Origin: a virus
Lineage: Duplodnaviria > Heunggongvirae > Uroviricota > Caudoviricetes
Strand: one strand, 5' to 3'
DNA: 18,887 nt
IMG/VR virus record: IMGVR_UViG_2778261087_000008
The notes under the pieces: generated by a model
Told to the model about the DNA's origin: nothing
Database searches by the model: none
Seen by the model: only the letters and a program-made list of their open reading frames with translations
Position numbers and translations under genes: made by a program
Part shown: in pieces, positions 1 to 18,887 of the stretch
How positions within the stretch are numbered: position 1 is the stretch's first letter
How the letters are laid out: the number at the start of each line of letters is the position of its first letter

Positions 1-2391
1 TTACTTCACATCATCCGGCAGCGCATAAGCCACAATATAGTCGCCCATCTTCGTACCAAATGAACCGTGACCGCCTGCGGAGATCACCACATACTGCTTA
101 CCATTCACTTCATAGGTCATTGGCGTAGCCTGACCACCCGCTGGTAAACGACCCTGCCACAGTTTTTCACCGTTGCTCATGTTGTAAGCGCGCAGGTAGT
201 TATCTGCCGTAGCGGCGATAAACAGCACGTTACCCGCCGTGGAGATTGGCCCGCCCAGCATCGGCATACCCATATTGAACGGCACCGGTACAGGCATCGG
301 GAACGGCATACTGTCCTGCGGCGTACCAATACGTTTCTTCCACACCACTTCATTGGTTTTCAGATCCAGCGCCGAGATATAACCCCATGCTGGCTGTTTA
401 CATGGCAGACCAAACGGTGAGAGGAACGGGTTGAGCGTGACACCATACGGTACACCGTACTGTGGCTGAATGCCGGATTCCGTACCCGTGCCTTTGGCAT
501 CTTTCGGCTGCTCCATCGGGTTACCAGGACCACGCGGGATCAGTTTCGAAACAAACGGCAGTGCCATTGGGTTGGCAATCGCCACTTCACGATTTGGATC
601 AACGGAAATCCCGCCCCATTCGAACATCCCCAGGTTACCCGGGAAGACCAGCGTACCCTGTTCAGATGGCGGGGTGAAAATGCCTTCATAGCGCATCTGG
701 TGGAACATCACGCGGCACACCAGTTGGTCAAACATGGTGGCTCCCCACATATCCGCACCGCTCAAATCTTTCGTCGGACGGAAGCTCAGTTCCGAGAATG
801 GTTGAGTAGGGGTAACGTAATCGCCTTTGGCAGCACCTTGGGGAACCGGTTTTTCCGGTGCCGGAACCACCAGTTCGCCATTACGACGATCGAGCACAAA
901 AATGTTGCCGGTTTTCGCCGGAGCGTAAATAACTGGCACTTTCTGACCATTAACGGTGATGTCCGCCAGCGTCGGCTGTGCCGGAAGATCCATATCCCAC
1001 AGGTCGTGGTGAACGGTCTGGTAGCTCCACGCCAGTTTCCCGGTAGTGGCATTCAGCGCCAGAATCGAGCTGGCATAACGTTCCTGTTCCGGTGTGCGGT
1101 TACCGCCCCAGATATCCGGCGTGGTCACGCCCATCGGCAGATACACCAGATCCAGCTTCGCGTCATAGGCCGCTGGTGCCCACGAGTTTGGCGAGTTAAA
1201 GGTAAAGGTGTGTTCGTCAGACGGGATTGCGTTCGGATCTTTCGCGCCGGGATCAAAAGCCCACAGCAGCTCCCCGGTGTTGACATCAAAACCACGGATC
1301 ACGCCAGACGTTTCGCGGGTTGAGAAGTTATCGGTAACTGAACCGGCCATCACGATGGTTTTATCGGTGATAATCGGTGGCGAAGTCGGTTCATACAGAC
1401 CCGGTTTGGTGTCTGGCATATTGCTTTGCAGATTGAGCACGCCTTTATTGGCGAAGGTTTCGCACAGTTTGCCGTTTTCAGCGTTAATCGCAATCAGTCG
1501 ACCATCATTGACCGGAAGAATGATACGACGCGGGCAATCCGCCATCACTTCCGGCGAAGCCGTTTCTGCTTTGGCTTCATGATAAGAGACGCCACGGCAG
1601 GTTACGTGCTGGAAAGACTCGTTAGTTTTCAGCTCAGGATCGTAATGCCATTTCTCTTTGCCGCTGGCGGCATCGAGCGCAAACAGGCGCTGGTGAGCGG
1701 TACACAGGTAAAGGGTGTCGCCCACTTTAATCGGCGTCACTTCATTGGTGATTTCGCCCGGATCGTTCGGCTGCTTCACATCGCCAGTACGGAACACCCA
1801 GGCTTCTTTCAGATTATGGACGTTATCGGCGTTAATTTGTTTCAGAGGTGAAAAGCGTTGACCTTCCTGATTGCGACCATAGGCAGGCCAGTCCTGATCG
1901 GCAACGGGTGAGATAGCTTCCGCAGGTGTGGCATTGGCGCTTAAGGTGCCGTTGATTTCCTGCGGATCGTTAAATCCGGCCCAGGTCAGGATACCACCGC
2001 TAATCAGTAGTGCCACCACCAGTGCGGCAACTGCGCCGCTGGCAGGAATGACCAGGCGACGCCAGACAAACGGCAGGATCAGCCAGATGCCGAAGAAGAC
2101 CAGAATGTCGCTGCGCGGAGTCAGCGCCCAGAAGTCGAAACCAACTTCCCAGACGCCCCAAATCATGGTGCCGAGCAGCAGGGCTGCGTACAGCCAAAGC
2201 GCGGCACGTTTACTGCGCCACAGCATCCAGGCGACGCCGAGCATCACAAGACCAGCGATAGGGTAGTACCAGGAGCCGCCAATCGCGACCAGCCAGCCTC
2301 CGCCAATGAGTAGATACAGCCCGCAAAGCGCTGCAAAAAGGGCTGTTAGCGTGACGAGTAATCGTCGCGAGCCTGTATTGTTAATTGCCAT
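1..2391 (-). CDS. gcd: PQQ-dependent membrane-bound glucose dehydrogenase (quinoprotein)
   Basis: Minus-strand frame beginning MAINNTGSRRLLVTL with an N-terminal multi-helix membrane anchor followed by a long soluble region; 796 aa plus stop equals 2391 nt; stop codon is tta at 1-3 on the plus strand. The track ORF (1..2409) starts 6 codons upstream of the recognised start. Confidence 0.93.
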   Translation of the reverse strand: MAINNTGSRRLLVTLTALFAALCGLYLLIGGGWLVAIGGSWYYPIAGLVMLGVAWMLWRSKRAALWLYAALLLGTMIWGVWEVGFDFWALTPRSDILVFFGIWLILPFVWRRLVIPASGAVAALVVALLISGGILTWAGFNDPQEINGTLSANATPAEAISPVADQDWPAYGRNQEGQRFSPLKQINADNVHNLKEAWVFRTGDVKQPNDPGEITNEVTPIKVGDTLYLCTAHQRLFALDAASGKEKWHYDPELKTNESFQHVTCRGVSYHEAKAETASPEVMADCPRRIILPVNDGRLIAINAENGKLCETFANKGVLNLQSNMPDTKPGLYEPTSPPIITDKTIVMAGSVTDNFSTRETSGVIRGFDVNTGELLWAFDPGAKDPNAIPSDEHTFTFNSPNSWAPAAYDAKLDLVYLPMGVTTPDIWGGNRTPEQERYASSILALNATTGKLAWSYQTVHHDLWDMDLPAQPTLADITVNGQKVPVIYAPAKTGNIFVLDRRNGELVVPAPEKPVPQGAAKGDYVTPTQPFSELSFRPTKDLSGADMWGATMFDQLVCRVMFHQMRYEGIFTPPSEQGTLVFPGNLGMFEWGGISVDPNREVAIANPMALPFVSKLIPRGPGNPMEQPKDAKGTGTESGIQPQYGVPYGVTLNPFLSPFGLPCKQPAWGYISALDLKTNEVVWKKRIGTPQDSMPFPMPVPVPFNMGMPMLGGPISTAGNVLFIAATADNYLRAYNMSNGEKLWQGRLPAGGQATPMTYEVNGKQYVVISAGGHGSFGTKMGDYIVAYALPDDVK

Positions 2392-2510
2392 AAAGAGACA
2401 CCATTTCAATTCATTAATATTTTAGTAGCAATTAATTATAGGTTTTAACATGTGTGATCGTCATCACAATTCGAGCTTTATTAACAGATTCCGCGAATGA
2501 ATAGTTTTAC

Positions 2511-2519
2511 TGGTATACT
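2511..2519 (+). promoter_or_regulatory. Candidate extended -10 element (TGgTATACT) in the gcd-hpt intergenic segment, rightward; possibly the native hpt promoter now pointing into the island
   Basis: tggtatact at 2511-2519 fits TGnTATAAT at 5 of 6 hexamer positions plus the TG; no convincing -35. Hand-read only. Confidence 0.25.
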
Positions 2520-2596
2520 GCGTGTCTTGCGCTTTGTTGCGGTGCCAAAACCTGCCCGTGCGAAGTGATTTGTTTTTAAATCATATGGTTAGAGAT

Positions 2597-2615
2597 ATGA
2601 AACATACTGTAGAAG
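2597..2615 (+). repeat. attL core (hpt start-codon remnant)
   Basis: atgaaacatactgtagaag; matches the hpt start at 18351-18369 at 18 of 19 positions (c vs t at position 11). Lies 205 bp after the gcd start codon, which is where I recall the hpt ATG sitting in K-12. Continues as a 15-codon remnant ORF MKHTVEAKNFVFSCF ending at 2644. Confidence 0.7.
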
Positions 2616-2741
2616 CAAAAAACTTCGTGTTTTCATGCTTTTAGATGATTTCGTGAAATCTCCATTTTGATTTTTATTATCAGTAAGATACGATTGTTTT
2701 TGTTCGTATGTTTATGCGTTTTTTTCGACTGTAGCAACGAA

Positions 2742-2765
2742 CGGTGTATCACTCGGTGTATCACT
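2742..2765 (+). repeat. Tandem 12-bp repeat cggtgtatcact x2, candidate integrase arm-type binding sites (left arm)
   Basis: Two perfect tandem copies 22 bp upstream of the int start codon; the same motif recurs at 18263-18286 near the right end. Confidence 0.5.
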
Positions 2766-2787
2766 CGCAACTGATTCTGAACTGTTT

Positions 2788-4011
2788 ATGGCTGGCACAA
2801 ACAAACTGAGCGACAAAAAGCTAAAAGCATTGCTGGGTTCTGAGCGTGAAGCGCCGATCATGATTGCCGATGGTGAGGGGCTAAGCGTTAAGGTCTCGAA
2901 GCAAGGTAACGTTAGCTGGGTATTTTCATACCGGTTGGGAGGAAGGGGTAGCAAACTCGAACGTTTAACGCTTGGCCGTTACCCTGATATGCCGCTAAAA
3001 CTTGCGCGAGAAAAGCGGGAACAGTGTCGCCAGTGGCTGGCTGGTGGGCTTGATCCGAAAACTGAGATTGAGCTGAGCACAGAAGAAACGCTTAAGCCTG
3101 TAACGGTTAAAGACGCCCTGGAATATTGGTTGGTGAATTACGCCAGGAGAAAGCGCAGTGATGAGGCGTTGGTGAGGGCGCAGCTACGCAAGCATATTTA
3201 CCCGCGCCTTGGTCGTTATCCGATCACCAGATGTGAAACCCGCCATTGGGTGGCCTGTTTTGACGAAATAAACCAGACTAAACCCATGACCGCCGGCCGC
3301 ATGTTCCAGATTTCTAAACAGGCGTTACGTTTCTGCAAGGTTCGCCGTTATGCTGCCAGTGATGCTCTGGCCTTTCTCACCATTCAGGATGTAGGCCAGC
3401 CATCTGGTCAACGTGATCGCGTATTGTCAGATAGCGAGCTGGCTGATGTGTGGCGCTGTACAGATAGCGATGATCAGCAGCCGTATTATTCACGTCTGCT
3501 CAAAATGCTGGTGCTTTTTGGTGCGCGAACGATGGAAGTTCGCCTTTCTCGATGGTCAGAGTGGGATTTTACATCGTGGATTTGGACTGTACCGAAAGAG
3601 CATAGCAAAACCCGAGAGAAAATCGTGAGGTCGATACCTGAAGCTATACGCCCGTGGCTGGAAGAGTTAAAGCGCGAGACAGGGAAAACAGGTTTGTTAC
3701 TGGGCGAAGATCGTACCCGTCAGGCTGTATCATTGAAAGGGCGCAGGCTTTTTAAAGATTTTCACCATAACGAGCCGTGGACACTTCACGATCTGCGTCG
3801 GACGTTTTCTACGGGGCTAAACAATATGGGTATAGCACCGCATATAGTCGAGCTGCTGTTGGGCCATGCCTTGCCGGGAGTTATGGCGATTTATAACCGT
3901 AGTCTTTACTTACCGGAGAAGCTGGACGCGCTGAACAAGTGGTATGACCGCTTAGAACTTCTCGCGGGTAATCACTCTAATATCGTTATTTTAAAGGCTG
4001 GTGAAAAATGA
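2788..4011 (+). CDS. int: Tyrosine site-specific integrase (P4-like phage integrase family)
   Basis: 407-aa ORF next to the left attachment site; C-terminal catalytic region contains HDLRRTF and LLGHALPGVMAIYNRS, consistent with the R..H-x-x-R..Y signature of tyrosine recombinases. Confidence 0.9.
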   Translation: MAGTNKLSDKKLKALLGSEREAPIMIADGEGLSVKVSKQGNVSWVFSYRLGGRGSKLERLTLGRYPDMPLKLAREKREQCRQWLAGGLDPKTEIELSTEETLKPVTVKDALEYWLVNYARRKRSDEALVRAQLRKHIYPRLGRYPITRCETRHWVACFDEINQTKPMTAGRMFQISKQALRFCKVRRYAASDALAFLTIQDVGQPSGQRDRVLSDSELADVWRCTDSDDQQPYYSRLLKMLVLFGARTMEVRLSRWSEWDFTSWIWTVPKEHSKTREKIVRSIPEAIRPWLEELKRETGKTGLLLGEDRTRQAVSLKGRRLFKDFHHNEPWTLHDLRRTFSTGLNNMGIAPHIVELLLGHALPGVMAIYNRSLYLPEKLDALNKWYDRLELLAGNHSNIVILKAGEK

Positions 4012-4811
4012 GAATTAGCCACAAAAAAGATTTGCCAACATGGTTTGATTTAGATAACTACACTCAATTTATTGGCATGTCAGATAAAGACTTATTTTAT
4101 CAGTTGGTTGTTAGATATGACATGCTTGAAAACTTCTATCGATATGGCGGGTCTTTTTATAATGAACCTCTTACAAATAACGATGAAGTAGGAAGGATAC
4201 TTGGAAATGGCGCGGTCGCTAATGCGATTGATAGAGCTACGTACTTCTATGATGCGTTTAAACTTCCTATTAAAAGAGAAGGTGTTTTGTCTGGTGGGGT
4301 TGCGTTACGACCAATGTCCATTGAAGACTTTATTTATATGAAAGATGCTGTAGATAATTATATGGAAAATAATTTTACGGGAACGGCTGAAAATTTAGTT
4401 TACCATTCATTTACAAGTGTTAGCTCATTTTTGGAACCAAATGACCTTTTTATTAAAGTTGATTTGTCACGCCCGGATGATTTATTGATTGATGTGTTTA
4501 AAAAAAACCTCAAGAATTGGCGTGAGGAATTAAAAATAAAAGAAAAGGAAAAAACATACCAGTCATGGGAAACAATTAAAAAAAAGGTATACGATTATTC
4601 ACTTTTCCCCGTAGTTGATTTGATGATCTGGGCTAAATCTCGCGGGGCATGCGTCACCAATGGCGTGCTTGCTGTGGCTGTGTTTCCGAACGGAGAGTAT
4701 GACTCAACGCAGATAGCGCAAACCGTAAAGCCAAATATAGAAAAAATCTTCTCAATTTCTTCTATAGAAAAAATCAGGTCAGAACTTCAGGATAGAAAAA
4801 TTCTTCCTTAA
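4008..4811 (+). CDS. Hypothetical protein, AT-rich cargo gene of unknown function
   Basis: 267-aa ORF whose ATG overlaps the int stop (ATGA at 4008-4011); sampled 60-bp lines give roughly 30% GC versus roughly 55-58% in the packaging module (approximate hand counts); no motif I can recognise. Confidence 0.75.
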   Translation: MRISHKKDLPTWFDLDNYTQFIGMSDKDLFYQLVVRYDMLENFYRYGGSFYNEPLTNNDEVGRILGNGAVANAIDRATYFYDAFKLPIKREGVLSGGVALRPMSIEDFIYMKDAVDNYMENNFTGTAENLVYHSFTSVSSFLEPNDLFIKVDLSRPDDLLIDVFKKNLKNWREELKIKEKEKTYQSWETIKKKVYDYSLFPVVDLMIWAKSRGACVTNGVLAVAVFPNGEYDSTQIAQTVKPNIEKIFSISSIEKIRSELQDRKILP

Positions 4812-4845
4812 TCTTGGTGGTCAAAACAATTTAATTTTCGTCTAG

Positions 4846-4862
4846 TGTGACATCCAATCACA
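4846..4862. promoter_or_regulatory. Inverted repeat TGTGA-N7-TCACA upstream of the alpA-like gene (candidate operator)
   Basis: tgtgacatccaatcaca; perfect 5-bp arms; resembles the CRP half-site pair but with a 7-bp rather than 6-bp spacer. Confidence 0.3.
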
Positions 4863-4906
4863 AGGATAACAATAGCCCCCACAAACTTAGAAACAGTGGA
4901 GGCAAC

Positions 4907-5191
4907 ATGCAAATTATCACCTTTACCCCGCCAAATCCTGAACAACGCCGCACCATTCTGGAGGAGTACGGCTTCAAGTTCGATCGCCGAATCCGCGAAG
5001 ATGAATGCAGCGAGATCACCAGTCTTTCTCGTTCGAGCCGCTGGAAGATGGAACAGCAGGGGCGCTTCCCGCCGCGCTGTCACTTTGGCCGCAACAGCTG
5101 TGCCTGGCTTCTTTCGGATGTGCTCTGGTGGGTTCGTAATCCGCCTGCCGTGGAAAACGTCAATAACCCGTACAGCCGCAAATCTGCTTAA
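4907..5191 (+). CDS. alpA: AlpA-family transcriptional regulator / excisionase-like DNA-binding protein
   Basis: 94 aa from the ATG at 4907, preceded by GGAGG at spacing 6; region ITSLSRSSRWKMEQQGRFPPRCHFGRNSCAWLLSDVLWWV matches the AlpA helix-turn-helix pattern (S.S..W......G.FP.......R...W...DV..W). The track ORF starts 20 codons earlier at 4847. Confidence 0.75.
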   Translation: MQIITFTPPNPEQRRTILEEYGFKFDRRIREDECSEITSLSRSSRWKMEQQGRFPPRCHFGRNSCAWLLSDVLWWVRNPPAVENVNNPYSRKSA

Positions 5192-5211
5192 TTAACCACA
5201 GGTAATCAGAG

Positions 5212-5895
5212 ATGAAAAATATTAATGCCCTTAACGGGCAGGGATTCGCTCACCCTGTTGCCAGTAAAAGCGATATTAGCGTGCAGCTTAAACAGCTTCC
5301 TGCCGTCGAATTTCACGGGCAACGCGTGGTGACGTTCGCAATGATTGATACCGCGCACCAGCGACCTAAAGACACGGCTAAAAAGACTTTTCAGCGTAAT
5401 CGTACTCGCTTCATTGATGGTGAGGACTTTTTTATTGTCGGCGCGTCAGAGGTCGAATGGGGAGGGGCTGGATATTTAGACAGGGGCATTAAACGCCCTG
5501 GCAAAAAAATGAACAGTCCGATACGTGGCCGCGTAACACTGATTACGGAATCAGGCTATCTGCTGCTGACCAAACCGTTTAACGATGATTTGGCCTGGCA
5601 GGTACAGCGCCAGCTCGTGAAAGCTTATTTCCGTTGCCCGGAGTTTGTCACTTTCCATCATGTGGATCTGCCGTCGCTCGAAGAACTGATCGCCATGCCG
5701 GTTACTGATGCGCAAAACGCCGTGACTCGTGCGGACAAGCATTCTAAGCAGTTTCATGGCTCACAGGGCAGTAATGGAATGAATCTCCGCAAGAAGGAAC
5801 TCAAAGTTCTGCGTCCGGCGGTACGGCTGGTAGATGCGATGGGGCAGATTGATTTCGATAAATATGAGTGGGAGGCGGCACATGATCGCGCATAA
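5212..5895 (+). CDS. ORF6N-domain phage regulatory protein (putative antirepressor-like)
   Basis: 227-aa ORF; N-terminal segment QRVVTFAMIDTAHQRPKDTAKKTFQRNRTRFIDGEDFFIV resembles the ORF6N/KilA-N-type consensus (..KRN.ERFPEDFMF..). Confidence 0.65.
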   Translation: MKNINALNGQGFAHPVASKSDISVQLKQLPAVEFHGQRVVTFAMIDTAHQRPKDTAKKTFQRNRTRFIDGEDFFIVGASEVEWGGAGYLDRGIKRPGKKMNSPIRGRVTLITESGYLLLTKPFNDDLAWQVQRQLVKAYFRCPEFVTFHHVDLPSLEELIAMPVTDAQNAVTRADKHSKQFHGSQGSNGMNLRKKELKVLRPAVRLVDAMGQIDFDKYEWEAAHDRA

Positions 5896-5921
5896 AACAA
5901 AGGCGACCGGGGGCGGTCGCC
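5890..5921 (-). terminator. Rho-independent terminator for the leftward regulator operon
   Basis: Hairpin ggcgaccg-gggg-cggtcgcc (5902-5921); on the minus strand it is followed by tttgtttta. Confidence 0.5.
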
Positions 5922-5988
5922 AATGGATACACACTAAACTTGAACGCATCACCAACAATGCCACATTTGCGGCTGGTGGGCAATGTGA

Positions 5989-6162
5989 TCAGTCAGATTT
6001 GGTTCGTCCCAAGGTTTGCAACGAGAGCTTTTTCCTGTGCTCTTTAAGGAATTTCTCAAGAGCAAACGAACAAGGTGCGAATCTTTCTGATTCATGCTCT
6101 ATCTTTCTGCGCCGTCTTTTCCGTGCCGGTGATAATGTTTTGGTCAATTCTTTATCGGTCAT
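5989..6162 (-). CDS. Small basic hypothetical protein, second gene of the leftward operon
   Basis: 57 aa from the internal ATG at 6162 (AGGA 7 nt upstream); arginine/lysine-rich (ARKRRRRK); sits between the RHH gene and the terminator. Confidence 0.4.
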   Translation of the reverse strand: MTDKELTKTLSPARKRRRRKIEHESERFAPCSFALEKFLKEHRKKLSLQTLGRTKSD

Positions 6163-6219
6163 TGTGTTGTCCTGCATAGCAATGCGCCGTAGTTACTCAC
6201 ACCACGGCGCTGATAGTGA

Positions 6220-6417
6220 TTATTCTGATTCTTTGGCCTTCCGGCGCTGTTCATATTTTAATTTGCGTCCACAGGCATCTAAGACCCATGCGGAAAAATT
6301 AGCACTAGGATTAGTTAATTTTTCTTGTTCAACGCTGGCATCAATCCCATCTATAAGCTCATGTGGGAATCGAATATTTTTCTTTGCTGATTTGTTGTTT
6401 GTGTTACCGCTAGACAT
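6220..6417 (-). CDS. Ribbon-helix-helix (Arc/Mnt-like) transcriptional repressor
   Basis: 65-aa ORF; segment IRFPHELIDGIDASVEQEKLTNPSANFSAWVLDACGRKL fits the Arc-type RHH pattern; GAGG ribosome-binding site upstream; transcribed divergently from the replication genes across an operator-rich intergenic region. Confidence 0.6.
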   Translation of the reverse strand: MSSGNTNNKSAKKNIRFPHELIDGIDASVEQEKLTNPSANFSAWVLDACGRKLKYEQRRKAKESE

Positions 6418-6445
6418 TGATGCACCTCACTTAAATGGACTTTAT

Positions 6446-6527
6446 GGGCGCACACAATACAGCAAAAAAAATGAGATGTTAAGTATTGACATGTGCGCAC
6501 ACATGATTTTAATCTGTGCGCACAGTT
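6446..6527. promoter_or_regulatory. Divergent promoter/operator region with palindromic TGTGCGCACA sites
   Basis: Perfect 10-bp palindrome tgtgcgcaca at 6492-6501 and 6515-6524, plus a half-site gcgcacaca at 6448-6456; TTGACA hexamer at 6486-6491 directly abuts the first palindrome. Confidence 0.5.
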
Positions 6528-6622
6528 TGAGTTTTGTCACTCAAATTAAGCAACGCCCCGCAGTGCTCGCAACACATGCAGGGCGTCTAACCACCAACGA
6601 TAGCAAGAGTATCGAGGTAGCT

Positions 6623-6826
6623 ATGAGAAATCATACCACACACCCGCAAGGGCGGGACTCGCACAACCTGAATAAATACATCTGGCGTTTTATCGCCCTG
6701 AGCACGGCACAACCGCGCGTGATTACCATTGAGGCCACCAGCGAACAGGAAGCACGCCAGCAATCCCCGGCTGGCTGCGTGATGGTATTCGCCGCCCGTA
6801 TTCGTCAGGGGGTGTGCCATGCCTGA
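6623..6826 (+). CDS. Small hypothetical protein (67 aa), first gene of the rightward operon
   Basis: ATG at 6623 preceded by GAGG; stop overlaps the start region of the next ORF (6819), suggesting translational coupling. It is the 3' portion of the long track ORF 5834..6826, whose upstream part is judged spurious. Confidence 0.4.
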   Translation: MRNHTTHPQGRDSHNLNKYIWRFIALSTAQPRVITIEATSEQEARQQSPAGCVMVFAARIRQGVCHA

Positions 6827-7139
6827 CATGACCAATTACCAGTACCTGATTAATCCGCATTTTAACTGTGAGCATGATATTGCTAAAAAGGTTTATTCCG
6901 CTGCGAATGGGGCTACTGACAATATATCAATGGCTGTTGCGTCAATTGGTAGCCTGATGTGGTATGCGTCAGAAAATGAGGAATATGACGAAAAGGCTAT
7001 GCGCATTGACATGGGGAATATTGGCTTGTTACTGGCAATGCTTGGGCAGTTTGATATTTCGTTACGGTGCACCATTGAAAATGCCACAGATGCATTAAAT
7101 GCCATAAAGAAAGCGAATACTGATTCAAATCGGGGATAA
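6819..7139 (+). CDS. Hypothetical protein (106 aa)
   Basis: ORF with a GGGGG ribosome-binding site 6 nt upstream; AT-rich; no recognisable motif. Confidence 0.55.
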   Translation: MPDMTNYQYLINPHFNCEHDIAKKVYSAANGATDNISMAVASIGSLMWYASENEEYDEKAMRIDMGNIGLLLAMLGQFDISLRCTIENATDALNAIKKANTDSNRG

Positions 7140-7145
7140 ATAATC

Positions 7146-7445
7146 ATGAGAACATATTTATCTGGCTTGACTGCCAGCGGTTATGCACACCCAAAAATTA
7201 TCCCCGGCGCTATTTATCTGGATAAGAACGGTAACAGAGTAACGGTAAAAGAGCTGATGTTTGACCGTGTTTATTTTATTCGTGATGGCTATTCATTTCA
7301 TAGTTCGCTGAACGTGGAGATCTTTATTAGCAGATTCAGGCGGGAAATCCCGCTTTCCAGAAATAACCATGTGTCACGTGTGGATGTAGATAAAAAACTA
7401 CAGGAACTGAAAAACATGATTGCCGCGTGGAGAGAGCAGAAATGA
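7146..7445 (+). CDS. Hypothetical protein (99 aa)
   Basis: ORF with a GGGGA ribosome-binding site; its stop overlaps the primase start (ATGA at 7442-7445). Confidence 0.55.
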   Translation: MRTYLSGLTASGYAHPKIIPGAIYLDKNGNRVTVKELMFDRVYFIRDGYSFHSSLNVEIFISRFRREIPLSRNNHVSRVDVDKKLQELKNMIAAWREQK

Positions 7446-9565
7446 AAAAAGCGCCAAATTTAAAACACCAGCCGCGTGACAAAATGACGGAAGTCATCAT
7501 TTTTGCGGGTAGTAATGCGTGGGCACATGCGAAGCAGTGGCAGGAACAGGACGGGCGACTGGCTGGCGATAACGTGCCTCCTGTCTGGCTTGGAGAGCAA
7601 CAACTTGCCGAACTGGACAACCTGCAAATCGTACCGGACGGACGCTATCGCGTGCGTCTCTATCAGGCGGGGTTATTGCGTCCGGGGCTTGTTAATACCA
7701 TCGGGCAGAAACTGGCAGCGGCAGGTGTCAGGGATGCTGATTATTACCCTGAAGGAATGCACAGCCAGAAACGGGAGAACTGGCGCGAATATCTGGAACG
7801 TGAACGGGCAGAGCAGGCGGAAAAGAAAAAGGTAGTTGAACTGCCTGTAAAGAAAAAAGAGCCATGCTATCAGGATGATGAATTAAAGCCCCGCGTTGAA
7901 AGTCGCGCCGATGGTGTTTTCTGGGTAACGCCCAAAGTGGATAAGCAGTCAGGTGAAATTATCCGGCCTGAGACGTGGTTATGTTCTCCGCTTGAACTAC
8001 TGGGAACGGGGACGATCGGTAAAGAGCATTACCGCGTGATGCGCTGGAAAAAAACCGCAAACCATGAAGTCATCACAATGGCGATCCCGTGTGGTGGTAT
8101 CGGCGACCGTGACGGCTGGCGGTTACTTAAAGATCACGGGCTGAACGTGACAACCAACGGCAAATACAGGGCAATCCTGGCGGACTGGATGCAGTTAAGC
8201 GGAAGCCATGAGGAATGGCAGTTAAGCACAACAACGGGCTGGCATTTTGGCGCGTACATCATGCCGGACGGTTCGATCATTGGTGATTCTGAAAAACCGA
8301 TCCTGTTTACCGGAAAAAGCGCCGCGATTAACGGTTATTCCGTGGCGGGTACGGCGGAGGGCTGGCGCGAGAGTGTGGCGCGGCTGGCTGGCGGTAATGC
8401 CTCAATGATGCTGGGTGTGGCAACGTCACTGGCAGCGCCTTTAATTGGCCTTGTGGGTGCTGACGGCTTCGGGGTGCATCTTTTCGAACAGTCATCGGCA
8501 GGTAAGACCACCACGCAGAACATCGCATCAAGTTTATGGGGAGAGCCGGACGCACAACGGCTTACCTGGTACGGAACGGCGTTAGGTATCGCCAACGAGG
8601 CAGAGGCGCACAACGACGGGCTGTTACCCCTGGATGAAATAGGCCAGGCCGGAAACGCGCGGGAGGTGTCCACGTCAGCCTATACGTTGTTTAACGGCTC
8701 CGGGAAATTACAGGGGGCGAAGGACGGCGGCAACCGGGAGATAAAACACTGGCGCACGGTGGCAATCAGCACCGGAGAAATGGACGTTGAGACATTCCTC
8801 AAAACGGAGGGGATAAAAGTCAAAGCGGGGCAGCTTGTCCGCCTGCTTAACGTTCCGATGGAAAAAGCCACGCAATTTCACGAATACAGCACCGGAAAGG
8901 CGCACGCAGACGCGTTAAAAGATGCCTGGACAGAAAATCACGGGGCGGCGGGTCGTGAATGGGTTAAATGGCTGGCAGACCACCAGCAGGAGGCAAAGGA
9001 TACGGTAAGGGAATGCCGCGAACGGTGGCGCAACCTGATACCGGATAGCTACGGCGAGCAGGTCCACCGCGTGGGGGAACGTTTCGCGATACTGGAGGCT
9101 GCGCTTGTGCTTTCCGGTCATGTAACTGGCTGGGCCGCGCAGGAATGCCGGGACGCAATACAGCATAACTTTAATGCCTGGGTGAAGGAGTTCGGCACGG
9201 GTAATAGGGAATTTAAACAGATGGTTGAACAGGCTGAGGCGTTTTTGTCGTCGTTCGGGTTCAGTCGATACCTTCCTTACCCAAACAGTGATGAGCGTGA
9301 TTTACCGATTAAAGACCTTGCCGGATACAGAAAGGGGAGTATCAGAAATGAAGATGATGAGTTCCGTTTTTACACGTTTCCTCATGTGTTTGAGGGGGAG
9401 ATCGCACAGGGATTTAACCCATCCCACTTTGCCCGCGCGTTGAGTGCTGCCGGAATGCTGGAAGCGGGTAACGATCGCCGTTACAAGAAAAAGGCGCTCG
9501 GCAAAATTGGGGGTAAGCAGCATGTTTTTTACGTGATGATGTTCCAGCCTGAGGCAGAAGATTAA
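7442..9565 (+). CDS. Replication initiator primase-helicase (Pri-Rep type, P4 alpha-like role)
   Basis: About 707 aa from the ATG at 7442 (GGAG 9 nt upstream); Walker A-like FEQSSAGKTTTQ in the central domain; large multidomain protein immediately followed by an iteron cluster. Family assignment by pattern memory, not search. Confidence 0.8.
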   Translation: MKKAPNLKHQPRDKMTEVIIFAGSNAWAHAKQWQEQDGRLAGDNVPPVWLGEQQLAELDNLQIVPDGRYRVRLYQAGLLRPGLVNTIGQKLAAAGVRDADYYPEGMHSQKRENWREYLERERAEQAEKKKVVELPVKKKEPCYQDDELKPRVESRADGVFWVTPKVDKQSGEIIRPETWLCSPLELLGTGTIGKEHYRVMRWKKTANHEVITMAIPCGGIGDRDGWRLLKDHGLNVTTNGKYRAILADWMQLSGSHEEWQLSTTTGWHFGAYIMPDGSIIGDSEKPILFTGKSAAINGYSVAGTAEGWRESVARLAGGNASMMLGVATSLAAPLIGLVGADGFGVHLFEQSSAGKTTTQNIASSLWGEPDAQRLTWYGTALGIANEAEAHNDGLLPLDEIGQAGNAREVSTSAYTLFNGSGKLQGAKDGGNREIKHWRTVAISTGEMDVETFLKTEGIKVKAGQLVRLLNVPMEKATQFHEYSTGKAHADALKDAWTENHGAAGREWVKWLADHQQEAKDTVRECRERWRNLIPDSYGEQVHRVGERFAILEAALVLSGHVTGWAAQECRDAIQHNFNAWVKEFGTGNREFKQMVEQAEAFLSSFGFSRYLPYPNSDERDLPIKDLAGYRKGSIRNEDDEFRFYTFPHVFEGEIAQGFNPSHFARALSAAGMLEAGNDRRYKKKALGKIGGKQHVFYVMMFQPEAED

Positions 9566-9589
9566 CTCCCCTGTGTGAGGTGAAAAGTT

Positions 9590-9711
9590 GCGGGTTATGC
9601 GGGTTATCCTGTGCATAAGTGAATTAACTGCATGAATAAAAAGGAAATCAATAACCCGCACGTAACCCGCAAAACGGCAGTTATAACCCGCAAAAGTGCG
9701 ATTATAACCCG
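9590..9711. repeat. Iteron cluster 1 (candidate replication origin): GCGGGTTAT x2 tandem, AT-rich spacer, ATAACCCGC x4 inverted
   Basis: Forward copies at 9590-9598 and 9599-9607; reverse copies at 9651, 9663, 9683 and 9703 with roughly 10-21 bp phasing; AT-rich segment between them; lies directly downstream of the primase-helicase gene. Confidence 0.65.
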
Positions 9712-9776
9712 CAGAATTTCACCGTAAGGGTGTAAACAAGCGTAACTATCAACGTTAAAACCGGAGAACAGACAGC

Positions 9777-10199
9777 ATGACAGCACAGATAGCAGCTTAC
9801 GGGCGGCTGGTGGCTGCCCCGCAGTTAAAGACCACCAGCAAGGGCACACAAATGGCTATGGCAAGCATGGCGGTCCCCCTGCCGTGCAATCAGGCAGATG
9901 ACGGACAGGCGACGATGTGGTTATCCGTCCTGGCGTTTGGCAGACAGGCCGACGCACTGGCAAAACACCACAAAGGCGAGCTGGTGAGCGTGGCGGGTAA
10001 CATGCAGGTAAGCCAGTGGACAGGCCAGAACGGGGAAACGCGGCAGGGCTGGCAGGTTATCGCAGACAGCGTAATCAGTGCCAGAACGGCGCGACCTGGT
10101 GGCAAAAAAGGCCAGCAGGGCCAGGCTACTGACGCTCTAAATAGGGCTAAGCAACAGGCGGGGAATGATGATCCATATGGGGATAACATACCCTTTTAG
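9777..10199 (+). CDS. Single-stranded DNA-binding protein (SSB-like)
   Basis: 140-aa ORF; N-terminal OB-fold-like pattern (IAAYGRL..., W..VLAFG...W); Gly/Gln-rich linker; C-terminal acidic tail ending DNIPF, like the DDDIPF tail of bacterial SSB. Confidence 0.75.
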   Translation: MTAQIAAYGRLVAAPQLKTTSKGTQMAMASMAVPLPCNQADDGQATMWLSVLAFGRQADALAKHHKGELVSVAGNMQVSQWTGQNGETRQGWQVIADSVISARTARPGGKKGQQGQATDALNRAKQQAGNDDPYGDNIPF

Positions 10200-10216
10200 C
10201 GATAACAGGGGGATAC

Positions 10217-10465
10217 ATGCCAGTGACATTTGAAGAAGTTCAGCAACATAAAAAGTTTCATGGTATTGATGATCTGGAAACCACGACAGCAAAAAAATAT
10301 CGCCGTCTGCTTTCTTCCGATGCGTTATTTGTTGTGGATCATCATGATTTTCTGCGCAGCTCACTGACCGGGGAAATTTTCGCAACCAACCGTGAGCAGG
10401 TGGAAGCGATGATCGAATATCTGTGGAAAATAAGACGCAGAATGCGGGATTCCATGAAACAGTAA
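10217..10465 (+). CDS. Hypothetical protein (82 aa)
   Basis: ORF 17 bp downstream of the SSB-like gene, followed by a terminator; no motif recognised. Confidence 0.5.
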   Translation: MPVTFEEVQQHKKFHGIDDLETTTAKKYRRLLSSDALFVVDHHDFLRSSLTGEIFATNREQVEAMIEYLWKIRRRMRDSMKQ

Positions 10466-10476
10466 AGCGATAAAGG

Positions 10477-10501
10477 CCCGGATTTTTCCGGGTTTTCTTT
10501 T
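10477..10501 (+). terminator. Rho-independent terminator ending the replication module
   Basis: cccgga-tttt-tccggg hairpin followed by ttttctttt. Confidence 0.6.
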
Positions 10502-10738
10502 CAGGTTTTGTAAATTATTTGTTCGTGGTTGTTTCTGGCTGTTCAGTGATTCTGGCTGATATTTACATACTGATTTTTATGTATATGTTGGCGTGTGGCA
10601 CTCAGACGTGAGCCGCCACAATGCCGCCTGACCCCCTGCGCGATGCCGGGTTGATCTGCGAGATGCCGAGAGTGTCGGGCGGCGCTCCCTCCGTGTTGGT
10701 TTCACGTCCTGAATCTTAACCAATACGAGAAAACCTTC

Positions 10739-11908
10739 ATGAAGAAATTAATCGAACTCCGCCAGCAAAAAAACGCCCTGAAAAACCAGATGCGATCCCT
10801 GCTGGAAAAAGCCGACAGTGAAAACCGTAGTCTGAACGCTGAAGAAGGCAAACAGTTTGATGAACTGCGTGCAAAAGCTGATGCCCTCGACACAGAAATT
10901 TCCCGCCTCGAGTCTGTGGCTGATGAAGAACGCAGCAAGCCAGGAACGGGCATCCAGAAATTATCATCTGATGAATTGCGTAACTACATCGTAACCGGAG
11001 ATGTGCGATCACTGTCCACCAGCACTGACAGCGGCAGGGATGGCGGATATACCGTAATTCCTGAGCTTGATCGCGAAGTCATGCGCCAGCTACAGGATGA
11101 CAGTGTTATGCGCGTGATCGCGACCGTGAAGACCGCAAAATCAAATGAGTTTCAGAAACTGGTTTCCACTGGCGGCGCAACTGTAGGACGAGGCACAGAA
11201 GGCAGCGCACGCAGTGAAACCAACACCCCGAAAATTGAACGCGTAACCATCAAGCTGAATCCGATCTACGCCTACCCGAAAACCACGCAGGAAATCCTGG
11301 ATTTTTCAGAGGTGGATATTCTGGGCTGGTTATCCTCCGAAATTGCCGACACGTTCGCCAGCACCGAAGAGGATGATTTTGTTAATGGCGACGGTAACGG
11401 CAAGCCGAAAGGCTTCATGGCTTACACCCGTGCGGCGACCAGTGACAAAACCCGCGCTTTTGGCACCATTGAAAAAATAGTAGCGGCAAGTGGAACCGCC
11501 ATTACAGCGGACGAACTGATCGACATTCTCTACAAGCTGAAAGCGAAATACCGCAAAAATGCCGTCTGGGTGATGAACTCGGGCACGGCAGGGACACTAC
11601 AGAAGCTGAAAAATGAGAACGGCGATTATATCTGGCGCGACAGCCTTAAAGAAGGTGCGCCGGATATGTTGCTTGGTCGTCCTGTTTACTGCCTGGAGTC
11701 CATGCCGGACATCGGCGCAGGAAAAGCACCGCTAGCGGTTGGCGATTTCAGTCGTGGTTATTTCATCGTTGATCATGTAACAGGGATTCGCACCCGACCG
11801 GACAACATTACTGAACCCGGATTCTACAAGGTCCACACGGATAAATATCTGGGCGGTGGTGTGGTGGATTCAAACGCCATCAAAATTCTGGAAATGAAAG
11901 CTGGCTAG
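10739..11908 (+). CDS. Phage major capsid protein, HK97 family, with N-terminal coiled-coil delta (scaffold-like) domain
   Basis: 389-aa ORF; charged, heptad-like N-terminal 70 residues; remainder typical in length and composition for HK97-fold capsid proteins; adjacent to prohead protease and portal genes. Confidence 0.88.
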   Translation: MKKLIELRQQKNALKNQMRSLLEKADSENRSLNAEEGKQFDELRAKADALDTEISRLESVADEERSKPGTGIQKLSSDELRNYIVTGDVRSLSTSTDSGRDGGYTVIPELDREVMRQLQDDSVMRVIATVKTAKSNEFQKLVSTGGATVGRGTEGSARSETNTPKIERVTIKLNPIYAYPKTTQEILDFSEVDILGWLSSEIADTFASTEEDDFVNGDGNGKPKGFMAYTRAATSDKTRAFGTIEKIVAASGTAITADELIDILYKLKAKYRKNAVWVMNSGTAGTLQKLKNENGDYIWRDSLKEGAPDMLLGRPVYCLESMPDIGAGKAPLAVGDFSRGYFIVDHVTGIRTRPDNITEPGFYKVHTDKYLGGGVVDSNAIKILEMKAG

Positions 11909-11921
11909 TCATGAGTAAGGA

Positions 11922-11942
11922 GGAGGCTGCGGCCTCCTTTTT
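11922..11942 (+). terminator. Hairpin plus T-run immediately after the capsid gene (candidate partial terminator)
   Basis: ggaggc-tgcg-gcctcc followed by ttttt; sits 14 bp after the capsid stop. Confidence 0.45.
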
Positions 11943-11962
11943 CAGCTTTATGGAGTACACCG

Positions 11963-12523
11963 ATGAAAAACACCGATTTTGAAATCCGCACATCTGAACT
12001 GACCGCCAGCAATAAAAAGCTGGTGGGGTATGCCGTTCGCTGGAACAGCCTTTCAGAAATTATCTGGGACGAATTCCGCGAACAGTTCACGCCGGGGGCT
12101 TTTGCTGACTATCTGGCGGCGGGTAATGATGTGCGCTGCCTGTATGAGCATGACTATACCCAACTGCTGGGGCGCACCAAATCCGGCACTCTGGTACTGA
12201 CTGAGGATAACACCGGGTTACGTTTTGAACTGACACCGCCGGATACCCAGCTTGGAAAAGATGTGCTTACGCTGGTGGAGCGTGGCGACATTACAGGAAT
12301 GAGCTTTGGTTTTCGCGCATTATGCGAGGAGTGGAGTATCGCGCAAAAACCGTATTTGCGTACCGTAACCGCCGCTGAACTCCGTGAAATCACAATAACG
12401 TCGATGCCTGCTTATCCAGAATCTGGCGTGGAGATTGCCCACCGTTCGTTGTTTGCACAGCACCCTGAATTATGCCCGACAGGAAATAATCGTCATCGCT
12501 GGTCTGAGCTGGCGGGGTTGTGA
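11963..12523 (+). CDS. Phage prohead (head maturation) protease, HK97 family
   Basis: 186-aa ORF with the characteristic motifs EHDYTQLLGR and GMSFGF of the HK97 prohead protease family. Confidence 0.88.
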   Translation: MKNTDFEIRTSELTASNKKLVGYAVRWNSLSEIIWDEFREQFTPGAFADYLAAGNDVRCLYEHDYTQLLGRTKSGTLVLTEDNTGLRFELTPPDTQLGKDVLTLVERGDITGMSFGFRALCEEWSIAQKPYLRTVTAAELREITITSMPAYPESGVEIAHRSLFAQHPELCPTGNNRHRWSELAGL

Positions 12524-12524
12524 T

Positions 12525-13739
12525 ATGTGGTGGCCTTTTAGTCGTAAAAAAAGCGAGCAGCGTAACCTGTCCATTGATGATTTTCTGGCGCTGTCCGGCG
12601 TACCGAATACCGGATCCGGAGAATATGTTTCTGCCGGGACGGCTGAATCATTGCCTGCAGTGATGAATGCGGTTTCTGTCATCGCTGAGGCGGTGGCCAC
12701 GATGCCGTGTTATCTGTATCTGGTACGTAATGACAAGGGAAGGGAGGCGCGGGAATGGCTGGACAGTCACCCGGTAGATATTCTGCTGAATGAGCAGCCT
12801 AATTCGTGCCAGACACCTTACCAGTTTAAACGCACAATGATGCGTCACTGCCTGCTGAACGGTAACGCCTATGCGGTTATTGAGTGGGGGCAGGACGGGC
12901 AGCCAAAATCACTTCATCCTTATGCGCCGGGGTGTGTTGTACCGGAACGCACAGGCGCACACAAATACCGCTATACCATCACCGAACCCTATACAGGAAC
13001 GGTGCGCACGTATTTACAGGAAGAAGTTCTGCATCTCCGCTATGCCTCGGATGATGGCTTTCTGGGGCGCTCCCCCGTCACGATTTGCCGTGAGGCACTT
13101 GGGCTTGGCCTTGCTCAACAGCGCCACGGAGCCAGCATTATGAAAGATGGCATGATGGCGGCAGGGATTATCACGTCAGGCGAATGGCTGGACGGCGTGA
13201 AAGGTAAACAGGCATTGGATGCTCTGGAACGCTACAAGGGGGCGAAAAATGCCGGAAAAACGCCAATCCTTGAAGGGGGCATGGATTACAGGCAACTGGG
13301 AATGAGTAACCAGGATGCGGAATGGCTGGCCTCCCGTCGCTTCTCCATTGAAGACATCGCCCGCATGTTCAACGTATCGCCTATTTTTCTGCAGGAATAC
13401 AGCAACAGCACCTACAGCAATTTCAGCGAGGCAAGCCGCGCGTTTCTGACCATGACAATGCGCCCGTGGCTGGCGAACTTCGAACAGCAAATCAAGGCCG
13501 CTTTGCTGGTGGCTTCTCCCGTACCTGGTACCCGTTATCTGGTTGAGTTTGATTCAGCCGATTTATTACGCGCCACACCCACCGAACGTTATGCCACGTA
13601 TGAGAAAGGGATTAAGAACGGGATCATGAATCCGAACGAAGCCCGTGAGCGTGAGGGTATGCCGCCGCGTGAAGGTGGTGATGAGTTCAGCCAGGCATGG
13701 AAACAGACTGTGGAAATTAAAGGGAGAAAAGATGAGTGA
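12525..13739 (+). CDS. Phage portal protein, HK97 family
   Basis: About 404 aa from the ATG at 12525, 1 nt after the protease stop; size and position fit a portal. The track ORF 12435..13739 starts earlier and overlaps the protease gene. Confidence 0.85.
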   Translation: MWWPFSRKKSEQRNLSIDDFLALSGVPNTGSGEYVSAGTAESLPAVMNAVSVIAEAVATMPCYLYLVRNDKGREAREWLDSHPVDILLNEQPNSCQTPYQFKRTMMRHCLLNGNAYAVIEWGQDGQPKSLHPYAPGCVVPERTGAHKYRYTITEPYTGTVRTYLQEEVLHLRYASDDGFLGRSPVTICREALGLGLAQQRHGASIMKDGMMAAGIITSGEWLDGVKGKQALDALERYKGAKNAGKTPILEGGMDYRQLGMSNQDAEWLASRRFSIEDIARMFNVSPIFLQEYSNSTYSNFSEASRAFLTMTMRPWLANFEQQIKAALLVASPVPGTRYLVEFDSADLLRATPTERYATYEKGIKNGIMNPNEAREREGMPPREGGDEFSQAWKQTVEIKGRKDE

Positions 13740-14034
13740 AGCCAGAATTACACCTGATGAAGTCAGGGCACATCTTCGACTTGATGATGATTTATCCGGT
13801 GAAGGCGAACTTCTGAAAATGTATACCGATGCGGCGCTGGAAGCCTGCCAGAAGCATATCGGGAAACGTTTTGAAGACGGGCTGGAATTTACCCCGGCAA
13901 TGCGTGTTGGTTGCCTGATGTACATCGCTTTCCTGTACGAGAACCGGGAAGCGGTTTCACCAGTGGAGCACTCGGAACTGCCTATGGCTATTTCTGCGCT
14001 CTGGTCAGTTTATCGTGACGTAGGGGTGTACTGA
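13732..14034 (+). CDS. Phage head-tail connector (gp6-like) protein
   Basis: 100 aa from the ATG at 13732, overlapping the portal stop; N-terminal ITPDEVRAHLRLDDD matches the family pattern (..EVK.HLRID.D). Confidence 0.75.
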   Translation: MSEARITPDEVRAHLRLDDDLSGEGELLKMYTDAALEACQKHIGKRFEDGLEFTPAMRVGCLMYIAFLYENREAVSPVEHSELPMAISALWSVYRDVGVY

Positions 14035-14474
14035 TGCCGTGGCAACCATTAAGGCGATGCACTGAGCCTGGCTGTAATAAGCGCGTGAAGTCCGGCAAGT
14101 GTGAAGAGCACAGGCGGGCTGCATGGCGTGCAGAGGATGCCAGACGGGGACACCGCCGCGCGCGCGGGTATTCCCGACAGTGGGACAAATACCGCGCCCT
14201 GTACCTGAGCAAAAACCCGTTATGCGTGCGTTGTCTGGCTAAGGGGATTTATACGCCAGCTCTTGTGGTGGATCACATCATTCCCATCAATGGCGGCGGT
14301 GATGTTCTCTTCTGGCCTGAGTGGAATCACCAGGCATTGTGCCAGACGTGCCACAACCGTAAGACGACACGGGAAGATCCAGCCACGAAAGCAAACCGTA
14401 AAGCGGGCATGTATCGCGAGCAGGAAGAACGGGCGGCACACCGTAACGACTGGATGTATGGCGATGATGACTGA
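14034..14474 (+). CDS. HNH endonuclease (packaging-associated)
   Basis: 146-aa ORF with Cys-rich N-terminus and HNH motif DHIIPI...NHQALCQTCHNRKT; located directly upstream of the terminase genes. Confidence 0.85.
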   Translation: MPWQPLRRCTEPGCNKRVKSGKCEEHRRAAWRAEDARRGHRRARGYSRQWDKYRALYLSKNPLCVRCLAKGIYTPALVVDHIIPINGGGDVLFWPEWNHQALCQTCHNRKTTREDPATKANRKAGMYREQEERAAHRNDWMYGDDD

Positions 14475-14643
14475 ACAGGAGCAAACCAGGCTGATACGTG
14501 GACTGATAAGGCAGCGTGACACATGGAAGACACAGGAGACAGAGCACAAAGCCAACAGGACAGGGCGCACAAAACGCACCACAGCGAAGCGATTAACCGA
14601 CCGTGACCGCGAGGTCATGGAATGTTTTCGCAATCGCTGGTGA
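14458..14643 (+). CDS. Small basic hypothetical protein (61 aa), uncertain
   Basis: ORF overlapping the HNH 3' end in another frame; arginine/lysine-rich; no clear ribosome-binding site. Confidence 0.3.
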   Translation: MAMMTEQEQTRLIRGLIRQRDTWKTQETEHKANRTGRTKRTTAKRLTDRDREVMECFRNRW

Positions 14644-14651
14644 GGCCGTCA

Positions 14652-14711
14652 GAGGGGGTGGGGGTGGTTTTCAGGACGAAACCGTCCCTGCCGGACACCG
14701 ACCGCCCCCTC
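14652..14711. promoter_or_regulatory. G-rich nested inverted repeats upstream of terS (candidate cos / terminase recognition site)
   Basis: gagggggtgggggtgg ... ggacgaaaccgtcc ... ccccctc: outer arms GAGGGGG/CCCCCTC and inner arms ggacg/cgtcc, followed by an AT-rich tract (aatttttttgaaaataatt) before the terS ATG. Confidence 0.3.
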
Positions 14712-14762
14712 AAATTTTTGTGCACGGGAATTTTTTTGAAAATAATTGGGCGAAAAAAGAAC

Positions 14763-15119
14763 ATGGCAAGACCACCAAAAGCCCCCGCTTACCTGGATGA
14801 AATCGCGGTCAGGCAGTGGAAGGAAAAATCGCGCCAGCTTTCCGGGCGGGAAGACCTTACCCCCGCCGACTGGAGCAATCTGGAACTGTATTGTGTTAAC
14901 TACTCCATATACCGCAAAGCCGTCGAAGACCTTGCGACGCGCGGGTTCAGCATTGTTAACAGTCAGGGCAGCGAGAGCAGAAACCCCGCCCTGAGCGCAA
15001 AGGCTGACGCAGAAAGAATAATGATCAAAATGGCTTCTTTGCTGGGTTTTGACCCGGTAAGCCGCCGCAGAAATCCACCGGAAACAGAGGAAGAGGACGA
15101 GCTTGACCGCCTGGCATGA
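14763..15119 (+). CDS. Terminase small subunit (P27-family-like)
   Basis: 118 aa from the ATG at 14763 (MARPPKAPAYL...); acidic C-terminus; position immediately upstream of TerL. The track ORF begins at 14622 within the G-rich region. Confidence 0.78.
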   Translation: MARPPKAPAYLDEIAVRQWKEKSRQLSGREDLTPADWSNLELYCVNYSIYRKAVEDLATRGFSIVNSQGSESRNPALSAKADAERIMIKMASLLGFDPVSRRRNPPETEEEDELDRLA

Positions 15120-16764
15120 GTACGCAGAAGGCGTAAAAAACGGCAAAATTACGGCCTGTAAACGACTGAAACAGGCCGTTAAACGGTATTTTTCTGACCT
15201 TGAAAACCCCCTTTACACGTTCGATCCGGAGGTCGTGGAGCGGTTTATTGCCTTTTCCAGGGTGTGTCCGCACGTAAAAGGCGCAATGCGCGGTAGCCCC
15301 ATTGAGCTGGAGCCGTGGCAGCAGTTCGCCTTTGCGTGCATCCTGGGCTTTAAGGTTAAGGCCACCGGACGGCGCAAATACACCAGCGCATTCATTGAAG
15401 TACCGCGAAAAAATGCCAAATCCACGGTCGCCGCTATCCTGGCTAACTGGTTTCTGGTTATGGAAAACGGGCAGCAGGATATTTACACCGCCGCCGTGAG
15501 TCGTGATCAGGCGCGGATCGTGTTTGATGATGCGCGTCAGATGTGCCTTTTATCCCGACCGTTACGAAAGCGGGTAAATATTCAGGCACACAAGGTGATA
15601 CACCCGAAAACCAACAGCCTGTTAAAGCCACTGGCAGCAAAAGCGGCAACCATTGAAGGTACAAATCCGAGTCTTGCCATTGTGGATGAATATCACCTGC
15701 ACCCTGACAACGGGGTTTATTCCGCACTTGAGCTGGGGATGGGGGCGCGTCCGGAGGGGCTGTTATTTGCCATCACCACATCGGGGAGCAACGTTGTTTC
15801 AGCCTGTAAACAACACTATGACTATTGCTGTCAGATACTGGATGGTGAAGAGATGAACGAATCCATGTTCGTTCTGATTTACGAGCTGGATGATGAAAGC
15901 GAGGTTGACGATCCGGCGATGTGGATAAAGGCGAATCCAAATATCGATGTTTCCGTCGATCGTGAAAAACTGGCCTCAACCATCCAGAAAGCGCGGGGTA
16001 TTCCGTCGCAGTGGGTGGAAATGCTCACCAAGCGATTCAATATCTGGTGTCAGGGGGCTACGCCGTGGATGGGTAACGGTGCATGGGCGGAGTGCGCCGG
16101 AACGTTCGCGGAGGCGGATTTATACGGGCAGGAGTGCTACGCGGGGCTGGACTTATCATCAACCAGCGATATTTCCAGCGTGTGCTATGCCTTTCCGGTC
16201 GGTAAAAAGATTATGCTGGTTTCCCGTCACTATCTGCCGGAATTTCAGCTACAGAACCCCGCCAATAAAAACCGCGCCATCTATCGCCAGTGGGTAAAGG
16301 CGGGCTGGATACGCACAACACCGGGTGACTGCATTGATTATGACCGTATCCGTGATGACATCATGGCGGATGCAGAGAATTTCAATATCAGGCTGGTGGG
16401 CTTTGATACGTGGAACGCCACGCACCTGAGAACGCAGTTACAGGGGGCAGGCTTTGAGGTGGAGCCGTTCCCGCAAACCTACCTTCGTTTCAGTCCGGCG
16501 GCGAAATCGTTCGAGGTTTTTGTTAACCGGAAGGTGATTGTGCATCGTGGTGATCCGGTGCTGGCCTGGTCAATGAGTAATGTTGTGATGCAGAGTGACG
16601 CGAACGCCAATATCAAGCCGAACAAGAAAAAATCATCCAACAAGATAGACCCGAGCGTTGCGGCGCTGATGGCGTTTGGCACATTCCAGGCTGAGCATGA
16701 GGAATTTGCATTTGATATGAGCGACAGCCAGAAAGAGCGACTAGCGGCATTTGATGGGGTATGA
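15103..16764 (+). CDS. Terminase large subunit
   Basis: 553-aa ORF; ATPase region with Walker A-like VPRKNAKST and Walker B-like LAIVDEYH; apparent TTG start at 15103 (GAGGA 5 nt upstream) overlapping the terS 3' end by 17 nt. Confidence 0.88.
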   Translation: MTAWHEYAEGVKNGKITACKRLKQAVKRYFSDLENPLYTFDPEVVERFIAFSRVCPHVKGAMRGSPIELEPWQQFAFACILGFKVKATGRRKYTSAFIEVPRKNAKSTVAAILANWFLVMENGQQDIYTAAVSRDQARIVFDDARQMCLLSRPLRKRVNIQAHKVIHPKTNSLLKPLAAKAATIEGTNPSLAIVDEYHLHPDNGVYSALELGMGARPEGLLFAITTSGSNVVSACKQHYDYCCQILDGEEMNESMFVLIYELDDESEVDDPAMWIKANPNIDVSVDREKLASTIQKARGIPSQWVEMLTKRFNIWCQGATPWMGNGAWAECAGTFAEADLYGQECYAGLDLSSTSDISSVCYAFPVGKKIMLVSRHYLPEFQLQNPANKNRAIYRQWVKAGWIRTTPGDCIDYDRIRDDIMADAENFNIRLVGFDTWNATHLRTQLQGAGFEVEPFPQTYLRFSPAAKSFEVFVNRKVIVHRGDPVLAWSMSNVVMQSDANANIKPNKKKSSNKIDPSVAALMAFGTFQAEHEEFAFDMSDSQKERLAAFDGV

Positions 16765-17054
16765 CGAGAATGACTGAAACCGATCTACTAAAAATAATTC
16801 GCTGCGTTACCGGAGTCTGCCAGGCAACAGGCAAACCGGAGGCCAAGCAGCCGGATACCGTCACCGCTGAAAATTACGCGCGTGTGGTGGCTAAGGTGAT
16901 GCGCCGTGACGGTATTGAGCTTAACGGCGTGGATATGCGCAACATACGAACCAGAGTCCTTGAGTTGCTGGCATACCGTCGCCGTTCTCAACAACGGAGG
17001 GAGAGCGCGAAAAATAATTACCAGTGGAAGAAGCCGGAACGGTTGCGGCGGTAG
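16761..17054 (+). CDS. Hypothetical protein (97 aa), basic C-terminus
   Basis: ATG overlaps the terL stop (ATGA at 16761-16764); last ORF of the island; no motif recognised. Confidence 0.5.
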   Translation: MTRMTETDLLKIIRCVTGVCQATGKPEAKQPDTVTAENYARVVAKVMRRDGIELNGVDMRNIRTRVLELLAYRRRSQQRRESAKNNYQWKKPERLRR

Positions 17055-17055
17055 A

Positions 17056-17093
17056 TTCCTGATATTCAGGAAAACCACGAATCTGTGGGTTTT
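17056..17093 (+). terminator. Two tandem hairpins after the last island gene (candidate terminator)
   Basis: ttcctga-tat-tcaggaa (17056-17072) then aaaaccac-gaatct-gtgggtttt (17071-17092) with an A-tract before and T-tract after. Confidence 0.35.
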
Positions 17094-17393
17094 ACTGGCG
17101 CGGTTACGGCGGTGACACGCACCGAGGCAGAACAATTACCGTAGGTTAAAGCGACAGTATTCACACCAAAGGCAGAAATTAGCGGTTAACGTAACTGACT
17201 GATATTTTCAGGAACAGCCAACGGCTGAGGCCGGAGCTATAAGAATAGCTTTGGGTACAGTCCTCAGTTTTGAGGGATGTTAACCAACTGAATAATAAGC
17301 AAACCTCAAAATTGAGTTTTGTATCTGCCTGAGTTATTTCTGTGCTAACTTGTTGATATTCCAGACGGCCCAAAAATGGGTTGGCTGGTGGGT

Positions 17394-17511
17394 GAGTTGC
17401 AGATTTGCAACTCGACCATGAAACTACGGAAACTACCCGTAGTTTGGGTAGTAAGAGCAACACCCAGATTTTGGGGCTTACTCGCGATCCCCAAATAAAG
17501 GGGATCGGTGG
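17394..17511. repeat. 118-bp hairpin-dense repeat, copy 1
   Basis: Matches 17828-17945 at 113 of 118 positions; contains hairpins gagttgca-gatt-tgcaactc, aaactacgg-aaactac-ccgtagttt (overlapping the alternative ctaccc-gtagttt-gggtag) and gatcccc-aaataaa-ggggatc. Confidence 0.8.
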
Positions 17512-17541
17512 CATCACTGGCCCCACTTTCCTGATGTGTTT

Positions 17542-17693
17542 GCGGGTTATTTGGGAGAGGTTGCGGGTTATTTTGAATGACTTGCGGGTTACGATTTGGC
17601 TAACATTTGAACATGTCATTTTTCAACGCATTGATATTAAATAATAAAAAATACTTAGCACGCGAAGATAACCCGCTAACCCGCATAACCCGC
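17542..17693. repeat. Iteron cluster 2: GCGGGTTA(T) x3 phased at 21 bp, AT-rich spacer, ATAACCCGC x3 tandem inverted
   Basis: Forward copies at 17542, 17563 and 17584; AT-rich 17600-17665; reverse copies at 17668-17693. Same motif and architecture as cluster 1 at 9590-9711. Confidence 0.6.
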
Positions 17694-17827
17694 ACTGTTT
17701 TGTATATATATACGAAAAATTGCATTCAGGAGGGGTAGCAAAATCCCTACCGTCTCTTATCTCTTGGAGTGCCCGCCTCTTCGAATTTTAACCCCCGTGA
17801 AATTACAAAATTTCCCTGACTGATGGC

Positions 17828-17945
17828 GAGTTGCAGATTTGCAACTCGACTATGAAACTACGGAAACTACCCGTAGTTTGGGTAGTAAGAGTAACACCCA
17901 GATTTTGGGGCTTACTTGCGATACCCAAATACAGGGGATCGGTGG
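17828..17945. repeat. 118-bp hairpin-dense repeat, copy 2
   Basis: About 96% identical to 17394-17511; the five mismatches include taa to tac at the position of the copy-1 mini-ORF stop. Confidence 0.8.
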
Positions 17946-18262
17946 AAGAAATATCGTTTCTCATATGTGAGTACCGAGGGCGGAATTCCGCCTTCGGTTA
18001 CTTATTGTGCTCATGCACAGGGAGGGGCGGGTCAAATCTCTGTACCCTGACGTCTTCCGGACTGCCCGCTCCATCGATTTTTTATACCCGCGAAAAATGC
18101 TTCACGCTGGTGGGCATGATGCGTGGGGATGCTGATAATGGGTTATTGTGGGATAGATGTCTCATACAATAAGAGATTCATAATTTGCTTTTTAATACTG
18201 TTATACTCGCCGCCTTTCTACCGTGCTCATGCTTTCGCATATTTTCGGCTTTGTGCAATAAT

Positions 18263-18286
18263 CCGTATATCACTCGGTGTATCACT
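18263..18286 (+). repeat. Repeat ccgtatatcact + cggtgtatcact, candidate integrase arm-type binding sites (right arm)
   Basis: Shares 19 consecutive bp (tatcactcggtgtatcact) with 2747-2765; 64 bp upstream of the attR core. Confidence 0.5.
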
Positions 18287-18350
18287 TTTAGCTAAAATGC
18301 ATGGCGTGTTTGTTAATTTAACTGATTAAAATCAGTGGGATATAAAGTTT

Positions 18351-18369
18351 ATGAAACATATTGTAGAAG
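18351..18369 (+). repeat. attR core (first 19 nt of hpt)
   Basis: atgaaacatattgtagaag; direct repeat of 2597-2615 with one mismatch. Confidence 0.7.
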
Positions 18370-18887
18370 TAATGATCCCCGAAGCGGAGATTAAAGCGCG
18401 TATCGCCGAACTGGGTCGTCAGATTACTGAGCGTTACAAAGACAGCGGCAGCGATATGGTGCTGGTTGGTCTGCTGCGTGGCTCATTTATGTTTATGGCG
18501 GACCTGTGCCGTGAAGTTCAGGTATCTCATGAAGTCGACTTTATGACCGCCTCCAGCTACGGTAGCGGCATGTCCACCACCCGTGATGTGAAAATCCTCA
18601 AAGATCTGGATGAAGATATCCGTGGCAAGGACGTGCTGATTGTTGAAGATATCATCGACTCGGGGAATACACTGTCGAAAGTGCGTGAGATCTTAAGCCT
18701 GCGCGAACCGAAGTCGCTGGCGATTTGTACGCTGCTGGATAAACCGTCCCGTCGTGAAGTGAACGTCCCGGTTGAATTTATCGGTTTCTCGATCCCGGAT
18801 GAGTTTGTGGTGGGTTACGGCATTGATTACGCACAGCGTTACCGTCATCTGCCGTATATCGGCAAAGTGATTCTGCTGGACGAGTAA
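18351..18887 (+). CDS. hpt: Hypoxanthine phosphoribosyltransferase
   Basis: 178-aa [25 protein letters not shown]... with PRPP-binding motif [14 protein letters not shown]; complete, ends taa at 18885-18887. Confidence 0.93.

Follow-up and report, generated by a model that had tools for sequence, protein, structure and literature searches.

A cf-PICI very probably integrated through the first 19 nucleotides of Escherichia coli hpt

The window analysed here, a single stretch of 18,887 nucleotides, contains the beginning of hpt twice, which raises the question of where exactly the intervening DNA has joined the host chromosome, and which DNA now supplies the start of the gene. We conclude that positions 2616-18350, plus those bases of the right repeat copy that come from the island, are in all likelihood a phage satellite, namely a capsid-forming phage-inducible chromosomal island (cf-PICI), that integrated by recombining its attP with the first 19 nt of hpt.

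Junctions of the island with the host chromosome

The two copies, ATGAAACATACTGTAGAAG at 2597-2615 (attL core, + strand) and ATGAAACATATTGTAGAAG at 18351-18369 (attR core, + strand), form a 19-bp direct repeat with a single difference, C at 2607 and T at 18361, in agreement with the coordinates and letters given in the first-pass annotation. They are the only two matches in the whole window when up to three mismatches are allowed, and none is expected from 200 shuffles. To the left lies gcd, encoding quinoprotein glucose dehydrogenase (1-2391, - strand; RefSeq annotation, identical region in strain KSC9 and K-12), whose start codon is the complement of 2389-2391. The native gcd-hpt intergenic region (2392-2596, + strand), now upstream of int, has 205 bp in the window and 205 bp in K-12 MG1655 (locus L001, 793-997). 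In the left flank, the 120 bp aligned upstream of the ATG and the core as far as 2615 are the same as in K-12, and position 2616 is C in the window and T in K-12. The right flank is the same as K-12 from 18351 on, except for the change from C to T at 18361; hpt itself is an intact ORF of 178 codons (18351-18887, + strand), whose sole difference from K-12 is Thr4Ile. A 501-nt probe (2200-2700) matched 5,425 E. coli genomes up to 2615 or 2618. The first-pass annotation had put the left ATG 205 bp past the gcd start, as in K-12, and had proposed an alignment with island-free genomes; the MG1655 alignment confirms the distance, and the empty E. coli sites share both the spacer and the hpt 5' sequence, so the left copy sits at the native ATG.

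The left copy continues, as had been noticed, into a remnant ORF of 15 codons, MKHTVEAKNFVFSCF (2597-2644, + strand; TAG stop at 2642-2644). This ORF results from the junction itself; sister islands differ in its length and sequence, and other attL reach a stop after different numbers of codons.

The bases at the two junctions confine strand exchange to the 8-bp segment TGTAGAAG (2608-2615 and 18362-18369), which runs from the third base of hpt codon 4 to the first base of codon 7. At codon 4, attL retains the C of the host and attR has the T of the island; the base that follows GAAG comes from the island in attL (C) and from the host in attR (T), so that positions 18351-18361, including the T of Ile4, are island-derived. 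TGTAGAAG is the sole segment with a difference between attB and attP on either side, consistent with the identity of attP and attB over a 6-8-bp overlap that is expected of a lambda-type tyrosine integrase.

Expression of hpt after the insertion

With the crossover within TGTAGAAG, the island supplies the start codon of hpt, codons 1-4 (where Ile replaces Thr4) and the whole of the DNA upstream of the gene; that everything upstream of codon 1 is island DNA had been proposed before, and the alignment with the empty K-12 site bears this out. The 64 bp directly upstream of hpt (18287-18350, + strand), which contain the palindrome ACTGATTAAAATCAGT, are missing from empty sites, but sister islands conserve them and the attP contig described below contains them too. 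We infer that hpt is still expressed, from island DNA. The native hpt promoter is presumably located within 2392-2596 and would then read into int, a view to which the geometry of the junction points; the + strand of the native gcd-hpt spacer yielded no sigma-70-like site.

It is possible, though we think it unlikely, that the insertion instead silences or strongly lowers hpt, and that the ORF and ATG in attP are kept for their likeness to attB and not for gene function. hpt is a dispensable salvage gene, which counts for silencing, as does the absence of an above-chance promoter upstream of hpt: the promoter-like matches in the right end of the island (2 versus 2.5 expected) do not exceed chance, and some island types lack them. 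Moreover, the 64 bp upstream of hpt differ between the cf-PICI type and the A36/L017 type, and the Shine-Dalgarno-like sequence ahead of hpt is weak. However, the native ribosome-binding region is just as weak, the codon-4 variants of attP (ATT and TAT) are both sense codons, the frame is kept in all islands, and the annotation of each occupied genome examined gives an intact hpt.

Crossover segment, attP and arm-type sites

Codon 4 was ATT at the unoccupied hpt site in none of the 5,425 complete E. coli genomes (0/5,425), probed with native upstream sequence, ATT and native downstream sequence at a required match of 100%. All five cf-PICI-type attR, from four strain backgrounds, have ATT, and the matching attL have ACT and then GAAG-C. 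The predicted attP was found for two sister islands, though no excised or circular form of the window island itself was seen. Metagenome contig CYGL01003291.1 (L023), whose island has an integrase 84% identical to that of the window island, corresponds over 1-1690 to the right end of the ATCC 43886 island (99.9%) and over 1671-2975 to the left end and int of the same island (99.6%); the halves meet at ATGAAACATATTGTAGAAG-CAAAAA, and the junction reads ...ATGAAACATATTGTAGAAGCAAAAA.... It should be noted that this contig could represent a tandem pair or concatemer instead of a circle. A second attP, of the TAT type, is present in L017 with satellite genes on either side. In a Kluyvera relative (L013), of which attL alone was seen, GTT replaces GTA within the 8-bp segment, meaning that either its attP has adapted or the overlap is narrower than 8 bp. 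The first-pass annotation had read the single mismatch as fitting a crossover within the last 8 bp of the repeat, with codon 4 changing from Thr (ACT) to Ile (ATT); the attL and attR bases, the 0/5,425 count and the sister attP ATGAAACATATTGTAGAAGCAAAAA bear this out.

A crossover in the left identity block, TATGAAACATA, would make the T at 18361 a polymorphism of the recipient hpt and the C at 2607 a contribution of the island. No perfect identity between attL and attR is longer than this 11-bp block, which appears in upper case in the published alignments (PMC10111431). Yet such a crossover is very improbable and already contradicted: it needs ATT recipients, which are absent among the 5,425 genomes; ATT moves with the island in unrelated strains, with integrases 84-96% identical; the two attP junctions seen carry ATT or TAT and none ACT; and the arm-site distances match the published 81/132 geometry only if the centre lies in TGTAGAAG.

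Those arm sites accompany a tyrosine integrase of 407 aa with an N-terminal arm-DNA-binding domain (2788-4011, + strand; Pfam matches Arm-DNA-bind_3, PF13356, 5.5e-19, Phage_int_M and Phage_integrase), whose gene lies 172 bp from the attL core. The P' arm of the attachment site (2616-2787, + strand) has a motif, GTTTTCATGCT, at 2629-2639 that is conserved in an alignment of 12 attL/attP sequences from 8 genera. Further along this arm, a doubled arm-type motif consisting of two copies of GTGTATCACT (2744-2765, + strand) starts 132.5 bp past the centre of the crossover segment, and its counterpart in the P arm, GTATATCACT/GTGTATCACT (18265-18286, + strand), ends 79.5 bp before that centre. The 10-mer GTRTATCACT occurs at 2744-2753, 2756-2765, 18265-18274 and 18277-18286; all four matches (0.12 expected) fall at the two arms, at positions conserved in 12 relatives, and the arms share a 58-nt similarity upstream of each doubled motif (family D2). 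The doubled motifs are probably bound by the arm domain of the integrase, and the distances equal the 81 +/- 2 and 132 +/- 2 bp described for the related HE-PICIs (PMC10111431).

The first-pass annotation had also marked a repeat at 2747-2765 and 18268-18286, which is real and corresponds to the doubled 10-mer, and had named excision junctions at that repeat as one outcome that would speak against its own reading. That the 19-22-bp repeats at 2744-2765 and 18265-18286 are the true junctions and the hpt-start repeat is incidental is hardly conceivable, since, although they are longer, almost perfect, in direct orientation and near both ends, the DNA between them and the hpt core (2616-2743 and 18287-18350) is missing from empty sites and is thus island DNA, the attP contigs hold both copies on either side of an hpt-like core, the motif is a tandem doublet at a fixed core distance in all relatives, as expected of arm-type sites, and in a degenerate relative (L015) recombination between the arm motifs has led to loss of the core.

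On the reading that we propose, the arm-domain integrase recombined the first 19 nt of hpt in the host with the island attP, which reads ...gtttATGAAACATATTGTAGAAGCaaaaa... between doubled GTRTATCACT arm sites at about -80 and +132 bp. attL accordingly consists of the native promoter region and the native ATG-AAA-CAT-AC, followed by island DNA with a stop after 15 codons, and attR of island DNA, the island ATG-AAA-CAT-AT and the remainder of hpt, leaving the ORF whole, with Thr4 changed to Ile and a 5' region derived entirely from the island. Excision by the same integrase would restore ACT, and would probably be directed by the island AlpA.

A further idea, which we regard as doubtful, is that a rightward promoter in the P arm drives int in the circle and hpt after integration, the native hpt promoter then preceding int. 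It is suggested by the geometry, a chance-level consensus match and the 58-nt similarity between the arms. The sequence TTCGCA-17-AATAAT (18234-18262), directly before the arm sites, is the candidate. If true, the integrase supply of a resident island would follow the regulation of a purine-salvage gene, and arm-bound integrase could also modulate hpt.

Island genes, relatives and use of the hpt site

The island is 15.7 kb in size, and the genes described here are all on the + strand. int is followed by genes for a DUF6387 protein (4008-4811), a candidate regulator or excisionase of the AlpA family (4907-5191; Phage_AlpA, PF05930, E = 5.3e-10, 39.5 bits versus a cut-off of 21), an ORF6N (Bro-network) protein (5212-5895), a 330-aa ORF with an Icd-like C-terminus (5834-6826), a DUF4222 protein (7146-7445), a DUF927 primase/helicase as replication protein (7427-9565; also a weak Cch1 helicase match) and a single-strand DNA-binding protein (9777-10199). 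Iteron cluster 1 (9590-9712; two direct and four inverted copies of GCGGGTTA) lies beside the primase gene and is a candidate origin. The capsid module (10739-14034; Pfam and KSC9 annotation) comprises an HK97-type major capsid protein (10739-11908), an S78 prohead protease (11963-12523), a portal protein (12525-13739) and a head-tail connector (13732-14034), and the packaging module (14034-16764; Pfam) an HNH endonuclease (14034-14474), a P27-family TerS (14763-15119) and TerL (15103-16764). The Pfam matches of both modules are all above curated cut-offs, and Pfam and annotation detected no tail or lysis families among the ORFs of the island. The unannotated right end (17055-18264) contains a two-copy structured element (17346-17511 and 17806-17945) and iteron cluster 2 (17542-17693).

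The gene set and its order (int, regulators and primase, capsid-protease-portal-connector, hnh-terS-terL) are those of the cf-PICIs, whose prototype is EcCIEDL933 (bioRxiv 10.1101/2022.09.08.507074). cf-PICIs lack tail or lysis genes and are about 10-15 kb, a range that the window island slightly exceeds; by definition they are induced by a helper phage and join their own small capsids, in which they are packaged, to helper tails. The packaging module has ~82% nucleotide identity to O157:H7 genomes, a figure that refers to the matched genomes, whose matching parts may or may not belong to the EcCIEDL933 island. Of the 538 genomes with a near-identical packaging module, most have it elsewhere in the chromosome. 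Unlike the prototype, the window island has a different integrase and attachment site, and its right end has 1.3 kb of non-coding DNA that includes a second iteron cluster.

The hpt attachment site and the element family were published in 2023 as "hpt PICIs", a group of 49 elements (Tommasini, Mageeney and Williams 2023, NAR Genom Bioinform; PMC10111431), defined there, among other features, by a primary tyrosine integrase located at one end, with a match to the 11capE integrase of >400 bits. The window contains the block TATGAAACATA at 2596-2606 and 18350-18360, its int, alpA and DUF927 primase genes are all on the + strand, and the integrase gene lies beside attL. Its attL and attR are letter-identical to those of Eco10586.16.hpt as far as Supplementary Files 3 and 4 print them; target gene and species are the same, and nothing essential differs from the elements as described in those parts of the study. 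The passages concerned give only the TIGER identity block TATGAAACATA, which neighbours TGTAGAAG, and do not comment on the 5'-end position, Thr4Ile, the loss of the native promoter or the arm motifs of hpt PICIs.

Compared with these 49 elements, we found the hpt site split in two in 71 of the 5,425 complete E. coli genomes and uninterrupted in 5,354; the occupants of the 71 genomes belong to three satellite types and have integrases of four lineages. Integrases with identities of 62-96% share this hpt core as their target in E. coli and in Klebsiella, Erwinia, Serratia, Xenorhabdus, Photorhabdus, Kluyvera and Winslowiella, which upholds the earlier view that the integrase targets the 5' end of a protein-coding gene. 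The insertion leaves a one-residue mark in hpt, Thr4Ile, or Thr4Tyr in a second satellite type.

fis PICIs and helper-embedded PICIs (HE-PICIs) have integrases of the same clade as the window island, and the HE-PICIs also share an attP in which a doubled 8-10-nt motif lies ~81 bp before and 132 bp after the crossover, according to PMC10111431; integration with replacement of a gene end is also summarised there (section 19). In that description it is the 3' end of fis that fis PICIs replace, and phage late genes are the targets of HE-PICIs, whereas the window island replaces the 5' end of hpt, which therefore has to take its start codon and every upstream signal from the island. The integrases of fis PICIs are 56-60% identical to those of the window clade (50% for the A36 integrase), and the P' motif GTTTTCATGCT is common to both. 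However, the arm motif differs in sequence, being GTGTATCACT or GTGTATCAAT as opposed to TGTATTGC.

Phage 21 and e14, which integrate in icd, and elements in tRNA genes replace the 3' end of a gene (up to about 250 bp), leaving its promoter and start untouched. As in the window island, their attP holds a copy of part of the target gene, so that the gene is whole after integration; in the window island, by contrast, no more than 11 nt of coding sequence are replaced, but the promoter region is displaced. SpyCIM1, a phage-like chromosomal island of Streptococcus pyogenes, has an integrase that targets the 5' end of mutL and, while integrated, interrupts mutL expression, acting as a growth-phase switch. 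The 5' end of a housekeeping gene is used in both cases, but at hpt the insertion restores the start codon and the reading frame, and the island is not known to act as a switch.

As site and family are already in the literature, the present analysis has confirmatory value and adds four small refinements: it narrows the crossover to 8 bp that lie beside, and not within, the identity block published before; it documents attP junctions from public assemblies; it shows that the doubled arm-site geometry, reported as specific to HE-PICIs, is present in hpt PICIs with a different motif; and it finds one 19-nt site used by at least four integrase lineages with three kinds of satellite. The Thr4Ile or Thr4Tyr signature marks every occupied genome, and the locus is a clear textbook example of how a mobile element can insert at the 5' end of a conserved housekeeping gene and remake its start codon with sequence of its own.

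Island boundaries, gene content and site use

The two core copies, ATGAAACATACTGTAGAAG at 2597-2615 (attL) and ATGAAACATATTGTAGAAG at 18351-18369 (attR), are the sole matches to the 19-mer in the window when up to three mismatches are allowed, and 200 shuffles yielded none. A third, partial copy at 4336-4354, which agrees with 2595-2613 at 17 of 19 positions, has more than three mismatches to the full 19-mer and was dismissed as a chance resemblance. The left copy continues as MKHTVEAKNFVFSCF up to a TAG stop codon at 2642-2644. With the gcd start codon at 2389-2391 (complementary strand), the gcd-hpt spacer is 205 bp long, and the K-12 MG1655 locus (L001; gcd end 792, hpt start 998) has a spacer of the same length. 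Both junctions were aligned to the empty site of K-12. On the left, the 120 bp aligned ahead of the ATG and the core as far as 2615 are identical to K-12, and the first divergence is at 2616 (C in the window, T in K-12). On the right, the two sequences are unrelated as far as 18349, have a T in common at 18350, and are identical from 18351 onwards except at 18361 (T in the window, C in K-12). The window ends with the gcd stop codon on one side and the hpt stop codon on the other. The first-pass annotation had proposed the 19-bp direct repeat, the remnant reading frame with its stop, the K-12-like spacing and the placement of the left copy at the native hpt ATG, and all four were borne out by these comparisons; the repeat is thereby confirmed, and the integration reading, promoter statements aside, is supported.

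The gene content was established from the RefSeq annotation of the island in strain KSC9 and from Pfam, PHROG and NCBIfam scans, which agree; the probed junction segments of KSC9 are identical to the window, and its P' arm plus int are 99.7% identical. The island encodes a tyrosine integrase (2788-4011; Arm-DNA-bind_3, Phage_int_M and catalytic domains), AlpA (4907-5191), DUF6387, ORF6N/Bro, Icd-like and DUF4222 proteins, a DUF927 primase (7427-9565) and an SSB, followed by capsid functions (HK97-type major capsid, S78 prohead protease, portal and connector) and packaging functions (HNH, P27-family TerS and TerL). No tail or lysis genes are present in the gene content given by these sources, and the gene set and order are those that define the cf-PICIs. 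The 330-aa ORF at 5834-6826 has an Icd-like C-terminus (NF033153, phrog_6196) behind an N-terminal part without a match; the same region of KSC9 holds a pseudogene fragment, a 67-aa Icd-like gene and, on the opposite strand, a small YlcI/YnfO gene. The packaging module, which is about 82% identical in nucleotide sequence to that in O157:H7 genomes, is present in 538 of 5,426 E. coli genomes, for the most part elsewhere in the chromosome; the cargo is therefore common, and it is the integration module that is rare.

A 501-nt left-junction probe matched 5,425 of 5,426 complete E. coli genomes, and nearly all matches stop at 2615/2618. The empty-site probe was split into two places in exactly 71 genomes, which are thus occupied (71/5,425): 12 carry the window's integrase type, seven an integrase whose protein is 92-94% identical (86-88% at the DNA level), nine the type of strain ATCC 43886, and 43 that of strain A36. 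Three kinds of island use the hpt site, namely the cf-PICIs, the VG1046-3E9 type, which has the same replication genes without the capsid module, and satellites with a P2-family capsid gene and Ogr/Delta. When one genome per species was scanned, integrases with 81-96% identity were seen to adjoin this hpt core in Klebsiella, Erwinia, Serratia, Xenorhabdus, Kluyvera and Winslowiella, as does a truncated relative in Photorhabdus (74% over 173 residues); relatives at 58-59% identity belong to PICIs at the fis site. This agrees with the earlier proposal that the integrase targets the 5' end of a protein-coding gene.

The crossover segment and natural attP junctions

Two variant positions delimit the exchange. 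Position 2607/18361 is C in attL, T in attR and C in attB, and position 2616/18370 is C in attL and T in both attR and attB; if T18361 and C2616 come from attP, the exchange lies between them, in TGTAGAAG. A chimeric probe made of native upstream sequence, ATT and native downstream sequence had no perfect match in the 5,425 E. coli genomes, all best matches having one mismatch, and ATT was therefore never seen at an unoccupied hpt site in this set. Unrelated strains carry sister islands whose integrases are 84-96% identical; in every one of these, attL has ACT...GAAG-C and attR has ATT...GAAG-T.

An exact-pattern scan of metagenome contigs, the sole source of attP among such scans, showed that contig CYGL01003291.1 holds the predicted attP. 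Its first 1,690 nt correspond to the right end of the ATCC 43886 island (99.9%) and nt 1671-2975 to the left end plus int of that island (99.6%), and the two parts meet at gtgaattATGAAACATATTGTAGAAGCAAAAATT. In IMG/VR, the attP-specific exact pattern was not found, and the exact-pattern scan returned one attL, from a Klebsiella-like host (L022). A second attP, belonging to a different satellite type, is present in contig QAKE01000006.1 (L017), where it reads ATGAAACATTATGTAGAAGTAAAAA; int flanks it on one side, and Ogr/Delta with a P2-family capsid gene on the opposite side. The A36 island has the same codon 4 at attR as this contig, TAT, and ACT...GAAGTAATG-tttttt at attL, and the A36 hpt gene encodes Tyr4.

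Codon-4 variants, sister islands and attP junctions thus place the strand exchange in TGTAGAAG. The same evidence bears out the earlier assignments of the crossover to the last 8 bp of the repeat and of the c/t mismatch to Thr (act) in the remnant and Ile (att) in the current gene, that is, Hpt Thr4Ile relative to K-12. The published TIGER identity block TATGAAACATA was considered as the crossover and set aside as a neighbouring stretch of identity, since the variants and attP put the exchange in TGTAGAAG. The island's own attP junction would read gtttATGAAACATATTGTAGAAGCaaaaaac, and the repaired attB would read ACT.

The attL core of a Kluyvera MAG element (L013) reads ACTGTTGAAG, with GTT instead of GTA within the 8-bp segment, although L017 encodes a 99% identical integrase and has GTA in its attP; either the overlap in the Kluyvera lineage is narrower (GAAGTAA), or the attP of the Kluyvera element is adapted to its host. 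L017 itself (12.7 kb, labelled as a 'Bacillota bacterium' MAG) is an enterobacterial-type satellite with attP and without host DNA in the portion examined, and is probably the genome of an excised or packaged satellite that was assigned to the wrong organism in binning.

Probable arm-type repeats and other non-coding elements

The motif GTRTATCACT occurs four times in the window (0.12 expected), as tandem doublets at 2744-2765 and 18265-18286. Excision junctions at these repeats (2747-2765 and 18268-18286), which had been named as a competing possibility, are contradicted by their location: both doublets lie within island DNA, and in the two attP contigs they flank the core, one on each side. 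Their positions are conserved in 12 relatives from eight genera, where they read GTGTATCACT or GTGTATCAAT. The distance from the end of the P-arm doublet to the centre of TGTAGAAG is 79.5 bp, and from that centre to the start of the P'-arm doublet it is 132.5 bp. In helper-embedded PICIs, a doubled TGTATTGC is reported on the upstream side of the attP centre at 81 +/- 2 bp and on the downstream side at 132 +/- 2 bp, and this motif is said to be absent from other PICIs (PMC10111431). Compared with that description, the hpt elements show the same doublet architecture with a different motif sequence. The doublets are best read as arm-type sites that the integrase would bind, because the integrase has an arm-binding domain, and GGTGTATCACTCGGTGTATCACT is a candidate target of its N-terminal domain.

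Distinct doubled motifs lie near the ends of PICIs that are integrated elsewhere: GGTGTAGTTAAT twice at clpS (L024, about 4560-4590), TGTGTGGTCA twice at thiM (L025, about 4440-4470) and TGTATAAACA twice at fis (L018-L020, about 2940-2970). Doubled arm sites thus seem to be a general trait of this group of integrases and not one specific to helper-embedded PICIs. In the Candidatus Erwinia dacicola element (L015), the P and P' doublets are fused into one within the 260 bp upstream of int (at 1727), and the hpt-like core is missing. This is the product expected of recombination between two direct motif copies of an attP, and the element can presumably no longer integrate. The P' arm also contains GTTTTCATGCT (2629-2639), a partial inverted copy of ATGAAAC located 14-24 bp after the crossover segment, which is kept in the hpt islands of eight genera and in fis PICIs with an unrelated core, and to which AlpA, IHF or the integrase may bind.

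The 8-mer GCGGGTTA is present in 12 exact copies (0.5 expected), in two ori-like clusters of direct and then inverted copies around an AT-rich spacer; one (9590-9712) lies just past the primase gene, the usual PICI ori position, and the other (17542-17693) in the unannotated right end. The latter is bracketed by two copies of a strongly structured non-coding element, one at 17346-17511 and one at 17806-17945 that extends to about 18146 (folding energy of the RNA -81.8 kcal/mol, z = -8.3). This element occurs once at the right end of the PICIs by clpS (L024, 3967-4316) and thiM (L025, 3958-4338). It is found in 664 of 5,426 E. coli genomes, nearly all matches listed having no annotated feature beneath, and is possibly a packaging or regulatory site. 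Rfam at gathering thresholds gave no match in the window, this element included, and the non-coding right end had one match in the phage collection, of 78 nt, to an unannotated 2-kb record.

hpt after insertion and relation to published elements

The hpt ORF is whole, and its 178-aa product differs from that of K-12 only by Thr4Ile. The island supplies the first 11 nt of the ORF and the whole of the sequence before it, with no in-frame start codon upstream of 18351, and we infer that hpt is transcribed from island DNA. A consensus scan of 17000-18420 gave two promoter-like sites, no more than expected by chance, and the one nearest hpt (18234-18262) is kept in only part of the islands. The native hpt promoter may read into int; this claim rests on geometry, since the spacer (2392-2596) yielded no sigma-70-like site on the + strand. 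Across both junction regions, matches to promoter and terminator consensus sequences were about as numerous as expected by chance, and thus singled out neither the native hpt promoter nor its replacement. By eye, no convincing PurR or CRP operator or core-type inverted repeat was seen near the palindrome ACTGATTAAAATCAGT (18321-18336) or around the inverted pair ATGAAAC...GTTTTCAT. It should be noted that the crystallized E. coli HPRT constructs (1G9S, 5KNR; 182 aa) start with MVRD, from an ATG that precedes the RefSeq start by four codons. That start is unusable in occupied strains (window 2585-2599 vs 18330-18353) and the upstream ATG is absent in Erwinia and Serratia, which favours MKH as the natural Hpt start.

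Tommasini, Mageeney and Williams (2023) reported 49 PICIs in hpt as a new subfamily, and the supplementary attL and attR strings of one of them, Eco10586.16.hpt, are identical to those of the window (PMC10111431); the description of cf-PICIs comes from the Penades and Rocha groups (bioRxiv 10.1101/2022.09.08.507074). As both are published, the identification of the island is correct but already known. What is added here is that the crossover is mapped to 8 bp and the origin of Thr4Ile and Thr4Tyr in Hpt is established, together with two natural attP junctions, the arm-site geometry for hpt PICIs and a count of site occupancy in E. coli.

Follow-up and report, generated by a model that had tools for sequence, protein, structure and literature searches.

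The 18,887-nt stretch of DNA analysed here (the window) runs from gcd through a 15.7-kb capsid-forming PICI to hpt, and the island is a phage satellite sitting in the E. coli hpt gene. It raises the question of what role is played by a perfect 19-bp direct repeat that lies inside both island ends. The repeat, TATCACTCGGTGTATCACT, is exact at 2747-2765 and 18268-18286, with no further match at up to three mismatches in the window. By chance, 0.01 matches would be expected, and two were reached in 0 of 200 shuffles. As the preliminary description reported, the repeat is embedded in tandem 12-bp units (2742-2765 and 18263-18286; Table 1), and the geometry given there also holds: 126 nt separate the left core from the left pair, 64 nt the right pair from the hpt ATG (18351), and the int ATG at 2788 follows 22 nt beyond the left pair. 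All four units are on the plus strand. The degenerate first unit of the distal pair (CCGTATATCA.T) is also found in islands L001 and L002 and in many IMG/VR right arms. Furthermore, similarity between the two arms reaches 58 nt (2708-2765 versus 18229-18286, 71%). A fifth 12-mer copy, inverted and with two mismatches, is located at 15594-15605 inside terL, at chance level (0.93 such copies expected).

Table 1 Coordinates of the integrase, the att components and further arm elements in the window.
Feature	Position	Strand	Description and basis
attL core	2597..2615	+	host hpt start ATGAAACATACTGTAGAAG; empty-site matches, attB/attL/attR alignment
Crossover interval TGTAGAAG	2608..2615	+	attB/attL/attR alignment; flanked by discriminating positions 2607 and 2616
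Conserved block GTTTTCATGCTTTTAGATGATTT	2629..2651	+	just inside core, int-proximal arm
A/T-rich block TATTATCAGTAAGAT	2675..2689	+	midway along int-proximal arm; attP alignment
Putative int-proximal arm site 1	2742..2753	+	CGGTGTATCACT; position and 12-bp phasing kept in relatives
Putative int-proximal arm site 2	2754..2765	+	CGGTGTATCACT; 22 nt 5' of int ATG
Tyrosine integrase (Int), 407 aa	2788..4011	+	Pfam PF13356, PF22022, PF00589
AlpA-family protein, 94 aa from MQIITF	4907..5191	+	PF05930
Promoter-like element TTCGCA-17-AATAAT, TG extension	18234..18262	+	consensus scan only
Putative int-distal arm site 1	18263..18274	+	CCGTATATCACT; 2 mismatches versus the other three copies
Putative int-distal arm site 2	18275..18286	+	CGGTGTATCACT; 64 nt 5' of hpt ATG
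Palindrome AACTGATTAAAATCAGT, island-borne	18320..18336	+	between distal pair and core
attR core	18351..18369	+	functional hpt start, ATT codon island-derived (MKHIVEV)

The island boundaries were located by comparison with unoccupied sites. Approximately 5,400 empty-site E. coli genomes match the window at 2400-2615/2618 only. Host sequence stops at 2615, position 2616 being C in the island and T in attB, and 2616-2741 together with 18287-18350 are island DNA. The attR counterpart of the crossover interval TGTAGAAG lies at 18362-18369. To the left of TGTAGAAG attL equals attB, and to the right of it attR equals attB, making attL and attR reciprocal chimeras of attB at this interval. The joined attP is present in a metagenome contig of 15.9 kb (hpt family) that is circular, its ends overlapping by 77 bp, and in which the order is pair, 64 bp, core, ~126 bp, pair and then int; the pairs therefore flank the core in the circle, as had been anticipated. 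For the fis family, the joined attP was found in particle DNA of vB_KppS-Ant and also in L023, L033 and L072. These circular and packaged forms keep two pairs 233 bp apart, not one pair, and the repeated motif, which has no relationship to the core sequence, is present on both sides of the core.

Besides core-binding and catalytic domains, the integrase possesses an N-terminal domain of the P4/HPI arm-binding type. This arm DNA-binding domain covers residues 7-93 (nt ~2806-3066; PF13356 Arm-DNA-bind_3, E 5.5e-19), and residues 7-96 match the solved arm-binding domains PDB 3JU0 and 3JTZ/3RMP (E ~5e-8). In BLASTP, the protein shares 24% identity with P4 Int over 299 aa (E 3e-19), and it is a distant member of the P4 integrase family.

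Relatives of the island were retrieved through Int alone. hpt islands whose int is 87%, 73% and 65% identical at the nucleotide level keep both pairs, while the arm sequence between them diverges and the cargo differs (a capsid-forming PICI, a P4-like satellite and another island). Their spacing is 147-148 bp from the ATG to the proximal pair and 85-86 bp from the distal pair to the ATG. The fis PICIs, which are sisters of these islands, display the same layout with the motif TGTATAAACA, and in five attP forms from the hpt and fis families the two pairs are 233-234 bp apart. The expected conservation of motif pairs and spacing at both arms is thus borne out in related islands. More specifically, the four copies change in concert, from CACT to CAAT among hpt islands and to TGTATAAACA in the fis PICIs. 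No single residue of the Int N-domain was found to track CACT versus CAAT; L16/Q16, tried as a candidate, fails in L081-L084.

On a broader scale, 45 of 60 Int relatives (41-97% identical; Enterobacterales, Vibrionaceae and Shewanellaceae) carry a pair with a 12-bp period no more than 100 bp upstream of int, defined by at least 10 of 12 matching positions at that period, for which the null rate is 0.5%. Seven or more classes of motif were distinguished, and a co-oriented partner pair at the far end was seen in nine islands short enough for the fetched locus. Motif classes go with Int clades, att and int being physically linked. This covariation could in part reflect co-inheritance rather than co-adaptation, because the circular arms, the core and int form one contiguous module of ~1.6 kb. 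The motif is uncoupled from the neighbouring DUF6387 gene. It also varies within one host species, so that a host factor is unlikely to be its binder.

The arm domain of Int, the crossover at the core, the conserved spacing, the concerted change and the layout in common with P4 point to the reading favoured in the preliminary description. We consider it highly probable that the four 12-mers are arm-type sites bound by the heterobivalent tyrosine integrase that the island itself encodes, a feature of an ordinary and already known kind. In the P4 record NC_001609 (Pierson and Kahn 1987), tandem 12-bp repeats are annotated as "attP arm sequence repeats". As in the window, these are co-oriented tandem 12-bp pairs, one on each side of the core and the proximal one directly upstream of int, and the two integrases have the arm-binding domain family in common. 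The proximal pair is 15 nt from the int ATG in P4 and 22 nt here; its distance from the core is 112 nt in P4 versus 126 nt here, and that of the distal pair 53 nt versus 64 nt. In contrast, the P4 motif is TTGGGGGCATAA rather than CGGTGTATCACT, its core is a tRNA-Leu 3' end rather than the hpt 5' end, and its pairs are 209 bp instead of 233 bp apart. P4 also has a lone copy at the int ATG and another within int, neither of which was found here.

A doubled motif equivalent to the 12-mers, tgTGTATTGCantgTGTATTGCa, has been described in helper-embedded PICIs (HE-PICIs), with one copy 81 ± 2 bp upstream of the attP centre and a second, in the same orientation, 132 ± 2 bp downstream (PMC10111431, 2023). 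That study names fis and hpt PICIs as closely related, calls the doubled motif unique to HE-PICIs and does not decide whether the Int arm domain, AlpA or an unknown factor binds it. The integrase clade is shared, and the distances in the window (79.5 and 130.5 bp from the TGTAGAAG centre to the nearest motif edge) agree with the HE-PICI spacing, the measuring convention of the paper being uncertain. The window motif cgGTGTATCACTcgGTGTATCACT would act in the same way as the HE-PICI motif. It is not the same motif, as it has the TGTAT 5' half of tgTGTATTGCantgTGTATTGCa, not TTGC, and its 3' half is CAC/CAA where that of HE-PICIs is TGC. In contrast to the published account, hpt and fis PICIs have their own versions of the motif, and AlpA is disfavoured as binder here. 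In phage lambda, heterobivalent Int bridges the core and the attP arm sites P1, P2 and P'1-P'3, with accessory bending proteins and a directionality factor also involved (PMC2951348). There, too, arm sites flank the core and have no sequence relationship to it. The five lambda sites are arranged 2+3, not as strictly tandem 12-bp units (2+2); the N-domain of lambda Int is of another family, and xis and int are co-transcribed. In the window, int points away from the core.

The preliminary description had also considered that the pairs might be the true crossover, which would move the island boundaries further inward, and such a role would suit a 19-bp direct repeat that is perfect, lies close to either end and exceeds the imperfect core repeat in length. 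Since exchange is confined to TGTAGAAG in the hpt start when attB, attL and attR are compared, the 12-mers are not the crossover; with host DNA ending at 2615/2618, chimeras at TGTAGAAG and two pairs in circles, this idea can be practically dismissed. The same applies to a chance match or a functionless remnant of neutral duplication, for which only the small size of the motif speaks, against 0 of 200 shuffles, 45 of 60 Int relatives versus the 0.5% null and the concerted change of the copies. The AlpA-family protein, likely an excision or regulatory factor, had been named as a further possible binder and could occupy the 12-mers instead of Int, as a directionality factor or transcription regulator. 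Its gene lies 2 kb from int, tandem direct repeats in a single arm are frequent targets of directionality factors, and for the equivalent HE-PICI motif the protein was kept as a candidate (PMC10111431). However, AlpA is 96-98% identical in the fis PICIs L019, L023, L089 and L090, whose arm motif is TGTATAAACA, and 94% identical in L054, where GGAACAACT repeats precede int. Conversely, L064, L072 and L086 have GTGTATCACT in common with the window and an AlpA that is only 44-49% identical. Sites of directionality factors normally occupy one arm only, whereas the 12-mers are symmetric pairs in both arms, fitting four Int protomers. With AlpA identity uncoupled from that of the motif, we regard AlpA as a decidedly improbable binder. 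The motif follows the att-int module and not AlpA, and these natural AlpA/motif swaps argue that the integrase itself reads it.

Alternatively, the pairs may act mainly as transcriptional operators within a duplicated promoter-operator module that serves int on the left and, on the right, an hpt promoter brought in by the island; they would then contribute little to the architecture of recombination. The similarity of the arms, which continues for 34 nt upstream of each pair to give a 58-nt repeat at 71%, the TG-extended -10-like element abutting the distal pair and the position of the proximal pair 22 nt 5' of int are consistent with such a module, and autorepression of Int via att sites is already known. 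Yet a pure operator would need neither a distance to the crossover fixed within 1 bp nor 233-234 bp from pair to pair across families with different cores, and the layout equals that of the P4 attP arm repeats. Moreover, the fis family needs no promoter because its insertion is at a 3' end. A mainly regulatory function is improbable on these grounds, while an operator role and an arm-site role are not mutually exclusive.

With the 12-mers as arm sites of Int, excision would join the island ends into an attP of ~340 bp, consisting of the distal pair, 64 bp, the hpt-start core, ~126 bp, the proximal pair, 22 bp and int. The arm-binding domains of four Int protomers would dock on the four co-oriented sites, and the catalytic domains would hold the core and attB. 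The arms, each probably bent, would wrap into an intasome, with strand exchange taking place inside TGTAGAAG of the hpt start. In the integrated state, one pair in attL and one in attR would serve an excisive complex together with AlpA. Int binding and the intasome are deduced here from sequence. The proximal pair also separates the int start codon from any conceivable int promoter; the int promoter itself was not located here. P4 Int represses its own promoter through att-overlapping sites (PMC7286903), and negative autoregulation of KplE1 IntS via attL arm sites has been shown experimentally (PMC2951348). As in KplE1, int adjoins attL and is transcribed away from it, with a promoter region overlapping arm sites. 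By this position and by analogy with both integrases, Int bound to the proximal pair probably also represses its own gene, an autoregulation that is experimental for IntS and inferred here.

Further elements accompany the pairs. The block GTTTTCATGCTTTTAGATGATTT is common to fis PICIs with near-identical AlpA and absent from L064/L072, where AlpA is only 44-49% identical; it is a candidate accessory-factor site. Within the A/T-rich block, an ATTATCA/ATAATCA column is kept in all attPs compared. In the fis family, the corresponding mid-arm block matches the IHF consensus perfectly (L161, AATCAATGTGTTG); in the window it is three mismatches off, and an IHF pattern scan of the window arms returned no site at up to one mismatch. 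The palindrome AACTGATTAAAATCAGT also adjoins the fis core in fis PICIs.

The promoter-like element at 18234-18262 abuts the distal pair and points at hpt, or at int in the circle. Its TGcGATAAT is retained in related right arms, while the fis family reads GAGCCA at the position aligned with GATAAT, a difference that fits an adaptation to the 5'-end target. It is possible, if rather doubtful, that the distal pair doubles as an operator for this putative promoter and places int and hpt under Int control. In the lysogen, the element would then stand in for the hpt promoter that the island displaced; in the excised circle, it would read across attP into int. The int promoter would switch from the host hpt promoter when integrated to the promoter at the island 3' end when circular, and both inputs would be gated by Int on its own arm sites. 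State-dependent switching of int promoters is known from ICEKp1, ICEclc and ICEEc1 (PMC13023037, 2026), where int likewise follows a host promoter when integrated and a promoter at the 3' end of the element when circular; the hpt promoter and the promoter-like site would be the candidate counterparts. Those elements target tRNA genes, whereas the target here is the 5' end of a protein-coding gene, so that hpt, too, would have to depend on the 3'-end promoter. If true, a host purine-salvage gene would be controlled by the integrase of a satellite.

As a whole, these results leave the known mechanism of arm-dependent tyrosine integrases unchanged, but they correct the published impression that the doubled attP motif is a peculiarity of HE-PICIs. 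The layout, with clade-specific motifs, is found in hpt PICIs, fis PICIs, P4-like satellites at hpt, and Vibrio and Shewanella relatives. For hpt-targeting satellites, it provides a testable attP map with four putative arm sites, a crossover interval of 8 bp and spacings that are fixed, which may be useful for integration vectors or for engineering capsid-forming PICIs.

The 15.7-kb island in the window, located between gcd and hpt, carries near each end a tandem pair of 12-bp units, and the evidence supports the interpretation of these four co-oriented units as putative arm-type sites of the island integrase. The left pair, proximal to int, lies 126 nt inward of its hpt-start core repeat and 22 nt ahead of the int ATG, and the right, distal pair is separated from the hpt ATG by 64 nt. 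Both pairs contain an exact 19-mer, and two copies were reached in 0 of 200 shuffles. The preliminary description of this repeat and its geometry proved accurate. Besides the integrase and an AlpA-family protein, the island encodes a DUF6387 protein, a DUF927 primase, SSB, an HK97-type capsid protein, prohead protease, portal, connector, HNH endonuclease, TerS and TerL. Such a gene set is that of a capsid-forming phage-inducible chromosomal island (PICI); hpt PICIs have been catalogued (n=49; PMC10111431) in a paper whose lists of fis and hpt PICIs run to thousands.

Coordinates of genes, attachment sites and repeats in the window
Feature	Position	Strand	Units or content
gcd	1-2409	minus	
Core, left; right	2597-2615; 18351-18369		hpt-start repeat
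Exchange segment	2608-2615; 18362-18369		TGTAGAAG
ORF at attL	2597-2644		15 codons, MKHTVEAKNFVFSCF then stop
Weak int promoter match	2653-2680		GTGAAA-16-TATTAT
34 nt 5' of the pairs	2708-2741; 18229-18262		part of 58-nt repeat D2
Proximal (left) pair	2742-2765		CGGTGTATCACT twice
Distal (right) pair	18263-18286		CCGTATATCACT then CGGTGTATCACT
Exact 19-mer	2747-2765; 18268-18286		
Tyrosine integrase (int)	2788-4011		Arm-DNA-bind_3 domain
AlpA-family protein	4907-5191		
9-mer clusters	9589-9713; 17541-17694		TAACCCGCA, six exact copies each
Motif-like copy in terL	15594-15605	minus	GGGTGTATCACC
121-nt direct repeat	17391-17511; 17825-17945		95% identical
AT-rich stretch	17695-17720		
Palindrome	18320-18336		AACTGATTAAAATCAGT
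Altered hpt start	18351-18372		ACT to ATT
hpt	18351-18887		

In ~5,400 E. coli genomes whose site is empty, the match to the window runs from 2400 to 2615/2618 only, and hpt starts there. Alignment of this empty site (attB) with both island junctions revealed that attL equals attB as far as ...ACATACTGTAGAAG and that attR equals attB from TGTAGAAGTAATG on. Since attL and attR are thus reciprocal chimeras of attB, the exchange is confined to the 8 bp TGTAGAAG at the hpt start. The island supplies ATT (giving an hpt start of MKHIVEV) and CAAAAAAC, and the DNA between the cores and the 12-mers is island DNA. The alternative that the 12-mers themselves are the real crossover site, raised in the preliminary description, is refuted by the empty sites, by this alignment and by a circular contig that retains both pairs. 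After integration, Hpt carries Ile instead of Thr at residue 4, P4-like satellites at the hpt site give Tyr at this residue (TAT in locus L003), and the entire hpt upstream region is replaced by the island.

The circular form is represented by an IMG/VR metagenome contig of 15,908 bp, taken as a circular assembly because of its 77-bp terminal overlap, with an integrase 94% identical to that of the window. Its attP reads ...CCGTATATCAAT CGGTGTATCAAT, 64 bp, ATGAAACATATTGTTGAAG joined to CAAAAAAC, ~126 bp, CGGTGTATCAAT CGGTGTATCAAT and int; the junction of the window island, for which E. coli SB0258h1 and D8 are among the carrier strains, would read ...ATGAAACATATTGTAGAAGCAAAAAAC.... A sister family inserts at the fis 3' end (checked by the Fis C-terminus) and has the same attP layout with TGTATAAACA pairs; its joined form occurs in contigs L023, L033 and L072 and in DNA from particles of vB_KppS-Ant, an induced element. 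An island-borne palindrome lies in the window between its distal pair and core; fis PICIs have an almost identical one, AACTGATTAGTATCAGTT, directly next to the crossover region and overlapping the fis stop codon. The window copy may be left over from a fis-type attP or serve as an accessory-protein binding site. A scan for the IHF consensus WATCAANNNNTTR (≤1 mismatch) found no site between the cores and pairs in the window, only a conserved A/T block. The 34 nt 5' of each pair are ~65% identical between the two arms, and in fis PICIs both pairs likewise follow a TGYGCRA..AA-like element, which could represent a third, degenerate arm unit or the site of another factor.

Relatives were picked via the integrase alone, so the motif did not bias their choice. 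Three more island classes were found between gcd and hpt in E. coli. Locus L001 (int 87% identical at the nucleotide level, not capsid-forming) has CGGTGTATCAAT twice in the proximal and CCGTATATCAAT CGGTGTATCAAT in the distal pair; L002 (73%, a capsid-forming PICI) has TGGTGTATCACT twice and CCGTATATCATT CGGTGTATCACT; and L003/L004 (65%, a P4-like satellite) have ACGTGTATCAAT GCGTGTATCAAT and TTGTGTATCAAT CGGTGTATCAAT. The remainder of the arms has diverged in the hpt islands and is unalignable in L003. Despite this divergence, the hpt-type ATG lies 147-148 bp from the proximal 10-mer and the distal 10-mer 85-86 bp from the hpt ATG, while five attP forms, belonging to three families, have a start-to-start distance of 233-234 bp from distal to proximal pair. 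Both pairs are thus kept with a spacing constant to within 1 bp. In an alignment of eight attPs they form the best-conserved blocks, with GTGTAT or TGTAT invariant and a clade-dependent 3' half. Replacement of CACT by CAAT or AAACA affects the four copies within an element jointly, as would be expected if one protein reads all four sites.

Scanning a single genome per species yielded 80 loci, of which 60 were scored (Int 41-97% identical; Enterobacterales, Vibrio, Photobacterium, Shewanella and Ferrimonas). A tandem pair (12-bp period, at least 10 of 12 positions matching, within 100 bp upstream of int) was present in 45 of the 60, versus 0.5% of shuffled controls. The tabulated pairs end 8-48 bp ahead of the int start, with the exception of L131 (71 bp), where six tandem copies reach to ~25 bp from it; some relatives (L084, L113, L131) carry 3 to 6 perfect tandem units. 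Motif classes include GTGTATCA[C/A]T, TGTATAAACA, GTG[T/C]AGTCAGT, GGGGTACAT, GCGTGTAACCA, GTGTAGTCAC and GTGCCCCC. Co-oriented far-end partner pairs were found in nine islands short enough for the fetched locus (L081, L086, L098, L101, L127, L128, L136, L139, L140). Most fis PICIs have TGTATAAACA; since some others (L055, L064, L072, L086) share the motif GTGTATCACT with the window, arm-motif class and core specificity are reassorted among these integrases.

The layout is that of P4, for which GenBank lists "attP arm sequence repeats", tandem and of 12 bp, at 3942-3965 and 4151-4174 around a core at 4078-4097, with the int ATG at 3926; the P4 motif differs (TTGGGGGCATAA) and the integrases are 24% identical. 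P4 carries an extra arm repeat within a coding region. An inverted copy inside terL in the window has two mismatches and was rejected as chance level (0.93 expected per window). Helper-embedded PICIs have a doubled motif, tgTGTATTGCantgTGTATTGCa, at distances of 81 ± 2 and 132 ± 2 bp to the centre of attP, described as unique to them and with its binder left open (PMC10111431). The corresponding distances in the window are 79.5 and 130.5 bp, and the window feature is thus the form which that motif takes in hpt PICIs. The doubled-motif layout is shared beyond helper-embedded PICIs and so is not unique to them.

As to which protein reads the motif, the preliminary description favoured the integrase and named AlpA as a possible binder. 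The arm-type reading gains support, as the pairs flank the core in the joined attP and the motif travels with Int, whereas AlpA is disfavoured since its identity is uncoupled from the motif. The window AlpA reaches 96-98% identity in comparison with fis PICIs whose arms have TGTATAAACA (L019, L023, L089, L090), yet only 44-49% with fis islands sharing GTGTATCACT (L064, L072, L086). It is also 94% identical to AlpA of L054, where GGAACAACT repeats precede int, a comparison qualified by the composite nature of that locus. The other candidates fail: the DUF6387 gene adjoining int is missing in L001-L003, replication and packaging genes differ between island types, and a host factor is at odds with motif variation among islands within E. 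coli.

Int is thus, across the loci compared, the sole protein travelling with the motif, and at its N-terminus it has an arm-binding domain of the type solved for HPI and CP4-like integrases. Linkage contributes to this covariation, because the circle unites arms, core and int in a single contiguous module. Int position 16 is L with CACT and Q with CAAT in eight sequences, but L081 combines Q with CACT and L082-L084 combine A with CAAT, so that it fails as a specificity residue; no single N-domain residue was found to track the C/A difference, and we therefore make no residue-level claim. L054 was dropped as a natural N-domain swap and unused as evidence on Int domains because the locus is composite, combining the remnant of a fis left arm, bearing GTGGGGCACA twice, with a second element. 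In this locus at fis (2459-2840 of IMG/VR contig 2875658422_000001), the remnant carries a further doubled motif, P4-like, TGTGGGGCACA TGGTGGGGCACA, and a truncated int start; in the second element, int is preceded by six copies of TGGAACAACT, three in direct and three in inverted orientation.

Elsewhere in the island, the 9-mer TAACCCGCA forms two clusters in which copies have either orientation and some follow a 21-bp phase; the first lies directly 3' of the DUF927 primase gene and the second near the right end, adjoining an AT-rich stretch. At ≤1 mismatch it gave 15 matches against 4.8 expected, a count reached in 0 of 200 shuffles. Because the clusters resemble the ori and crr iteron arrangement annotated in P4, they are likely the island replication origin and a second cis site. 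On either side of the second cluster lies a 121-nt direct repeat holding several short hairpin-like inverted repeats; neither it nor the window as a whole matched an Rfam family (0 matches).

Negative autoregulation of int via att-overlapping sites is established for P4 (PMC7286903) and KplE1 (PMC2951348), and is likely a second role of the proximal pair. In the window, a consensus scan for an int promoter found only one weak match and no element overlapping the proximal pair, so that this role is still inferred. The hpt start displaced to attL runs on into island DNA as a short ORF, and the native hpt promoter now faces int with no terminator-like site predicted between them, an arrangement comparable to the tRNA-promoter-driven int of ICEKp1 (PMC13023037). 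Switching of the int promoter upon integration is speculative. The value of these findings lies in a clean attP map, in its generalisation across the integrase clade and, more speculatively, in the promoter-switch reading.

Follow-up and report, generated by a model that had tools for sequence, protein, structure and literature searches.

The DUF6387 gene of a satellite island in hpt

The window, by which we mean the whole stretch of 18,887 nucleotides analysed here, contains a capsid-forming satellite of the PICI type from E. coli, which is about 15.7 kb long, is inserted in the first codons of hpt, and extends from 2619 to 18349. According to Pfam and to the RefSeq annotation of an identical island, its gene content is that of a PICI, with a terminal int, an AlpA-type regulator, and a primase/replicase. 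The island also carries its own packaging set (capsid, protease, portal, connector, HNH, TerS, and TerL), and tail or lysis genes are absent; capsid-forming PICIs are recognized by such a gene set, a size of about 15 kb, and the lack of tail and lysis genes, and the island would accordingly rely on a tail-providing helper phage for its induction and transfer. Alignment to K-12 covers 2166-2618 and resumes at 18350-18619, with 23 nt duplicated (21 of them identical), and the intact hpt gene begins at 18351. At the left end, the gcd-hpt intergenic region of K-12 is intact (2410-2596) and, like the hpt remnant of 15 codons that follows it (2597-2644), points toward int, as does the hpt promoter region. 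The features that concern us are the following:

2596..2618, no strand: left copy of the attachment-site core, in the first hpt codons (K-12 alignment)
2788..4011, + strand: int, tyrosine integrase of 407 aa with arm-binding, central, and catalytic domains, with which the island begins (Pfam Arm-DNA-bind_3, Phage_int_M, and Phage_integrase; RefSeq in locus L001)
4008..4811, + strand: DUF6387-family gene, second in the island (267-aa ORF, ATG start)
4008..4011, + strand: ATGA, containing both the int stop codon and the DUF6387 start codon (sequence)
4812..4867, + strand: cassette-specific 3' flank (blastn break-points)
4875..4903, + strand: hairpin GCCCCCAC, 13-nt loop, GTGGAGGC (RNAfold; downstream cassette border)
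4907..5191, + strand: alpA, AlpA-type helix-turn-helix regulator of 94 aa (RefSeq CDS at 18508-18792 of L001)
18350..18372, no strand: right copy of the attachment-site core (K-12 alignment and annotation)

A preliminary description of this region had pointed to the 267-aa ORF at 4008-4811 and to its ATG overlapping the int stop codon, and both are confirmed from the sequence, as is the lysine-rich segment that it reported (KNLKNWREELKIKEKEKTYQSWETIKKK, residues 166-193). The translational coupling to int that it proposed is also upheld on the basis of the 4-nt ATGA overlap, which is kept in 12 of 14 non-duplicate loci and in 27 of 31 further ones; in Aeromonas, in Acinetobacter, and in a single metagenomic lineage the two genes are separated by 63-311 nt. 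The encoded protein is soluble and all-alpha and apparently non-enzymatic, and no transmembrane segment was found in it. The conservation profile divides it into a conserved N-terminal part (residues ~1-45), a variable acidic middle (~46-150, pI 4.5), and a conserved basic helical domain at the C-terminus (~151-262, pI 8.9), the pI of the whole protein being 5.4. Among 98 family sequences D204 is the sole invariant residue and there is no conserved His, Cys, or Glu, so that DUF6387 carries no enzymatic signature. Profile searches agree with the earlier impression that the protein has no recognizable catalytic motif and no DNA-binding motif detectable by sequence. Direct repeats, TATAGAAAAAATC, are present at the 3' end of the gene. 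They were considered as operators and rejected, as a peptide repeat (xLEKI twice) that is conserved in distant homologs accounts for them.

The DUF6387 family and its genomic position

The protein matches Pfam PF19924 (DUF6387) over its full length, with an E-value of 2.3e-29 and a whole-protein score of 103.2 bits against a curated gathering cut-off of 28.9, residues 2-249 aligning to positions 3-249 of the 258 in the model. An identical protein, WP_016236857.1, is already called 'DUF6387 family protein' in RefSeq and is present in 12 complete E. coli genomes. The gene is thus not an orphan, and its product does not differ from a plain member of the family. Homologs form 1300 clusters at 50% identity in a library of 1.84 billion proteins. 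These data, together with the full-length Pfam match and a dN/dS of ∼0.2 (from a single unsaturated pair), rule out a chance ORF, and we consider the identity and anatomy of the gene to be near-certain.

PF19924 is itself an uncharacterized family, and the homology to a characterized one that, according to the preliminary description, would speak against its proposal was not found. There was no match in NCBIfam, no defence family at E <= 1 in PADLOC-DB v2, and only a weak match, to the unannotated phrog_23422, in PHROGs. Profiles of 23 and 98 family sequences gave nothing credible when compared by sequence with solved structures, a word-indexed homology search with the 98-sequence profile did not find relatives outside PF19924, and domain fusions were not found among the longer members. 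The AF2 model of the protein is all-alpha and confident (pLDDT 90.4) and supersedes a poor one from 23 sequences (pLDDT 61). The profile and fold searches that had been recommended have therefore yielded the Pfam family but no solved or viral fold, as the confident model had no match in the PDB and BFVD structure libraries; there were weak matches only, which point to a possible OmpR/PhoB-like winged helix, a domain of ~100 residues. In the literature searched, DUF6387 is named by two papers, both times in gene tables (PMC10763509, PMC9964261), and our search did not find functional data on the homolog of the EARL islands (SEN1999 region) or on published PICI slot genes.

A synteny survey, which had also been recommended, was carried out on genome and metagenome loci, 39 satellite-sized IMG/VR contigs, and a circular 17-kb Klebsiella element. 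Among ~60 loci across Gammaproteobacteria, in hosts as far apart as E. coli, Aeromonas, and Acinetobacter, int, DUF6387, and alpA follow one another in this order wherever the flank suffices, and in all such loci alpA lies directly 3' of the DUF6387 gene; the alpA homolog of locus L002 matches Pfam Phage_AlpA. In two published islands of another type DUF6387 is likewise followed by AlpA (PMC10763509, PMC9964261), and in islands of the EARL type it has the RDF and the att end as neighbors, at the far end from int. Only one fragment among 50,697 phage records and one of 72,556 plasmid records contain DUF6387, the latter being the circular Klebsiella satellite. The divergence of DUF6387 correlates with that of int (Spearman 0.83 over 78 pairs), and its dN is 2.5-4 times higher. 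The gene had been seen as cargo, and the exchange of cassettes described below agrees with that view, but this fixed order and the near-absence from phage and plasmid records make it far more position-bound than usual cargo genes.

The GC content of the DUF6387 gene is 35.6% (GC3 32%), compared to 50.2% for int, 54.7% for alpA, and 51.7% for the remaining island. The contrast noted at the outset is real, although the values then given (about 30% against mid-50s) exaggerate it, being a few points too low and a few points too high, respectively. All the DUF6387 genes examined are 8-20 GC points below their own int and downstream genes, in hosts of widely differing GC, and the same deficit relative to the flanks, with low GC3 too, is found in all occupants of the slot, whatever their family or host GC. 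The low GC, which had been taken to suggest separate acquisition, does not point to a recent one by this island, because the deficit is present in every DUF6387 gene examined despite co-divergence with int to ∼30% identity. Low GC is a trait of the family and no sign of a recent acquisition, given that the genes are always 8-20 points under their neighbors.

Cassette exchange between int and alpA

In locus L032 int is 94% and alpA 96% identical to those of the window, and DUF6387 only 33%. The blastn break-points are sharp: similarity stops at 3974-4062 and restarts at 4868-4902, the first border coinciding with the stop codon of int and the second lying 40 nt ahead of alpA. The ORF and the adjacent 4812-4867, in which some of the alpA promoter region is probably located, have no DNA similarity to sister islands in which int and alpA are 86-94% identical. 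The same cassette, together with the 3' (catalytic) part of int, is found in a hybrid island at another chromosomal site. The alternative occupants in sister satellites are single AT-rich genes for proteins of 249-309 aa unrelated to DUF6387; homology of DUF6387 to them or to YfjH was not found, and they matched no model in PADLOC-DB v2. One slot family (L003, L024, and L026) had seemed on visual inspection to start with an AlpA-like HTH, which neither hhalign nor Pfam supported. The exchange of cassettes, the PICI literature (PMC10085698, PMC11364771), and a BREX system in a related island support the earlier suggestion of an accessory slot next to the integrase. The evolutionary pattern could be compared, by analogy and with no homology implied, to the immunity regions of lambdoid phages, in which the neighbors are conserved and, across sharp break-points, the regulatory cassette that they enclose has diverged or is unrelated. 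The conserved order, the ATGA overlap of most loci, the family-wide low GC, the co-divergence with int, the swapping of cassettes, and the near-absence from phage and plasmid records are new here.

Downstream of the cassette, the 3' arm of the hairpin at 4875-4903 contains the Shine-Dalgarno sequence of alpA, GGAGG. The folding energy is -10.2 kcal/mol (RNAfold), with z = -2.8 in the window, and z is below -2 in 33 of 36 unique upstream regions of homologous alpA genes, folded one sequence at a time, the sequences of the arms being different. The hairpin has no match in Rfam. We also considered the inverted repeat before alpA as an operator for DUF6387 and dropped it, since it follows the type of alpA and occurs also with non-DUF6387 cassettes.

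Possible functions of DUF6387

AlpA-type proteins are the master activators of Gram-negative PICIs. We tentatively propose, at somewhat less than an even chance, that DUF6387 is a non-enzymatic binding protein that is made with Int in the integrated state and is tied to the int-alpA switch; its fixed position makes the gene a candidate for regulation or immunity and not random cargo. The protein would be co-produced with Int during the quiet chromosomal residence of the island, from transcripts that start at Pint and probably from others that start at the captured hpt promoter and read through into the island. Its conserved N-terminal and basic C-terminal parts could dock on a shared component of the element, which may be the Int/AlpA machinery or DNA in the vicinity of alpA or att; an OmpR/PhoB-like winged helix is faintly suggested by the weak fold matches. 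The acidic middle, which evolves fast, may recognize a variable partner such as a protein of the helper phage or of a rival satellite. From a binding protein with conserved ends and a variable middle it would follow that the likeliest role is that of an 'immunity-region' type determinant of the satellite, which would govern the time at which alpA is switched on or the agent that does so, or else keep competitors out. In function it would then resemble the diverse Stl repressors of SaPIs or the exchangeable immunity regions of lambdoid phages.

Several data count against this link to the switch. No DNA-binding domain was detected by sequence in Pfam, NCBIfam, or structure profiles. EcCIMP1 is inducible though its slot holds only a small unrelated ORF, and among 12 E. 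coli carriers there is one in which a 1-nt indel breaks the gene in two. The inverted repeat upstream of alpA, as mentioned, tracks the type of alpA and not that of the cassette. Moreover, int and alpA genes that are 92-96% identical work beside unrelated cassettes, and hence neither of them needs a specific DUF6387 partner. Gram-negative PICIs have also been described as AlpA-activated without a repressor (PMC6092414).

Stl, the master repressor of Gram-positive PICIs (SaPIs), has a clear N-terminal HTH, is divergent from the lytic operon that it represses, and binds operator DNA until a helper-phage protein releases it. Like Stl, DUF6387 is adjacent to int, has ∼250-270 aa, is diverse or non-homologous among related islands, combines a conserved and a variable part, and would be produced in the quiescent state. 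Unlike Stl, it has no HTH detectable by sequence and is co-directional with alpA, the gene being on the same strand as int, alpA, and all the downstream genes, and an Stl-type role is a candidate only.

The main alternative, which we regard as only slightly less probable, is that DUF6387 acts by itself as a one-gene defence against phages, or interferes with helpers, and is cargo of a 5' accessory hotspot; it would be expressed constitutively with int, sense a phage protein through its variable middle, and block infection or assembly without involving the int-alpA machinery. In work of Fillol-Salom and Penades cited in PMC11364771 and PMC10085698, accessory and immune genes of PICIs are placed at the 5' end of the islands or between int and the regulator, as single AT-rich genes that are swapped, which is the situation of DUF6387 and suits this alternative as well as the switch. 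In an island at the same site whose int is 86-88% identical in DNA, BREX comes directly after int, and Gabija, RM, or dynamins do so in other int-alpA islands (PMC12595487). Cassette turnover, unrelated replacements, low GC, and fast evolution are all compatible with defence, and non-enzymatic single-protein defences such as Tai are known (PMC11364771). However, neither DUF6387 nor the alternative slot genes match PADLOC models. Unlike Tai and other known satellite-borne defences, which are shared with prophages and other hotspots, DUF6387 was seen only in int-alpA modules and is deeply syntenic; defence cargo does not usually show so deep an association with int, with co-divergence and translational coupling, and int-coupled expression is expected to be low.

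We give a small chance to DUF6387 being an accessory of site-specific recombination, that is, an Int partner that gives the att complexes their form or steers the choice of direction or site and is held at a fixed ratio to Int by translational coupling. The ATGA overlap of most loci, the correlation of identity with int, the movement of the cassette with the catalytic part of int in the hybrid island, and the EARL-type gene adjoining the RDF and the att end are consistent with it. Nevertheless, integrases that are 92-94% identical at the protein level function beside unrelated genes, gaps of 63-311 nt separate the two genes in some lineages, and the EARL gene is at the opposite end from int. 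The RDF-like role is already taken by AlpA: excisionases/RDFs are basic winged-helix proteins of ~60-100 aa encoded beside int, a description that fits the AlpA-type neighbor and not a protein of 267 aa with a pI of 5.4. Finally, it is very improbable that selection maintains just an AT-rich stretch of ∼0.8 kb separating int from alpA (for example an H-NS-bound silencer of the alpA promoter) in which any tolerated AT-rich ORF would do and the protein is minor, since the low GC and GC3 of all the occupants and the frameshifted copy are as expected from it, but it would keep neither the ORF nor the 4-nt coupling, and it does not account for protein conservation over 1300 clusters, the conserved terminal regions, the dN/dS of ∼0.2, or the confident fold.

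The switching-on of Gram-negative PICIs is still described merely as 'the helper activates alpA', and the satellite genes that are active in the quiescent state are poorly known. As a large family seen only in the int-alpA slot, coupled to int, fast-evolving, and swapped as a cassette, DUF6387 is an obvious and cheap experimental target. A single-gene defence, a specificity or immunity determinant, or an integrase partner would each give a function to a sizeable DUF; dispensable cargo would be an ordinary finding.

A broader and improbable extension of the proposed binding role is that DUF6387, the unrelated slot proteins (250-310 aa), and perhaps YfjH are the 'immunity/sensor' determinants so far missing from Gram-negative PICI-type satellites. 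As DNA- or AlpA-binders of new fold, made with Int, they would hold alpA off until contact with a specific helper-phage protein, thus defining helper range and satellite-satellite exclusion, and a further safeguard would be provided by the conserved hairpin at the ribosome-binding site of alpA. YfjH is an uncharacterized protein of 317-318 aa that differs from DUF6387 in having no detectable similarity to it (hhalign probability 0.3%) and in being encoded on the opposite strand; it occupies the int-alpA slot of the E. coli K-12 cryptic prophage CP4-57, in the order intA-yfjH-alpA.

The host island and the coupled gene

According to a megablast search the region belongs to the E. coli chromosome, and an identical island separates gcd from hpt in strain DAX4 and 11 more genomes among 5426 complete genomes. 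As K-12 sequence extends up to window position 2618 and returns from 18350, the island measures ∼15.7 kb. A 23-nt imperfect att duplication (21/23 identical) covers the first hpt codons, with its right copy at 18350-18372, and island DNA precedes the intact hpt regenerated at the right end. At the left end, the gcd-hpt intergenic region in full and 15 leftover codons of hpt (2410-2644) are directed into int. Just inside each island end (2742-2765 and 18264-18286), (C)GGTGTATCACT occurs in tandem, with a 19-nt exact repeat (2747-2765 = 18268-18286), and these GGTGTATCACT copies are candidate arm-type integrase binding sites flanking attP.

Genes of the island
2788-4011, tyrosine integrase with arm-binding domain (int)
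4008-4811 (+), DUF6387 gene
4907-5191, AlpA-type HTH regulator (alpA)
ORF6N, Icd-like and DUF4222 genes
Replication genes: DUF927 primase and SSB
Head genes: HK97-type capsid protein, prohead protease, portal, connector
HNH, TerS and TerL

Genes for tails or lysis are lacking from this gene content. The architecture is that of a capsid-forming PICI (cf-PICI; preprint 10.1101/2022.09.08.507074), and at the sequence level the element fits the definition of that class.

ORF and sequence inspection bore out the earlier reading of 4008-4811 (+) as a 267-aa ORF whose ATG overlaps the int stop codon: the int ORF ends at 4011, and its stop codon and the DUF6387 start codon share the four bases ATGA at 4008-4011. 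No sigma-70-like promoter was predicted within int on the + strand, and one was predicted ahead of int at 2653-2680. Given the ATGA coupling, the int message should also serve for translation of the DUF6387 gene. Because the intact hpt upstream region faces int, read-through from this housekeeping promoter is plausible when the island is integrated; the hpt promoter may thus drive int and DUF6387, and an island promoter may drive hpt.

The DUF6387 family and its genomic position

The protein is a full-length match to Pfam DUF6387 (PF19924; E 2.3e-29, 103 bits, cut-off 28.9) and the identical protein is already labelled 'DUF6387 family protein' in RefSeq, so that the gene as such is already on record. 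The novelty lies in its family-wide position, coupling, composition, evolutionary rate and cassette behaviour, together with a fold that has no PDB or BFVD match. NCBIfam and PADLOC gave no match, placing the protein outside the known defence families tested, and the only PHROGs match is a weak one, to a family without annotation. When 1.84 billion cluster representatives were searched with a profile, 1300 matched at E <= 1e-3 (452 at E <= 1e-10). Almost all of them have a single domain and a length of 250-310 aa, and the longer members carry no additional Pfam domain. Named hosts are Escherichia/Shigella, Klebsiella, Serratia, Yersinia, Proteus, Aeromonas and Acinetobacter. None of the papers in the literature searched gives a function for DUF6387.

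In an alignment of 98 sequences only D204 is invariant, and P10, F13, Y18, R36, L168, R172, L205, W208 and P227 are nearly so. The absence of any conserved His, Cys or Glu pattern makes an enzyme unlikely, in agreement with the preliminary description, which had recognised no catalytic motif; the lysine-rich segment mentioned there is also present, at residues 166-193. Conservation is high at residues 1-45 and 151-255 and low at 46-135; pI is 4.5 in the acidic, variable middle and 8.9 in the basic C-terminal domain, and there is no transmembrane segment. With a deep alignment AlphaFold2 gave a confident all-alpha model (pLDDT 90.4, pTM 0.84), and with a shallow one a poor model. The profile and structure searches that had been proposed found a catalogued family but, with Foldseek, no related fold in PDB or BFVD. 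Assignment of the gene as an excisionase was rejected.

The synteny survey, also proposed earlier, found int, DUF6387 and alpA in this order and on one strand in every DUF6387 locus with sufficient flank. These include six GTDB genomes (Xenorhabdus, Tenebrionibacter, two Yersinia, Enterobacter and Edaphovirga) and contigs with distant members from Serratia, other enterobacteria, Acinetobacter, Aeromonas and metagenomes. Among 39 satellite-sized IMG/VR contigs, alpA lies downstream in 38 and int upstream in 27, the remainder beginning inside or at the DUF6387 gene. Of the non-duplicate loci 12/14 keep the 4-nt ATGA overlap, as do 27/31 loci of a further set, and gaps of 63-311 nt separate int and DUF6387 in Aeromonas, Acinetobacter and one metagenomic lineage, which are the most distant. 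As the replication module (DUF927 primase or AAA_25 helicase) and the head module (HK97 capsid or ClpP-capsid fusion) differ between these elements, the trio is the constant part of a mosaic. Searches by tblastn detected only one 1.8-kb fragment in 50,697 phage records and one circular satellite in 72,556 plasmid records, and the family is virtually absent outside int-alpA modules. Two published islands of another kind than that studied here also have DUF6387 followed by AlpA: the EARL-type ICEKp258.2, where int is located at the other end of the island (PMC10763509), and a Serratia island (PMC9964261).

The circular match is the Klebsiella pneumoniae 'plasmid' pKp_Goe_795-4 (CP018459.1), a 16,971-bp circle deposited as a non-mobilizable plasmid. 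It carries int, DUF6387, AlpA, helicase, capsid and terminase genes and looks like an excised, circular cf-PICI.

Composition, divergence and cassette exchange

The low GC content reported before was confirmed as a contrast, with 35.6% in the DUF6387 gene (GC3 32%) and 50.2% in int, 54.7% in alpA and 51.7% in the remaining island (a sliding profile was also run), although the hand-counted percentages had slightly exaggerated it. The gene is lower in GC than its own integrase gene in all 45 loci measured (smallest gap 0.079; means 0.362 for DUF6387, 0.499 for int and 0.488 for downstream genes), from Xenorhabdus (0.29 vs 0.38) to Aeromonas (0.46 vs 0.59), and low GC is therefore a family trait. 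As DUF6387 genes have diverged to ∼30% identity while still located beside int, AT-richness cannot signal recent acquisition by this island, and the separate acquisition suggested in the preliminary description loses this support.

Pairwise identities of int and DUF6387 are correlated (Spearman 0.83, 78 non-independent pairs), and in the same pairs dN is 0.25-0.49 for DUF6387 and 0.10-0.13 for int; dN/dS of DUF6387 is ∼0.2 in a single unsaturated pair. This association can be broken by recombination. In the IMG/VR locus L032 int and alpA are 94% and 96% identical to those of the window and DUF6387 only 33%, and in gcd/hpt-site islands with 92-94% identical integrases unrelated genes replace DUF6387.

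The int-alpA slot in sister islands at the gcd/hpt site
L002, 7615-8364, orphan 249-aa protein
L003, 7715-8503, second family
L024, 6715-7539, second family
L026, 6710-7639, second family
L025, 6776 onward

The second family (262-309 aa) corresponds to PHROG 7144. These alternative slot genes have no Pfam or PADLOC match and are equally AT-rich (GC 0.33-0.38). In one island with an int gene 86-88% identical at the DNA level, int runs directly into BrxR and a BREX system. DNA similarity between the window and its relatives ends at 3974-4062 and resumes at 4868-4902, so that the exchanged unit is the ORF plus ∼55 nt. E. coli QL57EC has a second island at the yhdJ site (450950-453353 in NZ_CP172108.1) that matches the window at 97.5% from the 3' third of int through DUF6387 to alpA, whereas the 5' part of int differs, which is evidence of recombination within int. 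The gcd/hpt island of this strain has the L002-type slot gene, and two co-resident satellites thus carry different cassettes. In one of 12 E. coli carriers (CFS3292, locus L072, 1421-2223) a 1-nt length difference splits the DUF6387 annotation into two ORFs (110 and 165 aa), either by a natural frameshift or by an assembly error.

In the K-12 cryptic prophage CP4-57 the slot between intA and alpA is occupied by yfjH (4145-5101 of locus L023), encoding an uncharacterised protein of ∼318 aa that is unrelated to DUF6387 and lies on the opposite strand.

Possible functions and the alpA upstream region

Two patterns point in opposite ways. The turnover of cassettes, their replacement by unrelated genes, a BREX system in this very slot, low GC and fast evolution are cargo-like, and the PICI literature regards this slot region as accessory or immune (PMC10085698, PMC11364771; compare PMC12595487). 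However, other traits are core-like: the family is strictly confined to int-alpA modules, is syntenic from E. coli to Acinetobacter, is coupled to int and diverges with it, and is virtually missing from phages and plasmids, and each satellite slot occupant observed is a single gene of ∼250-340 aa. Such a mixture resembles that of the Stl repressors of SaPIs, themselves diverse, and of lambdoid phage immunity regions, although the orientation of the gene sets it apart from Stl-type repressors, and sequence searches detect no HTH in it. By this analogy, the pattern seems to fit immunity or specificity determinants better than generic defence cargo. For this reason we tentatively favour, as a possibility short of probable, a non-enzymatic binding protein made with Int, its ends tied to the int-alpA switch and its middle sensing a variable partner. 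The protein would accompany Int while the island is quiescent. Through its conserved ends it would connect with the switch, possibly via a degenerate winged helix, and the variable middle would serve to recognise a partner from a phage or a rival satellite. Strong points stand against such a binding protein: it has no demonstrable DNA-binding domain, EcCIMP1 is inducible with merely a small ORF in the slot, and near-identical int and alpA function with different cassettes. Moreover, published work describes AlpA, an activator, as controlling Gram-negative PICIs on its own (PMC6092414).

The main rival, only somewhat less likely, is an autonomous anti-phage gene, to which the cargo-like traits would belong and the core-like ones would not. 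An Int accessory factor is improbable, a slot serving mainly as a cis-acting AT-rich spacer is more improbable still, and these four readings leave some probability unassigned. Each of the functional readings is drawn from context. DUF6387 is in any case a well-defined and cheaply testable target, which bears on how Gram-negative satellites stay silent and get induced, or on what they give to the host.

Just ahead of alpA (ATG at 4907) there is a hairpin at 4875-4903 whose 3' arm holds the alpA Shine-Dalgarno sequence. An equivalent hairpin is predicted (z < -2) in 33/36 distinct homologous alpA-upstream regions (L002-L069), with arms that vary yet stay complementary (CCTCCAC/GTGGAGG, CCCTCAC/GTGAGGG, GCCCTCG/CGAGGGC, GCTCTCG/CGAGAGC and GACCTCG/CGAGGTC) and, in many versions, a T-run after it. 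It matches no Rfam family, and its type tracks the alpA type and not the cassette. The hairpin could be an RBS-masking element, an alpA-insulating terminator or a palindromic operator; by termination or RBS masking, it would insulate alpA from int-DUF6387 transcription. At the edge of the variable cassette, ∼45 nt before the alpA start, we also found a palindrome TGTGA-N7-TCACA followed by GGATAACAAT (4846-4872), a possible operator or CRP-like site with a possible -10 element of the alpA promoter.

Follow-up and report, generated by a model that had tools for sequence, protein, structure and literature searches.

A probable bipartite replication origin formed by two iteron modules in an E. 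coli capsid-forming PICI

The island and its replication initiator

The stretch of viral DNA analysed here in full (18,887 nucleotides, referred to as the window) corresponds to an E. coli capsid-forming PICI (cf-PICI), the insertion site of which lies between gcd and hpt. As is characteristic of cf-PICIs, the island encodes an integrase and its own HK97-type capsid, protease, portal, connector, HNH, TerS and TerL proteins but no tail proteins, and is about 15 kb long, as established from Pfam matches and the RefSeq annotation of a near-identical island. The gene order is that of EcCIEDL933, with TerL and TerS being 93% and 88% identical, respectively. The island ends are marked by direct repeats with the identical core GTATCACTCGGTGTATCACT at 2708–2765 (attL side, + strand) and 18229–18286 (attR side, + strand).

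The rep gene (7427–9565, + strand) encodes a DUF927 helicase-type replication initiator (Pfam DUF927, E 1e-48). As RefSeq relatives are annotated as proteins of 707 amino acids, translation probably begins some 15 nt inside the open reading frame. The gene had initially been labelled a primase-helicase, a label to be regarded as provisional, as DUF927 is the only Pfam match and the alignment of the P4 alpha-type relatives compared here to alpha begins only at residue 290. In a phmmer search of the PDB, residues 234–607 matched SaPIbov1 Rep (8tch, E 1.2e-14), and the protein also matched the Cch helicase (5dgk, E 1.3e-3). A weak match to Cch1 was found in NCBIfam. BLASTP detected no similarity between Rep and P4 alpha (best E 0.11). 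Taken together, these comparisons place the initiator with SaPIbov1 Rep and not with P4 alpha. The AlphaFold model of Rep, based on 28 close homologues, has a mean pLDDT of 48; it is confident only at residues ~10–130 and its C-terminal region falls below 50. A Foldseek search with this model gave no significant match, and 8tch and 5dgk were at the top of its results with E values of 0.01–0.05.

Two iteron modules and the duplicated cos region

The 8-mer GCGGGTTA has 12 exact matches in the window compared to 0.50 expected (the largest count in shuffled sequences was 3), and all 12 are confined to two clusters, six at 9590–9712 and six at 17542–17693, which excludes chance as their origin. Likewise, the 9-mer GCGGGTTAT has nine exact matches in the window compared to 0.21 expected, a count reached by none of 200 shuffles. 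The initial annotation, which described two mirrored clusters of the same motif about 8 kb apart, is thus borne out in this respect.

Cluster 1 forms module 1 (9579–9723), in which the iterons and their spacer are bracketed by a 20-nt inverted repeat. Its first iteron is located 24 nt past the rep stop codon at 9565, and this location just 3′ of rep is the canonical position of a PICI origin, which has been shown to act as ori in Gram-negative PICIs (PMC6092414). Two forward iterons (9590 and 9599) stand in tandem with a 9-bp spacing and are followed by a 43-nt AT-rich spacer (9608–9650, 67% AT) and four reverse iterons (9652, 9663, 9684 and 9705, the last ending at 9712) with spacings of 11, 21 and 21. 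All four reverse copies noted earlier as phased are thus present, but a 21-bp phasing extends to three of the four only. The spacer contains a DnaA-box-like element TTATGCACA (9610–9618, − strand), which could be there by chance because the window contains four consensus matches.

Module 2 (17542–17693) corresponds to cluster 2 and has exactly the layout reported for it at the outset: three forward iterons phased at 21 bp (17542, 17563 and 17584), a 77-nt AT-rich spacer (17592–17668, 70% AT compared to 50% for the island) and three tandem reverse iterons with an 8–9-bp spacing (17669, 17677 and 17686, the last ending at 17693). Its assignment to non-coding DNA agrees with the near-identical RefSeq island, where no gene is annotated at this location. 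The two modules are mirror images in layout, and each displays the arrangement by which a PICI ori is defined, an AT-rich centre flanked to the left and to the right by sets of at least two iterons, the two sets having opposite orientations. The clusters are further linked by a perfect inverted repeat of 18 nt, TGCGGGTTATGCGGGTTA.

The spacer of module 2 carries two further elements. An IHF-consensus site, TATCAATGCGTTG (17624–17636, − strand), is one of only two consensus matches in the island, and its core positions are conserved across 42 unique module-2 sequences while its NNNN positions vary. A candidate DNA-unwinding element (17633–17658) is the least stable duplex of the island in nearest-neighbour calculations: the 25-mers starting at 17633 and 17634 have a dG of −21.9 kcal/mol, the island maximum (mean −34.2, sd 3.2), compared to −26.5 kcal/mol for the least stable 25-mer of module 1. 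The right flank of module 2 (17694–17722), ACTGTTTTG(TA)5CGAAAAATTG, is conserved among distal copies, copies adjacent to module 1 and other iteron classes; in the adjacent layout, the next gene follows shortly after it.

Cluster 2 is embedded in the cos region, which is duplicated at the island's right end, and, as the attR-side repeat lies further to the right, it is located inside the island. The duplication is displayed by a 121-nt direct repeat, termed here the A block, with one copy at 17391–17511 (+ strand) and a 95% identical second one at 17825–17945 (+ strand); the A block is part of the cos-region unit. The island cos site (18020–18123, + strand; core TGCCCGCTCC at 18063–18072) is 82–95% identical to the genome ends or cos of phages phiP27 (annotated cos-site), SfV, SfIV, SfI, SfII and ST64B. 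A diverged second cos-like block (17723–17824, + strand; core TGCCCGCCTC at 17770–17779) aligns with the island cos block and the phage cos sites and matches GGACTGCCCGCYCC with two mismatches; module 2 is located about 75 nt upstream of such a cos-like core. The place that cluster 2 holds in the first cos-region unit is held in the second by a GC-rich, terminator-like hairpin (17973–17998, + strand), the only element above shuffle expectation in promoter and terminator scans around both clusters. A search of the whole window against Rfam at E values up to 1 gave no match, so that the conserved right-end block corresponds to no known RNA family, and a tRNA scan of the window found none.

Joined and split modules in related islands

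Module 1 was found downstream of every DUF927 rep examined. In the prototype EcCIEDL933 and 14 other islands, the two modules lie side by side downstream of rep, 45–70 nt apart; one of these islands (L109) has a rep that is 99% identical to that of the window. In other relatives, the modules are 8–11 kb apart, akin to the 8 kb seen here. For the analysis of co-occurrence, islands were picked for cluster 1 alone, which gave 33 informative islands and five further, truncated loci. Module 2, either adjacent or distal, is present in all 33, and these islands vary in att site, cargo and packaging module, although, being related, they do not amount to 33 independent events. The contiguity of the clusters in many relatives argues for one compound origin composed of two modules and against an ori accompanied by an unrelated site. 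The initial reading of the locus as an ori plus a second cis site is refined in this respect. A scan of 596 Gb of genome contigs with the 17-mer GCGGGTTATGCGGGTTA was uninformative, as it returned 93 stretches from unrelated phyla with about 70 expected by chance.

The iterons of module 2 are nearly invariant. In cognate distal copies, two of 48 iteron columns are variable compared to 64 of 157 other columns (Fisher p 3e-7), and in adjacent copies the corresponding values are two of 48 and 55 of 157 (Fisher p 6e-6). Furthermore, the iteron sequence follows the Rep class in those comparisons across classes that covered rep and the two modules. In a Plesiomonas cf-PICI (L177), whose rep is 66% identical, module 1 and a distal module 2 located downstream of terL both have GTGGGTTA iterons, and GTGGGTTA is also found in the two adjacent modules of Salmonella L172 and of Klebsiella L174. 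E. coli L176 has GTTGCCTCA in its two adjacent modules as well as in an additional, distal module 2. The C-terminal residues 621–712 of Rep diverge in step with the iteron class, their identity to the window being 86–93% in the GCGGGTTA class, 61–66% in the GTGGGTTA class and 35% in the GTTGCCTCA class, in which segments 151–620 are still 72–83% identical to the window Rep. Considering (i) the co-occurrence of the modules, (ii) the near-invariance of the iterons, (iii) the match between distal and proximal iterons, and (iv) the concomitant divergence of the Rep C-terminus, both clusters are likely to be bound by the same initiator, as had been proposed from their mirrored architecture.

A candidate bipartite origin and its alternatives

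Based on these findings, the two clusters are probably two modules of a bipartite replication origin that is used by the island's own initiator, and module 2 is best read as an origin half that was relocated next to cos in this lineage. Rep, a DUF927, SaPI-Rep-type self-loading helicase, would recognise the 8-bp iteron GCGGGTTA through its C-terminal segment and would bind both modules after induction and excision of the island. As module 2 contains the least stable DNA of the island, the IHF-like site and the (TA)5 run, it is the likelier site of melting and helicase loading. Module 1 would then provide either an additional site for loading or a partner acting in cis, comparable to crr in P4. 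What the sequences show directly is the architecture of the modules, their homology across islands, their co-occurrence, the constraint on the iterons and the covariation of iteron and Rep class; that Rep binds and melts the DNA and that both modules are needed is inferred from this.

A close parallel to this arrangement is found in SaPIs and PICIs. The winged helix at the C-terminus of SaPI Reps binds iterons located 3′ of rep, and these Reps melt the AT-rich DNA in the middle (PMC9371898). The same layout is present 3′ of rep in Gram-negative PICIs, and this region was needed for plasmid maintenance in EcCICFT073 (PMC6092414). The likeness comprises the homology of Rep, the location of the origin just 3′ of its gene and the inverted iterons around an AT-rich centre. 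These origins, however, are described as one contiguous region by rep, whereas the window contains a second complete module 8 kb away. EcCICFT073 was replicated from rep and a proximal ori fragment alone (PMC6092414), which shows that a distal site is not a general PICI requirement, although the rep type of EcCICFT073 may not match. A joined or split second origin module was not found described in the literature searched, and neither ori nor cos sequences are covered by the cf-PICI papers.

The comparison with the ori/crr pair of satellite phage P4, which had been drawn initially, holds for the two-site architecture but not for an alpha-family initiator or the P4 iteron. In P4, ori and crr are both required in cis. 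Both P4 and the window have two separated clusters of the same 8-bp iteron in one small satellite, with one cluster directly downstream of the initiator gene, and the proximal cluster opens with two tandem iterons 9 bp apart that are followed by inverted copies. In the annotated P4 record, crr (4291–4590) is located 3′ of alpha, and ori (9086–9809) is 4.7 kb away; the gene-proximal site of P4 is thus crr and the distal one is ori, which bears on the question of which cluster is the ori here. In contrast to P4, Rep is unrelated to alpha in sequence, the iteron is GCGGGTTA and not TGTTCACC (the P4 type 1 iteron, of which the window contains no copy), and cluster 1 is a single unit, whereas crr consists of two 120-bp direct repeats. 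The likeness to P4 is therefore one of analogy and not of family membership. Sibling PICIs with an alpha-like initiator (their primases are 48% identical to P4 alpha) and TGTTCACC iterons have the proximal cluster only.

Separate iteron clusters served by one initiator are also known from iteron plasmids (R6K gamma/alpha/beta with pi; P1 and F) and from Vibrio RctB, and looping between distant clusters in iteron plasmids either activates or restrains initiation. There, initiators of the RepA, pi or RctB type recruit the host DnaB, whereas here the initiator is itself a SaPI Rep-type helicase. As P1 and F use additional iteron clusters for control, module 2 could in principle bind Rep without initiating replication, acting as a control or organising site through pairing with module 1 (handcuffing, copy control), Rep titration or the tying of replication to packaging at cos. 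Such a role would leave the same iterons, covariation and constraint as a bipartite origin, and it would agree with the sufficiency of the rep-proximal region in EcCICFT073 and with the proximity of module 2 to the cos-like core. We nevertheless consider it unlikely, as module 2 has the full design of an origin, with inverted iterons around an AT-rich centre, and combines an IHF-like site with the lowest duplex stability in the island. A tie to packaging, in particular, is not general, as module 2 is far from cos in the adjacent layout.

A functionless leftover, that is, an origin fragment that recombined into the cos region and spread passively with the right end, is a rather doubtful explanation of cluster 2, but it draws on a set of orphan copies. 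Module 2 with GCGGGTTA iterons also occurs at the right end of six islands that encode other initiators, namely a P4 alpha-type initiator with TGTTCACC iterons (L102, L129 and L134), a third initiator type (L127 and L101, with TGTCTACC iterons read in the latter) or a truncated primase (L099). Module 2 can thus persist without its presumed partner. In these orphans, the conservation of iteron columns does not significantly exceed that of the others (nine of 48 versus 41 of 157 variable, p 0.34), which fits relaxed selection, with the low power of six sequences. The 121-nt direct repeats on either side are the trace of a duplication or recombination, and an island at the same hpt site with a 99% identical TerL (L003) is without cluster 2; both it and L004, which also is without cluster 2, have a single A block copy. 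On the other hand, although recombination separates the modules in the opposite direction, none of the 33 DUF927 islands with module 1 misses module 2. Furthermore, the iterons of module 2 hardly vary while about 40% of its spacer columns do, and matching changed iterons are found in the distal module of Plesiomonas and the extra copy of L176. These observations favour the bipartite origin.

It is also conceivable, if improbable, that module 2 represents a portable cassette with origin function that is linked to the cos region, which would permit cross-replication by a co-resident DUF927 Rep and, with its cognate Rep, couple initiation to packaging. If so, islands with an orphan module would be replicated in trans by the DUF927 Rep of another satellite, a form of cross-parasitism between satellites, and in cognate islands the location of an origin module some 75 nt away from cos would couple replication initiation with the beginning or the completion of packaging. 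The orphan modules raise the question of whether satellites can replicate each other.

It is very unlikely that cluster 2 is a packaging signal, either a TerS site or an accessory site of cos, that shares its motif with the origin by coincidence. Cluster 2 does lie inside a cos-region unit, module 2 directly follows terL in many cf-PICIs (e.g. L104, L105 and L115), and lambda cosB likewise pairs repeated protein sites with an IHF site. However, an identical TerS (WP_001353110.1) is found with cluster 2 and the hairpin unit in L001, with the hairpin unit only in L003 and with cluster 2 only in L103; module 2 is beside rep and kilobases from cos in EcCIEDL933 and non-capsid-forming PICIs; and the iteron tracks the Rep class and is present also where terS and terL are missing (L172, L174 and L176). 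We therefore rejected a cos or TerS site. An att arm site was rejected as well, as cluster 2 occurs with different integrases and att sites (hpt, tRNA-Ile, tRNA-Pro, clpS, yifB and yicC).

PICIs and cf-PICIs are widespread drivers of gene transfer. With the bipartite origin as the preferred reading, a large group of enterobacterial islands would possess a two-module origin, either joined or split, as opposed to the single block by rep described for PICIs. The joined and split variants form a natural set for asking what each module does in the presence of a self-loading helicase, and where such islands are engineered or deleted, the non-coding region at the right end should be regarded as more than cos. 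The paired classes of iterons and Rep C-terminal segments (GCGGGTTA, GTGGGTTA and GTTGCCTCA) are ready material for specificity swaps.

Two iteron clusters and the initiator gene

One end of the window holds gcd (1-2409, minus strand), the other hpt (from 18351). The island between them is about 15.5 kb long, and an att-like repeat marks its two ends (2708-2765 and 18229-18286). Its genes code for an integrase, small regulators, a DUF927 protein (the product of rep, 7427-9565) and an SSB, and then for an HK97-type capsid protein, a protease, a portal protein, a connector, an HNH protein, a P27-family TerS, TerL and a 97-amino-acid protein; it carries no tail genes. By gene set and order, which match those of the prototype EcCIEDL933 (its TerL is 93% identical), the island is assigned to the capsid-forming PICIs (cf-PICIs).

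The 9-mer GCGGGTTAT occurs nine times in the window (0.21 expected) and its 8-mer core GCGGGTTA 12 times (0.50 expected; the largest number in any shuffle was 3). All 12 copies of the core fall within two clusters, at the positions reported in the initial annotation. Cluster 1, or module 1 (9590-9712), consists of forward iterons at 9590 and 9599 and, beyond a 43-nt spacer, reverse iterons at 9652, 9663, 9684 and 9705. Cluster 2, or module 2 (17542-17693), contains forward iterons at 17542, 17563 and 17584 phased at 21 bp, a 77-nt spacer, and reverse iterons at 17669, 17677 and 17686. The mirrored architecture proposed for the pair is borne out: the reverse complement of cluster 2 follows the plan of cluster 1, in which tandem copies are followed by an AT-rich stretch and phased copies, and a perfect 18-nt inverted repeat connects one cluster to the other.

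The DUF927 protein matches the solved Rep of SaPIbov1 (8tch, E 1.2e-14), as well as Cch, a helicase of SCCmec; Pfam finds no primase domain in it. SaPI Reps are self-loading helicases whose C-terminal winged helix binds iterons located just 3′ of rep, where inverted iteron sets flank an AT-rich center that becomes melted (PMC9371898). The same origin layout has been described for Gram-negative PICIs, in which the rep-ori fragment of EcCICFT073 acts as a replicon (PMC6092414). Cluster 1 lies directly downstream of the initiator gene, as previously noted, and since it starts 24 nt past the rep stop codon, it occupies the canonical position of a PICI origin. Residues ~1-122 of the initiator (window 7427-7810), the sole high-confidence part of its AlphaFold model, share 98% identity with the N-terminal end of alpha-like primases of sibling PICIs (L004, 3396-3760), to which the rest of the protein is unrelated; these initiators are therefore mosaics that have an N-terminal domain in common.

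Module 2 in related islands

A search with cluster 2 showed that in EcCIEDL933 module 2 directly adjoins that island's own cluster 1, both being located between rep and the next gene. Another 14 islands show this joined layout, among them L109, the rep of which is 99% identical to that of the window. In at least 22 other islands the layout is split as in the window, with module 2 at the right end, 8-11 kb away, and these islands vary in att site and in the intervening genes (cf-PICI packaging, large unknown or classical PICI genes). As an unbiased sample, we used loci picked by cluster 1 alone (32 IMG/VR loci and six complete-genome hits). Five of them end before the place of module 2, which is present in 33/33 informative islands; these islands are related and do not represent 33 independent events, yet their surrounding modules are heavily reshuffled. 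L176 (GCA_001607925.1) has an additional, nearly identical copy of module 2 (18060-18215) about 5.6 kb downstream of its two rep-adjacent modules, so module 2 can be duplicated as well as moved.

Columns of aligned module 2 copies were sorted into iteron and other positions and compared by Fisher's test. In cognate distal copies (n = 16), 2/48 iteron columns are variable compared to 64/157 other columns (p 3e-7), and adjacent copies (n = 13) give 2/48 and 55/157 (p 6e-6). In the IHF consensus site of the module 2 spacer, the core positions are retained and the four free ones vary.

More distant DUF927 initiators are accompanied by other iterons, and module 2 changes along with them. The Plesiomonas cf-PICI L177 (rep 66% identical) carries GTGGGTTA in module 1 and also in its module 2, which lies distally, downstream of terL; the same iteron is found in both adjacent modules of Salmonella L172 and Klebsiella L174, and E. 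coli L176 (rep also 66% identical) has GTTGCCTCA in both of its adjacent modules. Compared with the window's Rep, residues 621-712 are 86-93% identical in islands with GCGGGTTA, 61-66% identical in those with GTGGGTTA and 35% identical in the Rep that goes with GTTGCCTCA, which retains 72-83% identity in the segments 151-620. Such divergence by iteron class is the pattern expected if residues 621-712 were to read both modules' iterons.

An orphan module 2 with GCGGGTTA iterons occupies the right end of six islands that have other initiators. Three of them (L102, L129 and L134) encode a P4 alpha-like initiator with TGTTCACC iterons, two (L101 and L127) a third initiator type, for which TGTCTACC iterons were read in L101, and one (L099) a truncated primase. 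Among the loci examined, no right-end module carried the non-GCGGGTTA iterons of these initiators. The orphans most likely stem from an exchange of replication modules between islands that left the right end behind. The converse product, an island combining a DUF927 rep and module 1 but devoid of module 2, was never found. In the orphans, iteron columns show no clear excess of conservation over the others (9/48 compared to 41/157 variable, p 0.34), one island having lost an iteron and one carrying a point change; in this small sample (n = 6), the variability would fit relaxed selection. The third initiator type, as seen in L101 (NZ_CP113503.1, 5980-6210), has a P4-family primase C-terminal domain and its own iteron, TGTCTACC, of which about ten copies form two ~86-nt repeats downstream of the initiator gene; compound origins are thus common in these islands.

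The cos region and the island surroundings

The cos region fills the ~1.3 kb that separates the last gene from hpt. Within it, 18020-18099 shares 82-95% identity with the cos or genome ends of phiP27, SfV, SfIV, SfI, SfII and ST64B, and the annotated 10-nt cos-site of phiP27 aligns to 18063-18072. In related islands, one cos-region unit comprises a 121-nt 'A' block, a middle part that is either a GC-rich hairpin (L003, L004) or an iteron cluster (L101, L103), and a cos block. The window contains both unit types in tandem, i.e. its cos region is duplicated (17391-18123), with 'A' blocks that are 95% identical: unit 1 (17391-17824) carries cluster 2 and a diverged cos-like core (17770-17779), and unit 2 (17825-18123) the hairpin and a well-conserved cos (core 18063-18072). 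Two functional cos sites have been reported in EcCICFT073 (PMC6092414). The 'A' block and hairpin upstream of cos (window 17825-18019; L003, L004, L167) are almost identical despite different integrases, initiators and packaging genes, have no phage or Rfam match, and may represent a satellite-specific packaging or termination signal.

Left of attL, a 23-nt copy of the hpt start, TATGAAACATACTGTAGAAGCAA (2596-2618, 91% identical to 18350-18372), may be the trace of an earlier insertion at this locus. The low-GC stretch at 4000-4800 (0.34-0.37), spanning a DUF6387 gene right after the integrase, looks like accessory cargo. Three related islands, L164 (NZ_CP059907.1, 7019-22200), L172 and L173 (both ~6700-17800), sit within a prophage large terminase gene, a 'helper-embedded PICI' arrangement that has already been described (PMC10111431).

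Candidate roles of the two modules

Among all 25-mers of the island, the least stable lies in module 2 (dG −21.9, compared to an island mean of −34.2); the least stable one of module 1 has −26.5. Module 2 also has a conserved (TA)5 run and an IHF consensus site, of which the island has only two. A DnaA-box consensus match, TTATGCACA (9610-9618, minus strand), falls in the module 1 spacer; it is partly conserved in relatives, and since the window has four matches of this kind, it may be due to chance. The annotation of P4 places crr beside the alpha gene and ori farther away, so that by position cluster 1 is the counterpart of crr and cluster 2 that of ori; against the latter, the rep-proximal region sufficed in EcCICFT073 (PMC6092414).

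The resemblance to P4 ori/crr pointed out in the initial annotation holds as an analogy of cluster position, and the element may work alike, but neither the initiator, which shows no similarity to alpha (E 0.11), nor the iteron belongs to the P4 system. By its sequence, the element falls into the PICI Rep-ori family and the cf-PICIs, and it can be likened to R6K-type systems in having distant initiator sites. In the available PICI and cf-PICI papers, we found neither an origin described as split or two-module nor an account of an origin module within a cos region.

We favor a bipartite origin in which one initiator would use both modules. A variant of the same one-initiator, two-site idea, in which cluster 2 would be a control or pairing site and not a second start site, is a less probable alternative. 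A packaging role for cluster 2 is unlikely: among islands with identical TerS proteins, some have cluster 2, some lack it and some have both cos-region units, and module 2 is far from cos in EcCIEDL933 and in PICIs that do not form capsids. Considering (i) the unbroken co-occurrence with module 1 (33/33), (ii) the constraint on the iterons and (iii) their covariation, a passive relic is hard to reconcile with the data.

Follow-up and report, generated by a model that had tools for sequence, protein, structure and literature searches.

The island in hpt and its early genes

The window, the whole stretch of 18,887 nucleotides analysed here (IMGVR_UViG_2778261087_000008), contains an island of 15,754 bp between two 20-nt att cores, the site having been mapped by three-way comparison with the empty K-12 gcd-hpt locus; the size of about 15.7 kb given in the initial annotation was thereby confirmed. 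The insertion point is the 5' end (first codons) of E. coli hpt, a reported PICI target (PMC10111431), and the att core TATGAAACATAYTGTAGAAG, an identity block common to attL and attR, spans the hpt start codon. At attL the insertion has displaced the native promoter and first codons of hpt, which are now found at the head of a 15-codon ORF, and on the attR side a new hpt start is supplied by the island, giving a T4I change. The reference for most comparisons was EcCIEDL933, the prototype, experimentally characterised capsid-forming PICI (cf-PICI) of E. coli O157:H7 EDL933 (NZ_CP008957.1 1680329-1694760). The island ends and early genes are as follows.

2596-2615, no strand: attL core TATGAAACATACTGTAGAAG (three-way K-12 comparison, as above)
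2742-2765, no strand: tandem CGGTGTATCACT repeats (direct-repeat family D2), probable arm-type integrase sites
2788-4011, + strand: tyrosine integrase (Pfam Arm-DNA-bind_3, Phage_int_M, Phage_integrase)
4008-4811, + strand: DUF6387 accessory gene (Pfam PF19924, 2.3e-29)
4907-5191, + strand: AlpA-type regulator/excisionase (PF05930, 5.3e-10; phrog_2790, 1.9e-39; 47% to EcCIEDL933 AlpA)
5212-5895, + strand: ORF6N/anti-repressor-like protein (PF10543; PHROG anti-repressor families)
6623-6826, + strand: Icd-like small protein (98.5% to the KSC9 Icd-like protein)
7146-7445, + strand: DUF4222 protein (Pfam)
7442-9565, + strand: DUF927 primase-helicase, pri-rep (PF06048, 1.1e-48; phrog_1139 DNA primase, 2.5e-182; 89% to EcCIEDL933)
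9582-9712, no strand: iteron cluster (iterons 9588-9712) of TTGCGGGTTA / TAACCCGC words, probable ori from repeat analysis
9777-10199, + strand: SSB (PF00436; 70% to EcCIEDL933)
18350-18369, no strand: attR core TATGAAACATATTGTAGAAG (comparison with the empty K-12 site)

A partner copy of the tandem CGGTGTATCACT repeats was located at 18263-18286, and the iteron cluster sits just 3' of rep, as in PICIs. The DUF6387 gene occupies a stretch of low GC content (about 0.38-0.41) and gave no match in PADLOC. Within a 330-aa ORF (5834-6826) the portion upstream of 6623 is probably spurious, judged from the comparison of 5971-6226 with EcCIEDL933 (89% nucleotide identity, only 67% in the frame of the ORF). 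Integrase, alpA, primase-helicase and ori had been said to fill the rest of the island; the three genes were recovered with Pfam and PHROGs, and the iterons mark the probable ori. Pfam and PHROG scans of every ORF, antisense and right-end ORFs included, gave no match to tail, tail-fibre, holin or endolysin genes, as the initial annotation had it, and none of the small proteins of the island has a holin-like hydrophobic segment. No helper phage lies within the window.

The head and packaging block and two cos sites

Downstream of the early genes the window contains the following features.

10739-11908, + strand: HK97-fold major capsid protein, MCP (PF05065, 1.9e-71)
11963-12523, + strand: S78 prohead serine protease (PF04586, 7e-46; dN/dS 0.09-0.15)
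12525-13739, + strand: portal (PF04860, 1.9e-92, profile positions 1-321 of 321; 81% to EcCIEDL933)
13732-14034, + strand: gp6-like head-tail connector, Ad1 type (PF05135, 3.9e-5; phrog_40 Ad1, 5.8e-29; 56% to the EcCIEDL933 connector)
14034-14474, + strand: HNH endonuclease, packaging cofactor (PF01844, 8.8e-10; 84% to EcCIEDL933)
14458-14643, + strand: 61-aa ORF (phrog_3173; 77% to the small hypothetical ORF between HNH and TerS of EcCIEDL933)
14644-14762, no strand: candidate island cos site, cos-1, in the HNH-TerS spacer (G-box, CCGGAC, CCGCCCCCTC and T-run; comparison with EcCIEDL933)
14763-15119, + strand: small terminase TerS, P27 family (PF05119, 4.2e-23; 88% to EcCIEDL933)
15103-16764, + strand: large terminase TerL (PF03354 ATPase, 4.2e-26; PF20441 nuclease, 1.7e-52; 93% to EcCIEDL933; dN/dS 0.05-0.11)
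16761-17054, + strand: 97-aa conserved ORF after TerL (phrog_1561, 2.2e-46; 65% to the EcCIEDL933 post-TerL ORF)
17391-17945, no strand: non-coding block (structured 121-nt element 17391-17511, second iteron cluster 17540-17693, second element copy 17825-17945)
18012-18103, no strand: second, phage-type cos site, cos-2 (homology to phage HNH-TerS intergenic cos regions)

The seven co-oriented head and packaging genes of the initial annotation were found uninterrupted on the + strand with essentially full-length Pfam matches, and their lengths equal those of the EcCIEDL933 orthologs within 0-4 aa, which answers the call for an intactness check. Frameshifts and truncations, named beforehand as the damage that would speak against a functional satellite, were absent; the seven elements compared show no internal stop and have dN/dS of 0.05-0.3. 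The real start of portal was placed at 12525 (not 12435) and that of TerS at 14763. The 61-aa and 97-aa ORFs, absent from the earlier gene list, also belong to this block; by gene order, the former would be the counterpart of EcCIEDL933 gene 1792, mutation of which severely reduced transfer.

The capsid domain of the MCP begins at residue 102, preceded by a delta domain of about 95 residues at the N terminus. The protein matched PDB 9GYI at 7e-154, identified in the preprint as the cryo-EM structure of the EcCIEDL933 capsid. Residues D257, K290, D295, E319 and R345, validated by mutagenesis in EcCIEDL933, are kept in the island MCP together with the 22-aa 'connector loop', all of them required for a T=4 capsid; a point on the other side is the maturation-site motif, which is STSTDSGRD, compared with SxGxxAD in EcCIEDL933 and HK97. 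The best bona fide phage MCP was at most 37% identical, and matches of 61-77% came from satellite-sized records of 15-16.5 kb.

The cos-1 region is about 85% conserved with EcCIEDL933 and is regarded as non-coding because the two differ by a 1-nt indel; its layout is that of the phiP27/SfII cos. The ends of the linear 16.5-kb genome of Escherichia phage vB_KppS-Ant (LR881103.1) map to the same spacer (last base aligned to 14677), which places the cos of that element at the position of cos-1; its junction lacks about 54 nt found in the window, and the record termini may not be exact cohesive ends. The second site, cos-2, which went unmentioned in the initial annotation, is 91-95% identical to the HNH-TerS intergenic cos region of SfII, ST64B and related phages (SfII/ST64B-type myoviruses) and 82% to the phiP27 region holding the annotated cos-site, TGCCCGCTCC at 18063-18072 being the island equivalent of the phiP27 10-nt cos-site. 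From this homology, cos-2 probably also lets the terminase of SfII/ST64B/phiP27-type phages package the island.

The missing head-completion gene and alternative readings

In the junction alignment, portal abuts connector with nothing between, whereas the prototype has a PF05521 head-completion gene (Hc1) at this position. Searches of all six frames of the window with tblastn and a head-closure HMM gave no PF05521 gene (best E 0.23, control 6.9e-63). The head module had been called complete, which was overstated: of the nine genes in the prototype module, the head-completion/'adaptor' gene has no counterpart here. In EcCIEDL933 every module gene except the small hypothetical one is essential for transfer, the PF05521 gene being, by gene order, among those whose mutation abolished it, and the 'adaptor' and the connector jointly set tail compatibility. 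The Hc1 gene is absent from the island lineage, and the head-completion function would therefore be either borrowed from the helper along with the tail or dispensable in this lineage.

These same facts (the absent gene, the need for module genes in EcCIEDL933 transfer, the joint role of 'adaptor' and connector) favour a transfer-defective cf-PICI derivative, whose DNA-filled or leaky heads would join no tails and which would persist by vertical inheritance only. We consider this unlikely in view of the distribution of the Hc1-less cassette. Of 5,426 complete E. coli genomes, about 143 contain portal, connector and HNH at 95% identity or above. The cassette sits at three or more att sites, is accompanied by different integrases and by two types of MCP, and always has intact ORFs; hpt, the allE-allC interval and the interior of prophage terL genes all serve as locations of the module, the integrases being 47-48% identical. 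Among IMG/VR loci with a connector at least 89% identical, Hc1 was lacking in all 46, and the Hc1-less arrangement recurs in Erwinia and Gilliamella. Within the Hc1-less class dN/dS was 0.10-0.21 for connector and 0.06-0.12 for portal; as judged by these ratios, the cassette is under purifying selection.

Decay of an HK97-like prophage, with loss of the tail and lysis modules, would account for the HK97-type phage ancestry of all structural genes and for the GTA/phage capsids that were the second-best PDB matches of the MCP. It is nevertheless highly improbable, since AlpA, DUF4222 and a pri-rep 89% identical to that of EcCIEDL933 make up a PICI-type early module, the capsid gene comes first and the terminase last (cf-PICI order, not phage order), the size holds at 15-16 kb across hundreds of genomes, the genes are under purifying selection with neither pseudogenes nor remnants of tail, lysis or lysogeny genes, and the MCPs of real phages are as distant as stated above; the initial annotation had rejected a degraded prophage, and its judgement stands. 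A domesticated gene-transfer-agent-like head module packaging random host DNA has next to no probability. The MCP does resemble the RcGTA capsid protein (1.6e-55), but the island brings its own integrase and att sites, replicates with a module of its own, encodes TerS and HNH, has a cos, is patchy in presence and variable in location among strains, and is orthologous to EcCIEDL933, which specifically packages itself.

Interpretation and comparison with known systems

The window probably holds an intact satellite of the cf-PICI family in hpt with an EcCIEDL933-like life cycle, lacking Hc1 and carrying a second cos. That the element is a cf-PICI-type satellite borrowing helper tails had been proposed before, and gene content, gene order, synteny with EcCIEDL933 and the 9GYI match all support it. 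Islands of this kind, described in 2022, make their own small capsid and packaging enzymes and are given tails and lysis by a helper; the kind is thus already known, and the departures from the prototype are the missing head-completion gene and the extra phage-type cos. The sequence itself shows the gene content, orthology and intactness, the purifying selection, the att sites and the homology of the cos regions; for induction, capsid size, packaging and transfer we rely on orthology with EcCIEDL933. A helper phage would trigger AlpA-dependent excision, and the DUF927 primase-helicase and SSB would replicate the island from the iteron ori. From the late block would come a small HK97-fold procapsid, probably of T=4 geometry, made of island-encoded capsid protein and portal, with the S78 protease removing the MCP delta domain. 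Unit-length 15.75-kb DNA would be cut and packaged by the island TerS, TerL and HNH at the HNH-terS cos (about 14644-14762), the portal would be capped by the gp6-like connector, and tails and lysis would be supplied by the helper.

More tentatively, and with the odds rather against it, the island may stand for a cf-PICI sub-lineage that is widespread and has a changed division between what it makes and what it steals, head completion having been dropped and a near-copy of the cos of SfII/ST64B/phiP27-type contractile phages gained. If so, the head-completion protein would be taken from the helper with the tails, or tails would dock directly on the gp6-like connector; two terminase systems could package the island, its own into small capsids and that of the helper into helper capsids; and the helpers would include a group other than the lambdoid siphoviruses that have been reported for cf-PICIs to date.

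Proteobacterial cf-PICIs are defined by gene content, order, size and early module (10.1101/2022.09.08.507074; 10.1101/2025.02.11.637232; PMC10085698). The island shows a size within about 10-18 kb with att repeats, an end-located integrase, AlpA and its own replication module, its own capsid, protease, portal, gp6-like connector, HNH, TerS and TerL without tail or lysis genes, and structural genes whose relatives in real phages are distant; the order capsid-protease-portal-connector followed by hnh-terS-terL is the published one, and the PF05521 'adaptor', the second head-tail gene of the nine-gene module, is missing. By our own count against the SatelliteFinder model (not SatelliteFinder output), 10 of the 11 cfPICI core components are present and no tail or holin component is, as in cfPICI 'Type B'; elements with 9-10 of 11 components form Types B and C, and missing components are given no functional reading there (PMC10085698).

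Phages of the HK97, SfII and phiP27 type share with the island the HK97-fold MCP with delta domain, the S78 protease, HNH-dependent cos packaging, P27-family TerS and the HNH-cos-TerS arrangement; their proteins are 30-37% identical, and unlike the island they are about 40 kb, carry tail and lysis genes and Hc1, and have the order terminase-portal-protease-capsid. Classical E. coli PICIs (EcCICFT073 type; the clpS island L010) follow the same int-alpA-pri-rep logic in the early module, and some have two cos sites (PMC6739421); in L010 the right-end block of structured element and cos-2 is 94-95% identical to that of the island. They lack portal, TerL and connector and depend on helper capsid proteins and terminase; assignment of the island to this non-capsid-forming class was ruled out by these three genes, which are 'forbidden' in the SatelliteFinder PICI model. 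By att site, the island resembles the hpt-integrating PICI subfamily (PMC10111431), sharing hpt integration and the block common to attL and attR. The vB_KppS-Ant record, an 'induced prophage' with its start 22 nt upstream of TerS and its end past the small ORF after HNH, has the cf-PICI gene set with an MCP 76% identical; unlike the island it carries an Hc1 gene ('gp9') and, downstream of TerL, a large additional ORF, and its primase is a different one.

EcCIEDL933 has the same gene order from int, alpA, Icd-like, DUF4222, DUF927 pri-rep and SSB through the ORF after TerL, with head and packaging genes that are syntenic orthologs at 56-93% aa identity (MCP 63%) and a size of 15.4-15.5 kb against 15.75 kb. 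Its int is 47% identical and its att site is roxA|phoQ rather than hpt; its right end lacks the 121-nt element copies, the second iteron cluster and the phage-type cos, all present in the island, which also carries the DUF6387 and ORF6N accessory genes. Close relatives are the E. coli KSC9 hpt island (NZ_CP018323.1) and an IMG/VR locus (L017), with the same att site, an integrase 100% identical in aa and the same Hc1-less cassette and right end; 96% of the island aligns with them at 98% nucleotide identity. Their regulatory region differs over roughly 300 bp, and their connector is only 81% identical in the N-terminal half, compared with 98% in the C-terminal half.

Insertion site and gene content of the island

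The window is E. coli chromosome interrupted by a 15,754-bp insert (the island) between gcd and hpt, which lie about 200 bp apart in K-12. Window positions 1966–2618 and 18350–18887 were matched by K-12 sequence, and because the two matches overlap on TATGAAACATAyTGTAGAAG, attL was placed at 2596–2615 and attR at 18350–18369. The att core spans the hpt start codon; the hpt promoter and first codons are replaced by island-supplied ones (MKHIVEV vs MKHTVEV, Ile for Thr at residue 4; attR side, 18350–18372), and the native start is displaced to attL (2596–2643 region), where it now heads a 15-codon ORF. PICI integration in hpt was reported earlier (PMC10111431). The following features were assigned; the paired repeats just inside the island ends were found by direct-repeat comparison and look like arm-type integrase sites.

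Features of the island and its flanks
1–2409, minus strand: gcd (PQQ glucose dehydrogenase)
2742–2765 and 18263–18286: paired CGGTGTATCACT repeats
2788–4011: int
4008–4811: DUF6387 gene in a low-GC stretch (0.38–0.41), overlapping the int stop
4907–5191: AlpA (PF05930)
7442–9565: DUF927 primase-helicase, followed by iterons at 9582–9712
10739–11908, plus strand: major capsid protein (MCP; PF05065, 1.9e-71, domain from residue 102, with a delta domain of about 95 aa N-terminal to it)
11963–12523, plus strand: S78 prohead protease (7e-46)
12525–13739, plus strand: portal (1.9e-92; profile matched full-length)
13732–14034, plus strand: gp6-like connector (PF05135; PHROG 'adaptor Ad1', 5.8e-29)
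14034–14474, plus strand: HNH (PF01844, 8.8e-10)
14458–14643: conserved 61-aa small ORF in the same block as the capsid and packaging genes
14763–15119, plus strand: TerS, P27 family (PF05119, 4.2e-23)
15103–16764, plus strand: TerL (ATPase and nuclease domains)
16761–17054: conserved 97-aa small ORF in the same block, after TerL
18351–18887: hpt, complete

Further genes of the island were an ORF6N anti-repressor-like gene, an Icd-like gene, DUF4222, SSB and an 82-aa ORF. The initial annotation had described seven co-oriented head and packaging genes from capsid to TerL; all seven were recovered by Pfam/PHROG matches, co-oriented and uninterrupted, and their listed starts were kept except for the portal and TerS start codons, which were corrected. 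For TerS, start 14622 (a 165-aa reading) was dropped for 14763 because an indel shows in the upstream stretch when it is compared with EcCIEDL933, which is the prototype capsid-forming PICI (cf-PICI) of E. coli O157:H7 EDL933. Intactness relative to homologues, on which the satellite reading had been made to depend, held: there were no frameshifts or truncations, and Nei–Gojobori dN/dS against five relatives was 0.05–0.3 for all sizeable genes. The lack of tail and lysis genes seen from the sequence was likewise borne out, since a Pfam/PHROG scan of every ORF on both strands, including the 1.3-kb non-coding right end, gave no match to tail, holin or endolysin families, and a hydrophobicity check found no holin-like segment in any of the small proteins. 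Scanned along its whole length at E up to 0.1, the window gave no Rfam match, and it contained no tRNA or tmRNA genes. The position of the DUF6387 gene directly after int is the usual slot for satellite cargo or defence genes; the accessory and unknown ORFs, this one included, gave no PADLOC defence match. A 330-aa ORF at 5834–6826, in the region where the window departs from the near-identical hpt island of E. coli strain KSC9, was rejected as probably not a gene: support was limited to its last 67 codons (Icd-like, 6623–6826), and a YlcI/YnfO-like ORF lies at 6220–6417 on the opposite strand.

Head-completion gene at the portal–connector junction

The EcCIEDL933 module comprises nine genes, with a 112-aa PF05521 head-completion protein (Hc1) between portal and connector; it is annotated 'head closure' and is apparently what the Penadés papers call the 'adaptor'. 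Transfer of EcCIEDL933 was abolished by mutating each module gene, one small hypothetical gene excepted, and tail fit is set by adaptor and connector jointly. An Hc1 gene was not found in the window by tblastn and a head-closure HMM in six frames (best E 0.23; control 6.9e-63), and portal and connector overlap by 8 nt. The head module called complete in the initial annotation is thus complete for the seven named genes and lacks the Hc1 of EcCIEDL933. No replacement gene was found in the island, nor any additional gene common to Hc1-less elements.

A query spanning the portal–connector junction was run against 5,426 complete E. coli genomes and matched in 534; about 143 matched at at least 95% identity as a single uninterrupted piece with no head-closure gene annotated, and an EcCIEDL933-type Hc1 gene was present in 355 genomes of the set. 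Hc1-less cassettes were located at hpt (window and KSC9), between allE and allC (locus L009) and inside prophage terL (loci L007 and L008), and elements at different sites had integrases only 47–48% identical, two capsid types and all ORFs intact. IMG/VR loci with a connector at least 89% identical all lacked Hc1 (46/46); cos-ended contigs of this type were sought there as a sign of packaging, but no contig, mostly provirus calls from isolate genomes, ended near the cos positions. Distant relatives mostly have the order portal–Hc1–connector, and the Hc1-less order was also seen in Erwinia psidii, Gilliamella and several other loci. A cross-species scan of genome contigs with the connector gave distant relatives only, since each species is represented there by a single genome.

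Loss of Hc1 by a simple recent deletion was rejected, as the whole connector is 56–57% identical to those of Hc1-containing relatives and the other genes 96–99%. Locus L006 carries Hc1 and a connector 56% identical to that of the window in a module otherwise 96–99% identical; the head-tail cassette is accordingly swapped as a unit, which agrees with the published description of cassette exchange in cf-PICIs. The absence of Hc1 reflects a cassette replacement. An origin of the window-type connector by recombination with a helper-prophage connector, which would account for the use of helper Hc1, was also rejected, identity being 23–33% throughout and not above the level seen with Hc1-containing cf-PICIs. 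Within the connector, the N-terminal half (window 13732–13880) diverges, with 81% identity to KSC9 against 98% for the C-terminal half and 98–100% for the modules otherwise; this hotspot is possibly a surface facing the tail or Hc1.

A transfer-defective derivative, crippled by the missing Hc1, is a possible if doubtful alternative given the mutant phenotype in the prototype; it is opposed by the spread and intactness of the Hc1-less cassette and by its selective constraint (connector dN/dS 0.10–0.21 within the Hc1-less class). Helper Hc1 would be a reasonable substitute, because cf-PICI Hc1 is 50–63% identical to that of HK97-like prophages, including those with embedded cf-PICIs. Such cf-PICIs inside terL of HK97-like prophages were seen at L006 982–15807, L007 1175–16252 and L008 1674–15960, one with Hc1 and two without. 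Their host prophages have their own connector and head-closure genes; the tail gene set is full around L007 and L008 and interrupted by an IS element around L006. A sizeable natural lineage lacks a gene that is essential in the mutagenised prototype and is one of two reported determinants of tail choice; which virion parts are truly stolen can thereby be put to a direct test.

Cos sites, right-end elements and proposed life cycle

By extension of the EcCIEDL933 experiments, a helper phage would induce the island via AlpA, whereupon it would be excised and replicated from its own ori, the iteron cluster downstream of the primase-helicase gene (9582–9712) being the probable ori. Small procapsids would be made from the island's own capsid protein, protease and portal, unit-length DNA would be packaged by its own TerS, TerL and HNH from a cos site, and tails would come from the helper, whose lysis would free the particles. 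The island's own cos is most likely the 119-nt spacer 14644–14762, judging by its sequence and layout: it is conserved with EcCIEDL933 and yet has an indel, and is for that reason considered non-coding, and the cos region of phiP27 and SfII has the same layout. Both ends of the linear record of vB_KppS-Ant (LR881103.1) map inside this spacer, its last base aligning to 14677; the exact cut site is not fixed by this, because about 54 nt of spacer are missing at the record junction.

Features of the right end
17391–17511 and 17825–17945: two copies, 95% identical, of a 121-nt non-coding element
17540–17693: second iteron cluster (TTGCGGGTTA three times, TAACCCGC three times; same words as at 9582–9712)
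18012–18103: phage-type cos (cos-2)

In SfII, ST64B, 118970_sal3 and related phages, the intergenic region between HNH and TerS is 91–95% identical to cos-2. For phiP27 the figure is 82%, over the region holding an annotated 10-nt cos-site, whose window counterpart is TGCCCGCTCC at 18063–18072. SfII and phiP27 encode tail sheath and tube and are therefore contractile-tailed. Since the island terminase proteins are only 30–36% identical to those of SfII and phiP27, cos-2 is probably read by a phage terminase and not by the island's own. cos-2-like sequences occurred in 1,650 of the 5,426 genomes, in KSC9 solely in the island copy. The 121-nt element consists of four hairpins in succession (RNA-fold z-score -5 to -7 on either strand) and has no Rfam match. 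It was present, unannotated and mostly as a single copy, in 704 of the 5,426 genomes, and was not found in phage records. At the loci examined, classical PICIs and cf-PICIs carry it at their right end, directly upstream of cos-2 where cos-2 is present. L010, a classical PICI, has the block of element and cos-2 at its right end, as do other Hc1-less cf-PICIs whose integrases differ. EcCIEDL933 has neither. Most related cf-PICIs have an iteron block homologous to 17540–17693 after TerL; its sole match in EcCIEDL933 sits downstream of rep. Two cos sites are known in classical E. coli PICIs (PMC6739421), and no mention of a phage cos on a cf-PICI was found in those cf-PICI papers that were read. 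A phage-type cos on a satellite with its own terminase bears on why some PICIs have two, and suggests candidate helpers.

Comparison with cf-PICIs and phages

cf-PICIs are frequent in Enterobacteriaceae and move DNA between species, using capsids that they make themselves and tails that they take from other phages. By published operational criteria the island is a cf-PICI, as the initial annotation had proposed; the reading is supported by the MCP match to PDB 9GYI (7e-154), by synteny with EcCIEDL933, by gene order and by the intact genes. A degraded prophage or GTA-like module is a weak alternative: the island has a PICI early module, att sites, the gene order of cf-PICIs and a cos and terminase of its own, which exclude it. 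Ten of 11 SatelliteFinder core components were counted from the gene content, by which count the island would be a 'Type B' cfPICI, a class holding 459 of 969 catalogued elements (PMC10085698). This identification is routine annotation of a kind already described; a specialist might find matter to follow up only in the missing essential gene and the extra phage cos. The unnamed island that KSC9 carries at hpt matches 96% of the window's island at 98% identity.

When the MCP was compared with 50,697 phage records, its identity to true phages (SfI, SfII, 118970_sal3) was at most 36–37%, and the few closer matches (61–77%) were satellite-sized records or short fragments. One of these closer matches, 'Escherichia phage vB_KppS-Ant', is a linear genome of 16.5 kb obtained from induced particles; it has the complete cf-PICI gene set, and the record is a cf-PICI entered under a phage name. 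Its 765-aa ORF after TerL (2036–4333) bears a tape measure label, probably in error for an accessory gene.

Of the characterised elements, EcCIEDL933 is the nearest relative; it was located between roxA and phoQ in the EDL933 chromosome, and its T=4 capsid is 9GYI (10.1101/2025.02.11.637232). The published order of proteobacterial cf-PICIs, capsid-protease-portal-connector and then hnh-terS-terL, is that of the island. Gene-by-gene comparison with EcCIEDL933 gave synteny throughout, with protein lengths differing by 0–4 residues and amino acid identities of 47% for int, 47% for AlpA, 89% for DUF927, 70% for SSB, 63% for MCP, 62% for protease, 81% for portal, 56% for connector, 84% for HNH, 77% for the small ORF, 88% for TerS, 93% for TerL and 65% for the ORF after TerL. 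In the maturation-site region, MCP residues 93–104 (window 11015–11050) read STSTDSGRDGGY, with a 2-aa insertion; the motif reported for EcCIEDL933 and HK97, SxGxxAD, is not matched, and the MCP may accordingly be cleaved at a different position. The five EcCIEDL933 capsid residues whose mutation cut or abolished transfer are kept in the island MCP, which also retains the 22-residue 'connector loop'; deleting that loop abolished EcCIEDL933 transfer.

What the first reader, a model, noticed from the sequence alone, without database searches (positions are those of the whole stretch)
17055..18350. 1.3 kb non-coding right end built from two degenerate tandem units
The right end has no credible ORF. 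It appears to consist of two units, each a 118-bp hairpin repeat followed by a variable insert and then a G-rich module ending in a T-run. The modules are caggaggggtagc...ggagtgcccgcctcttcgaatttta (about 17727-17789) and cagggaggggcggg...ggactgcccgctccatcgatttttta (about 18017-18083). The insert is iteron cluster 2 in unit 1 and a perfect 14-bp palindrome ggcggaattccgcc (17978-17991) in unit 2. Possible readings are two tandem small-RNA genes, a duplicated cis-acting packaging or replication site, or the decayed end of a second tandemly integrated element.
Basis: seen in the sequence. Interest (0 to 1): 0.5.

Follow-up and report, generated by a model that had tools for sequence, protein, structure and literature searches.

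The report
Tandem phage-type cos cassettes in satellite
The non-coding right end of this E. coli phage satellite (a capsid-forming PICI inserted at hpt) is not a pair of small-RNA genes. It holds two tandem copies of a phage DNA-packaging (cos) cassette, one of them carrying an extra copy of the island's replication-origin repeats, which is a new variation on a known satellite trick.

Summary
A 121-bp multi-hairpin repeat occurs twice (17391-17511 and 17825-17945, 95% identical), and each copy is followed by an insert and a G-rich module.

The G-rich modules are cos sites of the phiP27/SfV phage family, which is HK97-like and HNH-dependent. cos2 (18012-18100) is about 90% identical to the cos of SfII, ST64B and 720R4. 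Its 10-mer TGCCCGCTCC aligns with the cohesive end TGCCCGCCCC determined experimentally for SfI. cos1 (17727-17800) is a diverged variant whose closest relatives have a phiP27-like right half.

A third site, cos0 (about 14650-14740), sits in the canonical position between HNH and TerS and is probably the island's own.

The insert in unit 1 is an inverted copy of the island's replication-origin iteron architecture.

Related islands carry either cassette alone. The double form occurs in 15 of 5426 E. coli genomes, in every sampled case inside a capsid-forming PICI, and at two or more integration sites.

The 121-bp element always follows a conserved 97-aa ORF. It is strongly structured, and its function remains unresolved.

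Two cos sites in one PICI have a precedent in EcCICFT073 (lambda-type cos), so this is a new variant of a known kind.

The parts
16761..17054 (+). 97-aa ORF (phrog_1561, function unknown). It is the last gene of the packaging operon and the constant upstream partner of the 121-bp element.
   Evidence: PHROG hit at 2e-46 with no Pfam or PDB match. An ORF97 match lies upstream of the element in every sampled locus whose held sequence extends that far (56 of the 58 loci listed). 866 homologues were found; those that carry a name are nearly all from E. coli and Shigella, with single E. albertii and Salmonella entries, and all are called hypothetical or prophage protein.
17055..17390 (.). Spacer made of 3-4 degenerate units (TAACnnnyTGATATTyyC plus a short hairpin). 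It contains an exact IHF consensus at 17346-17358 (- strand) and a Chi site at 17384-17391.
   Evidence: Repeats D11 and D15; IHF pattern; Chi. The 291-bp block 17055-17345 is optional: present in L002 and L016, absent in L001 and L017.
17391..17511 (.). 121-bp multi-hairpin element, copy 1
   Evidence: z = -5.7.
17540..17694 (.). Iteron cluster 2. It has 3 TGCGGGTTA at 21-bp spacing, a 77-bp AT-rich spacer with an IHF consensus at 17624-17636, and 3 inverted iterons. It is colinear with the reverse complement of the canonical ori at 9589-9713.
17727..17800 (+). cos1, a diverged phiP27-like ('type B') cos module. The predicted cohesive-end 10-mer is TGCCCGCCTC at 17770-17779.
   Evidence: Alignments A1 and A2. 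It shares 61-62 of 85 positions with the L003/L004 type-B cos. Its right half shares 24 of 31 with phiP27, and its 10-mer 9 of 10 with SfII.
17825..17945 (.). 121-bp multi-hairpin element, copy 2
   Evidence: z = -6.7 on the + strand, -7.1 on the - strand.
17946..18011 (.). Small hairpin plus a long imperfect palindrome (core ggcggaattccgcc at 17979-17992). It is the constant partner of the type-A cos.
   Evidence: I15; z = -5.3. It is 98-100% conserved in most type-A islands, including L001, L002 and L016-L018.
18012..18100 (+). cos2, an SfV/SfII/ST64B-type ('type A') cos module. The predicted cohesive-end 10-mer is TGCCCGCTCC at 18063-18072. The G-rich left arm is an inverted repeat of the 10-mer.
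   Evidence: It is 91-95% identical over 80 bp to the cos region of five named phages: 720R4, SKA5, SfII, 689R6 and ST64B. It shares 76 of 85 positions with 720R4. The SfI record ends at window 18072, and the SfI cohesive end TGCCCGCCCC was determined from virion DNA (PMC3636060).
18106..18113 (+). Chi site conserved just 3' of the right-end cos (cttcacGCTGGTGGgc)
   Evidence: conserved in L001-L004.
18123..18349 (.). Presumed P arm of attP. It holds a tandem GTGTATCACT pair (18268-18286, repeated at 2747-2765, probably Int arm-type sites) and a promoter-like site upstream of hpt.
18350..18372 (+). att core, which is the hpt 5' end and is repeated at 2596-2618. Island-free E. coli genomes match the window only from 18350 onward.
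   Evidence: (D6).
14650..14740 (+). cos0, a third cos-like module in the canonical HNH-cos-TerS position. The predicted 10-mer is CGACCGCCCC at 14699-14708. It is probably the cognate site of the island's own terminase.
   Evidence: 9 of 10 with the phiP27 10-mer. It is 82-99% conserved in every sampled cf-PICI locus whose sequence reaches that far, whatever the right end looks like. It folds as an inverted repeat with z = -3.7.
9589..9713 (.). Canonical ori (iteron cluster 1), immediately 3' of the DUF927 pri-rep gene. It uses the same 9-mer as cluster 2.

Best explanation
The 1.3-kb right end is the cis-acting DNA end of a capsid-forming PICI. It is built from two tandem 'right-end cassettes' that occur singly in other E. 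coli PICIs.

Unit 2 is hp121, a palindrome and cos2. It is the common 'type A' cassette, and its cos is an SfV/SfII/ST64B-type cohesive-end site.

Unit 1 is hp121, iterons and cos1. It joins the same hairpin element to a 'type B' cassette, which is an ori-like iteron/AT-rich block directly followed by a phiP27-like cos variant.

Shown: homology of both G-rich modules to phage cos, including the 10-nt cohesive-end sequence. The same orientation as a third cos (cos0) between the island's HNH and TerS genes. Identity of the iterons with the island's ori.

Inferred: cos0 is cut by the island's own HNH/TerS/TerL. cos2, and less certainly cos1, are cut by terminases of SfV-like and P27-like helper phages. 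The island could then also be packaged by helper machinery, as classical cos-PICIs are.

Also inferred: the double form arose by recombination between islands through the shared ORF97/hp121 region. It can collapse to the single form by recombination between the two 121-bp repeats.

The 121-bp element is a conserved structured partner of the 97-aa ORF. It is probably a protein-binding DNA site or an mRNA 3'-end structure, and it is not itself the cos.
For: cos homology. cos2 matches the cos regions of five named SfV-like phages (720R4, SKA5, SfII, 689R6, ST64B) at 91-95% (E down to 7e-27) and phiP27 at 82% under its annotated 'cos-site'. The SfV and SfIV records start, and the SfI record ends, inside the module. 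The SfI cohesive end 5'-TGCCCGCCCC-3' was determined by sequencing virion DNA (PMC3636060). It aligns with 18063-18072 and 17770-17779 at 9 of 10 each. In these phages the module lies between HNH and TerS.

Third site. The island has just such a module between its HNH and TerS genes.

Cassettes occur singly. Type A alone is seen in L001, L002, L016 and L017. Type B alone is seen in L003 and L004. Type B's right half matches phiP27 at 29-30 of 31 positions.

Double form. L016 is the same hpt island with one unit and is otherwise 99-100% identical. The double junction is in 15 of 5426 genomes. It is also present in L018 at tRNA-Ile and in four IMG/VR contigs (three complete, one truncated). All of these are cf-PICIs.

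cos0 versus the right end. cos0 is conserved in every sampled cf-PICI whose sequence reaches that far, while the right-end cos is absent, single or double.

Iterons. They are the same 9-mer as the ori after pri-rep, with colinear architecture in inverted orientation and an IHF consensus in the AT-rich spacer.

Precedent. EcCICFT073 has two functional lambda-type cos sites with different cosB (PMC6092414, PMC6739421).
Against: No cleavage or packaging data exist for this island, so functionality of cos1 and cos2 is inferred.

cos1 is diverged. It has only 24 of 31 right-half positions in common with phiP27, a weak inverted repeat (z = -0.2) and no close phage match. It may be a relic.

Seven sampled cf-PICI loci lack any recognisable right-end cos, although contig ends were not checked for each. 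One (L015) has a 10-mer diverged to CGCTCACCAC. The right-end cos is therefore dispensable for cf-PICIs and may be decaying baggage.

Three cos sites in one orientation could produce sub-genomic or non-cohesive molecules if one terminase cut them all.

In L067 the right-end iterons do not match the resident ori iterons. The iteron block therefore travels as part of the cassette and need not be a working ori.

The role of hp121 is not established. Type-B cos exists without it, and hp121 exists without any recognisable downstream cos.
Confidence: 0.7

Rival explanations
1. The right-end cos modules are non-functional relics in this island. cf-PICIs descend from, or recombine with, classical cos-PICIs and drag the ORF97/hp121/cos cassette along. 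Only cos0 is used. The tandem form is a neutral recombination product.
For: Right-end cos content varies among sampled cf-PICIs: none in 7 loci, single in 5, double in 6 (one of them truncated). cos0 is constant wherever the sequence reaches it. L015 has a diverged 10-mer. cos1 has no phage counterpart. The double form is rare, at 15 of 5426 genomes.
Against: cos2 is 100% identical among hpt islands (L016, L017) and about 90% identical to live phage cos, including 9 of 10 positions of the 10-mer. The double junction is conserved at 97-100% in islands at different att sites, despite 121-bp direct repeats that should delete it easily.
Confidence: 0.25
2. The units encode small RNAs. The 121-nt multi-hairpin element, alone or with the palindrome, would be a 3'-UTR-derived or independent sRNA or structured RNA that acts on the helper phage or on island gene expression.
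For: Very strong predicted structure on both strands (z = -5.7 to -7.1). The element always lies downstream of the last gene of the operon. The palindrome scores as terminator-like on the + strand. One stem pair shows a C-G to U-A exchange.
Against: No Rfam family matches at E <= 1. No promoter is shared by the two copies, whose 5' flanks differ, and promoter-like sites are no more frequent than in shuffles. Among 28 distinct full-length variants, only one pair has a two-sided change, and the most divergent variant (L012) breaks hairpin 3. Symmetric inverted repeats fit DNA-level protein binding equally well. The G-rich/T-run modules are cos, not terminators.
Confidence: 0.12
3. Unit 1 is primarily a second replication origin, and the cos-like sequence next to it is incidental. 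The island would replicate from two inverted oris, or the block would recruit Rep proteins of co-resident islands.
For: There are six copies of the resident ori 9-mer, with the same architecture as the ori after pri-rep and an IHF consensus in the AT-rich centre.
Against: The same block sits in L067, whose own ori uses different iterons (GTCTACC) and whose primase differs beyond the N-terminus. The block is always fused to a cos module (L003, L004, L018).
Confidence: 0.2
4. The region is the remnant of a second island integrated in tandem at hpt, or a decayed coding region.
For: The two units have different ancestries, since the cassettes are found singly elsewhere.
Against: There is no third copy of either att repeat. 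An identical double junction occurs in an island at tRNA-Ile (L018). No ORF has a Pfam match, and relatives show no annotated gene there.
Confidence: 0.03

Closest known systems
cos sites of the SfV / SfI / SfII / SfIV / ST64B and phiP27 phages (HK97-like, HNH-dependent cos packaging)
   Same: The sequence is homologous over about 85 bp. This covers the G-rich left arm, the 10-nt cohesive-end sequence (TGCCCGCCCC in SfI, CGCCCGCCCC in phiP27), the T-run and ACCCGCGAAA. Orientation relative to the packaging genes is the same.
   Different: In the phages the site lies between HNH and TerS. cos1 and cos2 lie after the last gene, next to attP, with hp121 plus a palindrome or iterons on their left side. 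Only cos0 is in the phage-like position. The 10-mers differ by 1 nt. cos1's left half resembles no phage.
EcCICFT073, a classical E. coli PICI with two cos sites (cos1, cos2) and Rpp (Fillol-Salom 2018, 2019)
   Same: It is a satellite carrying two helper-type cos sites with different flanking (cosB) regions. Both are functional in plasmid-transfer assays, and only one is essential. [quoted passage not shown]
   Different: Its sites are lambda/phi80-type cosN and its helper TerS is redirected by Rpp. Here the cos family is P27/SfV. The island has its own HNH/TerS/TerL and a third cos. ORF97 has no detectable similarity to any PDB chain, so none to the deposited Rpp structures if they are in that copy.
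cf-PICIs (EcCIEDL933 prototype; Alqurainy et al. 2022/2023)
   Same: The island has int, pri-rep, ori, major capsid, protease, portal, adaptor, HNH, TerS and TerL in about 15.7 kb.
   Different: The papers read here do not map a cf-PICI cos or describe extra helper-type cos sites.
SaPI/PICI iteron origins (two iteron sets flanking an AT-rich region, 3' of the rep gene)
   Same: Cluster 2 has this architecture and uses the resident iteron.
   Different: It lies about 8 kb from the rep gene, is inverted, and is fused to a cos module. In another island the same block is foreign to the resident ori.

Membership tests
phiP27/SfV-type cos site | 10-nt cohesive-end sequence homologous to TGCCCGCCCC / CGCCCGCCCC | tested here: met
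   cos2 is TGCCCGCTCC and cos1 is TGCCCGCCTC, each 9 of 10 against SfII. cos0 is CGACCGCCCC, 9 of 10 against phiP27. The SfI end sequence comes from PMC3636060.
phiP27/SfV-type cos site | Conserved flanks: a G-rich inverted-repeat arm on the left and T-run + ACCCGCGAAA on the right | tested here: met
   There are 21 invariant columns across 11 island and phage sequences. cos2 shares 41 of 44 left and 26 of 31 right positions with 720R4. cos1 is weaker, at 20 of 44 and 19 of 31.
phiP27/SfV-type cos site | Position between the HNH endonuclease gene and terS | tested here: not met
   This feature is met only by cos0. cos1 and cos2 lie downstream of terL and ORF97, next to attP.
phiP27/SfV-type cos site | Staggered cleavage by terminase/HNH that produces the virion DNA ends | not testable with these tools
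   It needs end-mapping of packaged DNA.
PICI/SaPI iteron replication origin | Two sets of iterons flanking an AT-rich region, identical to those bound by the resident Rep | tested here: met
   TGCGGGTTA occurs 3 + 3 times around a 77-bp AT-rich spacer. The same 9-mer makes up the cluster after pri-rep.
PICI/SaPI iteron replication origin | Location immediately 3' of the rep gene, and Rep-dependent replication | tested here: not met
   The location feature is not met, because cluster 2 is 8 kb from pri-rep. Replication cannot be tested here. In L067 the same block coexists with a different resident ori.
Bacterial small RNA gene | Own promoter, intrinsic terminator, covariation-supported structure or a known family | tested here: inconclusive
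   No Rfam hit and no promoter excess. The structure is strong, but only one compensated pair is seen among 28 variants. For the G-rich modules specifically the test is not met (z = -0.2 and -1.1).
Capsid-forming PICI (context of the region) | Integrase, pri-rep and ori plus a complete capsid and packaging module (MCP, protease, portal, adaptor, HNH, TerS, TerL) in about 15 kb without tail genes | tested here: met
   Pfam and PHROG assignments. The att core repeats at 2596-2618 and 18350-18372 bound about 15.7 kb.
PICI with two helper-type cos sites (EcCICFT073-like) | Two cos sites with a shared cosN type but different flanking specificity regions | tested here: met
   cos1 and cos2 share 8 of 10 positions of the 10-mer but only 17 of 31 on the right and 20 of 44 on the left. 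The cos family differs from EcCICFT073's lambda type.

The most novel reading that the evidence does not exclude
This cf-PICI is a multi-route satellite. It would keep its own cos0 for packaging into self-made capsids. It would also keep two helper-specific cos sites, one SfV-like and one P27-like, so that terminases of two different helper families can package it too. Separately, ORF97 together with the 121-bp hairpin element would form a previously undescribed satellite-specific module, analogous to Rpp, that directs or protects packaging at these ends.
Probability: 0.2. Interest if true: 0.65.

Novelty: new variant of a known kind. Interest (0 to 1): 0.45.

Why it matters
Satellites that carry helper-type cos sites are known, and so is one PICI with two cos sites. 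Why some PICIs keep two different cos sites is stated as an open question (PMC6739421).

Here a capsid-forming PICI, thought to package itself exclusively with its own terminase, carries its own cos and up to two further cos sites. One of these resembles the cos of the SfV phage family and the relatives of the other resemble that of phiP27. Natural single, double and cos-less variants exist in sequenced genomes.

That gives a ready-made comparative series to test three questions. Can cf-PICIs also use helper packaging? How is cos specificity partitioned? What does the widespread ORF97/121-bp module (present in about 13% of complete E. coli genomes) do?

For annotation, it shows that these 'empty' island ends are cos, ori and att DNA rather than decayed genes or sRNA loci.

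Tried and rejected
- Rfam at E <= 1 over the whole window gave nothing, and there are no tRNA or tmRNA genes.
- Pfam on all five mechanical ORFs of the region gave nothing.
- The promoter scan found no excess over shuffles. The terminator scan flagged only the palindrome and internal cos hairpins.
- cos0 and cos1 searched against the phage collection gave no informative phage match.
- The scan of 185,579 species-representative genomes for ORF97 relatives found nothing by tblastn. A scan for an hp121 DNA pattern gave 0 hits, so no divergent homologues were available for covariation.
- RNAalifold and pair counting on 28 distinct hp121 variants showed too little variation to separate RNA from DNA-level structure.
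- ORF97 has no PDB sequence match. Its AlphaFold model is low-confidence (pLDDT 65, three helices), so no fold search was run.
- I first took the 19-bp repeat TATCACTCGGTGTATCACT as the att core. I revised this after island-free genomes were found to match only from 18350. The core is the hpt 5' end, and the 19-mers are probably arm-type sites.
- The tandem-integration reading was rejected because there is no third att copy and the same junction occurs at another att site.
Full report
CONTEXT. The window is an E. coli chromosomal segment. It holds an 802-aa ORF on the minus strand at the left end (1-2409; from position I take it to be gcd, not tested), a mobile island of about 15.7 kb, and hpt (18351-18887).

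Pfam and PHROG assign the island genes as follows:
- a tyrosine integrase (2788-4011);
- a DUF927 primase-helicase (7427-9565);
- SSB, then major capsid (10739), prohead protease (11963), portal (12435) and head-tail adaptor (13645);
- an HNH endonuclease (14034-14474), TerS and TerL (15103-16764);
- a 97-aa ORF of unknown function, phrog_1561 (16761-17054).

There are no tail genes. This is the gene set of a capsid-forming PICI (cf-PICI; 10.1101/2022.09.08.507074).

Island-free E. coli genomes match the window only from 18350 onward (5413 of 5425 records). A 23-bp copy of the hpt start lies at 2596-2618 (D6). The att core is therefore the hpt 5' end. The 19-bp repeat at 2747-2765 and 18268-18286 is more likely an arm-type Int site.

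OBSERVATION.
- A 121-nt repeat lies at 17391-17511 and 17825-17945. The copies are 95% identical and 434 bp apart.
- Each copy folds into four hairpins far better than shuffles, with z = -5.7 and -6.7 on the + strand and -7.1 on the - strand.
- Unit 1 continues with six TGCGGGTTA iterons around an AT-rich spacer and a G-rich module.
- The mechanical ORFs have no Pfam match. RefSeq annotates nothing there in identical or related genomes.

WHAT THE G-RICH MODULES ARE. A blastn search of the region against 50,697 phage records hit only with the second module. The matches were 91-95% identical over 80 bp in five named phages (vB_EcoM-720R4, SKA5, SfII, 689R6 and ST64B). phiP27 matched at 82%, under a feature annotated 'cos-site'.

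The linear records of SfV and SfIV start inside the module, and that of SfI ends inside it. For SfI, the cohesive end was determined by sequencing virion DNA ends as the 10-mer 5'-TGCCCGCCCC-3' (PMC3636060). phiP27 annotates CGCCCGCCCC.

In alignments of island and phage sequences, this 10-mer aligns as follows:
- with 18063-18072 (TGCCCGCTCC) in module 2, hereafter cos2;
- with 17770-17779 (TGCCCGCCTC) in module 1, hereafter cos1.

Twenty-one columns are invariant across all 11 sequences. They include the G-run, the core of the 10-mer, the T-run and C.CG.GAA.

The 'G-rich' part is the left arm of an inverted repeat whose right arm is the cohesive-end sequence. The 'T-run' is a conserved part of the cos right side. 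As RNA, the modules do not fold better than shuffles (z = -0.2 and -1.1), and no Rfam family matches. They are cos sites, not sRNA terminators.

A THIRD COS. In these phages, cos lies between HNH and TerS. The island has a homologous module in just that position, at about 14650-14740. It is upstream of what I take to be the real TerS start (ATG at 14764, by comparison with the 357-bp terS annotated in L013). Its 10-mer CGACCGCCCC (14699-14708) shares 9 of 10 positions with phiP27.

The island's TerS and TerL are 32% and 30% identical to those of phiP27. This cos0 is conserved at 82-99% in every sampled cf-PICI locus whose sequence reaches that far. I infer that it is the cognate site of the island's own terminase. 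All three cos modules have the same orientation.

WHERE THE TWO UNITS COME FROM. Related islands carry each cassette singly.
- Type A is ORF97, hp121, palindrome and cos2. It is seen in islands at clpS (L001), tRNA-Ile (L002) and hpt (L016, L017), among others.
- Type B is an iteron block followed directly by a cos, without hp121. It is seen in L003 and L004.
- Type A cos is SfV-like, sharing 76 of 85 positions with 720R4.
- Type B's right half is almost identical to phiP27 (29-30 of 31). The window's cos1 is a diverged type B, sharing 61-62 of 85 positions with L003/L004 and 24 of 31 with phiP27 on the right.

L016 is the same hpt island with one unit and is otherwise 99-100% identical. That state is what recombination between the two 121-bp repeats would produce, or it is the state before gain.

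The cos1-to-hp121 junction is present in 15 of 5426 complete E. coli genomes. It is also in an island at tRNA-Ile (L018) and in four IMG/VR contigs, three complete and one truncated. In my sample of 59 loci, all six double forms are in cf-PICIs. Among sampled cf-PICIs, seven have no recognisable right-end cos, five have type A and six have the double form. L015 has a type-A-like cos whose 10-mer has drifted to CGCTCACCAC.

No third copy of either att repeat exists. A local tandem integration at hpt is therefore not the origin.

THE ITERON BLOCK. The 9-mer is the same as in the cluster immediately 3' of pri-rep (9589-9713). Cluster 2 aligns colinearly with the reverse complement of cluster 1: 21-bp-spaced iterons, an AT-rich region, then tightly spaced inverted iterons.

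One of only two exact IHF consensus matches in the whole window lies in its AT-rich centre (17624-17636). The other lies 33 bp before hp121 copy 1. The block therefore looks like a second, inverted ori that the resident Rep should bind.

The same block also sits at the right end of an island (L067) whose own ori uses GTCTACC iterons and whose primase differs beyond the N-terminus. It travels as part of the type-B cassette and need not be a working ori everywhere.

THE 121-BP ELEMENT. It occurs in 703 of 5426 E. coli genomes. It was absent from 185,579 species-representative genomes when scanned with an exact pattern. In every sampled locus with enough upstream sequence, it follows an ORF97 homologue.

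It occurs with type A cos, with no recognisable cos (L013, L014), and truncated at hairpin 3. Type B cos occurs without it. It is therefore not an obligatory part of cos.

Variation is small. Among 28 distinct full-length variants, one stem pair shows C-G to U-A with a mismatch intermediate. The most divergent variant keeps hairpins 1 and 4 but breaks hairpin 3. This does not separate an RNA structure from symmetric protein-binding DNA.

The ORF97 model is a low-confidence three-helix protein (pLDDT 65) with no PDB or Pfam relative.

My best guess is that hp121 is the DNA target of a protein, such as ORF97, TerS or IHF, on the side of cos that is packaged last. The alternative is a structured 3' end of the late mRNA. 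This part remains unexplained.

MECHANISM (shown versus inferred).
- Shown: sequence homology to phage cos, including the experimentally defined cohesive end. Three cos modules in one orientation. Cassette modularity. Iteron identity.
- Inferred: the island's own HNH/TerS/TerL use cos0. cos2 can be cut by SfV-like helper terminases, and cos1 possibly by P27-like ones. This is the classical 'carry the helper's cos' strategy of P4, SaPIbov5 and EcCICFT073.
- Also inferred: the double form arose by inter-island recombination through ORF97/hp121. The differing 10-mers and flanks keep the three sites from being mixed by one terminase.

The main rival is that the right-end sites are relics in cf-PICIs.

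COMPARISON AND NOVELTY. The closest precedent is EcCICFT073, which has two functional lambda-type cos sites with different cosB. [quoted passage not shown] The cf-PICI papers I read do not map a cos or mention extra ones.

This is therefore a new variant of a known kind, with a P27/SfV-type cos family. In the double form, a self-packaging satellite carries three cos sites, one of them fused to an ori-like block.

Interest is moderate. The finding is explained in outline. It offers a natural allelic series for an open question. It also exposes a widespread ORF97/hp121 module of unknown function.

Noticed in passing
window 14650-14740: A third cos-like module lies between the HNH gene and TerS, with predicted 10-mer CGACCGCCCC at 14699-14708. 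The ORF list's TerS start at 14622 is probably too early. The likely ATG is at 14764, and a small annotated ORF overlaps 14470-14643 in relatives.
   Followed up: yes
window 3040-18113: Chi (GCTGGTGG) occurs 13 times, all inside the island (9 on the + strand, 4 on the - strand). Shuffles give 0.63 on average and at most 3. Two of the sites flank the cos cassettes (17384-17391 and 18106-18113), and the second is conserved in other islands. This may protect linear or rolling-circle island DNA from RecBCD.
   Followed up: partly
window 2596-2618 and 18350-18372; 2747-2765 and 18268-18286: The island is bounded by a 23-bp repeat of the hpt start codon region (91% identical). Island-free genomes match only from 18350. 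The island therefore supplies the sequence upstream of hpt, including a promoter-like site at 18234-18262. The perfect 19-bp inner repeat (two GTGTATCACT units) is probably an Int arm-type site, and analogous tandem units occur at the ends of islands at other att sites (L001, L013, L014).
   Followed up: partly
window 17055-17390; also L013 2740-3000 and L014 2740-3000: Between ORF97 and hp121 there are 1-4 degenerate units of about 40-140 bp (TAACnnnyTGATATTyyC plus a short hairpin with an AAWTT loop). The copy number varies between islands. The reverse complement of the motif fits the IHF consensus WATCAANNNNTTR (exact at 17346-17358).
   Followed up: partly
L067 5200-5490 versus L067 274-427 (E. 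coli MS 200-1 island at clpS): This island's ori after its primase gene uses GTCTACC iterons (10 or more copies). Its right-end cassette nevertheless carries the TGCGGGTTA iteron block, so the iteron-plus-cos cassette moves between islands with different replication specificities.
   Followed up: partly
L006 4230-4370 (O157:H7 strain 3-5-1) and L012 3160-4170: In these genomes a PICI right end (ORF97, hp121, palindrome) abuts a truncated lambda-like prophage (partial terminase gpA or partial major capsid gene) where a cos would be expected. This suggests deletions or recombination near cos.
   Followed up: no
hit H97, E. coli CFS3292 (NZ_CP026935.2 4125410-4129032): An otherwise identical copy of the double right end appears to be interrupted by an ISApl1-family IS30-like element.
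   Followed up: no
L025 and L054 (IMG/VR contigs): A TGCGGGTTA-type iteron block (78-83% identical to cluster 2) lies upstream of ORF97 rather than downstream of hp121. This is another placement of the same block.
   Followed up: no

Follow-up and report, generated by a model that had tools for sequence, protein, structure and literature searches.

An optional, strongly conserved non-coding module in the tails of Escherichia coli phage satellites and its doubling in one lineage

The stretch of 18,887 nucleotides analysed here (hereafter, the window) extends from gcd to hpt, and the 15.5-kb island between these two genes is a capsid-forming PICI satellite inserted at this site (Table 1). As in other capsid-forming PICIs, an integrase gene is combined with direct att repeats and a size in the range of ~10-20 kb, and an origin with two iteron sets flanking an AT-rich stretch follows the primase-replicase gene. 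The layout of this origin is the one described for PICIs (PMC6092414). In the RefSeq annotation of the near-identical KSC9 island, the early genes encode the integrase, regulators, a DUF927 primase and SSB; the later genes encode the major capsid protein, prohead protease, portal, connector, HNH, a P27-family TerS and TerL; and the last gene encodes a 93-aa hypothetical protein. By this annotation, the satellite has its own capsid and packaging genes and no tail genes, which again is characteristic of capsid-forming PICIs, for which such a gene set has been described (10.1101/2022.09.08.507074). Pfam matches in the island are to Terminase_4, HNH and DUF927.

The last gene of the packaging operon, orf93, belongs to a satellite-specific family. 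The predicted structure of its product (pLDDT 63) is too poor for a fold search; the arginine-rich tail may resemble lambda N. An RfaH ops-like sequence, GGCGGTAG, at the orf93 stop is not conserved in the L094 type and is probably a coding coincidence. Downstream of orf93 lies a 1.2-kb non-coding tail that contains both copies of the repeated unit considered here; given the positions of the att cores, both copies are therefore inside the island. The original prediction regarded this tail as the place where satellites usually carry accessory genes; what it holds instead is an iteron cluster, two cos-like sites, Chi and attR.

Table 1. Positions of the genes, repeat copies, hairpins and other features in the window.
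Feature	Position	Strand or copy	Description
gcd	1-2409	-	left flank of the island
attL core	2747-2765	+	TATCACTCGGTGTATCACT; 19-nt direct repeat
int	2788-4011		integrase
Primary origin	9588-9716	+	just 3' of the DUF927 primase gene; TTGCGGGTTA x2, AT-rich stretch, ATAACCCGCA x4 inverted
cos0	14640-14750	+	third cos-like site, between the HNH and TerS genes
orf93	16761-17054	+	final gene of the packaging operon; phrog_1561, no Pfam match, arginine-rich C-terminus
Weak terminator-like hairpin	17075-17088		between orf93 and copy 1
Hairpin H0	17367-17382	+	stem sequence covaries between satellites
Chi	17384-17391	+	GCTGGTGG; directly abuts copy 1
Unit, copy 1	17391-17511	+	H1, four half-sites, H4
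Hairpin H1	17394-17413	copy 1	GAGTTGCA-GATT-TGCAACTC
9-bp-stem hairpin	17421-17445	copy 1	AAACTACGG-AAACTAC-CCGTAGTTT; alternative pairing CTACCC/GGGTAG
Half-sites	17421-17454	copy 1	AAACTAC/AAACTAC/GTAGTTT/GTAGTAA; four, 9-bp phasing
Hairpin H4	17485-17507	copy 1	CGATCCCC-N7-GGGGATCG
Cassette between copies	17512-17824	+	313 bp; origin-like cluster and cosA
Tail iteron cluster	17540-17591; 17668-17694		TTGCGGGTTA x3 direct; AT-rich stretch; TAACCCGC x3 inverted
cosA	about 17725-17810	+	diverged phiP27-type cos-like site, just before copy 2
cosA cut-site homologue	17770-17779		TGCCCGCCTC
Unit, copy 2	17825-17945	+	115/121 identical to copy 1; one A.G mismatch in the H4 stem
Hairpin H5	17947-17961	+	small hairpin 3' of copy 2
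Palindrome T	17973-17998	+	26 bp, terminator-like here; conserved with the unit in most satellites
cosB	about 18020-18100	+	81-95% identical to the cos region of phiP27, SfII, SfV, SfIV and ST64B
Counterpart of phiP27 cos in cosB	18063-18072		aligned with the annotated 10-nt cos of phiP27, CGCCCGCCCC
Chi	18106-18113	+	just right of cosB; kept in related satellite tails
attR core	18268-18286	+	TATCACTCGGTGTATCACT; identical to attL over 19 nt
hpt	18351-18887		right flank of the island

The two copies of the unit form a gapless direct repeat of 121 nt with a spacing of 434 nt and 95% identity. The original prediction had delimited a repeat of 118 bp with 113 matching positions, a count that direct comparison confirms, and had named three hairpins, all of which are found in the unit. 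A chance origin of the repeat is excluded because the unit has matches in 664-706 genomes of E. coli, with E values from 1e-40 to 1e-56. Folding z-scores range from -6.1 to -9.1 for the copies, on either strand, and none of 200 shuffled sequences folds equally well. The differences between the copies include 17417 in a linker, 17458 and 17483 in weak helices, 17489, and 17498 in a loop. The suggestion that the mismatches preserve the pairing holds for 17458 and 17483, both of which change C-G to U.G, and for the loop position 17498, but not for 17489, where the change breaks the 7-bp stem of copy 2 (GATACCC against GGGGATC, with an A.G mismatch).

The segment between the copies reads as a second origin-like cluster joined to cosA, and its iteron is the same as that of the primary origin. 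The third cos-like site, cos0, occupies the position that is canonical for HK97-like phages and is kept in every capsid-forming PICI examined, with 99% identity in three of them (L001, L004 and L095) and 83% in two that are EcCIEDL933-like (L005 and L006). Certain relatives carry lambda-type and phiP27-type cos sites together.

The repeat as such is a by-product of a single insertion by recombination into a mosaic region rich in Chi: the unit is doubled here because the 313-bp cassette, an origin-like iteron cluster plus a cos-like site, recombined into the tail. In single-unit relatives, the sequence found here left of copy 1 leads into one unit, which is followed by the sequence found here right of copy 2. 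The iteron-plus-cosA segment is present alone in two other satellite tails (L003 and L004), and in a third satellite (L007), the iteron part of the cassette adjoins the primary origin. At the left junction, the heptamer TCGGTGG both ends the unit and begins the cassette; at the right junction, a Chi-like CTG(G/A)TGG (GCTGGTGG) is common to the end of the cassette and the sequence before the unit. Among the 138 instances of the unit gathered from E. coli genomes, viral contigs and metagenomic contigs, a unit followed by the cassette always comes with a second unit. The doubled layout is limited to one lineage, represented in 4-5 of 5426 complete E. coli genomes and in a few metagenome and viral contigs, with about 10 contigs of this layout among the 138 instances; having two copies is not a property of the element, and the position and context of copy 2 are those of the single unit in most satellites.

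A nucleotide search with the unit, a check proposed in the original prediction, was productive: among the 5426 complete E. coli genomes, 706 were positive in blastn and 664 in megablast, with a median of one copy per genome and almost all copies chromosomal. Three plasmid records contain the unit, all of them non-mobilizable, and one of these is a 10.8-kb circular PICI. No match was found in the phages searched. Where upstream sequence is available among the 138 instances, the unit nearly always lies 3' of an orf93-family gene and has the same orientation as that gene. The commonest order of elements is orf93, H0, Chi, unit, H5, T, phiP27-type cos and att. Orf93 is followed by the unit, H5-T and cosB in about 50 instances, by the unit and H5-T in about 25, and by the unit alone in about 35, the EcCIEDL933 type among them. 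Mutation of a gene designated 'hypothetical gene 1792' is reported to impair the transfer of EcCIEDL933.

Satellites that carry the unit vary in integration site, integrase and replicase, the latter being either DUF927, with TTGCGGGTTA iterons, or a P4-type primase, with CTGTTCACC iterons. Their packaging genes likewise differ, comprising a complete module for capsid and terminase, DUF1441 together with a protease-capsid fusion, or capsid, decoration protein and TerS, and some satellites are helper-embedded within a lambdoid capsid gene. The unit is optional, because only 22 of the 50 orf93 loci with downstream sequence carry it (28 do not) and a covariance model of the unit detected no remote homologues in 32 other satellite tails. 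When one genome per species was scanned for H1 plus AAACTAC, the only matches were chance ones in unrelated phyla. Comparison with Rfam 15 gave no match at the gathering threshold and only noise at E up to 10, and no tRNA or tmRNA was found. The unit is, then, a non-coding module that PICI-type phage satellites of E. coli may or may not carry, that is very strongly conserved and that follows orf93 in a fixed orientation; both this identity of the element and the cause of its doubling are well supported.

Conservation was compared in pairs of satellites whose orf93 DNA is less than 85% identical. In these pairs, third codon positions of orf93 are 67% identical, the first 85 nt of the unit 97%, and the last 36 nt 87%. 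Across 41 distinct variants, no variation occurs in most of H1 or in the 3' half-sites, GTAGTTT and GTAGTAA. The unit is thus under strong purifying selection on its primary sequence, and this constraint is the best evidence that it has a function. The first half-site arm, AAACTACGG, is deleted in the L095-type and in the L094/L096-type, leaving the palindrome AAACTAC-NN-GTAGTTT, which is perfect in the deletion variants, with CC, AG or CT as the central dinucleotide.

The same conservation figures bear on an explanation that we consider unlikely, namely, that the unit is functionless, a recombination scar or homology anchor that spread recently and was homogenised by gene conversion between satellites. 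Satellite tails are indeed mosaics of serial orf93 3'-end remnants, hairpins and Chi sites, with a Chi density of 2.2 per kb in 37 distinct tails; truncated units break at CCAGATTTTGGGG; the adjoining H5-T and cosB segments, too, show about 97% identity from one satellite to another; and the unit is optional. However, the 5' 85 nt are about 97% identical even where all the surroundings differ, as in the EcCIEDL933 type, and conservation of this 5' part clearly exceeds that of the 3' part and of the surrounding remnant modules. Moreover, a helper-embedded version that is only 78% identical keeps H1, the palindrome core and H4, the latter with compensatory changes.

Our preferred reading, made at low confidence and with an assigned probability of about 0.4, is that the 3' end of the packaging operon carries, in the unit, a non-coding RNA module, either a cis element or a processed small RNA. 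Upon induction of the satellite, transcription of the packaging operon would read through into the unit, and the transcript would fold into H1, H2 and H4. The folded RNA could act in cis, stabilising or insulating the transcript as an element of its 3' end, ahead of cos and attP; alternatively, it could be processed into a small RNA derived from the 3' UTR. A partner RNA or protein would bind the invariant stretch GUAGUUUGGGUAGUAAGAG...AACAC. In keeping with this proposal, the unit lies 3' of the last gene of the operon in the same orientation and is more conserved than the coding sequence, as expected of a 3'-UTR element. A consensus scan detected no promoter-like site in the unit or immediately flanking it, which fits read-through from the operon. 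Small RNAs of satellites have a precedent in Vibrio PLE (10.1101/2022.04.08.487710). In the main layout, the terminator-like palindrome T comes after the unit; in L094, this palindrome lacks a T-run and does not score as a terminator, and the scan finds no terminator after the unit in an EcCIEDL933-type satellite (L005). In the window, the weak terminator-like hairpin between orf93 and copy 1 also counts against the RNA reading. The unit is present in only 22 of the 50 orf93 loci and is therefore not needed for ending the operon.

The RNA-structure evidence for the unit, judged from comparison of the variants, is weak. Compensatory changes affect 2 of 35 pairs, both in H4, where two pairs are changed on both sides (C-G to U-A and A-U to C-G). 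H1 and H2 are almost invariant, and the first arm of H2 is dispensable; H3 is broken in one lineage, the L094 type (helper-embedded, 78% identical). In the consensus fold, covariation contributes only -0.28 kcal/mol, and within the unit it is confined to H4, such that a covariance check on the helices supports H4 but none of the others. Outside the unit, the pairing of H0 is kept with different stems (GCCCA/TGGGT, ACGCA/TGCGT and GTGCA/TGCAC). Among the one-sided changes within the unit, five pairs show C to U opposite G, with G.U on the plus strand as the result, and only one pair favours the minus strand; over all tail hairpins, G.T mismatches number 34 vs 36, an uninformative count without strand bias. 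The loops and linkers of the unit are as invariant as the stems, which exceeds what a fold requires, and many palindromes of the tail continue without mismatch across the centre, which suggests symmetry at the DNA level.

The original prediction of a structured RNA or protein-recognition module rather than coding sequence thus stands as far as the non-coding character and the strong fold z-scores are concerned, with covariation supporting only H4. The mutually exclusive pairings that it described, in contrast, are not conserved as a switch: the AAACTACGG arm is lost in two lineages and the 2:4 pairing is broken in 5 of the 41 variants. The alternative pairings arise because four half-sites are phased every 9 bp.

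That phasing belongs to the main competing explanation, possible but on balance doubtful, in which the unit is a double-stranded DNA recognition module whose half-sites and palindromes are bound by a satellite protein, possibly the basic orf93 product, or by a host protein. The bound array would be AAACTAC-GG-AAACTAC-CC-GTAGTTT-GG-GTAGTAA, and, with the same doubtful standing, the complex would act in packaging or cos usage, as cosB of EcCICFT073 does. Conservation of the primary sequence, loops and linkers included, the symmetry of the half-sites with their 9-bp phasing, and the perfect AAACTAC-NN-GTAGTTT that the deletion variants keep despite the changing centre all argue for a DNA site, and the nearly equal numbers of G.T mismatches on the two strands of the tail hairpins agree with it. 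The unit also adjoins orf93 and, in about half of the instances, lies ~75 bp from a phiP27-type cos, and a satellite-specific cosB read by Rpp-TerS provides a precedent (PMC6739421). Several observations nevertheless do not fit. The HK97 TerS site is at +15 to +29, downstream of the cut (PMC11331095), but the unit is located on the upstream side. In EcCIEDL933-type and helper-embedded satellites, the unit is present but the tail has no cos; cos lies 1-2.5 kb away, upstream of terS. Of the half-sites, the third and fourth are invariant but the first and second are variable, which is unexpected for a symmetric site, and seven different palindromes would require several different proteins. With regard to the orf93 product as the binding protein, its structure model is of low confidence, and 28 of the 50 orf93 loci lack the unit, so that orf93 is independent of it.

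Two further explanations compete with the RNA module. In one, which we regard as very unlikely, the unit is a cluster of single-stranded DNA hairpins that serves as a priming or second-strand signal in satellite replication. Several different hairpins that fold about equally on both strands, the lack of strand bias in the tail hairpins, and the primase and SSB encoded by all unit-bearing satellites examined would be compatible with such a signal. The unit, however, is uncorrelated with the type of replicase, occurring with both the TTGCGGGTTA and the CTGTTCACC iteron systems; it lies 8 kb from the origin and is optional; and no similarity to any known element was found. In the other, which appears extremely improbable, the unit encodes a small protein, MKLRKLPVVWVVR(A/V)TPRFWGLLAIPK, from an internal ATG. 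In most variants, the frame that starts at this ATG is open; the 9-nt deletion preserves it, and some of the changes are synonymous (CTA to TTA, CTC to CTT, ATC to ATA). But the stop of the 26-codon frame varies, giving 13, 23, 26, 62 or 113 codons; the ATG is lost in one variant, is not preceded by a Shine-Dalgarno sequence and lies directly 3' of a stable hairpin; and several substitutions are non-conservative, for example, L to P and K to I. The variable stop, the lost ATG and the missing ribosome-binding site bear out the initial assignment of the unit as non-coding.

Other candidate roles were considered and rejected. The unit is not a cos accessory site in general, given that it is carried by EcCIEDL933-type and helper-embedded satellites, whose cos is upstream of terS. 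In TerS-type satellites, too, the position upstream of terS is that of the cos matching the satellite's own terminase: L007 has a lambda-type cos, GGGCGGCGACCT, at 5762, and in L094 the segment 7838-7916 shares 82% identity with the cos found in its own helper prophage. Where cosB is present, the unit lies 75-190 bp upstream of it. Judged against phage cos of the phiP27/HK97 type, the unit has no phage match; it is cosB, cosA and cos0 nearby that show this resemblance. A replicase binding site was rejected because the unit contains neither TTGCGGGTTA nor CTGTTCACC and occurs with both types, and integrase arm sites because both the distance to att and the integrase type vary. The unit has no homology to plasmid transfer origins and is absent from plasmid transfer regions, which speaks against an oriT.

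We found no description of the unit in the literature searched, and a full-text search for subsequences of the unit returned no match; the tail is treated solely as the location of cos in three previous studies (PMC6092414, PMC6739421, 10.1101/2022.07.18.500453). Yet about 1/8 of the complete E. coli genomes carry the unit, and its conservation exceeds that of the adjacent protein genes. It is common to three satellite families, capsid-forming, Rpp-type and TerS-type/helper-embedded, which differ in packaging strategy, so that a function in expression, packaging or interference with the helper would apply broadly. The question why two different cos sites are present in some PICIs has been raised previously (PMC6739421), and the three cos-like sites, the second origin-like cluster and the Chi-rich mosaic tails described here bear on it. 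Should the unit be only a recombination scar, it would still be a useful marker of satellite tails. At the far end of the range lies the idea, quite unlikely in our estimate, that the unit is an undescribed regulatory RNA of satellites, either satellite-specific or directed against the helper or the host, accompanied by a mobile 313-bp 'origin plus cos' mini-cassette. In that event, a regulatory RNA would be made from the end of the packaging operon upon induction, and recombination at the unit could let the cassette loop out or pass from one satellite tail to another, as a minimal hitch-hiker on a satellite.

Compared with known systems, the unit resembles attenuators and riboswitches in that its AAACTAC segments 1:3 and 2:4 pair in a mutually exclusive manner, but two lineages have lost segment 1, and neither of the two pairings persists throughout the variants. 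Like REP/BIME and ERIC elements, the unit is short, palindromic and non-coding, and occurs in many copies across genomes; unlike them, it is confined to satellites, usually present once per genome, and constant in gene context and orientation, and it has no sequence similarity to either repeat class, as the original prediction had indicated. With enterobacterial 3'-UTR elements and small RNAs, which are the closest analogues of the RNA module favoured here, the unit shares the location at the 3' end of an operon and a conservation greater than that of the upstream coding sequence. A terminator-like hairpin follows the unit in the main layout, but the unit has no terminator of its own and no Rfam homology. 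The cassette has the layout of PICI origins and the island's own iteron, as in the ori/crr pair of P4, where two iteron clusters serve one initiator; this likeness extends to the cassette only, the unit having iterons of neither replicase type. The remaining parallel is with the tail cos of Gram-negative PICIs. EcCICFT073 has cos1 and cos2 in its tail, with a satellite-specific cosB that is read by Rpp-TerS (PMC6092414, PMC6739421). The unit differs in that it occurs in no phage cos, lies upstream of the cut and is also found in satellites without a tail cos, and the cos type here is that of phiP27/HK97, not lambda. The place is nonetheless the same, between the last packaging gene and attR, with more than one cos-like site, and in both cases a satellite-specific sequence is found beside a helper-type cut site.

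The tails of these satellites, that is, the non-coding stretch between orf93 (the last gene of the packaging operon) or its homologs and attR, are mosaics of repeated modules of approximately 50 nt, as seen in the window and in related loci L188-L255. Each module combines a stretch resembling the 3' end of orf93 (GGCGGTAAC..GTTGATATTCC) with a short, A/T-centred palindrome, the stem of which varies from module to module, and with a Chi site or a sequence close to Chi. The tail of the window also contains a remnant of the end of orf93. These modules look like scars of serial recombination. The density of Chi is high in the island, and above all in the satellite tails, where 56 sites, in both orientations, were found in 25.6 kb over 37 distinct tails, approximately 10 times the usual density in E. 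coli.

The orf93 family, which consists of 866 homologs, does not match Pfam, and its single phage hit is weak (a Klebsiella phage, 46% identity). The C-terminus of these proteins is a nearly invariant arginine-rich helix, YRRRSQQRRESAKNTYQWKKPERLRR, and nucleic acid binding is plausible. The context of the orf93 stop codon, GGCGGTAG-AT-TC, agrees at 9 of the 10 specified positions with the RfaH ops element, GGCGGTAGnnTG. Because this match is absent from the helper-embedded relatives, the satellites located inside a lambdoid capsid gene, it is probably incidental and produced by the Arg-Arg-stop codons.

The island contains three cos-like sites of the phiP27/HK97 type, one in the canonical position and two in the tail. 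In some of the relatives, a lambda-type cosN (GGGCGGCGACCT) is located 5' of the terS or DUF1441 gene, and a phiP27-type cos is located in the tail; thus, L007 and L002 are single satellites with two cos sites that differ in helper type. Between the tail iterons and the first tail cos-like site (cosA), there is a palindrome with a (TA)5 centre, TTGTATATATATACGA, that resembles a LexA box whose outer triplets are weakened. The identical sequence precedes a gene in L007, where it may be a promoter. A promoter-like site (TTCGCA, 17 nt, TGcAATAAT), with a -10 of the extended type, is located directly left of the attR core and directed into hpt. The island may substitute for the native hpt promoter displaced by its insertion.

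Coordinates of features in the window and in related satellite loci
Feature	Locus	Position	Remark
orf93 C-terminal helix	window	16970-17051	
orf93 stop-codon context	window	17047-17058	ops-like
Tail modules	window	17055-17391	3' of orf93
orf93-end remnant	window	17101-17113	
Chi, + strand	window	3040, 5972, 9806, 12019, 12271, 13505, 16392, 17384, 18106	
Chi, - strand	window		four sites
cos-like site	window	14640-14750	canonical, between HNH and TerS genes
cos-like site	window	about 17725-17810	tail
cos-like site	window	18020-18100	tail
Lambda-type cosN	L007	5762	
phiP27-type cos	L007	7237-7320	tail
Lambda-type cosN	L002	about 6646	
phiP27-type cos	L002	8192-8274	tail
(TA)5 palindrome	window	17698-17720	
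Promoter-like site	window	18234-18262	
Iteron cluster 1	window	9588-9716	3' of primase gene
Iteron cluster 2	window	17540-17694	tail, 8 kb from cluster 1
CTGTTCACC-iteron origin	L002	3150-3400	
CTGTTCACC-iteron origin	L094	4840-5090	
CTGTTCACC-iteron origin	L095	600-850	

A circular PICI was also identified, NZ_CP148328.1 (10,790 bp), deposited as a non-mobilizable plasmid, with the order int, DUF1441, orf93 and the 121-bp hairpin-rich repeat unit; this is presumably an excised satellite captured in the assembly.

In satellites carrying a gene of the 'DNA primase family', the origins are made of CTGTTCACC iterons, which appear to correspond to the type I repeat of P4. In the island, there are two origin-like iteron clusters that share the iteron TTGCGGGTTA, an arrangement that recalls the ori/crr pair of P4.
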